Shown here piece after piece: positions 1-64,000 of a stretch of 64,000 nt of DNA. How positions within the stretch are numbered: the first letter of the stretch is position 1; each line of letters starts with the position of its first letter. The DNA is from Haplodiscus bocki (Eukaryota). The notes under the pieces were generated by a model, which was given only the letters and a program-made list of their open reading frames with translations, did not search any database and was not told where the DNA came from. Position numbers and translations under genes: made by a program. Where the stretch lies: positions 151,776,001 through 151,840,000 of the forward strand of contig OZ296648.1 in assembly GCA_965655095.1 (NCBI GenBank), written 5' to 3'.

Positions 1-1918
1 ACAACTGATTAGGACAATGAAGTATGCAATCCAGCTGGCAGTTTTGGAGAAAAAAGTCTGAATCTCAAGAAAAATCTAGAGTGAAAGCGTTTATTGGCAT
101 TTTGTACCCTAGCAGGCTCCTCAATGGTGAATTAAACCGATGTTATTTACTTCTCATTTTGCTCCACAGGTAGAAAAACTGTTGGTTGACACCTTGAAGT
201 AGTTACCGAGGTAGAAATCTACCACTAATTACGGCTGAAAACAAAGAAAAACTGGGTATGACGGAAAAATTTTGTTTCATGCTAGTTTTTGGCATTTTCG
301 GCCTTGCAGGATTGCGATGCCAGACGCGAAATCGCTGATAGCCTAATTGAAAACGCTTTTAAAAGCGAAGAATTTTAGGTTTGGACCTTGATGGAAATCC
401 TGCCGGTAGTCATATCGAAAAAAGAATTCATATTGGATTCTCTGAGCAAAATAAAAGCAATGTATCAAAACTCCAGAAAAATTTCGAAAGAACCCGATTG
501 TTTTCTGTTGAGAAAGCTCAAAAAGAAAGCTCAAAACACCTTTAAAAAACAGGATTTTAACCCTTTACTTGTCGGCTACCTTATCTCGGTGAAAAGCACT
601 TCCGTATTAAGAAGCGTTTATTGTTCACATAATCGCACTTTGCTTAGTTTAGTCTGTGACTCATAACGTCTACGTTTTCCCGACATTTACTGATACCGAT
701 GTCAGAGGAATCACGAGTAAATTCATAGTTTAGGACTAATAAAGTTGATGTATTATTTAAAATGTTTTGGACCCCCTCTCCTTATTAAGTGTCAGCAACT
801 TTCAATCAGACCTCCCCTCGTAATATAATTCTTCATAGGAACCGCAACTTAAACGGTATCGACATAGGACTAGTTCGGTTTCAAGGCAGCACGCTTTTGC
901 CAATAAAAAGCATATGTGATGAAATTGTATTTATATTTTTTAAATGAAATTCAAAAATTAAGGAGTATGGTTTTTGTAATACAACAAGGTTGAGTAATTT
1001 ATATATTCATTCACGTATCTACTACTGCGCCTGCAGCTGCACTGACATCATTTTTATGAACAATTTCAGGGCCACCTCCATAAATAGAAAGGAGAAATTT
1101 CCAAGTATCGGCTGATATTTGTCCCACGTCGTAATCTGAAAAGATGAAACGCAATAAATTGATGAAATGTGTAATTGTTTTTAATGGCCGTCAACCTTTT
1201 TCGGATCTCGCCCGAGTCACCATGTTAAACAATGCCTCAAAAACCACCCAATGGCTGCAAAATTGATGTGCAAATTGGGTATCACGTTTTGCAAAAATGC
1301 TGCGTATTGTAAAAAGCTAGTGATTACTATTCGTACTTAAGAAACGCTCAGCTGCTTGCTATTGATAATTTATAGAAACCTCTAAATTTCCAGGCGCTGA
1401 GCGAAAATGAAAACAAAGCAGATTTAATTTGGACCTTAATAGAATTGTTGCCAATAATAACAACACGCCCAGCTCTACCACCGGATTATTTTCCGCCTTG
1501 CAGCTTTTAAAAGAAACTACCTTCAGAAAAGTAACACTTTTATGTTTTCTACAGCAAATTTTACACCTCACGAATTTTCGAATTTTTTGCAAAAAAAACC
1601 ATGACCAAAAAAAGAGGTTTAAGGAACTACTATTATTTTATACAAACTCTCTACACCAAGTTTACCATCCTTTTCATTTTTTAAAAAATATTTTTTTTCA
1701 AAAAACCTGGGTTTCATTTTTTGAAATGTTGCTATTTCAATCGCCACCGCCTCTTACGGAAAGTTTGCTACTTTTTCAAAACTCAAAATTGTGCATTTTT
1801 TGCAATTTTTCCGGAATCGTGCAATTGGCAAGTAAACGTAAATAAACGCACGCGTTGAGTGCATGACTTTCCATCCATATTGAAATATGGCGGAAAATAA
1901 TAAATAAATTAAAGTTAC

Positions 1919-1981
1919 CTGACGATGAGTATCTTCCTCCTCTCGCTTGGATAGCAGAATTGTCAATGGGTCCCGGTGGAT
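1919..1981 (-). CDS. USP20/USP33: USP20/33 coding exon 13 (DUSP2; different frame from the overlapping ORF-track entry)
   Basis: (D)[20 protein letters not shown]; tttcag acceptor, G|GTAACT donor; the closing GGGP exon is not found in 1-1918. Confidence 0.85.
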
Positions 1982-4900
1982 CTGAAACACAACATGGCTG
2001 GTCACTTCTAACACGTGGTGCAGGGATGCTAACTACGAATAGTAACTACGATGCTAAACAAAACAGTCTTTGAATGTGCTAGAAGTCTTGTTAGTTGGTC
2101 ACCTACCTGCTTTGCCTCTAGCAAACGCCTCCCAGTCTTTGTACCAGCGCATGTCAATCAAGTAAGACTCGGCCGGACATTTCTGACTTCGAAAATCACT
2201 GTTCAGCTGAAAATAGAAGATAAACATTAAGTTACAATAATCAGCAATTTTAACGCTGCCAACTGTGATCCGCGTTTAAACATTCACGCATACTTTTTGG
2301 AAAACTTCGCGTTCCTTATTTCGTTTAGTCTCCAAGTCTTCCTTTTCCTTTTTGCAAATTGCACACACGTGAAGATGGTTGACGACTGGACCCCCTCCGA
2401 AGTGCTCGTAGAGGTACTCCCACACAGTGCTGGGCACCTCCTCAGTCAGATTGTCCACAACACTCACATACTCTGGAGGAATACCTGCAACGCATGATTT
2501 CTCCCCGTCCGGTAAAACTATTTGGTATTTCGCTAATACCAAGTAATAACGTACAGTACAGTAGTCAGAAAAGATTCGGACTAATTTGTGAGAAATGTTT
2601 CACACATCTCGTGCTTGGAGCGATTTAATGGAAACGTCAATACCCACTGAGGCTCAATTTCCAGCAAGTTTTCATATGTTCTTATAAATACGTTTCTGAT
2701 GGATGTTATCGCGTTACGACTAACGCTCAAACCTTAGAAAAGGCGCTATTTGGAAATTTAAATTTAACGAAAAGTTAAAACGAACCTCGAGAAGTTTCAG
2801 TCCCAAATGAACAGCCCAAAATTTATCAGATGTTAGATAAACAGCCCAAAATGATTAGTGCAGTTTGCTTATTTGGTAATTACACTTGATTTACGAGCTA
2901 GTAAAGATTACGACGGAATTAAAGTTGACTTACCAAGCAGAAGTTTCGGCACAGCTACGATGAATATTTGGGCGCAAATAAAAGTCCCTGGTCACCCAGG
3001 AAATAGAAAACTGATAAAACCCAAAAACTCAGACAACACGACGGCAAAACTGGAGATTATATTTGGGGTTAAATATTTGCCGACTTTGCAGCGACATGAT
3101 GAAATTTGGAGGTTACTCGATTGGAATTGCACAAATTGATGACGAAATTAAAGAAAAATTAAATTTTCGAAATTGCCCAATTTCTACTATCAGCCTATTG
3201 GTCAGTAGGTCTGACATGCCGAATATGCTGTTCTCCTATTGGTGGCATGAAAAAACAGCATGAAGCCATTTTAGAGCCATTTGGCACGACTGAAGAAATC
3301 ATTAATTCGCTCACTCGCTTACCGTCAACAACTTACTCTCTTCTTCCCTCTTCTCCTTGGTCTTCTCAATCTTCGAAATTATTCTAAGTCAAATTTTGAC
3401 TTAGCCGCAAAATCGCTCCTATCGAAATTATTCTAAGTCGAATTCCGAATTAGCCGCAAAACGCTCATCAGCGAAAATATTCTACGTCGAATTTTGACTT
3501 AGCCGCAAAACCTCAAAAAATCTGAAAAACCGCAATTCCTCACCTTTTCACGCCGATCAAATGATCCTACAGCAAACACTGCTATCTTCAAGCGCTCTCC
3601 TATTGGACGATCACTCGATTGCGCCATAACAGGGTAAAAATACCCCGTAAACTCTCATTCAATTCATTCGCTCTCTTCAGTTAACTAGCCTACTTCCCCG
3701 AGGCGAAACTCTCTTCCTCTTCACCCTCACCATGATTTCAAATCAAAATCCTCATCATTGAAATATTACAAGACAATTTCAAAACTTGTCTTTGCCAAAT
3801 TTTCTCATCTCTTCAACCAGAAATATTACATGACAATTTCAAAACTTGTCTTCGCCAAATTTCCTCATCTCTTCAACTAGAAATATTCTAAGACAATCTC
3901 GAAACTTGTCTTTGCGAAATTTCCTCATCTCTTCAACCAGAAATATTCTAAGACAATTTCAAAACTTCTCTTTGCCAAATTTCCTCATCTCTTCAACTAG
4001 AAAAATTCTAAGACAATCTCAAAACTTGTCTTGGCCAAATTTCCTCATCTCTTCAACCAGAAATATTACAAGACAATTTCAAAACTTGTCTTTGCCAAAT
4101 TTCCTCATCTCTTCAACCAGAAATATTCCTTGTCTTTGCCAAATTTTCTTATCTCTTCAACCAGAAATATTACATGACAATCTCAAAACTTGTCTTGGCC
4201 AAATTTCCTCATCTCTTCAACCAGAAATATTCTAAGACAATTTCAAAACTTCTCTTTGCCAAATTTCCTCATCTCTTCAACTAGAAATATTCTAAGACAA
4301 TCTCAAAACTTGTCTTGGCCAAATTTCCTCATCTCTTCAACAAGAAATATTACAAGACAATTTCAAAACTTGTCTTTGCCAAATTTCCTCATCTCTTCAA
4401 CCAGAAATATTCTAAGACAATTTCAAAACTTGTCTTAGCCGCAAATTCTGTTATCCAAGAGCCAACTTACTTGCTCCAAACTTGCTCACCGAATGATTCT
4501 ATCGGCTCTCGCCCAAATCAGCAAGGACACATGACCATCCGGGTATAAACACCTAGTGCACAACCATAATATTCATTCGCTTGCTACAATTTACCTACTC
4601 AATTCCCCGAGGCGAAACTCTTTTCGACCTCCTCCTCAATTCCTAACTTCTCTTACTTGAATCTTCCCTTATCAATCCTCAACGGACAAAACCGATCATC
4701 ACGATTGACTAACATCCACCTAAAGAATACGAACTTCAACCCAATTCTTCTATTTCAACGATGGCATCAGTGAGTTTATCAATTCGATTACTAGTAGAGC
4801 AAATCTCTCTAGAAATTTTCAGCAGATTTTTGCATTTCAAGGCCTGTCAGTTAATAAACTACTGGTTATTCGAAAATTGCAAAAATAAAAGATAAACCCA

Positions 4901-7900
4901 CTCAACAATTACGCGAGTAAACTACCGCGTTTGAGACAAGGGAATATAAGAGAACCGGCTCAGTAACCGTGAACACGAGTAACACTGAGTCTTAGATAAA
5001 ATCTAAAGGGCTAAAACAATTCAAACCCCTCCAATGAAATCCGAGGACTATGTCACGGTATGGACAAAAAGGGGACTAAGATTTCTCGGCCAGTTACTAT
5101 GTTAAACAAGTACTGAGACGTTAAATAAAAAGTGAAAATACTGAAGGCGCCTCGTTAGTGGATTAACGCTTGACTAAAAAAGGACCATAAGAGACCTGAC
5201 TTGGTTAACTGCTCTATGCACGTTACCATAGTCATAGACAAAAAGCTAAAGCAGACAACTTACTAACTAAAAGTAAAATACATGAAGGCGCCTCGTCAGT
5301 GGATTAACACTTGACTAAAGGAGGACCTTAAGATCCTTGACTTGGTTAACTGTCTTTACGCATGTTACCACAGTCTTAGATAAAAAGTGATATCCCGTTC
5401 GAAAATACCGGTTGACTTGTGTCACGGCCCGAACTAAAGGGATTTAAGGCAATTGACTCGGTTGAATGCTTTTATGGCATGTTACCGAAGTCTCAGCTAA
5501 ACTGATAACAAACAACATAAAAGTAAAACTGAAAAAAAAACAAAAAGGCACAAAATCCGAGCTAGAAACAACGAATGCAATCATTCGTCCTAGCCAAAAG
5601 AAAAAAAACGTCAAAAACTTACCTAAACTTGGTTCTTAAAAGAGATAAATTTTTCCAGTTCTTTGGAAGGATTTGTAAATTTACCGTCATCGGTTGCTGT
5701 ATTTTCATTTCTTCGAATAATTCAAACTTAAGCTAAATTTTCTAATATTTGACGTGTCACGTTTCATTACATTCTGCGATGCCCTAAAATTCGAATTTTT
5801 CATTAAAATTCGTCGAATATTTTGGATATTCTGATGAATACTTTGAAAAATGTGATACTGGCGGATATTCTGTTGACTGTTGATATCTTCTTGAACGAGA
5901 CAAAAAAATACAGTGGTAATATTTCAACTGCTACGGGGATAGTTTGATTGTGATATATTACAGTTGATAAATACAGATGCTTTCAGGTATATTACAGTTG
6001 AAAAAGATATAATAATTGATATAAAATTGTAGAGTTTTGGCTTCGAAAATTTTTGAAGAACTGTTGCTGATTTTCACAATTTTGAATTTCTCAAATCTCG
6101 CCCCGAATAATCTGACCCTTCCAAAATCCCATTTTATCTTGTGCATATTTACATTCTTTCACCAAATTGCCATTTCCGTATATTCATCAAATAGTTCATC
6201 TTTTAACTAGTACTCTTTCTTTGCTCACCAAGTCCTTGCTAGTAGAACTTACGCAACTTTGTTTGCGCGGTTTAGCAAGGAAAATTTACAAATCTAATAA
6301 CAGTCCTGGTTAACTGTCTTTACGCATGTTACCACAGTCTTAGATAAAAGGTGATATCCCGTTCGAAAATACCGGTTGACTTGTGTCACGGCCCGAACTA
6401 AAGGGATTTAAGGCAATTGACTCGGTTGAATGCTTTTATGGCATGTTACCGAAGTCTCAGCTAAACTGATAACAAACAACATAAAAGTAAAACTGAAAAA
6501 AAAACAAAAAGGCACAAAATCCGAGCTAGAAACAACGAATGCAATCATTCGTCCTAGCCAAAAGAAAAAAAACGTCAAAAACTTACCTAAACTTGGTTCT
6601 TAAAAGAGATAAATTTTTCCAGTTCTTTGGAAGGATTTGTAAATTTACCGTCATCGGTTGCTGTATTTTCATTTCTTCGAATAATTCAAACTTAAGCTAA
6701 ATTTTCTAATATTTGACGTGTCACGTTTCATTACATTCTGCGATGCCCTAAAATTCGAATTTTTCATTAAAATTCGTCGAATATTTTGGATATTCTGATG
6801 AATACTTTGAAAAATGTGATACTGGCGGATATTCTGTTGACTGTTGATATCTTCTTGAACGAGACAAAAAAATACAGTGGTAATATTTCAACTGCTACGG
6901 GGATAGTTTGATTGTGATATATTACAGTTGATAAATACAGATGCTTTCAGGTATATTACAGTTGAAAAAGATATAATAATTGATATAAAATTGTAGAGTT
7001 TTGGCTTCGAAAATTTTTGAAGAACTGTTGCTGATTTTCACAATTTTGAATTTCTCAAATCTCGCCCCGAATAATCTGACCCTTCCAAAATCCCATTTTA
7101 TCTTGTGCATATTTACATTCTTTCACCAAATTGCCATTTCCGTATATTCATCAAATAGTTCATCTTTTAACTAGTACTCTTTCTTTGCTCACCAAGTCCT
7201 TGCTAGTAGAACTTACGCAACTTTGTTTGCGCGGTTTAGCAAGGAAAATTTACAAATCTAATAACAGTCCTGGTTAACTGTCTTTACGCATGTTACCACA
7301 GTCTTAGATAAAAGGTGATATCCCGTTCGAAAATACCGCTTGACTTGTGTCACGGCCCGAACTAAAGGGATTTAAGGAATCTGACTCAGTTGACTGCTTT
7401 ATTGTACGTTACCGGAGTCTTAGCTAAACTGATTACATACAACATAAGAATAAAAATAAAAAGAAAACAAAAAGGCAAGAAAGCCAAGCTGGAAACAACG
7501 AATGTAACCATTCGTCCTAGCTCCAAAAATAAAAAACTGCCAAAACTTACCTCAACTTACTTATGATAAACATTTCCAATAATTTTGGGAAGATTTGTAT
7601 ATTTATTATTGTCAATTGCTGCTCTCTCATTTATTTGAATAATAAAAATATCAGCTAAACTTAATATCTAAATTGATGTATTACGATTTATTAAAAACTG
7701 CGATGCCTTAAACTTCAAATTTTTCAAGAAAAATAATTCTTTCTTCAAATATTTCGGGATATTCTGATAAATAAATTGGATATTGTGATATTGGCGGATA
7801 TTCTGTTACTGTGAATGATATCTTGACGGGGATAAATATTACAGTGGCGATAATTCTTTGTCTTCGGGAATAATTCTTCTTCGATATATTACAGTTGATA

Positions 7901-10900
7901 TACAGATGTTTTTAGATATGTTACAGTTGTTAAAAGGGGATAAAATAATTGTTATAAAATTGTGAAGATTTATTCTCATAAATTTAGTGAAGGGCTGCTG
8001 CTGCTTTAAATAATTTGGATTTCTCAAATCTCACCCCTAATATTCTCACCCATCCGAAACTTCATCTTATCTTGTACACATTTACTTTGTACAAGTTGAT
8101 TGCCATTTCAGTATATTCATCAAATAATTCATCTCTTACTTCATACTCCTTCTTTGCTCACCAAGTCCTTGCTAATAGAACTTACGCAACTTTGTTCGCG
8201 CGGTTTATCAAGGCAAATTTACAAAGCTAATAACAGTGTAAGCTTTTGAGACTTTCTAACACGATAACGCAGACATATGGCCGCACACGCCGCTCAGCAA
8301 TATTAGCTAGCGAGAACAATAGTAAACAATTAATAAATTAGTACACCCGCGACAATGTTAAACCTAAACAGCACTGAAATACAATAGGGTCAAACAGTTA
8401 GGGTCAGTAACGTCAATTAAAACTGGTGACGCCGTATTAACATCAGTTTCGATACACTTAATGCATATACAATCAACAATATACGGGCCATATAGTGGGC
8501 TAGTGTTGCTCTGTGGTCCATCTGAAAGTTTTGACAATTAACAATCCATATCTGCGTTTTTGTTTCGATTTGACACTTGCATCAATTTTGGATAGCAGTT
8601 GTGAGGAAAAACTCTCATTATAGAAATGAGTGAGAATATTATAAAAAATTTCCAATCCAGCCAACAAAAACCCGAAACTTAACATGAAAAACAGTTATTC
8701 TTTTCCAGCAAATACATGGAACATTTAAACAAGCTGGGAACGGCTCAAGTCGGCGCCGCCCGTACGGCTCAAAAAATCCATGGCGCCCTTTTTGGAAAAT
8801 TTTCGTTATGATTAAAACAAAACGACATAATCACGTTTTTCATCGTAAAAATTTGTCTAACCGTCGACACTTTTGTAGAGGTCCTATGGTACAGATACAT
8901 TTCCTGGGGCATATTTTGTTGACCTTTTCCCCAAAATTCGTATATGTAAAGATGTGTTGGTCGAATTTTTGAAAGCTTGGTTTTTGTAGAAAATTTTTAA
9001 TGGTATATGATGTCTTTCATTAACCGTATATGCTGCTTTTTGGTAAGAAGTTCTAAAGGCTTGGTGAAGAACGAAAAAATTGGTTAAAGGAGAAAAGTCT
9101 TATGCAGCGTGAGTTCTTCGATCTAAAGCTAACTAAGTACTAATAGTCAAAATTTCAGTGATGTTACTAAAACTCCGACTAAATTTTTTTTCAAAAAAAT
9201 TTCCCGGTTTATTTTGTGATGCTCTTTGCAAGCTATTACCTCGACAATGTAAAAGAGAACAATTCAAATATTTCACGATTTGATGTGCCATTAATTCATG
9301 TTCCTTGAAGCTTCATTGCTTTTGGGCAAGTAAATTTTATCTGAATTCTGGCAGAATACGCAATTTTTTAGTGAACTATTGTAAAAATTCAAGATAAATT
9401 TGTATGCTTCTCATATTACAACTATGTTGAGTGAAAGACTGCTAAATCGATTACATCACCAAAAAACTACCAAAAACATCCGCTGATCTGCCAAATTTAT
9501 TGTTATTCTGTTCAAATTTTTTCCGAGAAGCGCAGGCACTAAAAGATCCACCAGTTTCACCGTCAATTTCACTGATTAACCCATAAAATGTAACGAAAAA
9601 CTATCAAATTTGGCCAATTTTTTCATCCTGCGTGTGAGTTTATTTTTAGTCAGCGCTTTAGTTTTTACTAAGAAGCCCGACGCAAGTAATTTGTTGTTCA
9701 ACACAACAGACCTCACTCTGTGTACGTTTTTACCAACCTTACATTTTTGTATCTCCTCTACACAGAGGCTCACAAAAATACATGGAAATACGTGCTAAAA
9801 GCCTTTCTTCAAGAAAGCAATTACGAAAACAAAAAATTTTAAAGGCAAATATCCTAAATTTTAAGACAGAATTTGCGCAAAATTTTTCGTAAGAACTAAT
9901 TCCAAAAACTTCAAGGTAATCCAAAAAAATTAGAAAAATCAAAAAAAATTATAATGTCCCCCATCGTCGCTTTTTTGGAGAAGTTTTGGACCTCTGGTTC
10001 AAAAAATTTTTTTCCGATAACTGTTGTGAGTTGTGTTCGAAAGAAACGAAAATTTTCAAAACACCAAAACCCTCCTCTCTTTTAGTATTTTGAGCCTTGG
10101 CCGTTCTCGGCTTATAAGATACTAAGGAAGAATTTAGTGTCTGTTTTGAGTTAGCAACTAAACTTACGGTTATGCGCGCACAGAAAGTCTGAGTTTGAGA
10201 TGGGTCCAGGGTTCGCGAAAGTGAGGAACTTATTGAGCCATTGCTTTGATATGTAATACTGCATCAGTCGTCCACAGTAGTTGAGAGAAGATCCAACGGA
10301 AAGAGTCCGACTTTTCTGCGACTTGAATGACCCAGCCACTACCCCCGTCCCCGATGACTTCAGTGACCCCGAATGGCCCACTGACCCATAACTGTACAGA
10401 CTGCTGCAGCTTCCTGTTGGGCGGGGTTGATGTATCGCTGGAGTCGGCGACGTGACGTCATCGCGTTGATCTTTCATAGACTTTGCAATTTCATTCACAT
10501 TCTGTATTTTCTCATCCGAACGAGCAGCTCTGTTCCTCATTTTTACTTGTTTTCTCTGCGATACTATTTCTGCAGTTGCTCTTTTGCTAAAACAACATTG
10601 GAACATGAATTTTACTATTCTCGAGCTTTGGATCAATAAGGACACAATTTAATTTCACAGAAGTTGTTATATTATACATAAATTGCTGGAGGTCGAAACA
10701 ATGTTTTCTATTTTCGCCTTTCATGATAAATAACCAGAAACTTAAACTTTTAATCACCTTGTCATTACTGTGACCCCCAGTCAATCAACACTGGATACAG
10801 GAGAAACTGCGTAAATTACGTACATGATAAGAGCAACACTTCAAGAGTACATTTGGTAACACCCGTCATCAAAACAACTCTAAATGAATTTAGTTAGCAT

Positions 10901-13900
10901 AGAGCGCAGGTAAGAGCTCAAGCACATACCGATAGAAGAGGACGTAAACTTCTGCCTTCTGCACTTGCGATTCAGGCACCTGGGTCACAATTTGATCGTC
11001 GAACTCGTACCAACATTTGTTCACGTCATTCAAGGCATACGCAGTGTAATGACCTCCTAAAATTATTTTATGCATAGAAACACAAAGTCAACATAATAGT
11101 CATGGAGGAAGTATCCGAAGAGGCTCAAATCAGCACTGCCTGTAAGGTTCAAAATATGCAGTGTGTATCAAAATTTTGGTATTAGCCATACTGTGGAAGT
11201 TTTGATACAAGCAAAGGCGAGTATCACGAATTTTCCGATGTTGGAAAGAATCAATAACGGTACGAGGGATACTAAAAAAAATTTCAGAACATTTATTCCA
11301 ATATATATCTTTTCAGAATTTTTGGATTTGCCCGTATATCCCGATGCCATTTTAACCAATTTTGACACAGATGCGAAGCTGTGCTTCTCAACACTTGCGC
11401 CAACGGAATACTAGTGAACAAATCGAACAAGTATAAATGCTTTTTAAAGGGGCCACGGTAATACAAAAATTACTGATTAAACAATTAAACAAAATTTACT
11501 TGAATCAGTTAATACGCCTCCTATTTAATTAAAACAAGCCAACACGCTCGAAACAAGGCAACGCGAAAAATTTCAACTGACCCCGAGCGAAGGTACAAAT
11601 TTCTGCAAGAAAGGGAGAGCGTATGAACAGAATCTAGGCAGCGTTAAAATGTAGGCACAAATGTGAATTGTGAAGGGGTCGCAAAAAGTGGACAGAAGCC
11701 AGTGATATAGCTCTTGCTCGCGCAAGTGTATATATTTCTACTGAAAGCAAAATGTGGAACCTTCAGCAGTGAGACTTTCGAGAAAACAAAGAACTTACTG
11801 TTATAGTATCTGGCACTCAAAGCAAGCATTGACTAAAAACGAATAACTACAGAAAATGAAGCCGCCTTACAAATTCTTCGCAACCGCAATGCTGCGTTTC
11901 GCAAAAAATTGCGCGAAGGTGAAACAATACCGATTGTATTGCCCACACAAAGTTCTTCACTCTAAACGTTTTTGTTGCAAAGTTGAACAAAAAAGTCCCT
12001 GAAGAACATGAAATTGAAAATCCAACTGTTCAAAAGCAGTCCTATTTAACATTGCTCCGGAAGCAAAGAGCATTGCGCAAAAATACAAAACTCAATCGTC
12101 AAGAAAACACTTGAAACGACAACGTAAAAAAGTCAATTTCGAACTATAGGTCAGGATATCTCTCGGTAGAAGTATAAAATAGGACAAAAGAGACAGAAGT
12201 TGAGGCTGAAGAGGTGGACCAGAATTCCCCAGCTACTTCGTAGAGCCTTTAAGGAGTCGACATGCCGCTGGTTGGACGCAATCTGACAAGTAGTTTCCAA
12301 GACGCTCAAGAATTCTGATCTCTCCTAATGCAAGTTCGGATAAAATTGAAAAAAGCAATCACTGCTTCCCCTCAACACTTCCAAACAACGAAAAAGCGAA
12401 TCAGTACTGGACGGAACCAACGCCACCAGCACTGAAAAAGAAGAAAAATCTCAATGAATAACGCAAGTAAGAAAACGTTTTCGGATAAAAATTAAGATAT
12501 TGGTAACAAACGATCAAAAATGTCCCTCTCGTCTGCTCCTCAGATTTCAAAAGCCACTAATTGAAAAAGCGCTAACTGGACCGAATGTAAGTGATAGTCA
12601 ATGAGAAACAGTTTCAACGAATAACGCGATTAACCACATCTATGAACTTTGGGAAACATTGAAACAACGTAAGAAAAATTGAGAAAGGACAAAACCAGAT
12701 TCTCATGCAAAACTCTAGGTAGCAAGTAAAAGAAACAGCACCAGACAAAACCACTCCGATCAGTACTCATGATGGAGGAGAGGTTTTGGGAATGTTGCAA
12801 GAAAAAGCTTCGTTTTTTTCGAACACAAGTTATATATTTTGCGATAGAAGTTGAAAAAAACTGCAGCTACTCTTAAGAAATTCTACAGGGCGACTATTAA
12901 ATTCAGCACTAAATGAACCTAATGGCTCCACTCGTCCTTGAAAAAAAAACAGTTTTAACAAACAACTTCAAATCCTAGCCGAGATTCTTCGCAGTAAAAA
13001 CATAAAATAGACAATCGAAGCTACTTCTCATAACTTCTAAGCAATAAGCAGTCGATTTAGCGCTGGATAGGTCCCCTCTGACTACTAGTTATTAAAAAAT
13101 AGCTTTAACGGAAATATGTATTTGTTGAGCTTGCAATGGGTGGAGCGACTACGTCTGGAGTAACAAGTTGAGGGTTCGAGTCCCACCCGAAAGGAAATTC
13201 TCTTTCGGAATAGAATCTTAGAAAAGGTGCGAGTTTTGAACTCAGACTCGTCCTCCGTAATAGACTGGCAGGATGAGTGTAGCAGTAAAAATTTAGGTCA
13301 AAATTTGAAGAAATCTGGTACATGATGAAAATTTTTGTATGAAGTTGCTGTAATTTCATGCGGTGTCTTCGAATACTTTTTGCCACAAAGAAAAACAAGA
13401 GGCGCAATCGCACTGCGATTTTTTCCGTCAACGTGGCGAAAAAATTGAGCGAACAAACAACAAATGATTTTTACACATACGCCAAACTTGACCAAAAGCA
13501 TCTCGATGGAGATATTGTCAAAAGAATTCAAGCCGATTGCTTTAGAGACTAATCAGTTTCCAAATCGACATTCTAACAACATTAATTGAACCTTTTGCAT
13601 GTTCAGCTAATCAAAATTCCAATCTAAGGGATACAAAATTTGTTTCATCCAAGAAACATTGAAAAAGATGTCACCGTCAAGTCAGACCTTGAGAGACAAA
13701 TTCAAAAATGTTTTCGCGAAGGTCGATTTGTAATATCAAGGTAATTCAACACTAATAGAACGTTTGCCACAATTAGTCAATAAGGACTCCAAGTCCGATG
13801 TAAAAGACAAATTTCAAGATTTTTAGGAATGAACTGTCTGCTTTAAGTGAAGAGCTATCGATTGACATGTTGAAGGGAAAATGAAGGAGGTAGAGCTGAA

Positions 13901-16900
13901 GAAAAATGAGGTTGATTTTTGAGGCATGTCAACATCAACAGCATTTTCTGTCAATTCTGGTCACTCAGAATTCCACTGAATGGACGAGAAGTAACATTTT
14001 TGGAATAACGCAGCAAAAGCAGAAAAACAAAGAATGAGACCTTCAAAAAAAACTGACGTCAGTATTTTTGGAGAAAAATGAGTTTGAAAATCGAGTTGAG
14101 TCCGGATAGATTGTCAGATAGTAAGAACTTCTGGCGATTGCAATTCTAAGATTTCAATGCAGGATCAGGGTTGATGGTGTTTTAACACAATTTTCTTCCA
14201 AGAGAAGAGACTTTTCCATTGCGACCTTTGGTGGAACAAATCGAACCTTTAGTTATGGAGATACATGAGTTTGAATGAAGAGATTTTTCAAAATTGGGAA
14301 TATTTTTGGCATTCTCGGACTATCAGGATTGCGACACAAAGGACGAATTCAAAAAAGATCAAATCGAGTAGTCTACCAGAAAACCAAAGATTTAGATCTG
14401 GAAGTTAGAAGTCAAGTCAGTGGTTATGGAAAACTAAAAGTTGGAATTGATAAAAAAGGCCAAAATCATCAGCAGTGGTTTGGCACTCCTGAACTAACAA
14501 TACTCCAATACAAACAACAATATAATTGTTTTTGCAGCCAAAGTAGCTTTGCATCTAAAGTTCTGGTGATTCAGATTTTCATGAAGGAAAGTAGACCGGT
14601 AGTTACAGAGAAAAGAGTTTTTGTATCTCGTGATGAATCAAAACTCTTACCGCAATTTGGAAGTTTAGGACTATCACAAATCTATTTTCACAATTCAACG
14701 AACACAAAAAACAACTTCTAAGTCTAATTCTACAAAAGTATTAATTGTTCGATTGAGACGTTGACGGAAAAACTAAGCATGTAGTTAAAGAGAATTTTGA
14801 GATTGAATATGGAGATGAATCAAAATTGTAGGCAAAATTAGATTCTTCGGACAATCATAACTGTCAGGCAAAGCTCAAAACGATTTATTATCTAAATGAC
14901 AATTGCTTCAAAAGTTTCAAGCTTTCAATTGAGACCTTGCTGGAAGAAAGTAAGCCTATGTTATAGAGAATTGAGATTGAAAATCGACAAAAGTCAATAA
15001 AATAACTTTCGATTTCTGGGAGTGACAGGACTTTAATGCAAAAAAAACCAACTGACTGAAACTTGAATCGAATCTTTTTCTCTAGGGGTAAAGTTGCTGA
15101 TTGTGAACCTCATGAAGGAAATCAAAACTAGTTACAAAGAAACACCATTGCGATAATTGAGATGAATCATTTTTAGTAACAACTTTCTGGAAATTTGGGA
15201 CTATCAACATTTCGATGCAAGCATCAACATCAATGGTTTTTCAATCGGATCCTCCTCTACAGGACTAAGGATTTCGAGAGATTTCGATTGATGAACTCAA
15301 ACCAGTAGATGCTGAAAAAATTCAGTTTGAATAATAAGAGATATCAATAATGATGGCATTTTTCAGAATTTTCGAACTATGGGATTGTGACACAAGACAC
15401 AAAACAACCGATTCTTCAAAGTAGTACTCTTTTAAACGTAGAAAGATTCTGATAGAGGCGTAAATGAAAGAATTGAGCCTTGTATTCTTGGAGAAAAATG
15501 AGTTGCAACATAGAGGAAATTCAATACTAATTGCGCTTCTCAGTATTCCCTCAATCTGGGGATCACAGAACGACATGTTCCCGTAGAAGTATTTTTGAAG
15601 TAACATCACATTTTCTGACCCCGGAGAAACTAGGGTAATGAAAAACAACTCATACCCAAAAACTGAAAAAAAAAGTTCAAGTTTTTACATTTTTGGTTAA
15701 TGTTTTTGACCGCTTTATAAACTTTCATTTTTTCGGCCTTTTTGGTCGGGTCGGAAAACGGATATTTTCCCAGAAATGCAGATTCCGCTTATCAAAAAAC
15801 CCCAAATTTTTTTCGAAAAACCCTGTTTTTTTGGTATTAAAAAATAAGAAAGCTTTTACGAGTATCTAAAATTAAGTAAAAAATATGGCGGATAGCGCGA
15901 TTCGAACCCACCACTTTGGGCTTCCCAACCGCGGTAACGCCTACACATTTGTATTAATCAAGGTACTAACGGCTCTGCAATAAAGTCTACGCGTCATAGG
16001 CAATTTCAGGAAAAGGAAAAACGCAGACTACTGAATTGAATATTTTCCTTTCGAAAAAATTTTTCGACGGAAAATAATAAAATCATAGACTGTTATATAC
16101 TAATCAAAATAGCCGTGCGTTTATTACAGGAAGTCAGTTATAGATTTGCGATGATGCAGCACATAGGGTGCGCAGCAAAAGAAGATTGCCAAAATAAAAG
16201 CACATGGAGATGAACTGGAGTTTTCATCCTTCAATCCCGTCGATGTTTGGTTATCAAGTGTCTAGAAGCAGGAAAACGCAATTCGATCAAGTTGTTACAT
16301 TTGCATATATAAATATGAGAATTTCCCTTTTCCAGTAATAATCGATGACTTTATCATTCGAAGAACAGCATGAAAAATGCTTCAGGAATTGATTTGGTGG
16401 CAGATTAGGCATGTCAATCTCTTGAATGCATACAACATGTTAGCGTTCTTGCAACAACTTGTGCAACTAACCAGAAGCATATCCATAGTGACAAATAGCT
16501 GACACCAAGTCATATGTTGCAGGCTGGTTGGCATCATTCAAGAAGGGCGCCAATGACAGTCCTTCCATGGGGAAAGAGACGTACGTTGAAATTTTGGAAC
16601 TAAGCAAATACTCGTGTCGAAATCGTTTCAAATGGACGCACAAAATTTCAGGCAGTTCTTGCAGTTTAGAGACCTTCAGTCCATTGCGTAGTCTGTGAAC
16701 ATGAAAATGGTGTCAGTTTCTGCGCTAAATGGATTACATCAACTATTAGGACATACAATGTGAAATGCTAACTTCTGGCACTTCTCACAACTGTACATGT
16801 TTTCTCCCTTCAGCTCGTCTGCTGAGAAAAACGCGGCGAGACAGTCATGAAGAGTTATCACAGGACCCCAGAGCAAGCTAAAAAACAGTCTAACTTTCAA

Positions 16901-19900
16901 AGTTCTAGAAAACACTTCTAACACTTTTCCGAAGTTTGAGATGCAACAATTTCGAACCATTTTGTTTCGTCGCATTTTCGTTATAGAAATTTAGATCAGA
17001 CGGTCTTATCTTAAAATCCAAACACACCAAATGGCGAAAAAGTAATTTTCTCAATTTAGAGACTTCAGAGGATCGCTTTATTGTAAACAATTATTGCATT
17101 TTCACACTTGATCATCGTTGGAAACTTCAGATTTCTTCCTATTTCAAAGAAGACAGACCACAACCATTTACCTTGAACATCAACATGCAAAAATAACTCA
17201 GAAGCATGAACAATAAACCTTCTGATCCAGTCATAAATCCATGCGATCCAGCCCTGGGAGTTGTAAGAGTTAGCACATGGGTTGGTGTTTCTAGACACTG
17301 ATGATGGTGAAAGAGGGTTGTTGGAGGAGGCGGAACTATTGGTGAGAATGGCGCTGATCTGCGGCTGATGGTGGATGAGATACAGGTCTTCTTTGTTGGG
17401 AATTGGCAGCGACAGGTCTTGAAAAGTCTCACTTATCTCACTGGTCTGATGACAGTGCAGACATTGCACGCAACTAAGCAGTTTACCGTTGAAAGTCTCC
17501 GATATCACGCTCGTGTACTGCATTGGCATCGGCTTCCTTTTACGTTCTAAATAAAGAAATGAATGAACAAATACATTTACTCTGGGGTGCATTTACTCCT
17601 AAAAAGCGGAACCCCCGCGTCATGTCATATATCAAGAACTGCCAAACCTCCTTTAATAAATCCACCTTATTAAAAAGTGAAGATGCTGGTGTGTGTGGAT
17701 AGTTTCAACACTTGCTTTTCTTGATAAATTTCAACGTGTGCAGGTGCGATTTCTACAAAACTTCCAAATTTTGATTGTTGGAGGAGCAATTAAAATTTGT
17801 TGAGGGAGAACATTCTTCATAACATTAATTTCAAGCTTTTTATTGGCTAAATAGAATAAAAATTTCAAAATTCATCTTTTTCTGAAAGTTCAACAAGCCA
17901 TGTTAGCAATATAATTTGGGACCTCCCTGTTTATTGAGACCCGTTTTTACTGTCAACGGATATTGTCAACTGTTTTTACTGTCAAGATATTGAAGCCCCG
18001 CTATATTTAACCCTCCCGCTTAGTAGGAACCCCAGTACATCGAAATTAAAACGTCTAAACATTCCGACTTGACGTGGCAAAGTTCAAAAATATGTATACG
18101 AGACAAAACTGCCAATTTTGAAGTGCGTCAAAACCGCCGATTCCGAAAACGAGACAAAACCGCCCATTTGTAATGATAATGATTGCCAAATTTGTCAGTA
18201 AAAATGAAAGTTCCCGGAGATGAAAGCTTCTTAGTATAATTATTGATAATTAGCAAATAAACTAACTACTTATAAATATGAATGAAACTGAAATACCACC
18301 ACAAAAATCAATTTATTCAAATTTTTGCAGAACATAACATTCAGGTTTTTCAACACCGGCACACATGAAAGATGTCTGTACAAAAAGAAATGCGGGAAAT
18401 ATATGTACAAAATACGCCGTGATATGCAGTTTTCAAATCTTTTGGTGATGCCAACTTTCCTATATCGAACAATTTTCTAAACAAACCAGAAGCCGAAAAT
18501 CAGTGCCCCCCATAAAAATACATACTGATAAACTTCCTAATAAGCAAAACCAAAAACTTTTGTCGTGATAAACCCCTTTTACATTTACCATAAATTTTCT
18601 CGAAAATGCACGTACCAAAATATTCAAAAATTGTTTCTTTTGGATATTTTCGGCTCATAAAATGGATTTCGAGAAAAAATTTTAAAAATAGTGTATTGAA
18701 CTTATACGCCGCAAAAGTTGAAATAAATTGCATTTTTTAGTGGGATTTCAGTTTCTATTAGTATATTGTTAACATACTTGCTAATTACCGATAATTAATT
18801 AGATCAATACGCTTTTCTAATCGAAAATCAATTTTTACACTCATTTCTTAGCTCATTTCTCATTTCTTAACTAACAAAAGGCGGTTTAGTTACACTAACA
18901 AAATTGGCAGTTTTGTCTCATTTTAAAAATCAGCAGTTTTGTCTCATATAAAACCGGCAGTTTGTTCTGCTTCTCAAAAATGTCAGTTCTGACAATAAAA
19001 GCAGCGGTTCCAACCCAAAATAACCAAAGTCTAAAATAGCCAAGATTTAAACAACCATACGATTTAAATAATTAAAATCGTCTCAACATTAAAGCACCAA
19101 ATTAAAGCATTGAATTTTGCCTAATTAACTATATGAGATCGTAATTATGATGCTAAAAAGAGTATCTACTTTGCAAAAACTCACTATTTTGGAATTTCAA
19201 GTTTTTGACAGCTCGAAACTCTGCACCACAATTTATGGCAAAAATGAAAAGGAAGGCAGATGAGCCAATGAAAACTCAAATCTGCGCTTTGCACCGGTCT
19301 GGTGCAAAAAATGGGCGTATCGCAATTTTGTCTCACAGTGCCGAAAGTTTTGTAGGGGGAGGCACAATAATCTTTCACAGTGCCGAAAATTTTGTGGAAG
19401 TCACAGTTTGGTCTCACAGCGCTGACAATTTTGTAATTTTGTGGGGGGTAACAATGTTGTCTCACAGTGCCGAAAATTTGTGGGTTACATTTTAGTGTTT
19501 TCAAAAAATTGTTTGAAACTATTTTTTGTCTTTTTTGAAATGGCAACGTTTGAAAATTTTGGGAGGCCACTTACAAAAAAAACAAAAAATTATAAAATTT
19601 ATTGTCTCAAAAACTACAACTTCAGAACATTACTTTGCGTGAAAATTTTCGGACAAGAAAATTTGGAATTTTGGTTATGCAAGTTTCCGGTTCCCGTTTA
19701 TTTTTGGTAGCGAAAACTAGTTTTGAATTTTTTCAAAAATGTTTTTCTATTCAAGGTAATTTTCTGTAAAAATTTTGACTTGTGTTATTTCAATCTGACA
19801 CCACCAATATTTTGAAACATCATTAAACTACGTAATTAGTAGCGCCTTGAGTTTTTTAGCTTTGAGACGCTGTTAATTATTTAATTAGTGTAGTTATTTC

Positions 19901-22900
19901 AATCTTGGGTATTTTGGGACTTTGGCCTTGGGTGTTTTTGGACTTTGGGTTTGGGTATTTTATCGTAGCGTGGAATTTGTTCCATATCGGAGCGTGGTTT
20001 TCACTGCAGCAGCATCACATGGTTGTAATGACGCCATCACGGGTTGCTATGGGTAATGGTGTAGCTTGTGCTGTTCAAATCATGACTTCGCATGCCTCAT
20101 TTGAGGCCGTCCATGTCTAATTCCAGATATCACACTTGCATTATTTTTCGCGATAACATTGAATTTAGTGCGACAATTACCGTTTTTTAACATAGTGGTA
20201 CAAGGGGAGGAAAGGGAGATTGTGCGTCTTCTGTCTCCTCCCCTGAGAGAAGCAGCGGGACTGGTCGACATTGACTGGCTGCTCGGCTGATGGATGTCTG
20301 GACTCCTTCTGTTGGGGGGAGTGGTCGAATATGTCAGGGGTGTCTCTGCGAAGCCTGAATCACTGGTTGTCTGAGACACAGCACCCACAGCCAGACTACC
20401 ACTGCTTCCATCAAAATGCTCTTCGTAGTTTGAAATTCTGAACAACAAAATATGACGTTCCATCTCAAAAATCAGGCACAACTAACCATGCACTGATTTT
20501 TTGTGAGAATTTGTAATTTTTGTGATAAACAGGGAAAGTATTATCAACACACCTCAAGTAATGTTTAAGTAAAATAAATAAAACTTGGAGTCAAATTAAT
20601 GAACTAGAATTTGCAAGTACTCCATTTGGAGCTTTTGGGATGGAATGCAGTATTTCTAATGGGAACAAAATTTGTGTTTCTCTAAAGACGATTGGATCAA
20701 ATTTATTCGCAAAACTCAAACTGGAGAGAAGCCACTCACGATTCATGAGCAATATCTTCTCTCTGTCGAAGGGTTAGAGAATGTAGACAGCTTTCACAAA
20801 ATTGCGGAAATTGCTCAAATTCATTCTGCGTTATTCGGCCGCCACAAGCTATGCAAACCTGAAACCCGCAACATGAATTCTTTGAAACTGCATTGGTTCT
20901 AAACAAAGTATAGGTAATTCTAACGGGCGCAAGAATGGGAATTTTCAATTCTTCGTGTAATCTGTCCATGAAACACCTCAAGAACTCTTGGCAATCTTGC
21001 TGATTGTAGCCTCGAAAAGCTGGGTTGACAACTTTGAAGCCCTGCACAAAGGTGTTCGGGATCATGAAGCTTGGCCTAAACCATATAAAATAGCTTTACT
21101 ATTTTTCGCCCATATTTAATTTATGCAAAGAAAATTTTCCTCACGCCGTGTGCGTTTTTTTACGTTTACTTGCCAATTGACGATTTTGGCACTGAAGACA
21201 CTTTTTTGACTTTGAAAATTTTTTAAAGACCAAATCATGGCAAATTTGTCGTAGAATACGACTAAAATAGTAACGTTTCTTAATTACGTACGAAAATAGG
21301 ATTTTTAGTGAAACAATTGGTTTGTGAAAAAAATGCGATTGTTTTAACAAAATGGGGAAAGAGTAGCAAATTTGATGTACAATGCATATACAGGGGCAAT
21401 ACTTCTCTAAAACGCCTTTTTTTCAAGCAAAATTTAGATTTTTTCAAAAAATATCTGAAATTTTTGAGATGGGAAAATAGAAAATTTGCTTTTAAAAATG
21501 CTAAGAATGCATGAGAGTAATTTTTAAAAAAAACACTTCTCAAAATTTGGAAAAAAAATATACCCGGAAATGGTATCCACCCGTCTTGTATTATTCATGA
21601 GCTTAAGGGCGAGCGAATAAGTTGAAAAAACTACATGTTATAACATGTAAAAAAGTCTCACTGCAACACTAATGAAAGAATGGCAAATTCTCAGAAATTT
21701 CGCTTGAGAATTTCGGTTAAAGTGGAAGTTTGTTTTTCAATTTGAAAATCGAACTTTTGTGGTTGATCAAAATTTTCCGAAACAGAAGATCACAGTAATT
21801 CACTGCTTACATAGAAAAATGATACGGTTTGACTGCTACGTCGGAAAAAGACATTGAATACATACTTGACATAACAAATAGTTTCAAAACTCCCTAACAA
21901 AGATTTCAGCATACTCTCACCTTTTCTCGCTCCAAATATCAGTGAGCATCTGGTGATAGAACACTGAAATGGGAGGCTTTTCATCTCCAGTGTATGCGAA
22001 TGCTGTGAGAAAATAATTTGTGAGGGGTACACATGCAGACAGAGCTTGCACGGCGGCATTGAGATAGCACGTGTTTCCCAAGTTTTTGAGGCCTGTCAAA
22101 CCCACTGGGTTCACTTGGGTGAAGGACCTCGAGTCCATTCGACCGCTGCTCGTGTCACTCGAGTTATCGTCAGCTGAGCCCACCGACTCCTCATCTCCAT
22201 AACCTGAAATGCCATTGTATGGTTTTTCCGCGAATGGCATATCCACACGAACTGAATAATCCACGAGAAAAATTTTTTCTTTCTTAAGAGATATCATTTG
22301 GCTGATAACAAATATTAATGGGACATGAAATTCTGAAGAGCTATCTTATGTTGCAAATGAATTAAGTAAAACTCAATGAATATTGTTTCCAAATGAAGCA
22401 AACTTGAGAGATTCAACACTGATTGATTCTGAAAATCATTTCATTTTGAACACGTTTGACAAACAACTGCTTGACGAATTGTAAAAATTGTTGAAAGGAG
22501 TTCATTTCAGTTACCTTGTGGAGAGGGTATGAGTGGATTGTCAGCATTGAGTGAATACAATGAGGAGCAACTGGGACTGTTTTTGACTCCTTTCTCACTG
22601 ACAACACTTGGAGTTGTTCTGCCCTGCACTGATTGTGTTCCTGTAGTCGGCGCAGACGTAGTTGCTTGCGCCTTCAGAGTGTTCACGTGGGGCACCGGCG
22701 GCTGATTGTTGAACAGGTACACTTCCGAGTGACACAAAATACACCAAGCTCGTTTTGTACCAAGGTTCAGCATCAAAGCATGACTCTTCACCTACGAAAA
22801 TATTCAAACGTACATTGTCCTTTTGTTGACACAGAGGCGAAGCTGTGCAGCGCTACACTTCCTCCAACGAAATACGAGTGAACAAATCCACTAAATATAA

Positions 22901-24093
22901 CTGATCTTTGAAGAGGGCCACGATACTACGAATACTACTGATCACCAGCGTTCAGAAACTGAGTTAATTCCTTTACATTTATATGCAAGTAAGAAACGCA
23001 ATAATATTTCATTCAGTAAATATTTTACATGAAAATACTGATTCTCAAGCAAAAATGGCACAATGGCACAGTCAGTAGAGCATGCGACTGCGGCGCTAAC
23101 GGTCCCAAGTTCGAGCCGAGGCCACTCTCTCCTCTTTGGTCAAAGTCTAGCAACTTGTGCAACTTAAGAAGGGATCGGAAAACATGAAGACTGTGCTATA
23201 ACTCCTGCTTTCGCAAGTGTAACAAAGCTCAGAAGTTCTAACAAGGTTGATCACAGGGGAAATCAATTTCAAGGATTGATTATTTCAATTTGATTTACGA
23301 GGTCCAAAAAACTAGGCTGCTTCCAGAGGGAAGATAAAAAGCTTAAAAGGTTGATAAAATTAACAGCTTCAATTTGAGTCGATACATTAATACATAAAGC
23401 TGCAGAAAATTAGGTCCTTTCGAAAACTTAAATCGTCTCACTGAATACGTCCTTTAACGACATTTAGGCTGGCTAGACCTGTTTATTAAGGTCGACACGT
23501 GTTTATTACTTTTCAGAATTTTTTGGGAGAAATGCCAATTTTTCCACTCAAAAACTGTTGTTACCTGCTCTTTTTGCTCAGTACAATTTCAGAAATATTA
23601 TTTTTGTGATTTGGACTTGATTTGAAATTGACGATTTTGACACACGTCACAATTGTACCAAAATTTCATTTTAATTTTGAGATTTGAAAACAAAAATTTC
23701 GGCTTCTTCAAGAATTGTGTACTGTTTTGTTGCTAATTTTATGCTGTTGGCTTTTGTGGAGCTCAATTTTGATCTGTTAGCTTGCCCAATTGAAGGCCCC
23801 TCAAACTGTAACCAAAGGAAACTCACGGTAGCATGTATCTGACTGTGATCTTCATACTTTTCTCCACATCCTACAAATGAGCAACTTTTCTCCAAACATC
23901 TCCATAGATTCACTGTTTGTTTGCCACAGTCGTGACAAGCGTCGACTCTGTGTTTATGCACCGATGAACTGGACACTGATTTGGTACCAAAAAGGAAACT
24001 TCCAATAGCAAGAATATCTGTCGACAACACATGGGAGCAGTTGCTTTTCGGCAAGTAATTGCCACTTGCATCTTTGAGAGAACCGGAGGACAT
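1919..24093 (-). CDS. USP20/USP33: Ubiquitin carboxyl-terminal hydrolase 20/33 family gene (ZnF-UBP, USP catalytic domain, two DUSP domains); multi-exon, 3' end incomplete in window
   Basis: Exons 24093-23827, 22791-22515, 22203(or 22251)-21921, 21075-20740, 20437-20181, 17546-17219, 16877-16773, 16692-16472, 11056-10930, 10586-10168, 2484-2294, 2206-2107, 1981-1919. All junctions are GT-AG with matching phases (0,1,2,2,1,2,2,1,2,1,0,1). Motifs: Cys box [60 protein letters not shown], His box [24 protein letters not shown] motifs [26 protein letters not shown]. Confidence 0.95.
2107..2206 (-). CDS. USP20/USP33: USP20/33 coding exon 12 (DUSP2; absent from ORF track)
   Basis: Manual translation [33 protein letters not shown]; ttttcag acceptor, G|GTAGGT donor. 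Confidence 0.88.
2294..2484 (-). CDS. USP20/USP33: USP20/33 coding exon 11 (end of DUSP1, start of DUSP2)
   Basis: IPPEY...[24 protein letters not shown]...EREVFQK; ttgcag acceptor, GTATGC donor. Confidence 0.92.
3373..3510. repeat. Three ~49-bp tandem units with internal palindrome
   Basis: cgaaattattCTAAGTCAAAtTTTGACTTAGccgcaaaa and two variants. Confidence 0.8.
3760..4445. repeat. 60-bp minisatellite (~11-12 copies) with internal inverted repeat
   Basis: Unit agaaatattctAAGACAAtttcaaaacTTGTCTTtgccaaatttcctcatctcttcaacc; one copy partly deleted near 4125; ~344-bp secondary duplication. Confidence 0.95.
5125..5390. repeat. Degenerate ~140-bp tandem duplication
   Basis: tgaaggcgcctcgt.agtggattaac.cttgactaaa..aggacc.taaga...tgacttggttaactg at ~5142 and ~5283; weaker relatives from ~4900 to 5480. 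Confidence 0.8.
5343..8237. repeat. 964-bp tandem triplication (two near-identical copies + one diverged)
   Basis: Copy starts 5343, 6307, 7271 (tggttaactgtctttacgcatg); identical spurious ORFs 5958/6922 are offset by 964. Confidence 0.95.
8729..10115. mobile_element. Putative non-autonomous TIR DNA element (~1.4 kb)
   Basis: Left end aagctgggaacggctcaag...ggctcaaaa vs reverse complement of right end aagccgagaacggccaaggctcaaaa; non-coding AT-rich interior. Confidence 0.5.
10168..10586 (-). CDS. USP20/USP33: USP20/33 coding exon 10 (DUSP1 with Ser/Gly-rich insertion)
   Basis: KRATAE...[30 protein letters not shown]; donor C|GTAAGT, phase 1. Confidence 0.9.
10930..11056 (-). CDS. USP20/USP33: USP20/33 coding exon 9 (catalytic His/Asp box)
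   Basis: [25 protein letters not shown]...YVLFYR; ttttag acceptor, GTATGT donor. Confidence 0.93.
11363..11730 (-). mobile_element. Helentron/DINE-like non-autonomous element (family copy 1)
   Basis: Subterminal inverted repeats ACACTTGCGC (11391-11400) / GCGCAAGTGT (11720-11729) plus terminal hairpin CACAGatgcgaagCTGTG; homologous to 22827 and 63405 copies. Confidence 0.65.
13126..13190 (+). other. tRNA-derived SINE-like fragment
   Basis: tgcaatgggtggagcg...gagggttcgagtccc (B box with T-stem); no complete cloverleaf. Confidence 0.5.
14075..15570. repeat. Old, highly degenerate ~178-bp tandem array (~8 units) in USP intron 8
   Basis: Motif gag(a/t)ttga...gagatgaatcaaaa...ggactatca recurs at about 14080, 14267, 14440, 14615, 14799, 14972, 15150. 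Confidence 0.6.
15886..15980 (-). other. tRNA-derived SINE-like fragment
   Basis: Minus strand ...gtggtgggttcgaatcgcgctatccgcca (B box, ends in CCA); 5' half degenerate. Confidence 0.45.
16472..16692 (-). CDS. USP20/USP33: USP20/33 coding exon 8 (absent from ORF track)
   Basis: Manual translation: [73 protein letters not shown]; follows an 80-nt intron. Confidence 0.92.
16773..16877 (-). CDS. USP20/USP33: USP20/33 coding exon 7
   Basis: [35 protein letters not shown]; tttttag acceptor, GTTAGC donor. Confidence 0.92.
17219..17546 (-). CDS. USP20/USP33: USP20/33 coding exon 6
   Basis: [22 protein letters not shown]...[11 protein letters not shown]...[12 protein letters not shown]; tttag acceptor, AG|GTTTAT donor. 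Confidence 0.92.
17594..18037. mobile_element. MITE-like element (TA-ended, Tc1/mariner-like termini)
   Basis: tactcctaaaaagcgg... / ...ccgcttagtaggaaccccagta imperfect TIRs with C-rich subterminal repeats. Confidence 0.45.
18040..19011. mobile_element. Foldback-like element with long imperfect inverted arms
   Basis: gagacaaaactgccaatt repeats (18100-18170) mirrored by aattggcagttttgtctc repeats (18900-18965); gataattagcaaata/tacttgctaattacc and gaaactgaaataccac/gtgggatttcagtttc inner inverted matches; exact ends uncertain. Confidence 0.7.
19012..19968. mobile_element. Second foldback/MITE element with cccaaaa-type subterminal repeats and internal minisatellite
   Basis: ccaaagtctaaaatagccaagatttaaacaacc (~19024) matches reverse complement of 19875-19930; related arm fragment at 63240-63365. 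Confidence 0.7.
19331..19490. repeat. Four ~40-48-bp tandem units (tctcacagtgccgaaaattt)
   Basis: Copies at about 19331, 19372, 19412, 19460. Confidence 0.85.
20181..20437 (-). CDS. USP20/USP33: USP20/33 coding exon 5 (Ser/Thr/Pro-rich insertion in USP domain)
   Basis: ttgttcag acceptor phase 2; donor G|GTAATT phase 1 matches next exon; GC-richer open frame; family has a low-complexity insertion at this position. Confidence 0.8.
20740..21075 (-). CDS. USP20/USP33: USP20/33 coding exon 4 (QQD box + start of insertion)
   Basis: tttag|(R)PSFMIP...[25 protein letters not shown]; donor TC|GTGAGT, phase 2. Confidence 0.88.
21921..22203 (-). CDS. USP20/USP33: USP20/33 coding exon 3 (catalytic Cys box)
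   Basis: [22 protein letters not shown]; two in-frame acceptors (exon start 22203 or 22251); donor AG|GTGAGA, phase 2. Confidence 0.9.
22515..22791 (-). CDS. USP20/USP33: USP20/33 coding exon 2 (C-half of ZnF-UBP + linker)
   Basis: ttttcgtag|[24 protein letters not shown]...; donor CAAG|GTAA, phase 1. Confidence 0.9.
22827..23221 (-). mobile_element. Helentron/DINE-like non-autonomous element (family copy 2) with internal tRNA-like segment
   Basis: CACAGaggcgaagCTGTG hairpin, tacacttcc...cgcaagtgta ends; first ~115 bp align with 11363 copy; interior aligns with 63450-63575. Confidence 0.65.
23057..23125 (+). other. tRNA-derived (Pol III A/B box) sequence inside the element; not a functional tRNA
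   Basis: A-box-like tggcacagtcagtagagc, B-box-like gttcgagcc; cloverleaf stems incomplete. Confidence 0.6.
23827..24093 (-). CDS. USP20/USP33: USP20/33 coding exon 1 (start; N-half of ZnF-UBP)
   Basis: ATG at 24093; [35 protein letters not shown]; donor GTGAGT, phase 0. Confidence 0.9.
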
Positions 24094-24902
24094 AGTTACT
24101 TCGTTGAGTTTCTAGCTCAAACAAGGTGAGCCAAACCGTTTCTATATTGGGATAGTCCTAAAATTAGATGTGATAACATCATATTTAATAAACATTCTAT
24201 CCACATTTTCTAACTCTGAAAAGATTCGAAGCATTAAAAGTACTGCATGTTAGCCAACAACTAAGGTTTCCTATATTTTCGAAAGATTCTGAAACATGGA
24301 TTCAATTTCAGTGTATACGCTGGAGAACTAAATAACAAGGTATTGAAAATGGCAAAAAATACCCGACTGTTGTTTCCTCACCCTCAAACTTGAATAAAAC
24401 TGCCCTTCTGAAGCACACACTGACATCAATTCTTTACACGTTGCATAACAAATAGTCAATAACCGTTTTTTTCTACGTCTCAAGTCAAGCACGTTGTTTT
24501 GGAAACAGTAAATACCTCTAAAATTGGAGAGTAATAAAATTTTAGGTGCTAAATTTTGAAAACACTAAAATGGCAAAGTGAGAATAGCATTTGTTGCAAT
24601 GACATCTGCTAGGTTTGTAGGACCTTGGAAAAGTTTTGAGATTCAGTCATTTTTCATAAATTAAAAAGCTTGAAGAAATTTGATTTGGAAAAATAGGCTA
24701 ACTAATACTATCATGGTTTCTACCAACCGGTCAAAAACAATGCATACAACCAATCGTATATTAAGCTTCGCATTAACTAAATTATTTTACAAAGCAAACA
24801 ATCATCTGTTGGCTAAAAGATTAAAAGGTAAAAACTTTCAAAAAAACAATCGTAAAACATTAAAGTGTTCAAGAACCACTCTCAGTGTAGAAATTTTTGG
24901 TG

Positions 24903-25614
24903 TTATTTCTTATAAATATTAACATTGAAAAGTTGACTTTCATTGACAACATATTTTTCTAGGAAAAGCGATACATGTTTGAGGATGATCTTCACTCTTG
25001 CGTCAGTGACTTCACTGTCAGCTAACATTTGCGGCATTTCGACAAATAGTCTGAACAAGAAAGATGCACCGTAAACTAAACAAGGTGGAATAGGATTCGA
25101 CTCACTAAGTGTCTCATCCGGAATTGCTCTCCATTTCTTTGCATCATGTAATGCTTTCTGCACGTCTTTAGTTGTGTTAGAAATAGGGGTTGAATCAAAA
25201 TGCTCATTGGAGCTAGAACAAACATTAACGTCTTTTAAAAGTTTTCTAGAAAGTTCTAATTGCAATGAAGGTTTTGCCTTCAACTGTTGAGATGTTCTGG
25301 CTTCGTTCATTAGTCTGACCAGTTTTTGCTTTTTGGAAACATGAACACTTTCGTCGTTTTCCGTTACGTCATTTTCAGAACTTTGGTATCCTGAAGATTC
25401 TCGTTTTCCCCAAAATGTAGGTGAAAGGGATGCTCGGCGCTTCCTCGAAGAGCTACTCTTGCATCTTGAGCTCTCTGCCTCTTTCAGTAGTTTATTGGAA
25501 GATAAATTCATTTGAACATCGAAATACGCAGCTGTTTCGTTCTTGTAAAGGAGAATAGAAGAAAGAGCCATATCAAAATAGACTCGGATTCCATCCAAAA
25601 TTTCTTTACAGAGA
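24903..25614 (-). CDS. MSL3: Male-specific lethal 3-like (MRG domain) gene, terminal coding exon
   Basis: Acceptor tttatttcag at 25615-25616, then LCKEILDGIRVYFDMALSSILLYKNE, a long Ser-rich insert, and W..IP..PIPPCLVYGASFLFRLFVEMPQML...ILKHVSLFL, TAA at 24905-24903. A split MRG domain with a long insertion is typical of MSL3 rather than MRG15. Chromo-barrel and N-terminal MRG exons are not in the window. Confidence 0.85.
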
Positions 25615-25879
25615 CTGAAATAAAAATAGGAACTTTGCGTTTGCCAATCAAAGCCAAAAAACATTTGACATCAATAGTTGGCCATAAACTACAGTAGTGA
25701 TTAGCTCAGCAGTTCACTTGATTATAATCACCACTATGTGACAAGAGAACAACAACCGCCGCAAGCATAGTTGACCATTTGCTGCACTTCAGATGATACA
25801 TCCCGCACAATGATTCAAGAATATAATGATAATTAGTCCACCTTGAAAGAGGAACTGTCTAAGAGATGGTCAAAATTGA

Positions 25880-28800
25880 ACTGTAACACCGAAAACGGAG
25901 GAGAACCCAAGGTCATGGTATTAACCATGTAAAAATGTTCCATTGGTTCAGATATCATCCAAAATCAAGAAAAAATGCGCATACAAAACTGAACTAAGCA
26001 AAATGAAGGAGCCCCCTACGTTAAACTCTTGAGACTCAATTCTTAGAAAAATCCGAAGTGTTAGTATACCACAGTCTAATCATTTTTCAAAAGTCCAGAC
26101 ATCTTTACACATCACGTTCACACCATCCGACAAAACTTCTTCAGACATAGCCAAAAAAAGAAACTCTTCAAAAAGCAATCGACAATCGAACGATTTAGGC
26201 AGTCCTGAGCCGCGTGAAAGAATCGTTAACAGTCTAAACACCAAAAATGACAAATACTCATTCTATGAACAATCAAAAGCCGACACCGAGCACGAAAAGA
26301 ACTCCAGGGTCACCTCAAAACGATCTAATCAAGTTTCATTGGTACAGATATTTAAGATCACGAAAAACTGCGTACAAAAACAAACCTTTTGATACGGCAG
26401 AAAAACAAGACCTGAACGTTAACCTCCAGAACAGAGCACTTTCTTCAGGGGAAACATTAGTGTCAGTATACAACAGTCTAATCACGTTTCATTGGTCCAG
26501 ACATCTTTGCACATCACGTTCACACAAACCGACGTATCTTCTTCAGACATAGCCAAAAAAAACTTGCCTAAAACGTCAAAAAACTATCAAAGTTCAAACA
26601 ATTGAGACAGACGGTTGGACGGGTTAGAGAATAGTTAACAGTCCAAACACAATAAATGACAAGCAGACGACTCAGTGTAAGAGCAAAAATTAAAATCAAA
26701 CTCTGGGGACAATTCCACGGCCACTGTAAAATGATCGAATCAAGTTTCATTGGTCCAGATATCTTTGCACATCACGTTCACACCATCTAACCGAACTTCT
26801 TCAGACATAGCTAAAAAAGGAAACTCTCTAAAAAGCAATCGACAATCAAACTATTTACGCAGTCCTGAGCCGCGTGAAAGAATCGTTAACAGTCTAAACA
26901 ACAACAATGACAAATACTCATTCTATGAACAAGCAAAAGCCGACACCGAGCACGAAAAGAACTACAGGGTCACCTCAAAACGATCTAATCAAGTTTCATT
27001 GGTACAGATATTTAAGATCACGAAAAACTGCGTACAGAAACAAACCTTTTGATACGGCAGAAAAACAAGACCTGAACGTTAACCTCCAGAACAGAGAGCA
27101 CTTTCTTCAGGGGAAACATTAGTGTCAGTATACAACAGTCTAATCACGTTTCATTGGTCCAGACATCTTTGCACATCGCGTTCACACAAACCGACGTATC
27201 TTCTTCAGACATAGCCAAAAAAACTTGCCTAAAACGTCAAAAAACTATCAAAGTTCAAACAATTGAGACAGACGGTTGGACGGGTTAGAGAATAGTTAAC
27301 AGTCCAAACACAATAAATGACAAGCAGACGACTCAGTGTAAGAGCAAAAATTAAAATCAAACTCTGGGGACAATTCCACGGCCACTGTAAAATGATCGAA
27401 TCAAGTTTCATTGGTCCAGATATCTTTGCACATCACGTTCACACCTTCCAAGACAACTTCTTCAGACATAGGTAAAAATGAAACTCTCTAAAGAGCAATC
27501 GACACTCAAACGACTTAGGCAGTCCTCAGCCGTGTGAACGAATCGTTAACAGTCCAAACACCATAAAGGGCAAAAAGAACACACAATTTAGGAGCAAAAA
27601 GGAAAACCATACTCCGCAGACAACTCGACACCCACGGTAGAATGATCTAATCATATTTCATTGTCTTAGATACCTTTCAAGATCACGAATCATTGCGTGC
27701 AAAAGACAACCTCTTAACACGGCAGAAAAAAAAGACCTAAACGTTAACTTCTGGGGTACTATTTTGAAACAAACCACAAGTGTCAGTATACATCTGTCCA
27801 ATCAGGTTTCATTGGTCCAGACATCTTTGCACATCACGTTCACACCATCCAACACATCTTCAGACATACGTGAAAAATCAAACTCTCTAAAAGCAGTCGA
27901 CACTCAAACGACTTAGGCAGTCCTCAGCCGTAAGAAAGAATCTTTAAAAGTCCAAACATCATAAATGACAAATACTCATTCTATGAAACAGCAAAAGGCG
28001 ACACCGCGCACGAAGGAGAATTCCAGGGTCACTTCAAAACGATCTAATCATGTTTCATTGGTCCAGATATCCAGGATCACTAAAAAATTCGTGCAAAAGC
28101 AAACCTTTTGTTACGGCAGAAAAAAGAGGCTGGAACGTTAACATACAGTGCAGAGTACTATATTCAGAAGAAACAAAAGTGTCAGTATACAACAGTCTAA
28201 TCACGTTTCATTGGTCCAGACATCTTTGCCCATCACGTCCATACCATCTAACACAACTTCCTCAGACATAGCTAAAAGAGGAAACTCTCTAAAAAGCAAT
28301 CGACACTCAAACGACTTAGACAACCCTCAGCCGAGTGAAAAAAGCGTTAATAGTCCAAACAACATAAAGGGCAAAACGACCACACAAATTAGGACCAAAA
28401 GGAAAACCATACTCCAGGGACAATTCGATGGCCATGGTAAAATGATGCATGCTTTAGATACCTTTCAAAATCACGAAAAAACGGATGCAAAAGAAAAAAA
28501 TCTTGACACTGCAGAAAAACAATACCTGAACGTAAAGTTCTAGAGTAGGATTCGGAAAGAATGCAAAAATGTCAGTACATATCTGTCCGACCAGGTTTCA
28601 TTGGTCCAGAAAACTTTGCACATCACGTTCACAGCATCTAACAGAACTTCTTCAGACATAGCTAAAAAAGGAAACTCTCTAAAAAGCAGTCGACACTCAT
28701 ACGATTTAGGCAGTCCTGAGCCGCGTGAAAGAATCGTTAACAGTCTAAACACCAACAATGACAAATACTCATTCTATGAACCAGCAAAAGCCGACATCGA

Positions 28801-31800
28801 GCACGAAAAGAACTACAGGGTCACCTCAAAACGATCTAATCAAGTTTCATTGGTACAGATATTTAGGATCACGAAAAACTGCATACAGAAACAAACCTTT
28901 TGATACGGCAGAAAAACAAGACCTGAACGTTAACCTCCAGAACAGAGCACTTTCTTCAGGGGAAACAAAAGTATCAGTATACAACAGTCTAATCAGGTTT
29001 CATTGGTCCAGACATCTTTGCACATCACGTTCACACCATACAACATAACTTCTTCTGACATGGCTAAAAATGAAACTCTTTTAAAAAGCAATCGACAATC
29101 AAACGATTTACGCAGTCCTGAGCCGCGTGAAAGAATCGTTAACAGTCTAAACAACAACAATGACAAATACTCATTCTATGAACAAGCAAAAGCCGACACC
29201 GAGCACGAAAAGAACTACAGGGTCACCTCAAAACGATCTAATCAAGTTTCATTGGTACAGATATTTAAGATAACGAAAAACTGCGTACAGAAACAAACCT
29301 TTTGATACGGCAGAAAAACAAGACCTGAACGTTAACCTCCAGAACAGAGCACTTTCTTCAGGGGAAACATTAGTGTCAGTATACAACAGTCTAATCACGT
29401 TTCATTGGTCCAGACATCCTTGTACATCACGTTCACACAAACCGACGTATCTTCTTCAGACATAGCCAAAAAACTTGCCTAAAACGTCAAAAAACTATCA
29501 AAGTTCAAACAATTGAGACAGACGGTTGGACGGGTTAGAGAATAGTTAACAGTCCAAACACAATAAATGACAAGCAGACGACTCAGTGTAAGAGCAAAAA
29601 TTAAAATCAAACTCTGGGGACAATTCCACGGCCACTGTAAAATGATCGAATCAAGTTTCATTGGTCGAGATATCTTTGCACATCACGTTCACACCATCTA
29701 ACCGAACTTCTTCAGACATAGCTAAAAAAGGAAACTCTCTAAAAAGCAGTCGACACTCAAACGACTTAGGCAGTCCTCAGCCGTGTGAACGAATCGTTAA
29801 CAGTCCAAACACCATAAAGGGCAAAAAGAACACACAATTTAGGAGCAAAAAGGAAAACCATACTCCGCAGACAGCTCGACACCCACGGTAGAATGATCTA
29901 ATCATGTTTCATTGTCTTAGATACCTTTCAAGATCACGAATCATTGCGTGCAAAAGACAACCTTTTAACACGGCAGAAAAAAAGACCTAAACGTTGACTT
30001 CTGGGGTACCATTTTGAAACAAACCACAAGTGTCAGTATACATCTATGCAATCAGGTTTCATTGGTCCAGACATCTTTGCACATCACGTTCACACCATCC
30101 AACACAACATCTTCAGACATACGTGAAAAATCAAACTCTCTAAAAGCAGTCGACACTCAAACGACTTAGGCAGTCCTCAGCCGTGTGAAAGAATCATTAA
30201 AAGTCCAAACATCATAAATGACAAATACTCATTCTATGAAACAGCAAAAGGCGACACCGCGCACGAAGGAGAATTCCAGGGTCACTTCAAAACGATCTAA
30301 TCATGTTTCATTGGTCCAGATATCCAGGATCACTAAAAAATTCGTGCAAAAGCAAACCTTTTGTTACGGCAGAAAAAAGAGGCTGGAACGTTAACATACA
30401 GTGCAGAGTACTATATTCAGAAGAAACAAAAGTGTCAGTATACAACAGTCTAATCACGTTTCATTGGTCCAGACAACTTTGCCCATCACGTCCATACCAT
30501 CTAACACAACTTCCTCAGACATAGCTAAAAGAGGAAACTCTCTAAAAAGCAATCGACACTCAAACGACTTAGACAACCCTCAGCCGAGTGAAAAAAGCGT
30601 TAATAGTCCAAACAACATAAAGGGCAAAACGACCACACAAATTAGGACCAAAAGGAAAACCATACTCCAGGGACAATTCGATGGCCATGGTAAAATGATG
30701 CATGCTTTAGATACCTTTCAAGATCACGAAAAAACGGGTGCAAAAGAAAAAAATCTTGACACTGCAGAAAAACAATACCTAAACGTAAACTTCTAGAGTA
30801 GGATTCGGAAAGAATGCAAAAATGTCAGTACATATCTGTCCGATCAGGTTTCATTGGTCCAGAAAACTTTGCACATCACGTTCACACCATCTAACAGAAC
30901 TTCTTCAGACATAGCTAAAAAAGGAAACTCTCTAAAAAGCAGTCGACACTCATACGATTTAGGCAGTCCTGAGCCGCGTGAAAGAATCGTTAACAGTCTA
31001 AACAACAACAATGACAAATACTCATTCTATGAACAAGCAAAAGCCGACACCGAGCACGAAAAGAACTACAGGGTCACCTCAAAACGATCTAATCAAGTTT
31101 CATTAGTACAGATATTTAAGATAACGAAAAACTGCGTACAGAAACAAACCTTTTGATACGGCAGAAAAACAAGACCTGAACGTTAACCTCCAGAACAGAG
31201 CACTGTCTTCAGGGGAAACATTAGTGTCAGTATACAACAGTCTAATCACGTTTCATTGGTCCAGACATCTTTGCACATCACGTTCACACAAACCGACGTA
31301 TCTTCTTCAGACATAGCCAAAAAAAACTTGCCTAAAACGTCAAAAAACTATCAAAGTTCAAACAATTGAGACAGACGGTTGGACGGGTTAGAGAATAGTT
31401 AACAGTCCAAACACAATAAATGACAAGCAGACGACTCAGTGTAAGAGCAAAAATTAAAATCAAACTCTGGGGACAATTCCACGGCCACTGTAAAATGATC
31501 GAATCAAGTTTCATTGGTCCAGATATCTTTGCACATCACGTTCACACCTTCCAACACAACTTCTTCAGACATAGGTAAAAATGAAACTCTCTAAAAAGCA
31601 ATCAACACTCAAACGACTTAGGCAGTCCTCAGCCGTGTGAACGAATCGTTAACAGTCCAAACACCATACAGGGCAAAAAAAACACACAATTTAGGAGCAA
31701 AAAGGAAAACCATACTCCGCGGACAACTCGACACCCACGGTAGAATGATCTAATCATGTTTCATTGTCTTAAGATACCTTTCAAGATCACGAATCATTGC

Positions 31801-34800
31801 GTGCAAAAGACAACCTTTTAACACGGCAGAAAAAAAAGACCTAAACGTTAACTTCTGGGGTACTAATTTGAAACAAACCACAAGTGTCAGTATACATCTG
31901 TACAATCAGGTTTCATTGGTCCAGACATCTTTGCACATCACGTTCACACCATCCAACACAACATCTTCAGACATACGTGAAAAATCAAACTCTCTAAAAG
32001 CAGTCGACACTCAAACGACTTAGACAAACCTCAGCCGAGTGAAAAAAGCGTTAATAGTCCAAACAACATAAAGGGCAAAACGACCACACAAATTAGGACC
32101 AAAAGGAAAACCATACTCCAGGGACAATTCGATGGCCATGGAAAAATGATGCATGCTTTAGATACCTTTCAAGATCACGAAAAAACGGGTGCAAAAGAAA
32201 AAAATCTTGACACTGCAGAAAAACAACACCTAAACGTAAACTAGAGTAGGATTCGGAAAGAATGCAAAAATGTCAGTACATATCGGTCCGATCAGGTTTC
32301 ATTGGTCCAGCAAACTTTGCACATCACGTTCACACCATCTAACAGAACTTCTTCAGACATAGCTAAAAAAGGAAACTCTCTAAAAAGCAGTCGACACTCA
32401 TACGATTTAGGCAGTCCTGAGCCGCGTGAAAGAATCGTTAACAGTCTAAACACCAACAATGACAAATACTCATTCTATGAACCAGCAAAAGCCGACACCG
32501 AGCACGAAAAGAACTACAGGGTCACCTCAAAACGATCTAATCAAGTTTCATTGGTACAGATATTTAGGATCACGAAAAACTGCATACAGAAACAAACCTT
32601 TTGATACGGCAGAAAAACAAGACCTGAACGTTAACCTCCAGAACAGAGCACTTTCTTCAGGGGAAACATAAGTGTCAGTATACAACAGTCTAATCACGTT
32701 TCATTGGTCCAGACATCTTCGCACATCACGTTCACACCATCTAACAGAACTTCTTCAGACATAGCTAAAAAAGGAAACTCTCTAAAAAGCAATCGACACT
32801 CAAACCATTTAGACAGTCCTCAGCCGTGTGAAAAAAGCGTTAATAGTCCAAACACCATAAAGGGCAATAAGACAACACAGCTTGGGAGCAGAAAAGAACA
32901 CCAAAATCCAGGGACAATTCGACATCTACGGTAGAATGATCTAATCAAGTTTCATTGCCTTAGATACCTTTCAAGATCACGAATCATTGCGTGCAAAAGC
33001 CAACCTTTTAACACGGCAGAAAAAAAAGACCTGAACGTTAACTTCTGGAGTACTATTTTGAAACAAAACACAAGTGTCAGTATACATCTGTCCGATCAGG
33101 TTTCATTGGTCCAGAAAACTTTGCAAATCACGTTCACACCATCTAACCGAACTTCTTCAGACAGCTAAAAAGGAAACTCTCTAAAAAGCAGTCGACACTC
33201 ATACGATTTAGACAGTCCTCAGCCATGTGAAAGAATCTTTAAAAGTCCAAACATCATAAATGACAAACACTCATTCTATAAAACAGCAAAATGCGAGACC
33301 GCGCACGAAGGAGAATTCCAGGGTCACCTCAAAACGATCTAATCAAGTTTCATTGGTCCAGACATCTTTGCACATCACGTTCACACCATACAACATAACT
33401 TCTTCTGACATGGCTAAAAATGAAACTCTCTAAAAAGCAATCGACACTCAAACGACTGAGGCAGTCCTCAGCCGTGTGAACGAATCGTCAACAGTCCAAA
33501 CACCATAAAGGGCAGTAAGAACACACAATTTAGGAACAAAAAGGAAAACCATACTCCGCAGACAGCTCGACACCCACGGTAGAATGATCTAATCATGTTT
33601 CATTGTCTTAGATACCTTTCAAGATCACGAATCATTGCGTGCAAAAGACAATCTTTTAACACGGCAGAAAAAAAGACCTAAACGTTAACTTCTGAAGCAC
33701 TATTTCGAAACAAACCACAAGTGTTAGTATACATCTGTCCAATCAGGTTTCATTGGTCCAGACATCTTTGCACATCACTTTCACACCATCTAACAGAACT
33801 TCTTCAGACATAGCTAAAAAAGGAAACTCTCTAAAAAGCAATCGACACTCAAACGACTCAGACAGTCCTCAGCCGTGTGAAAAAAGCGTTAATAGTCCAA
33901 ACAACATAAAGGGCAAAACGACCACAGAAATTAGGACCAAAAAGGAATACCAAACTCCAGGGACAATTCGATGGCCATGGTAAAATGATGCATGCTTTAG
34001 ATACCTTTCAAGATCACGAAAAAACGGGTGCAAAAGCAAAAATTTTGACACTGCAGAAAAACAATACCTAAACGTAAACTTCGAGTAGGATTCGGAAAGA
34101 AACCAAAAATGTCAGTACATATCTAGCCGATCAGGTTTCATTGGTCCAGAAAACTTTGCACATCACGTTCACACCATCTGACCGAACTTCTTCAGACAGC
34201 TGAAAAGGAAACTCTCTAAAAAGCAGTCGACACTCATACGATTTAGACAGTCCTCAGCCATGTGAAAGAATCTTTAAAAGTCCAAACACATACAATGACA
34301 AATACTCATTCTATGAACCAGCAAAAGCCGACACCGAGCACGAAAAGAACTACAGGGTCACCTCAAAACGATCTAATCAAGTTTCATTGGTACAGATATT
34401 TAGGATCACGAAAAAATGCATACAAAAACAAACCTTTTGATACGGCAGAAAAACAAGACCTGAACGTTAACCTCCAGAACAGAGCACTTTCTTCAGGGGA
34501 AACATAAGTGTCAGTATACAACAGTCTAATCACGTTTCATTGGTCCAGACATCTTCGCACATCACGTTCACACCATCTAACAGAACTTCTTCAGACATAG
34601 CTAAAAAAGGAAACTCTCTAAAAAGCAGTCGACACTCGTACGATTTAGGCAGTCCTCAGCCGCGTGAAAGAATCGTTAACAGTCTAAACACCAACAATGA
34701 CAAATACTCATTCTATGAACCAGCAAAAGCCGACACCGAGCACGAAAAGAACTACAGGGTCACCTCAAAACGATCTAATCAAGTTTCATTGGTACAGATA

Positions 34801-37800
34801 TTTAGGATCACGAAAAACTGCATACAGAAACAAACCTTTTGATACGGCAGAAAAACAAGACCTGAACGTTGACCTCCAGAACAGAGCACTTTCTACAGGG
34901 GAAACAAAAGTGTCAGTATAGAACAGTCTAATCACGTTTCATTGGTCCAGACATCTTTGCACATCACTTTCACACCATCTAACAGAACTTCTTCAGACAT
35001 AGCTAAAAAAGGAAACTCTCTAAAAAGCAGTCGACACTCATACGATTTAGGCAGTCCTCAGCCAAGTGAAAGAATCTTTAAAAGTCCAAACATCATAAAT
35101 GACAAACACTCATTCTAGAAAACAGCACAAGAAGACACCGCGCACGAAGGAGAATTCCAGGGTCATTTCAAAACGATCTAATCAGGTTTCATTGGTCCAG
35201 ACATCTTTGCACATCACGTTCACACCATCCAACACAACATCTTCAGACATACGTGAAAAATCAAACTCTCTAAAAGCAGTCGACACTCAAACGACTTAGG
35301 CAGTCCTCAGCCGTGTGAAAGAATCATTAAAAGTCCAAACATCATAAATGACAAACACTCATTCTAGAAAACAGCACAAGAAGACACCGCGCACGAAGGA
35401 GAATTCCAGGGTCATTTCAAAACGATCTAATCAGGTTTAATTGGTACAGATATTTAAGATCACGAAAAACTGCGTGCAGAAACAAACCTTTTAATACGGC
35501 AGAAAAACAAGACCTGAACGTTAACCTCTACAACAGAGCACTTTCTTCAGGGAAAACATAAGTGTCAGTATACAACAGTCTAATCACGTTTCATTGGTCC
35601 AGACATCTTTGCACATCACGTTCACATCATCCAACACAACATCTTCAGACATAGCCAAAAAAAACTTGCCTAAAACGTCAAAAAACTATAAAAGTTCAAA
35701 CAATTGAGACAGACGGTTGGACGGGTTAGAGAATAGTTAACAGTCCAAACACAATAAATGACAAGCAGACGACTCAGTGTAAGAGCAAAAACTAAAATCA
35801 AACTCTGCGGACAATTCCAGGGCCATGTAAAATGATCGAATCAAGTTTCAATGGTCCAGATATCTTTGCACATCACGTTCACACCTTCCAACACAACTTC
35901 TTCAGACATAGGTAAAAATGAAACTCTCTAAAAAGCAATCGACACTCAAACGACTGAGGCAGTCCTCAGCCGTGTGAACGAATCGTCAACAGTCCAAACA
36001 CCATAAAGGGCAGTAAGAACACACAATTTAGGAACAAAAAAGAAAACCATACTCCGGGGACAACTCGACGCCCACGGTACAATGATCTAATCATGTTTCA
36101 TTCTCTTAGATACCTTTCAAGATCACGAATCATTGCGTGCAAAAGCCAACCTTTTAACACGGCAGAAAAAAAAGACCTGAACGTTAACTTCTGGAGTACT
36201 ATTTTGAAACAAAACACAAGTGTCAGTATACATCTGTCCAATCAGGTTTCATTGGTCCAGACATTTTTGGACATCACGTTCACACCATCCAACACAACAT
36301 CTTCAGACATAGATGAAAAATCAAACTCTCTAAAAGCAGTCGACACTCAAACGACTCAGGCAGTCCTCAGCCGTGTGAAAGAATCTTTAAATGTCCAAAC
36401 ATCATAAATGACAATTAATCATTCTATAAAACAGCAAAAGAAGACACCGCGCACGAAGGAGAATTCCAGGGTCATCTCAAAACGATCTAATAACGTTTCA
36501 TTGGTCCAGACATCTTTGCACATCACGTTCAGACAATCCGACATATCTTCTTCAGACATAGCCAAAAAAACTTGCCTAGAACGTCAAAAAACTATCAAAG
36601 TTCACAATTGAGACAGACGGTTGGACGGATTAGAGAATAGTTAACAGTCCAAACACAATAAATGACAAGCAGACGACTCAGTGTAAGAGCAAAAACTAAA
36701 ATCAAACTCTGCGGACAATTCCACGGCCACTGTAAAATGATCGAATCAAGTTTCAATGGTCCAGATATCTTTGCACATCACGTTCACACCTTCCAACACA
36801 ACTTCTTCAGACATAGGTAAAAATGAAACTCTCTAAAAAGCAATCGACACTCAAACGACTGAGGCAGTCCTCAGCCGTGTGAACGAATCGTTAACAGTCC
36901 AAACACCATAAAGGGCAATAAGAACACACAATCTAGGAACAAAAAAGAAAACCCTACTCAGGGGACAACTCGACGCCCACGGTACAATGATCTAATCATG
37001 TTTCATTCTCTTAGATACCTTTCAAGATCACGAATCATTGCGTGCAAAAGCCAAGCTTTTAACACGGCAGAAAAAAAAGACCTGAACGTTAACTTCTGGA
37101 GTACTATTTTGAAACAAAACACAAGTATCAGTATACATCTGTCCAATCAGGTTTCATTGGTCCAGACATTTTTGGACATCACGTTCACACCATCCAACAC
37201 AACATCTTCAGACATAGGTGAAAAATCAAACTCTCTAAAAGCAGTCGACACACAAACGAATCAGGCAGTCTTCAGCCGTGTGAAAGAATCTTTAAAAGTC
37301 CAAACATCATAAATGACAATTAATCATTCTATAAAACAGCAAAAGAAGACACCGCGCACGAAGGAGAATTCCAGGGTCATCTCAAAACGATCTAATCACG
37401 TTTCATTGGTCCAGACATCCTTGTACATCACGTTCACACAATCCGACATATCTTCTTCAGACATAGCCAAAAAAACTTGCCTAAAACGTCAAAAAACTAT
37501 CAAAGTTCAAACAATTGAGACAGGGTTGGACGGGTTAGAGAATGGTTAACAGTCCAAACACAATAAATGACAAACAGACGACTCAGTGTAAGAGCAAAAA
37601 GCAATATCAAACTCTGGGGACAAATCCACGGCCACTGTAAAAAGATCGAATCAAGTTTCAATGGTCCAGATATCTTTGCACATCACGTTCACACCTTCCA
37701 ACACAACTTCTTCAGACATAGGTAAAAAGGAAACTCTCTAAAAAGCAGTCGACACTCAAACGACTTGGGTAGTCCTCAGCCGTGTGAACGAATCGTTAAC

Positions 37801-40800
37801 AGTCCAAACACCATAAAGGGCAATAAGAACACACAATTTAGGAGCAAAAAGGAAAACCATACTCCGAGGACAACTCGACGCCCACGGTAGAATGATCTAA
37901 TCAAGTTTTCAATGTTTTAGATACCTTTCAAGAGCACGAAACATTGCGTGCAGAAGCCAACGTTTTAACACGGCAGAAAAACAAGAGCTAAACGTTAACT
38001 TCTAGAGTACTATTTTGAAACAAACCACAAGTGTCAGTATACATCTGTACAATCAGGTTTCATTGGTCCAGACATCTTTGCACATCACGTTCACACCATC
38101 CAACACAACATCTTCAGACATACGTGAAAAATCAAACTCTCTAAAAGCAGTCGACACTCAAACGACTTAGACAGTCTTCAGCCGTGTGAAAAAAGCGTTA
38201 ATAGTCCAAACACCATAAAAGGCAAAACGACCACGAAAATTAGGACCAAAAAGGAATACCATACTCCAGGGACAATTCAATGGCCATGGTAAAATGATGC
38301 CTGCTTTAGATACCTTCCAAGATCACGAAAAAATGGGTGCAAAAGCAAAAATTTTGACACCGCAGAAAAACAAGACCTAAACGTTAACTTCTGGAGTACG
38401 AATCGGAAGGAAACCAAAAATGTCAATACATATCTGTCCGATCAAGTTTCGTTGGTCCAGAAAACTTTGCACATCACGTTCACACCATCCAACACAACTT
38501 TTTCAGACAAAGGTAAAACATGAAACTCTTAAAAGAACAAACCACACCCAAACGACTTAGGCAGTCCTCAGCCGTGTGAAAGAATCGTTAACAGTCCAAA
38601 CACCATAAAGGGCAATACGACCACAAAAATTAGGAGCAAAAGGGAATACCATACTCCAGGGAAAATTCGACAGCCATGGTAAAATGATTCAATCAAGTTT
38701 TCTTGCATTAGATACCTTTCAAGATCACGAAAAAATGGGTGCAAAAGCAAACCATTTAAAACGGCAGAAAAACAAGACCTGAACGTTAACCTCCAGAACA
38801 GAGCACTTTCTTCAGGGGAAACATAAGTGTCAGTATACAACAGTCTAATCACGTTTCATTGGTCCAGACATCTTCGCACATCACGTTCACACCATCTAAC
38901 AGAACTTCTTCAGACATAGCTAAAAAAGGAAACTCTCTAAAAAGCAATCGACACTCAAACCATTTAGACAGTCCTCAGCCGTGTGAAAAAAGCGTTAATA
39001 GTCCAAACACCATAAAGGGCAATAAGACAACACAGCTTGGGAGCAGAAAAGAACACCAAAATCCAGGGACAATTCGACATCTACGGTAGAATGATCTAAT
39101 CAAGTTTCATTGCCTTAGATACCTTTCAAGATCACGAATCATTGCGTGCAAAAGCCAACCTTTTAACACGGCAGAAAAACAAGACCTGAACGTTAACTTC
39201 TGGCGTACTATTTTGAAACAAACCACAAGTGCCAGTATACATCTGTCCAATCAAGTTTCATTGGTCCAGACATCTTTGCACATCACGTTCACACCATCCA
39301 ACACAACATCTTCAGACATAGCTAATAAAGGAAACTCTCTAAAAAGCAATCGACACTCAAACGACTTAGACAGTCCTCAGCCGTGTGAAAAGAGCGTTAA
39401 TAGTCCAAACACCATAAAAGGCAATACGACCACAAAAATTAGGAGCAAAAGGGAATACCATACTTCAGGGAAAATTCGACAGCCATGGTAAAATGATTCA
39501 ATCAAGTTTCCTTGCATTAGATACCTTTCAAGATCACGAAAAAATGGGTGCAAAAGCAAACCATTTAAAACGGCAGAAAAACAAGACCTGAACGTTAACC
39601 TCCAGAACAGAGCACTTTCTTCAGGGGAAACATAAGTGTCAGTATACAACAGTCTAATCACGTTTCATTGGTCCAGACATCTTCGCACATCACGTTCACA
39701 CCATCTAACAGAACTTCTTCAGACATAGCTAAAAAAGGAAAGTCTCTAAAAAGAAATCGACACTCAAACCATTTAGACAGTTCTCAGCCGTGTAAAAAAA
39801 AAGCGTTAATAGTCCAAACACCATAAAGGGCAATAGGACCACACAGTTTGGGAGCAGAAAAGAACACCAAAATCCAGGGACAATTCGACATCCACGGTAG
39901 AATGATCTAATCAAGTTTCATTGCCTTAGATACCTTTCAAGATCACGAATCATTGCGTGCAAAAGCCAACCTTTTAACACGGCAGAAAAACAAGACCTGA
40001 ACGTTAACTTCTGGCGTACTATTTTGAAACAAACCACAAATGCCAGTATACATCTGTCCAATCAAGTTTCATTGGTCCAGACATCTTTGCACATCACGTT
40101 CACACCATCCAACACAACATCTTCAGACATAGCTAAAAAAGGAAACTCTCCAAAAAGCAATCGACACTCAAACGACTTAGACAGTCCTCAGCCGTGTGAA
40201 AAGAGCGTTAATAGTCCAAACACCATAAAAGGCAATACGACCACAAAAATTAGGAGCAAAAGGGAATACCATACTTCAGGGAAAATTCGACAGCCAAGGT
40301 AAAATGATTCAATCAAGTTTCCTTGCATTAGATACCTTTCAAGATCACGGAAAAATGGGTGCAAAAGCAAACCATTTAAAACGGCAGAAAAACAAGACCT
40401 GAACGTTAACCTCCAGAACAGAGCACTTTCTTCAGGGGAAACATAAGTGTCAGTATACAACAGTCTAATCACGTTTCATTGGTCCAGACATCTTTTGCAC
40501 ATCACGTTCACACCATCTAACAGAACTTTATCAGACAAAGCTAAAAAAGGAAACTCTCTTAAAAGCCATCGACACTCAAACGATTTAGACAGTCCTCAGC
40601 CGTGTGAAAAAAGGCGTTAAAAATCCAAACATCAAAAATGGCAAATACTCATTCTATGAAACAGCAAAAGGCGACACCGCGCACGAAGGAGAATTCCAGG
40701 GTCATTTCAAAACGATCTAATCATGTTTCATTGGTCCAGATATCTCAGATCACTAAAAAAAGTCGTGCAAAAGCAAACCTTTTATTACGGCAGAAAAAAA

Positions 40801-43800
40801 AGAGGCTTGAACGTTAACATCCAGGGCAGAGTACTATTCTCAGAAGCAATAAAAGTGTCAGTATACAACAGTCTAATCAAGTTTCATTGGTCCAGACATC
40901 TTTGTACATCACGTTCACACCATCTAACAAAACCTCTTCAGACATACCTAAAAAAGGAAACACTCTAAAAAGCAATCGACACTCAAACGATTTGGACAGT
41001 CTTCAGCTTTGCGGAAAAAACCGTTAACAATCCAAACACCATAAAGGGCAGTAAGACCACACGATTTAGGAGCAAAAAGGAACATCATACTCCAGGGACA
41101 ATTCGACGGCCACAATCAAGTTTCATTGCTCTAGATACCTTTCAAGATCACGAATCATTCCATGCAAAAGCCAACCTTTTAACACGGCAGAAAGACAAGA
41201 CCTGAACGTTAACTTCTGGCGTACTATTTTGAAACAAACCACAAGTGTCAGTATACGTCTGTCCAATCAGGTTTCATTGGTCCAGACATCTTTGCACATC
41301 ACGTTCACACCATCCAAAACATCTTCTTTACACACAGGTAAAAGACTTCCTTAAAACTTCAGAAACCTATCCATGTTCAAACGATTGTGACAGACGGTTA
41401 GAGGTGTCAGAGTACAGTTGACAGTCCCAACACAAAAAAGGGCTATAAGACAACACAATTTAGGAGCAAAAAGATTAGCATACTTCAGGAACAAATCGAC
41501 GGCCACGGAGCAATGATCTGATCAAGTTTCATTGCTATAGATACCCTCAAAATTACAAAATGTTGCGTGCAAAAGCAAACCTTTTAACACGGCAGAAAAA
41601 CAAGACCTGAACATTAACTTCTGGCGTACTAATTTGAAACAAAGCACAAGTGTCAGTATACATCTGTCCAATCAAGTTTCATTGGTCCAGACATCTTTGC
41701 ACATCACGTTCACACCATCCAACACAACATCTTCAGACATAGCTAAAAAAGGAAACTCTCCAAAAAGCAATCGACACTCAAACGACTTAGACAGTCCTCA
41801 GCCGTGTGAAAAGAGCGTTAATAGTCCAAACACCATAAAAGGCAATACGACCACAAAAATTAGGAGCAAAAGGGAATACCATACTTCAGGGAAAATTCGA
41901 CAGCCAAGGTAAAATGATTCAATCAAGTTTCCTTGCATTAGATACCTTTCAAGATCACGGAAAAATGGGTGCAAAAGCAAACCATTTAAAACGGCAGAAA
42001 AACAAGACCTGAACGTTAACCTCCAGAACAGAGCACTTTCTTCAGGGGAAACATAAGTGTCAGTATACAACAGTCTAATCACGTTTCATTGGTCCAGACA
42101 TCTTTTGCACATCACGTTCACACCATCTAACAGAACTTTATCAGACAAAGCTAAAAAAAGGAAACTCTGTTAAAAGCCATCGACACTCAAACGATTTAGA
42201 CAGTCCTCAGCCGTGTGAAAAAAGGCGTTAAAAATCCAAACATCAAAAATGGCAAATACTCATTCTATGAAACAGCAAAAGGCGACACCGCGCACGAAGG
42301 AGAATTCCAGGGTCACTTCAAAACGATCTAATCATGTTTCATTGGTCCAGATATCTAAGATAACTAAAAAAATCGTGCAAAAGCAAACCTTTTATTATGG
42401 CAGAAAAAAAAGCTTGAACGTTAACATCCAGAGCAGAGTACTATATTCAGAAGAAACAAAAGTGTCAGTATACAACAATCTAATCACGTTTAATTGGTCC
42501 AGACATCTTTGCACATCACGTTCACACCATCTAACGGAACTTCTTCAGACATAGCCAAAAAAAAACTCTCTAAAAACCAATCGACACTCAAACGATTTAG
42601 ACAGTCCTCAGCCGTGTGGAAAAAGCGTTAAAAATCCAAACATCATAAATGGCAAATACTCATTCTATAAAACAGCAAAAGGCGACACCGCGCACGAAGG
42701 AGAATTCCAGGGTCACTTCAAAACGATCTAATCGTTTCATTGGTCCATATATCCAAGAGCACTAAAAAATTCGTGCAAAAGCAAACCTTTTATTACGGCA
42801 GAAAAAAAAGAGGCTTGAACGTTAACATCCAGGGCAGAGTACTATTCTCAGAAGCAATAAAAGTGTCAGTATACAACAGTCTAATCAAGTTTCAATGGTC
42901 CAGACATCTTTGTACATCACGTTCACACCATCTAACAGAACCTCTTCAGACATAGCTAAAAAAGGAAACTCTCTAAAAAGCAATCGACACTCAAACGATT
43001 TGGACAGTCTTCAGCTTTGCGGAAAAAACCGTTAACAATCCAAACACCATAAAGGGCAGTAAGACCACACGATTTAGGAGCAAAAAGGAACATCATACTC
43101 CAGGGACAATTCGACGGCCACAATCAAGTTTCATTGCTCTAGATACCTTTCAAGATCACGAATCATTCCATGCAAAAGCCAACCTTTTAACACGGCAGAA
43201 AGACAAGACCTGAACGTTAACTTCTGGCGTACTATTTTGAAACAAATCACAAGTGTCAGTATACGTCTGTCCAATCAGGTTTCATTGGTCCAGACATCTT
43301 TGCACATCACGTTCACACCATCCAAAACATCTTCTTCACACACAGGTAAAAAACTTGCTTAAAACGTCAGAAACCTATCGAAGTTCAAACGATTGTGACA
43401 CACGGTTAGACGTGTCAGAGTATAGTTGACAGTCCAAACACAAAAGAAGGCTATAAGACAACAAACTTAGGAGCAAAAAGAATAGAATACTCCAGGAACA
43501 ATTCGACGGCCACGGAGGAATGATCTGATCAAGTTTCATTGCTCTAGATACCTTTCAAGATCACAAAATGTTGCGTGCAAAAGCCAACCTTTTGCCACGG
43601 CAGAAAAACTAGAATTGAACGTTAATTTCCAGAGCAGAGTACTATGTTCAGTGGGAACAAAAGTGTCAGTATACAGCAGTCTAATCACGTCTCACTGGTT
43701 CAGACATCTTTGCACATCACGTTCACACCAACGAACATAACCTCTGACAAAGCTAAAAAAAATGAAACATTTTAAAAAGCAGTCGACACTCAAACAACTT

Positions 43801-46800
43801 AGGCAGTCCTCAGCCATGTGAAAGAATCTTTAAAAGTCCAAATATCATAAATGACAAACACTCATTCCAGAAAACAGCACAAGGCGACACCGCGCACGAA
43901 GGAGAATTGCAGGGTCACTTCAAAACGATCTAATCAGGTTTCGTTGGTACAGATATCTAAGATCACTAAAAAATTCGTGCAAAAGCAAACTTTTTCTTAC
44001 GGCAGAAAAGAGGCTTGAACGTTAACATCCAGAGCAGAGTACTATATTCAGAAACAAAAGTGTCAGTATACAACAGTCTAATCACGTTTCATTGGTCCAG
44101 ACATCTTTGCACATCACGTTCACACCATCCAACACAACATCTTCAGACATACGTGAAAAATGAAACTCTCTAAAAGCAGTGGACACTCAAACGATTTAGA
44201 CAGTCCTCAGCCGTGTGGAAAAAGCGTTAAAAATCCAAACATCATAAATAGCAAATACTCATTCTATAAAACATCAAAAGGCGACACCGCGCACGTAGGA
44301 GAATTCCAGGGTCACTTCAAAACCATCTAATCATGTTTCATTGGTCCAGATATCTCAGATCACTAAAAAATTCGTGCAAAAGCAAACCTTTTATTACGGC
44401 AGAAAAAAGAGGCTTGAACGTTAACATCCAGAGCAGAGTACTATATTCAGAAGCAACAAAAGTGTCAGTATACAACAGTCTAATCAAGTTTCATTTGTCC
44501 AGACATCTTTGCACATCACGTTCACACCATCTAACAGAACTTCTTCAGACATACGTGAAAACTGAAACTCTATAAAAGCAGTCGACACTCGACGACTCAG
44601 GCAGTCCTCAGCCGTGTGAAAGAATCGCTGAAAACCCACACATCATAAAAGACAAATACTTATTCTATAAAACAGCAAAAGGCGACACCGAGCACGAAAG
44701 AGAAATCCAGGGTCACCTCAAAACGATCTCATCAGGTTTCGTTGGTACAGATATCTAAGATCACTAAAAAATTCGTGCGAAAGCAAACCTTTTGCCACGG
44801 CAGAAAAACTAGAATTTAACGTTAATTTCCAGAGCAGAGTACTATATTCAGAAACAAAAGTGTCAATATACAACAGTCTAATCACGTTTCATTGGTCCAG
44901 ACATCTTTGCACATCACCTCACACCATCTAACAGAACCTCTTCAGACATAGCTAAAAAAGGAAACTCTCTAAAAAGCAATCGACACTCAAACGACTTAGA
45001 CAGTCTTCACCCGTGCGGAAAAGGCGTTAAAAATCCAAACATCAAAAATGGCAAAGACTCATTCTATAAAACAGCAAAAGGCAACACCGCACACGAAGGA
45101 GAATTCCAGGGTCACTTCAAAACGATTTAACCAAGTTTCATTGGTGCAGATATCTAAGATCACTAAAAAATTCGTGCAAAAGCAAATCTTTTATTCCGGC
45201 AGAAAAAAAGAGACTTGAACGTTAACATCCAGAGCAGAGCACTATATTCAGAAGAAACAAAAGTGTCAGTATACAACAGTCTAATCACGTTTCATTGGTC
45301 CAGACATCTTTGCACATCACGTTCACACCATCCAACACAACATCTTCAGACATACGTGAAAAATGAAACTCTCTAAAAGCAGTGGACACTCAAACGATTT
45401 AGACAGTCCTCAGCCGTGTGGAAAAAGCGTTAAAAATCCAGACATCATAAATAGCAAATACTCATTCTATAAAACATCAAAAGGCGACACCGCACACGAA
45501 GGAGAATTCCAGGGTCACTTCAAAACGATTTAACCAAGTTTCATTGGTCCAGATATCTAAGATCACTAAAAAATTCGTGCAAAAGCAAATCTTTTATTCC
45601 GGCAGAAAAAAAGAGACTTGAACGTTAACATCCAGAGCAGAGCACTATATTCAGAAGAAACAAAAGTGTCAGTATACAACAGTCTAATCACGTTTCATTG
45701 GTCCAGACATCTTTGCACATCACGTTCACACCATCTAACAGAACTTCTTCAGACATAGCTTAAAAAAGAAAACTCTCCAAAAACCAATCGACACTCAAAC
45801 GATTTAGACAGTCCTCAGCCGTGTGCAAAAAGCGTTAAAAATCCAAACATCATAAATGGCAAATACTCATTCTATAAAACAGCAAAAGGCGACACCGCGC
45901 ACGAAGGAGAATTCCAGGGTCATTTCAAAACGATCTAATCATGTTTCATTGGTCCAGATATCTCAGATCACTAAAAAAAGTCGTGCAAAAGCAAACCTTT
46001 TATTACGGCAGAAAAAACAGGCTTGAACGTTAACATCCAGAGCAGAGTACTATATTCAGAAGAAACAAAAGTGTCAGTATACAACAGTCTAATCACGTTT
46101 CATTGGTCCAGACATCTTTGCACATCACGTTCACACCATCCAACACAACATCTTCAGACATACGTGAAAAATGAAACTCTCTAAAAGCAGTGGACACTCA
46201 AACGATTTAGACAGTCCTCAGCCGTGTGGAAAAAGCGTTAAAAATCCAAACATCATAAATAGCAAATACTCATTCTATAAAACATCAAAAGGCGACACCG
46301 CACACGAAGGAGAATTCCAGGGTCACTTCAAAACGATTTAACCAAGTTTCATTGGTCCAGATATCTAAGATCACTAAAAAATTCGTGCAAAAGCAAATCT
46401 TTTATTCCGGCAGAAAAAAAAGAGACTTGAACGTTAACATCCAGAGCAGAGCACTATATTCAGAAGAAACAAAAGTGTCAGTATACAACAGTCTAATCAC
46501 GTTTCATTGGTCCAGACATCTTTGCACATCACGTTCACACCATCTAACAGAACTTCTTCAGACATAGCTTAAAAAAGAAAACTCTCCAAAAACCAATCGA
46601 CACTCAAACGATTTAGACAGTCCTCAGCCGTGTGCAAAAAGCGTTAAAAATCCAAACATCATAAATGGCAAATACTCATTCTATAAAACAGCAAAAGGCG
46701 ACACCGCGCACGAAGGAGAATTCCAGGGTCATTTCAAAACGATCTAATCATGTTTCATTGGTCCAGATATCTCAGATCACTAAAAAAAGTCGTGCAAAAG

Positions 46801-49800
46801 CAAATCTTTTATTACGGCAGAAAAAAGAGGCTTGAACGTTAACATCCAGAGCAGAGTACTATATTCAGAAGAAACAAAAGTGTCAGTATTCAACAGTCTA
46901 ATCACGTTTCATTGGTCCAGACATCTTTGCACATCACGTTCACACCATCCAACACAACATCTTCAGACATACGTGAAAAATGAAACTCTCTAAAAGCAGT
47001 GGACACTCAAACGATTTAGACAGTCCTCAGCCGTGTGGAAAAAGCGTTAAAAATCCAAACATCATAAATAGCAAATACTCATTCTATAAAACATCAAAAG
47101 GCGACACCGCGCACGTAGGAGAATTCCAGGGTCACTTCAAAACGATCTAATCATGTTTCATTGGTCCAGATATCTCAGATCACTAAAAAATTCGTGCAAA
47201 AGCAAACCTTTTATTACGGCAGAAAAAAGAGGCTTGAACGTTAACATCCAGAGCAGAGTACTATATTCAGAAGCAACAAAAGTGTCAGTATACAACAGTC
47301 TAATCAAGTTTCATTTGTCCAGACATCTTTGCACATCACGTTCACACCATCTAACAGAACCTCTTCAGACATAGCTAAAAAAGGAAACTCTCTAAAAAGC
47401 AATCGACACTCAAACGACTTAGACAATCTTCAGCCGTGCGGAAAAGGCGTTAAAAATCCAAACATCAAAAATGGCAAATACTCATTCTATAAAACAGCAA
47501 AAGGCGACACCGCGCACGAAGGAGAATTCCAGGGTCATTTCAAAACGATCTAATCATGTTTCATTGGTCCAGATAGCTCAGATCACTAAAAAAGGTCGTG
47601 CAAAAGCACACCTTTTATTACGGCAGAAAAAAGAGGCTTGAACGTTAACATCCAGAGCAGAGTACTATATTCAGAAGAAACAAAAGTGTCAGTATACAAC
47701 AGTCTAATCACGTTTCATTGGTCCAGACATCTTTGCACATCACGTTCACACCATCCAACACAACATCTTCAGACATACGTGAAAAATGAAACTCTCTAAA
47801 AGCAGTGGACACTCAAACGATTTAGACAGTCCTCAGCCGTGTGGAAAAAGCGTTAAAAATCCAAACATCATAAATAGCAAATACTCATTCTATAAAACAT
47901 CAAAAGGCGACACCGCGCACGTAGGAGAATTCCAGGGTCACTTCAAAACGATCTAATCATGTTTCATTGGTCCAGATATCTCAGATCACTAAAAAAATTC
48001 GTGCAAAAGCAAACCTTTTATTACGGCAGAAAAAAGAGGCTTGAACGTTAACATCCAGAGCAGAGTACTATATTCAGAAGCAACAAAAGTGTCAGTATAC
48101 AACAGTCTAATCAAGTTTCATTTGTCCAGACATCTTTGCACATCACGTTCACACCATCTAACAGAACCTCTTCAGACATAGCTAAAAAAGGAAACTCTCT
48201 AAAAAGCAATCGACACTCAAACGACTTAGACAATCTTCAGCCGTGCGGAAAAGGCGTTAAAAATCCAAACATCAAAAATGGCAAATACTCATTCTATAAA
48301 ACAGCAAAAGGCGACACCGCGCACGAAGGAGAATTCCAGGGTCATTTCAAAACGATCTAATCATGTTTCATTGGTCCAGATAGCTCAGATCACTAAAAAA
48401 GGTCGTGCAAAAGCACACCTTTTATTACGGCAGAAAAAAGAGGCTTGAACGTTAACATCCAGAGCAGAGTACTATATTCAGAAGAAACAAAAGTGTCAGT
48501 ATACAACAGTCTAATCACGTTTCATTGGTCCAGACATCTTTGCACATCACGTTCACACCATCCAACACAACATCTTCAGACATACGTGAAAAATGAAACT
48601 CTCTAAAAGCAGTGGACACTCAAACGATTTAGACAGTCCTCAGCCGTGCGGAAAAGGCGTTAAAAATCCAAACATCAAAAATGGCAAATACTCATTCTAT
48701 AAAACAGCAAAAGGCGACACCGCGCACGAAGGAGAATTCCAGGGTCATTTCAAAACGATCTAATCATGTTTCATTGGTCCAGATAGCTCAGATCACTAAA
48801 AAAGGTCGTGCAAAAGCAAACCTTTTATTACGGCAGAAAAAAGAGGCTTGAACGTTAACATCCAGAGCAGAGTACTATATTCAGAAGCAACAAAAGTGTC
48901 AGTATACAACAGTCTAATCAAGTTTCATTTGTCCAGACATCTTTGCACATCACGTTCACACCATCTAACAGAACTTCTTCAGACATACCTAAAAAAGGAA
49001 ACACTCTAAAAAACAATCGACACTCAAACGATTTGGACAGTCTTCAGCCTTGCGGAAAAACCGTTAACAGTCCAAACACCATAAAGGGCAGTAAGACCAC
49101 ACGATTTAGGAGCAAAAAGGAATATCATACTCCAGGGACAATTCGACGGCCACAATTAAGTTTCATTGCTTTAGATAACTTTCAAGATCACGAATCATTC
49201 CGTGCAAAAGCCACCCTTTTAACACGGCAGAAAAAAAATCAAGACCTGAACATTAACTTCTGGAGTATTAGTTTGAAACAAACCACAAGTGTCAGTATAC
49301 GTCTGTCCAATCAGGTTTCATTGGTCCAGACATCTTTGCACATCACGTTCACACCATCCAAAACATCTTCTTTACACACAGGTAAAAAACTTGCTTAAAA
49401 CGTCAGAAACCTATCGATGTTCAAACGATTGTGACAGACGGTTAGACGTGTCAGAGTATAGTTGACAGTCCAAACACAAAAAAAGGCTATAAGACAACAA
49501 ACTTAGGAGCAAAAAGGAGAGCATACTCCAGGAACAATTCGACGGCCACGGAGGAATGATCTGATCAAGTTTCATTGCTTTAGATACCTTCAAGATCACA
49601 AAATGTTGCGTGCAAAAGCAAACCTTTTAACACGGCAGAAAAACAAGACCTGAACGTTACCTTCTGAAGCACTATTTCGAAACAAACCACAAGTGTTAGT
49701 GTACATCTGTCCAATCAGGTTTCATTGGTCCAGACATTTTTGCACATCACGTTCCCACCATCCAACACAACATCTTCAGACATACGTGAAAAATGAAACT

Positions 49801-52800
49801 CTCTAAAAGCAGTGGACACTCAAACGACTTAAGCAGTCCTCAGCCGTTTGAAAGAATCTTTAAAAGCCAAACATCATAAATGAAAAATACTCATTCTATA
49901 AAACAGCAAAAGGCGACACCGCGCACGAAGGAGAATTCCAGGGTCACTTCAAAACGATCTAATCATGTTTCATTGGTCCAGATATCTCAGATCACTAAAA
50001 AATTCGTGCAAAAGCAAACCTTTTATTACAGCAGAAAACAAAAGAGGCTTGAACGTTAACATCCAGAGCAGAGTACTATATTCAGAAGAAACAAAAGTGT
50101 CAGTATACAACAGTCTAATCACGTTTCATTGGTCCAGACATCTTTGCACATCACGTTCACACCATCTAACAGAACTTCTTCAGACATACCTAAAAAAGGA
50201 AACACTCTAAAAAGCAATCGACACTCAAACGCTTTGGACAGTCTTCAGCCTTGCGGAAAAACCGTTAACAGTCCAAACACCATAAAGGGCAATAAGACCA
50301 CACGATTTAGGAGCAAAAAGGAATATCATACTCCAGGGACAAGTCGACGGCCACAATCAAGTTTCATTGCTTTAGATAACTTTCAAGATCACGAATCATT
50401 CCGTGCAAAAGCCGACCTTTTAACACGGCAGAAAAAAAACAAGACTTGAACATTAACTTCTGGAGTATTATTTTGAAACAAACCACAAGTGTCAGTATAC
50501 GTCTGTCCAATCAGGTTTCATTGGTCCAGACATCTTTGCACATCACGTTCACACCATCCAAAACATCTTCTTTACACACAGGTAAAAAACTTGCTTAAAA
50601 CGTCAGAAACCTATCGATGTTCAAACGATTGTGACAGACGGTTAGACGTGTCAGAGTATAGTTGACAGTCCAAACACAAAAAAAGGCTATAAGACAACAA
50701 ACTTAGGAGCAAAAAGGAGAGCATACTCCAGGAACAATTCGACGCCCCGGAGGAATGATCTGATCAAGTTTCATTGCTTTAGATACCTTCAAGATCACAA
50801 AATGTTGCGTGCAAAAGCAAACCTTTTAACACGGCAAAAAAACAAGACCTGAACATTAACTTCTGGAGTAGTATTTTGAAACAAACCACAAGTGTCAGTT
50901 TACCTCTGTCCAATCAGGTTTCATTGGTCCAGACATCTTTGCACATCACGTTCACACCATCCAAAACATCTTCTTTACACAGAGGTAAAAAAACTTGCTT
51001 AAAACGTCAGAAACCTATCGATGTTCAAACGATTGTGACACACGGTTAGACGTGTCAGAGTATAGTTGACAGTCCAAACACAAAAAAAGGCTATAAGACA
51101 ACAAACTTAGGAGCAAAAAGAATAGCATACTCCAGGAACAATTCGACGGCCACGGAGGAATGATCTGATCAAGTTTCATTGCTTTAGATACCTTCAAGAT
51201 CACAAAAAGTTGCGTGCAAAAGCAAACCTTTTAACACGGCAGAAAAACAAGACCTGAACGTTACCTTCTGAAGCACTATTTCGAAACAAACCACAAGTGT
51301 TAGTGTACATCTGTCCAATCAGGTTTCATTGGTCCAGACATTTTTGCACATCACGTTCCCACCATCCAACACAACATCTTCAGACATACGTGAAAAATGA
51401 AACTCTCTAAAAGCAGTGGACACTCAAACGACTTAAGCAGTCCTCAGCCGTTTGAAAGAATCTTTAAAAGCCAAACATCATAAATGACAAATACTCATTC
51501 TATAAAACAGCAAAAGGCGACACCGCGCACGAAGGAGAATTCCAGGGTCACTTCAAAACGATCTAATCATGTTTCATTGGTCCAGATATCTCAGATCACT
51601 AAAAAATTCGTGCAAAAGCAAACCTTTTATTACGGCAGAAAACAAAAGAGGCTTGAACGTTAACATCCAGAGCAGAGTACTATATTCAGAAGAAACAAAA
51701 GTGTCAGTATACAAAAGTCTAATCACGTTTCATTGGTCCAGACATCTTTGCACATCACGTTCACACCATCTAACAGAACTTCTTCAGACATACCTAAAAA
51801 AGGAAACACTCTAAAAAGCAATCGACACTCAAACGATTTGGACAGTCTTCAGCCTTGCGGAAAAACCGTTAACAGTCCAAACACCATAAAGGGCAATAAG
51901 ACCACACGATTTAGGAGCAAAAAGGAATATCATACTCCAGGGACAATTCGACGGCCGCAATCAAGTTTCATTGCTTTAGATACCTTTCAAGATCACGAAT
52001 CATTGCGTGCAGAAGCCAACGTTTTAACACGGCAGAAAAACAAGAGCTAAACGTTAACTTCTGGCGTACTATTTTGAAACAAACCACAAGTGTCAGTATA
52101 CATCTGTCCAATCAAGTTTCATTGGTCCAGACATTTTTGCACATCACGTTCCCACCATCCAACACAACATCTGCAGACATACGTGAAAAATGAAACTCTC
52201 TAAAAGCAGTGGACACTCAAACGACTTAAGTAGTCCTCAGCCGTTTGAAAGAATCTTTAAAAGCCAAACATCATAAATGACAAATACTCATTCTATAAAA
52301 CAGCAAAAGGCGACACCGCGCACGAAGGAGAATTCCAGGGTCACTTCAAAACGATCTAATCATGTTTCATTGGTCCAGATATCTCAGATCACTAAAAAAT
52401 TCGTGCAAAAACAAACCTTTTATTATGGCAGAAAAAAGAGGCTTGAACGTTAACATCCAGAGCAGAGTACTATATTCAGAAGCAACAAAAGTGTCAGTTT
52501 ACAACAGTCTAATGAAGTTTCCTTGGTCCAGACATCTTTGCACATCACGTTCACACCATCTAACAGAACTTCTTCAGACATACCTAAAAAAGGAAACACT
52601 CTAAAAAGCAATCGACACTCAAACGATTTGGACAGTCCTCAGCCGTGTGAAAGAATCATTAAAAGTCCAAACATCATAAATGACAAATACTCATTCTATG
52701 AAACAGCAAAAGGCGACACCGGGCACGGAAAACTCCAGGGTCACGTCAAAACGATCTAATCAAGTTTCATTGGTCCAGATATCCGAAATCACGAAGCCTT

Positions 52801-55800
52801 GAGTGCAAAAGCAAACCTTTTGCCACGGCAGAAAAACGAGACTTGAACGTTAACTTCCAGAGCAGAGTACTATTTTCAGTGGGAACAAAAGAGTCTGTCA
52901 GTATACAACAGTCTAATCACGTTTCATTGGTCCAGACATCTTTGCACATCAGCTTCACACCAACGAACATTACATCTGACATAGCTCAAAAATGAAACTC
53001 TTTAAAAAGGAATCGACACTCAAACGATTTAGGCAGTCCTCATCTGTGTGAAAGAATCGCTAAAAACCAACACATCACAAATGACAAATACTTATTCTAT
53101 GAAAGAGTAAAAGGCGACACCGAGCACGAAACAGAAATCCAGCGTCACGTCAAAACATCTAATCAAGTTTCATTGGTCCAGATAACCAAAATCACGAAGC
53201 ATTGCGTGCAAAAGCAAAACTTTTGCCACGGCAGAAAAACGAGACTTGAACGTTAACGTCCAGAGCAGAGTACTATTTTCAGTGGGAACAAAAGTGTCTG
53301 TCAGTATACAACAGTCTAATCACGTTTCATTGGCCCAGACATCTTTGCACATCACGTTCACACGATCCAACACAACATGTTCAGACAGACGTGAAAAATG
53401 AAACTCTCTAAAAGCAGTGGACACTCAAACGACTTAGGCAGTCCTCAGCCGTTTGAAAGAATCGCTGAAAACCCACACATCATAAATGACAAATACTTAT
53501 TCTATGAAAGAGCAAAAGGCGACACTGCGCACGAAGGAGAATTCCAGGGTCACGTCAAAACGATCTAATCAAGTTTCAATTGTCCAGGTACTTAGAATCA
53601 CGAAATATTGCGTGCAAGAACAAACATTTTGACACGGCAGAAAAACAAGACCTGAAGGTTGATATCCAGAGTACCCATTTCAGCGGAAACAAAAGTGTCA
53701 TTATAGAACAGTCCGTTCTGGTTTTTTGAGTCCAGACATCTTTACAAATCACATTCACACCATCCAAAACATCTTCTTTACACACAGGTAAAATACTTGC
53801 TCAAAACGTCAGAAACCTATCGATGTTCAAAAAATTAAGACAGACGGTTAGACGTGTTAGAGTATAGTTGACAGTCAAAACACAAAAAAGGGCTATAAGA
53901 CAACACAATTTAGGAGCAAAAAAAGAGCATACTCCAGGAACAATTCAAGGTCCACGGAGGAATGATCTGATCAAGTTTCAATGACTTAGATACCTTAAAG
54001 ATCACAAAATGTTGCGTGCAAAAGCAAACCTTTTAGGACGGTAAAAAAAAAGACCTGAACGTTATCTTCTGGAGCACTATTTCGAAACAAACCACAAGTG
54101 TCAGCATACATCTGGCCAATCAGGTTTCATTGGTCCAGACATTTTTGCACATCAAGTTCCCACCATCCAACACAACATCTTCAGACATACGTGAAAAATA
54201 AAACTCTCTAGAAGCAGTCGACACTCAAACGACTTAGGCAGTCCTCAGCCGTTTGAAAGAATCGCTGCAAACCCTCACATCAAAAAAAACAAATACTTAT
54301 TCTATGAGAGAGTAAAAGGCGACACCGAGCACGAACGAGAAATCCAGCGTAACGTCAAAACATCTAATCAAGTTTCATAGGTCCAGATATCCAAAATCAC
54401 GAAGCATTGCGTGCAAAAGCAAACCTTTTGCCACGGCAGAAAAACGAGACTTGAACGTTAACTTCCAGAGCAGAGTACTATTTTCAGTGGGAACAAAAGA
54501 GTCTGTCAGTATACAACAGTCTAATCACGTTTCATTGGTCCAGACATCTTTGCACAACAGCTTCACACCAACGAACATATCTTCTGACATAGCTCAAAAA
54601 TGAAACTCTTTAAAAAGCAACCGACACTCAAACGATTTAGGCAGTCCTCATCTGTGTGAAAGAATCGTTTAAAGTCCAAACATCAGAAAAGACAAATACT
54701 CAATCTATGAAAGAGCAAAATGCGAAACCGGGCACGGAAGAAAACTCCAGGGTCACGTCAAAACGATCTAATCAAGTTTCAATTGTCCAGATATTCAGGA
54801 TCACGAAAAATTGCGTGCAAGAACAAACATTTTGACACGGCAGAAAAATAAAACTTGAACGTTGACTTCTAGAGTACCAATTTCAGCGGAAAAAAAAGTG
54901 TCATTATAGAACAGTCCATTCTGGTTTTTTGAGTCCAGACATCTTTACAAATCACATTCACACCATCCAAAACATCTTCTTTACACACAGGTAAAATACT
55001 TGCTCAAAAGGTCAGAAACCTATCGATGTTCAAACGACTGAGACAGACGGTTCCACGTGTCAGAGTCTAGTTGACAGTCAAAACACAAAAAAGGGCTATA
55101 AGACAACACAATTTAGGAGCAAAAAGAATAGCACACTCCAGGAACAATTCGACGGCCACGGAGGAATGATCTGATCAAGTTTCAATGCTTTAGATACCTT
55201 CAAGATCACAAAATGTTGCGTGCAAAAGCAAACCTTTTAAGACGGCAAAAAAAGAAGACCTGAACGTTATCTTCTGAAGCACTATTTCGAAACAAACCAC
55301 AAGTGTCAGTATACATCTGGCCAATCAGGTTTCATTTGTCTACACATCATTGCACGTCACGTTCACACCATCCAACACAACATCTTCAGACATACGTGAA
55401 AAATGAAGATCTCTAGAAGCAGTCGACACTCAAACGACTTAGGCAGTCCTCAGCCGTGTGAAAGAATCGCGAAAAACCCACACAACAGAAATGACAAACA
55501 CTCAATCTTTGAAAGAGCAAAATGCGAAACCGGGCACGGAAAACTCCAGGGTCACGTCAAAACGATCTAATCAAGTTTCATTGGTCCAGATATCCGAAAT
55601 CACGAAGCCTTGAGTGCAAAAGCAAACCTTTTGCCACGGCAGAAAAACGAGACTTGAACGTTAACTTCCAGAGCAGAGTACTATTTTCAGTGGGAACAAA
55701 AGAGTCTGTCAGTATACAACAGTCTAATCACGTTTCATTGGTCCAGACATCTTTGCACAACAGCTTCACACCAACGAACATATCTTCTGACATAGCTCAA

Positions 55801-58800
55801 AAATGAAACTCTTTAAAAAGCAACCGACACTCAAACGATTTAGGCAGTCCTCATCTGTGTGAAAGAATCGTTTAAAGTCCAAACATCAGAAAAGACAAAT
55901 ACTCAATCTATGAAAGAGCAAAATGCGAAACCGGGCACGGAAGAAAACTCCAGGGTCACGTCAAAACGATCTAATCAAGTTTCAATTGTCCAGATATTCA
56001 GGATCACGAACAATTGCGTGCAAGAACAAACATTTTGACACGGCAGAAAAATAAAACTTGAACGTTGACTTCTAGAGTACCAATTTCAGCGGAAAAAAAA
56101 GTGTCATTATAGAACAGTCCATTCTGGTTTTTTGAGTCCAGACATCTTTACAAATCACATTCACACCATCCAAAACATCTTCTTTACACACAGGTAAAAT
56201 ACTTGCTCAAAAGGTCAGAAACCTATCGATGTTCAAACGACTGAGACAGACGGTTCCACGTGTCAGAGTCTAGTTGACAGTCAAAACACAAAAAAGGGCT
56301 ATAAGACAACACAATTTAGGAGCAAAAAGAATAGCACACTCCAGGAACAATTCGACGGCCACGGAGGAATGATCTGATCAAGTTTCAATGCTTTAGATAC
56401 CTTCAAGATCACAAAATGTTGCGTGCAAAAGCAAACCTTTTAAGACGGCATACAAACAAGACCTGAACGTTATCTTCTGAAGCACTATTTCGAAACAAAC
56501 CACAAGTGTCAGTATACATCTGGCCAATCAGGTTTCATTTGTCTACACATCATTGCACGTCACGTTCACACCATCCAACACAACATCTTCAGACATACGT
56601 GAAAAATGAAGATCTCTAGAAGCAGTCGAAACTCAAACGACTTAGGCAGTCCTCAGCCGTGTGAAAGAATCGCTAAAAACCTACACATCATAAATAACAA
56701 ATACTCATTCTATAAAACAGCAAAAGGCGACAGCGAGCACGAAAGAGAAATCCAGGGTCACGTCAAAACATCTAATCAAGTTTCATTGGTCCAGATATCC
56801 GAAATCACGAAGCCTTGCGTGCAAAAGCAAACCTTTTGCCACGGCAGAAAAACGAGACTTGAACGTTAACTTCCAGAGCAGAGTACTATTTTCAGTGGGA
56901 ACAAAAGTGTCTGTCAGTATACAACAAGCTAATCACGTTTCATTGGTCCAGACATCTTTGCACATCAGCTTCACACCAACGAACATAGCTTCTGACATAG
57001 CTCAAAAATGAAACTCTTTAAAAAGCAATCGAAGCTCAAACGATTTAGGCAGTCCTCATCTGTGTGGAAGAATCGCTAAAAACCCACACATCAAAAATGA
57101 CACATACTTATTCTGTGAAAGAGTAAAATGTGACACCGAGCACGAAAGAGAATTGCAGGGTCACGTCAAAACATCTAATCAAGTTTCATTGGTCGAGACA
57201 TCTTTGCACATCACGTTCACACCATCCAACACAACATCTTCAGACATACGTGAAAAATGAAACACTAAAAAGCAGTCGACACTCAAACGACTTAGGCAGT
57301 CCTCAGCCGTGTGAAAGAATCGCGAAAAACCCACACAACAGAAATGACAAACACTCAATCTTTGAAAGAGCAAAATGCGAAACCGAGCACGGAAGAAAAT
57401 TCCAGGGTCACGTCAAAACGATCTAATCAAAATTCAATTGTCCAGATATTCAGAATCACGAAATATTGCGTGCAAGAACAAACATTTTGACACGGCAGAA
57501 AAACAAGACTTGAACGTTGAGTTCCAGAGTAAAAAATTCAGCGGAAACAAAAGTGTCATTATAGAACAGTCCATTCTGGTTTTTTGAGTCCAGACATCTT
57601 TACAAATCACATTCACACCATCCAAAACATCTTCTTTACACACAGGTAAAATACTTGCTCAAAACGTCAGAAACCTATCGATGTTCAAATGACTGAGACA
57701 GACGGTTCGACGTGTCAAGAGTATAGTTGACAGTCAAAACACAAAAAAAGGGCTAAAAGACAAAACAATTTAGGAGCAAAAAAATAGCATACACCAGGAA
57801 CAATTCGACGGCCACGGAGGAATGATCTAATCAAGTTTCATTGCTTTAGATACCTTTCAAGATCACGAATCATTCCGGACAAAAGCAAACCTTTTAACAC
57901 GGCATACAAACAAGACTTGAACGATAAATTCTGAAGCATTTCGAAACAAACCACAAGTGTTAGTATACATCTGTCCAATCAGGTTTCATTTGTCCAGACA
58001 TCATTGCACATCACGTTCACACCATCCAACACAACATCTTCAGACATACGTGAAAAATGAAACACTAAAAAGCAGTCGACACTCAAACGACTTAGGCAGT
58101 CCTCAGCCGTGTGAAAGAATCGCTAAAAACCCACACATCATAAATGACAAATACTCATTCTATGGAAGAGCAAAATGCGAAACCGAGCACGGAAGAAAAT
58201 TCCAGGGTCACGTGAAAACGATCTAATCAAGTTTCAATTGTCCAGATATTCAGAATCACGAAATATTGCGTGCAAGAACAAACATTTTGACACGGCAGAA
58301 AAACAAGACTTGAACGTTGAGTTCCAGAGTAAAAATTTCAGCGGAAACAAAAGTGTCATTATAGAACAGTCCATTCTGGCTTTTTGAGTCCAGACATCTT
58401 TACAAATCACATTCACACCATCCAAAACATCTTCTTTACACACAGGTAAAATACTTGCTCAAAACGTCAGAAACCTATCGATGTTCAAATGACTGAGACA
58501 GACGGTTCGACGTGTCAAGAGTATAGTTGACAGTCAAAACACAAAAAAAGGGCTAAAAGACAAAACAACTTAGGAGCAAAAAAATAGCATACTCCAGGAA
58601 CAATTCGACGGCCACGGAGGAATGATCTAATCAAGTTTCATTGCTTTAGATACCTTTCAAGACCACGAATCATTCCGGACTAAAGCACACTTTTTAACAG
58701 GGCATACAAACAAGACTTGAACGATAAATTCTGGAGTATTATTTTGAAACAAACCACAAGTGTCAGTAAACATGTCCAATCAGGTTTCATTTATCCAGAC

Positions 58801-61800
58801 ATCTTTGCACATAATTTTCACAACATCCAACAGAACTTCTTCAGACATAGCTAAAAAATGAAACTCTCCAAAATGCAATCTACTCTCAAACGATCTAGGC
58901 AGTCGGCAGCCTGTGAAAGAATCGTTAAAAGTCCAAACATCAGAAATGACAAATACTCAATCTATGAAAGAGCAAAATGCGAAACCGAGCACGGAAGAAA
59001 ACTCCAGGGTCACGTCAAAACGATCTAATCAAGTTTCGATTGTCCAGATATTCAGAATCACGAAATATTGCGTGCAAGAACAAACATTTTGACACGGCAG
59101 AAAAACAAGACTTGAACGTTGAGTTCCAGAGTAAAAATTTCAGCGGAAACAAAAGTGTCATTATAGAACAGTCCATTCTGGCTTTTTGAGTCCAGACATC
59201 TTTACAAATCACATTCACACCATCCAAAACATCTTCTTTACACACAGGTAAAATACTTGCTCAAAACGTCAGAAACCTATCGATGTTCAAATGACTGAGA
59301 CAGACGGTTCGACGTGTCAAGAGTATGTTGACAGTCAAAACACAAAAAAGGGCTAAAAGACAAAACAATTTAGGAGCAAAAAAATAGCATACTCCAGGAA
59401 CAATTCGACGGCCACGGAGGAATGATCTAATCAAGTTTCATTGCTTTAGATACCTTTCAAGACCACGAATCATTCCGGACTAAAGCACACTTTTTAACAG
59501 GGCATACAAACAAGACTTGAACGATAAATTCTGGAGTATTATTTTGAAACAAACCACAAGTGTCAGTAAACATGTCCAATCAGGTTTCATTTATCCAGAC
59601 ATCTTTGCACATAATTTTCACAACATCCAACAGAACTTCTTCAGACATAGCTAAAAAATGAAACTCTCCAAAATGCAATCTACTCTCAAACGATCTAGGC
59701 AGTCGGCAGCCTGTGAAAGAATCGTTAAAAGTCCAAACATCAGAAATGACAAATACTCAATCTATGAAAGAGCAAAATGCGAAACCGAGCACGGAAGAAA
59801 ACTCCAGGGTCACGTCAAAACGATCTAATCAAGTTTCGATTGTCCAGATATTCAGGATCACGAAAAATTGCGTGCAAGAACAAACATTTTCACACGGCAG
59901 AAAAACAAGACTTGAGCGTTGACTTCCAGAGTACCAATTTCAGTGGAAACAAAAGTGTCATTATAGAACAGTCCATTCTGGTTTTTTGAGTCCAGACATC
60001 TTTACAAATCACATTCACACCATCCAAAACATCTTCTTTACACACAGGTAATTTAGTTGCTCAAAACTTCAGAAACCTATCGATGTTCAGATGACTGAGA
60101 CAGACGGTTCGACGTGTCAGAGTATAGTTGACAGTCAAAACACAAAAAGGGCTAAAAGACAAAACAATTTGGGAGCAAAAAAAAATAGCATACTCCAGGA
60201 ACAATTCGACGGCCACGGAGGAATGATCTAATCAAGTTTCATTGCTTTAGATACCTTTCAAGATCACGAATCATTCCGGACTAAAGCACACTTTTTAACA
60301 GGGCATACAAAAAAGACTTGAACGAGAAATTCTGGAGTATTATTTTGAAACAAACCACAAGTGTCAGTAAACAAGTCCAATCAGGTTTCATTTATCCAGA
60401 CATCTTTGCACATAATTTTCACAACATCCAACAGAACTTCTTCAGACATAGCTAAAAAATGAAACTCTCTAAAATGCAATCTTCTCTCAAACGATCTAGG
60501 TAGTCGGCAGCCTATGAAAGAATCGTTAAAAGTCCAAACATCAGAAATGACAAATACTCAATCTATGAAAGAGCAAAATGAGAAACCGAGCACGGAAGAA
60601 AACTCCAGGGTCACGTCAAAACGATCTAATCAAGTTTCACTTGTCCAGATATTCAGAATCACGAAATATTGCGTGCAAGAACAAACATTTTGACACGGCA
60701 GAAAAACAAGACTTGAACGTTGAGTTCCAGAGTAAAAATTTCAGCGGAAACAAAAGTGTCATTATAGAACAGTCCATTCTGGCTTTTTGAGTCCAGACAT
60801 CTTTACAAATCACATTCACACCATCCAAAACATCTTCTTTACACACAGGTAAAATACTTGCTCAAAACGTCAGAAACCTATCGATGTTCAGATGACTGAG
60901 ACAGACGGTTCGACGTGTCAGAGTATAGTTGACAGTCAAAACACAAAAAGGGCTAAAAGACAAAACAATTTGGGAGCAAAAAAAAATAGCATACTCCAGG
61001 AACAATTCGACGGCCACGGAGGAATGATCTAATCAAGTTTCATTGCTTTAGATACCTTTCAAGATCACGAATCATTCCGGACAAAAGCAAACCTTTTAAC
61101 ACGGCATACAAACAAGACTTGAACGATAAATTCTGAAGCACTATTTCGAAACAAACAACAAGTGCTAGTATACATCTGTCCAATGAGGTTTCACTTGTCC
61201 AGACATCATGGCACATCACGTTCACACCATCCAACACAACATCTTCAGACATACGCAAAAACTGAAACTCTCTAAAAGCAGTCGACACTCAAACAACTTA
61301 GGCGGTCCTCAGCCGTGTGAAAGAATCGTTAAAAGTCCAAGCATCATAAATTTACAAATAATCATTCTATGAAACAACAAAAGGCGACACCGAGAGCACG
61401 ATGGAGAATTCCAGGGTCACTTCGAAACAATCTAATCAAGTTCCGTTGGTCCAGATATCAAAGATCAGTAAAAATTGCGTGCAAAAGCAAACCTTTTGAA
61501 ACGGCAGAAAAACGAGACTTGAACGTTAACTTTCAGGGCAGAATATTATTTTCCGAGGGAACAAAAATGTCAGTATACATCAGTCTAATCACGTTTCATT
61601 GGTCCAGACATCTTAACGCATCACTAAAAACAACTTCTCGGAAGGTTAACTCAAAAGTAAAACTCTTGTTCAAGAAGCTATGGGTGTTGAAACGATTGAG
61701 ACATAACGTCAGACTTGTGATGGAATCGTTAACAGTCCAAACACCAAAAATGACAATTAGTCGACTATATGTAAGAGCAGAATGCAACACCAATGTCAGA

Positions 61801-62860
61801 AAAATCCAAGGACACAGTGAAAAGAATCTAACCAAGTTTAGTTGGTCCAGACATCTAAGATCACAAAAAATTGTGTGCATAAGCAAACCTTTTAACACGG
61901 CAGAAAACGAAGACTTGACCGTAAAGTTCTAGAGTACGATTTGTAAGGAAACCATAAGTGTCAGTATACATCTGTCCAATCAGGTTTCCATGGTCCAGGC
62001 ATTTTTGCACATCACGTTCACACCATCCAACACAACATCTTCAGACATACGTGAAAAATGAAACTCTCTAAAAGCAGTCGACACTCAAACGACTTAGGCA
62101 GTCCTCAGCCGTGTGAAAGAATCGTTAAAAGTCCAAACATCATAAATGACAAATACTCATTCTAAAAAACAGCAAAAGGCGACACCGGGTACGAAAGAGA
62201 ATTCCAGGGTCACGTCAAAAGGATCTAATCACGTCTCATTTGTCAAGACATCTCAAGACATCACCCAAAACAACCCCTTGGAACGTAACTTAAAAGTAAA
62301 ACTCTTCTTTAAGAAGCTATCGGCGTTCAGACGATTGAGACATAAGGTCAGACGTGTGATAGAATCGTAGAGAGTCCAAACACCAAAATTGACAATTAGT
62401 CGACTGTATGTAAGAGCAAAAGGCAACACCGATGTCAGAAGAGAATTACAAGGACACAATAAAAAGATCTAACCAAGTTTCGTTGGTCCAGATATCTTTC
62501 GAGATCACGAAATATGGCAAGCCAAAACAACCTAAGACGGCAAGAAAAACGGGACTTGAACATTAACTCTCAGAATTTCAATTTAAAAGAAACAGAAGTG
62601 CCAGCATACAACGGTATAATCAAAATTCATTGATCCAGACACATTTAAACGTCACTTTCACAGCACATAACACAACCGCTTCAGATATAGCCAAAAATAC
62701 TTCTCAAAGCAAAGTATTTAAAAAAAGATCGATGCTCAAACGAAAGACAGAAATTCAGATTTTGATAAAAATCGTTATTAGTCCAAACACAATATTTGAC
62801 CACTAGTCGACGCTGTGTGGGATCAAACACCACCATCAGACACGACGGAGAATTCTAAAG
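25880..62860. repeat. Complex satellite DNA array, ~37 kb, basic unit ~402 bp (A ~250 bp + B ~152 bp), roughly 90-100 units, multiple local higher-order repeats
   Basis: Box AATCAnGTTTCATTGGTCCAGA recurs at alternating ~250/~152-bp spacing (e.g. ~28838, 28991, 29240, 29393). Identical ORF-track peptides recur at offsets 661, 800-811, 905, 1604-1610 and 2250. Single orientation, diverged edges. Confidence 0.97.
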
Positions 62861-63239
62861 TCAGCAAACAAGCTTGAAGAAGTATCCTAACCCACTACCT
62901 ATCGGCGCCCTTACCCCTTCGTATTATATAGAGCGCTATGTGTGCAGACTTGCAGTGCGCGCTGTACGTGGCAGTGTCGGCTATCTAAAGTCTGTGAGAA
63001 TACGATCAATTCTATGTGTGATGGGTAATTTCAGTAAAAGTAATGAAACTACTTGAAGAAATTTTCGACAGAAAAAAAAATTCGGTATATTTCAAGTACT
63101 TACATGGGTGTTGCCTCATCATACAAGTACATACAGGCATCAGCATTTCTCGTGTACTTTGTGCTTTTCATAAAGAAACAGCGATTATTTACCACCAACA
63201 TACATAAAACAGTGGCAAGACAAAAAACCTTGACTTAAA

Positions 63240-63365
63240 ATAACCCGGCCAAAAATGCCCCAAATCCCAAAATATCCAAAGGCAAAATGCCCACAGACCC
63301 AAAAAAGGAACAATCATACTAATCGAAGAATTAACGCTAAACTTTAACAGACGCTACCAATTACC
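63240..63365. repeat. Truncated arm of the 19012-19968 element family
   Basis: cccaaatcccaaaatatccaaaggc...actaat...aattaac...cgctaccaattac resembles reverse complement of 19830-19960. Confidence 0.5.
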
Positions 63366-63404
63366 CAAGTTTAACGTTTTAAAATATTGATGTCAGATTG
63401 AAAT

Positions 63405-63675
63405 AAACAGATGCGGAGCTGTGTTTTGCAACACTTGCGCAAACGGAATACAAGTAAGAAACGCTATTTCACTCGATTCATGAATGAAATGAATATACTG
63501 ATTCTCAAGCAGCAATAGTGCAGTCAGTGGAGCATGCAACAGCGGCACGAAAGATTCGGTTCGATCATCGGCCAAGATTTTCTTAGTCGGAGTCTCGGAA
63601 GTTTAGGGCTTGTGAACAGATCGTGAAAGTGACCAAAGATTGCGTGCGATACAACACTGGAATAGCGCAAGTGTA
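63405..63675 (-). mobile_element. Helentron/DINE-like non-autonomous element (family copy 3) with degenerate tRNA-like segment
   Basis: aaacagatgcggagctgtg hairpin, ACACTTGCGC (63431-63440) / GCGCAAGTGT (63665-63674). Confidence 0.65.
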
Positions 63676-64000
63676 GCAGAGAGGCGAAGCCAAAATCCTC
63701 CAGTTTTGCGAACAAAGAGAACAGCACGACCCATCAATACCGGGAAGCTTGTCTAAAAGAATGCGAATCCGAAGTTATCAGAACGGATTTATACCAAATA
63801 AAGGAACTAAAAAATTGCCAAACTGTGTCCAAAAATCAACTCTGGGATTTTTCCCACAAAATGCATAGTTCTTTTCTTAGGAAACTGCGGAGATCGAAAA
63901 TTCTAGAAATGTGCGACATCTACAAATGATGTTTTCAACTGGTCTCCGAAAACAACACCGAACAACAGCCCCTAGGTCGCAATGAAGCACGCTTTTCGCT

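Follow-up and report, generated by a model that had tools for sequence, protein, structure and literature searches.

In alpha satellite, the CENP-B box represents a conserved protein-binding box embedded in otherwise fast-evolving monomers. Tandem repeats also occur inside genes, and the Y-linked fertility genes kl-3, kl-5 and ORY of Drosophila possess gigantic introns that contain satellite DNA (PMC6508621, PMC11207136). Another type of tandem repeat, the hammerhead-ribozyme repeats of animals or retrozymes, consists of units of a few hundred bp distributed in invertebrate genomes (PMC7761336).

The present analysis deals with a stretch of 64,000 nucleotides, hereafter the window, in which a long satellite array borders the last exon of an MSL3-like gene. 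Judging from the sequence, the minus strand probably carries a single MSL3-like gene that is intact and consists of three exons; satellite is the main cause of the inflation of its intron 2, which now measures 46,088 bp. As such, it offers a base-level example from outside the insects of a conserved chromatin-reader gene whose frame stays open and whose protein evolution is unaccelerated despite a 37-kb intronic satellite, and it makes available a three-species series of 0.3, 5 and 46 kb for one and the same intron. Satellite-filled introns as such are of a kind already known, and the case is unsurprising taken alone, since introns of comparable size are commonplace in large animal genomes.

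Structure of the MSL3-like gene

The third coding exon, the only one located in the window (Table 1), matches positions 82-189 of the 190 positions of the Pfam MRG domain (PF05712; E 2.6e-22, 79.6 bits) and comprises 236 open codons before the stop codon at 24905-24903. Its first base, 25614 on the minus strand, completes a codon begun upstream, and the acceptor AG at 25616-25615 of the same strand is preceded by a pyrimidine-rich tract. Both the domain profile and the translation agree with the sequence-only reading, which had described an exon starting in the middle of the MRG domain at the acceptor 25615-25616 and intact to its stop. That reading had also noticed neither a chromo-barrel exon nor an N-terminal MRG exon in the flanks of the array, and both are indeed absent from the whole window, where a tblastn search with 14 full-length MSL3-type proteins yields the last exon as the sole match.

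Table 1. Coordinates of the features of the MSL3-like locus in the window.
Feature	Position	Strand	Description
Third and last MSL3-like coding exon	24903..25614	-	C-terminal two thirds of MRG and low-complexity linker
Non-repetitive intron, exon-proximal	25615..25884	-	270 bp with pyrimidine tract and acceptor; satellite match absent
Satellite array	25885..62743	-	~90 copies of a 402-bp monomer (TRF and BLAST tiling)
Array domain	26738..31328	-	2,251-bp higher-order repeat, copies 96.8% identical (self-comparison)
Array domain	35579..38225	-	~906-bp repeat, 94.9% identical (self-comparison)
Array domain	43522..50992	-	Plain monomers, 89-90% identical to neighbours and 88-91% to consensus, the closest to it
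Array domain	57177..61624	-	~811-bp two-monomer higher-order repeat, 93.9% identical (self-comparison)
Non-satellite distal intron, start	62744..64000	-	Without satellite match or MSL3 homology

The upstream exons, which had been predicted beyond position 64000 on the same strand, occur there, in compatible phase, in a second and collinear assembly, the same-species contig ena:ERZ26859043:ctg86637 (203,837 bp). Exon 1, the more upstream of the two (L004:5683-5988 of ctg86637), encodes the chromo-barrel (PF22732, E 1.2e-13, 51.3 bits), with human MSL3 (3OB9, 3OA6) and fly MSL3 (3M9Q) as its best solved relatives. Separated from it by 374 bp, exon 2 matches positions 13-72 of PF05712 with 35 bits in the profile search of the contig. 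The matches of the MSL3-like exons exceed the respective cut-offs of 22.8 bits (PF05712) and 28 bits (PF22732). The public gene calls for the contigs had been made with TGA read as tryptophan, and the two calls used here are devoid of internal TGA.

Exon 2 ends ~7.7 kb past the end of the window, on the same strand, with two codon bases followed by GT; the donor, GTTTGT, is not among the strong matches to the consensus. Its splice phase matches that of the acceptor at 25614, the splice sites, four in number, follow the canonical GT-AG pattern, and the joined three-exon frame of 509 amino acids is free of stops. Both MSL3-type domains are present in the predicted product, an N-terminal chromo-barrel and a full C-terminal MRG domain, which the giant intron 2 interrupts between Pfam positions 72 and 82. 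The best-matching full-length MSL3-type proteins are ~25-37% identical to the gene product. The aromatic cage of the human MSL3 chromo-barrel consists of Y31, F56, W59 and W63; the corresponding columns of the 3OA6 alignment contain F, F, L and Y in the present gene, three of the four being aromatic, and the nearer relative coral exhibits the same residues F, F, L and Y.

The satellite array

The ~37-kb array recognized from the letters alone measures 36.9 kb and is uninterrupted, all 126 BLAST pieces sharing one orientation, and the edges proposed for it, 25880 and 62860, are close to the measured ones, 25885 on the proximal side and 62711-62743 on the distal side. BLAST with the consensus detects no copy of the 402-bp satellite in positions 1..25800 of the window. 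The gene-sense strand, described earlier as T/G-rich, is composed of 38.6% T, 22.9% G, 22.1% A and 16.5% C.

The consensus was built from 70 monomers with a mean pairwise identity of 74.5%. Monomers thus diverge by ~25%, local higher-order repeats remain 94-97% identical, and the monomers at the array edges are more diverged, with 74-76% identity to the consensus; taken together, these values suggest an old array that has evolved in place. The 2,251-bp higher-order repeat consists of four monomers and one ~650-bp variant unit. The domain of plain monomers contains most of the 17 sense-strand AATAAA hexamers, against 7.5 expected from the composition, so that this hexamer is not depleted. GTRAGT occurs on neither strand of the array, an absence that carries no meaning as only ~0.3 would be expected per monomer, and the 35 strong acceptor-like sites of the sense strand are as expected for a T-rich strand. 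No selection for or against processing signals is seen in the array with respect to these three types of signals. The window contains no Rfam family match at the gathering score, and four monomers gave no match at E up to 1.

Intron 2 in related corals

Satellite accounts for 80% of intron 2. On the distal side, the non-satellite part of the intron continues for ~7.7 kb beyond the window, up to the exon 2 donor, and the array accordingly lies inside one intron, as had been claimed with a minimum size of at least 38 kb. A comparison of intron sizes in related species, which had been suggested as a check, gives 320 bp in one coral (L005) and 4,954 bp in another (L001) vs 46,088 bp here, with position and phase of the intron identical in the three species; in coral L006, exon 2 is not found within 10 kb. 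Intron sizes such as the 46 kb of intron 2 are routine in large animal genomes. The residue at which the last exon starts (S-LCKE) is common to three other corals, and the amino-acid identity of the last exon to the related coral reaches 75%. The intron flanks are not alignable between species, as expected at such divergence. The gene order DNAJC16-like, MSL3-like, USP-type hydrolase is found both here and in the nearer relative; in a third coral the contig ends before exon 1, and the succession of MSL3-like gene and hydrolase is retained.

The joined MSL3-like frame of the related coral, 524 amino acids long, is intact as well. Compared with it, dN amounts to 0.146 and 62% of the four-fold sites differ. 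Under the Nei-Gojobori method the synonymous sites are saturated, and the ratio is computable for exon 1 alone (dN/dS 0.075). Owing to the saturation, the low dN/dS is an average over a very long time and cannot date the constraint relative to the growth of the array. Four-fold sites and a relative-rate test were used in place of an overall dN/dS. With 22 unique changes here and 15 in the relative (p 0.25), the test reveals no acceleration and hence no sign of relaxed constraint.

In the 4,954-bp intron of the related coral, a unit of 186 bp is tandemly repeated over 3.4 kb. The only part common to the 402-bp and 186-bp repeats is a CCAAT-type box of ~35 bp, the remainder being without alignment. 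The box reaches a local alignment score of 43, vs 19 +/- 2.4 with a maximum of 29 in 300 shuffles, its CCAAT core is perfect, and its orientation relative to the gene is identical in both corals. Each 402-bp monomer possesses two boxes, at consensus positions 102 and 254, one of them within the best-conserved stretch; two further stretches of the monomer are conserved as well as the box within the array. By its consensus alone, the box resembles an NF-Y type CCAAT element. When a collection of metagenomes was scanned with 17 bases of the box, single matches in unrelated contigs were obtained, with no tandem locus among the matches listed; these matches fit chance, one of the contigs is labelled as human-gut metagenome, and none of these loci (L007 onward) enters the analysis.

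Proposed mechanism and alternative explanations

Since the protein needs the two halves of its MRG domain joined, RNA polymerase II would have to read the whole array, as a U/G-rich intronic RNA, and the spliceosome would pair the exon 2 donor with the acceptor at 25615-25616. We infer from these sequence features that the array is transcribed and spliced out, that it grew in place and that it is neutral for the gene. A short tandem repeat was probably already present in intron 2 of the common ancestor with the related coral, and unequal exchange would most likely have expanded it in place, with transposon debris supplying the remaining length of the intron. Growth in place represents the most economical reading and is undemonstrated, because the repeats of the two species align at the ~35-bp box only. 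The array is read as tolerated intronic ballast, which the gene would not need. Possible roles as a delay timer, as a heterochromatin island or as a source of satellite RNA had been put forward by the sequence-only reading as speculation.

A function for the repeat itself has a small chance of being correct. Arrays residing in the same intron with the same orientation in two corals that differ at 62% of their four-fold sites, and sharing nothing but the box, might descend from an ancient element that selection has maintained. Should the box owe its conservation to such a role at this site, the array would be one that binds a protein, for instance an NF-Y-type or a satellite-binding factor, and acts on the locus or on chromatin. 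Its copy number could then vary without constraint, with 18 units in one case and about 180 boxes in the other.

It is also conceivable that the array has grown past the point at which exons 1-2 can be joined to exon 3, leaving a dead or split gene whose frames are open only through recency. The leucine which the chromo-barrel exhibits at the position of a human MSL3 tryptophan of the aromatic cage would suit such a gene, but this leucine is common to the relative with the 5-kb intron and therefore predates the expansion. Moreover, the three exons are open, none of the four splice sites departs from the canonical form or from the phase, and amino-acid changes in the lineage are not in excess. 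Even the youngest large duplications of the array are ~3% diverged, typical monomers ~25%, and neutral drift over that long would be expected to leave stops or frameshifts in a frame of 1.5 kb, which makes a dead gene improbable. The idea that a promoter located downstream of the array yields a short protein with only the C-terminal part of MRG, either in addition to the full-length mRNA or in its place, finds some support in a candidate start frame, 63170..63105, which ends in AT|GTAAGT with an in-phase donor at ~63105. However, a frame of 22 codons beside a GT easily arises by chance, this one shows no similarity to any MSL3 in tblastn, splicing across the whole array would be needed even so, and conserved exons 1 and 2 are present upstream; such an isoform is very unlikely. 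As a first exon within the window, 63170..63105 was discarded, being devoid of homology and superseded by the conserved exons upstream.

With respect to the assembly, an erroneous join, or a repeat that was collapsed or inflated, could in principle account for the size or the position of the array, which exceeds the typical length of HiFi reads. The name of ctg86637 suggests a metagenome assembler, and this contig, though assembled separately, perhaps derives from the same reads as the window, so that the independence of the two is not full. Nevertheless, they are collinear and 99.95-99.99% identical over 33 kb including both array edges, and the middle of the array, compared by length, measures exactly 15,683 bp in each, which gives an equal total array length. 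The last exon was found in four public runs, all of DNA and from two samples, and the unitigs of these runs span the exon-proximal edge, continuing past the acceptor up to the array edge without any difference, joint or informative loose end. The monomers, 75-90% identical, are distinct enough for unique placement, and the flanking genes are the neighbours expected from the gene order. An artefact of assembly is therefore extremely unlikely, and the intact gene with a satellite-inflated intron 2 remains the preferred explanation.

Comparison with known systems

The 402-bp satellite resembles the retrozymes in its tandem arrangement and in a unit length of a few hundred bp but differs from them in matching no Rfam family, so that no structured RNA of that type is recognized in it. 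The comparison with the CENP-B-box satellites concerns the ~35-bp box, the only part common to the 402-bp and 186-bp repeats. Unlike alpha satellite, both arrays are intronic, nothing indicates a centromeric location, and the binding of a protein to the box is putative.

The Drosophila Y-linked genes are among the closest described counterparts, and from them the present gene differs in several respects. Its intron reaches 46 kb instead of hundreds of kb to megabases, its monomer is a complex one of 402 bp instead of a simple repeat of 5-10 bp, and neither the megabase scale nor the simple-sequence satellite of the Y loops is found. There is no indication here of sex linkage, of a testis programme or of dedicated RNA-binding factors. 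In common with the Y-linked genes, which are likewise conserved and protein-coding, a tandem satellite resides wholly within one intron and makes up most of the intron's length, the array would have to be transcribed to obtain the mRNA, and the intron is far larger than that of the relatives.

Structure of the MSL3-like gene

The last exon of the MSL3-like gene, located on the minus strand, is preceded by an acceptor AG (25616-25615) and a pyrimidine tract, and its first base, 25614, is the third base of a codon started in an upstream exon. Its 236 residues match positions 82-189 of 190 of the Pfam MRG family (E 2.6e-22), so that the exon begins inside the MRG domain, as the sequence-only reading had stated. 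That reading also considered the non-satellite flanks of the array devoid of N-terminal MSL3 exons, in agreement with a tblastn search of the window with 14 full-length MSL3-type proteins, which gave no match outside the last exon. A word search recovered the same exon as an open-frame call on ctg86637 (ena:ERZ26859043:ctg86637), a 203,837-bp piece of assembly from the same species, as well as on contigs from three other corals. The public gene calls on all these contigs (L001-L006) decoded TGA as tryptophan, so that the "proteins" listed there correspond to frame calls running through real stops and introns rather than to gene models.

Three overlapping pieces of ctg86637 were read: L002, which is 99.99% identical to window 14903..35684, L003, whose positions 1..12632 are 99.95% identical to window 51367..64000, and L004, the upstream continuation of L003. 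According to the coordinates, the unread middle of the array measures 15,683 bp in the window and in ctg86637 alike, and both consequently agree on the array length, an agreement that is possibly not independent since both assemblies may have been built from shared reads. The upstream exons, expected beyond position 64000 on the same strand, occur in L004 with a compatible splice phase. Exon 2 ends with two codon bases which are completed by the last exon to a serine codon, the junction being translated as ...PLTSI-S-LCKEILDG, and the joined frame comprises 509 residues without any stop. In window numbering, the end of exon 2 is extrapolated to ~71,703. Intron 2, between exon 2 and the last exon, measures 46,088 bp, 80% of which (~36.8 kb) is satellite, the remainder being 270 bp of unique sequence and 8,991 bp of other DNA, which bears out the proposal of an array housed in one intron of at least 38 kb. 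Judging from the domain matches, the gene is MSL3-like and putatively orthologous to bilaterian MSL3.

Alignment of exon 1 to PDB 3OA6 places a leucine at one putative cage column and aromatic residues at the other three. The leucine column is putatively that of the human MSL3 cage tryptophan W59. Since the nearest relative possesses identical residues, this leucine is a lineage feature and not a sign of decay.

In the part of intron 2 lying beyond the window, a 1,170-bp sequence is present as two direct copies (L004:7728-8897 and L004:12199-13368), 98.1% identical, on either side of a 3.3-kb stretch containing a fragment of a piggyBac-type transposase (PF13843, E 4e-23, L004:10465-11025). This organization may correspond to a local duplication or to an element bounded by long direct repeats.

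Features of the MSL3-like locus, its satellite array and its neighbours
Feature	Sequence	Position	Strand	Remarks
DNAJC16-like (DnaJ/thioredoxin) gene	L004	before exon 1		order in the gene's direction
Exon 1	L004	5683-5988	gene direction	followed by GT; MSL3 chromo-barrel family PF22732, E 1.2e-13
Exon 2	L004	6363-6874	gene direction	AG before, GT after; MRG positions 13-72
Satellite array	window	25885 to 62711-62743	minus (gene sense)	one tandem array
Array domain 1	window	26.7-31.3 kb		2,251-bp higher-order repeat, 96.8% identity
Array domain 2	window	35.6-38.2 kb		~906-bp repeat, 94.9% identity
Array domain 3	window	43.5-51.0 kb		plain monomers, 89-90% identity
Array domain 4	window	57.2-61.6 kb		811-bp two-monomer repeat, 93.9% identity
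Last exon	window	25614..24906	minus	open frame, 236 residues; stop 24905-24903
Ubiquitin hydrolase gene	window	10154-24093	minus	downstream neighbour; begins ~800 bp past the MSL3-like stop
zf-UBP exon	window	23674-24093	minus	
UCH exons	window	21920-22297, 20739-21065	minus	
DUSP match	window	10154-10645	minus	weak, under the Pfam cut-off

Organization of the satellite array

The array shows a TRF period of 402-403 bp, and a consensus built from 70 monomers covers it in ~90 matches. All 126 pieces found by BLAST with a reference monomer share the same orientation, none of them occurring in window 1..25800. With 38.6% T, 22.9% G, 22.1% A and 16.5% C, the gene-sense strand is T/G-rich, as previously claimed. 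Monomers at the edges are the most diverged from the consensus (74-76% identity, vs 82-91% in the interior) which, together with the distinct domains, looks like the usual picture of in-place evolution by unequal exchange. The satellite units match no Rfam family and thus do not represent ribozyme, tRNA or snoRNA repeats. Window 3369-4440 contains another tandem array, unrelated to the 402-bp satellite, with 60-bp units, 86-95% matches and higher-order periods between 180 and 344 bp.

The same intron in other corals

In this species, intron 2 combines 36.8 kb of the 402-bp satellite with transposon debris in its 46,088 bp. It measures 4,954 bp in the nearest relative (L001, last exon 75% identical), including 3.4 kb of tandem 186-bp units, and 320 bp, without tandem repeat, in a more distant coral (L005, last exon 46% identical). 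All three species have the same splice position and phase. The neighbouring genes are also conserved, DNAJC16-like upstream and the ubiquitin hydrolase (zf-UBP, UCH, DUSP) downstream, the latter being present in two other corals; the L005 contig stops short of exon 1, and the DNAJC16-like gene is not visible there. The shared splice site and neighbours therefore identify the locus as orthologous rather than as a stray copy.

In a fourth coral (L006, last exon 41% identical), homology of the called frame begins at the same residue as the last exon of the others, and exon 2 was not found in the 10 kb upstream, so that intron 2 either exceeds 10 kb or its upstream exon escaped detection. A DNA polymerase B frame of Polinton/Maverick type (PF03175, L006:3772-5130) lies within these 10 kb, so that in this coral a different element may have enlarged the intron independently.

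The most economical reading would be that a tandem repeat was already present within intron 2 in the common ancestor of this species and its nearest relative, once the coral with the 320-bp intron had diverged, and was then enlarged ~eleven-fold in this species.

Conservation of the gene

The last exon was found in four public sequencing runs (two samples, one study), all of DNA and none of RNA. Their unitigs extend past the acceptor and link the exon to the first monomer with no difference, which supports a real exon-proximal junction of the array and is silent on expression. The evidence on whether the gene works is indirect. The frame is open here (509 aa) as in the nearest relative (524 aa), with an amino-acid identity of 76% and a dN of 0.146, at a distance where 62% of the four-fold sites differ (Jukes-Cantor ~1.3, effectively saturated); dN/dS is 0.075 for exon 1. 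With the third coral (L005) as outgroup, 22 unique amino-acid changes occur here and 15 in the nearest relative (p 0.25), hence the giant-intron lineage shows no acceleration. In addition, array monomers differ by ~25% on average, and the youngest large duplications by 3-6%; judging from this divergence, a 1.5-kb frame drifting over the corresponding time would hardly stay open. A working MSL3-like gene is thus favoured.

A box shared by the intronic arrays of two corals

Each 402-bp monomer contains two ~35-bp boxes of the CCAAT type, at consensus positions 102 and 254. Their exact 12-mer core, CTGGACCAATGA, with a perfect CCAAT core, occurs 84 times in the array, always on the gene-sense strand. 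The first box belongs to the best-conserved stretch of the monomer, two other stretches being equally conserved. The array of the nearest relative (L001:5461-9003) displays one box per 186-bp unit, oriented with respect to the gene as it is here. Local alignment of the two units reaches a best score of 43, vs 19 +/- 2.4 (maximum 29) for 300 shuffles, and nothing is alignable beyond the box. The box is absent outside the two arrays in all of the L001-L006 locus DNA. Its persistence despite saturated neutral sites could reflect a constraint. Alternatively, a dispersed family of satellites bearing the box could be the source of both arrays.

Transcription through the array and comparison with known giant introns

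If the gene is expressed, RNA polymerase II would have to proceed through ~46 kb of intron. The textbook elongation rate is 2-4 kb per minute, and intron 2 would thus add roughly 12-23 minutes of transcription. The donor GTTTGT following exon 2 would pair with a good acceptor located 46 kb away. On its sense strand, the array contains 17 AATAAA hexamers, above the composition-based expectation, and numerous acceptor-like sites, as does any T-rich strand. The GTRAGT donor is absent from both strands of the array, few being expected per monomer anyway. Taken together, the array gives no sign of having been shaped for or against read-through or splicing and is best seen as tolerated ballast; roles as a transcriptional delay, as heterochromatin or as a source of satellite RNA are speculation.

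Gigantic introns containing satellite are known from Y-linked genes of Drosophila (PMC6508621, PMC11207136). The layout of the MSL3-like intron is similar, but this intron is smaller by a factor of 20 to 100, is built from a complex monomer, unlike the Drosophila introns, and is not evidently associated with a special expression programme such as that of the Y-linked genes. What the present locus adds to the known cases is a series of three species for one and the same intron, together with a box shared between two arrays.
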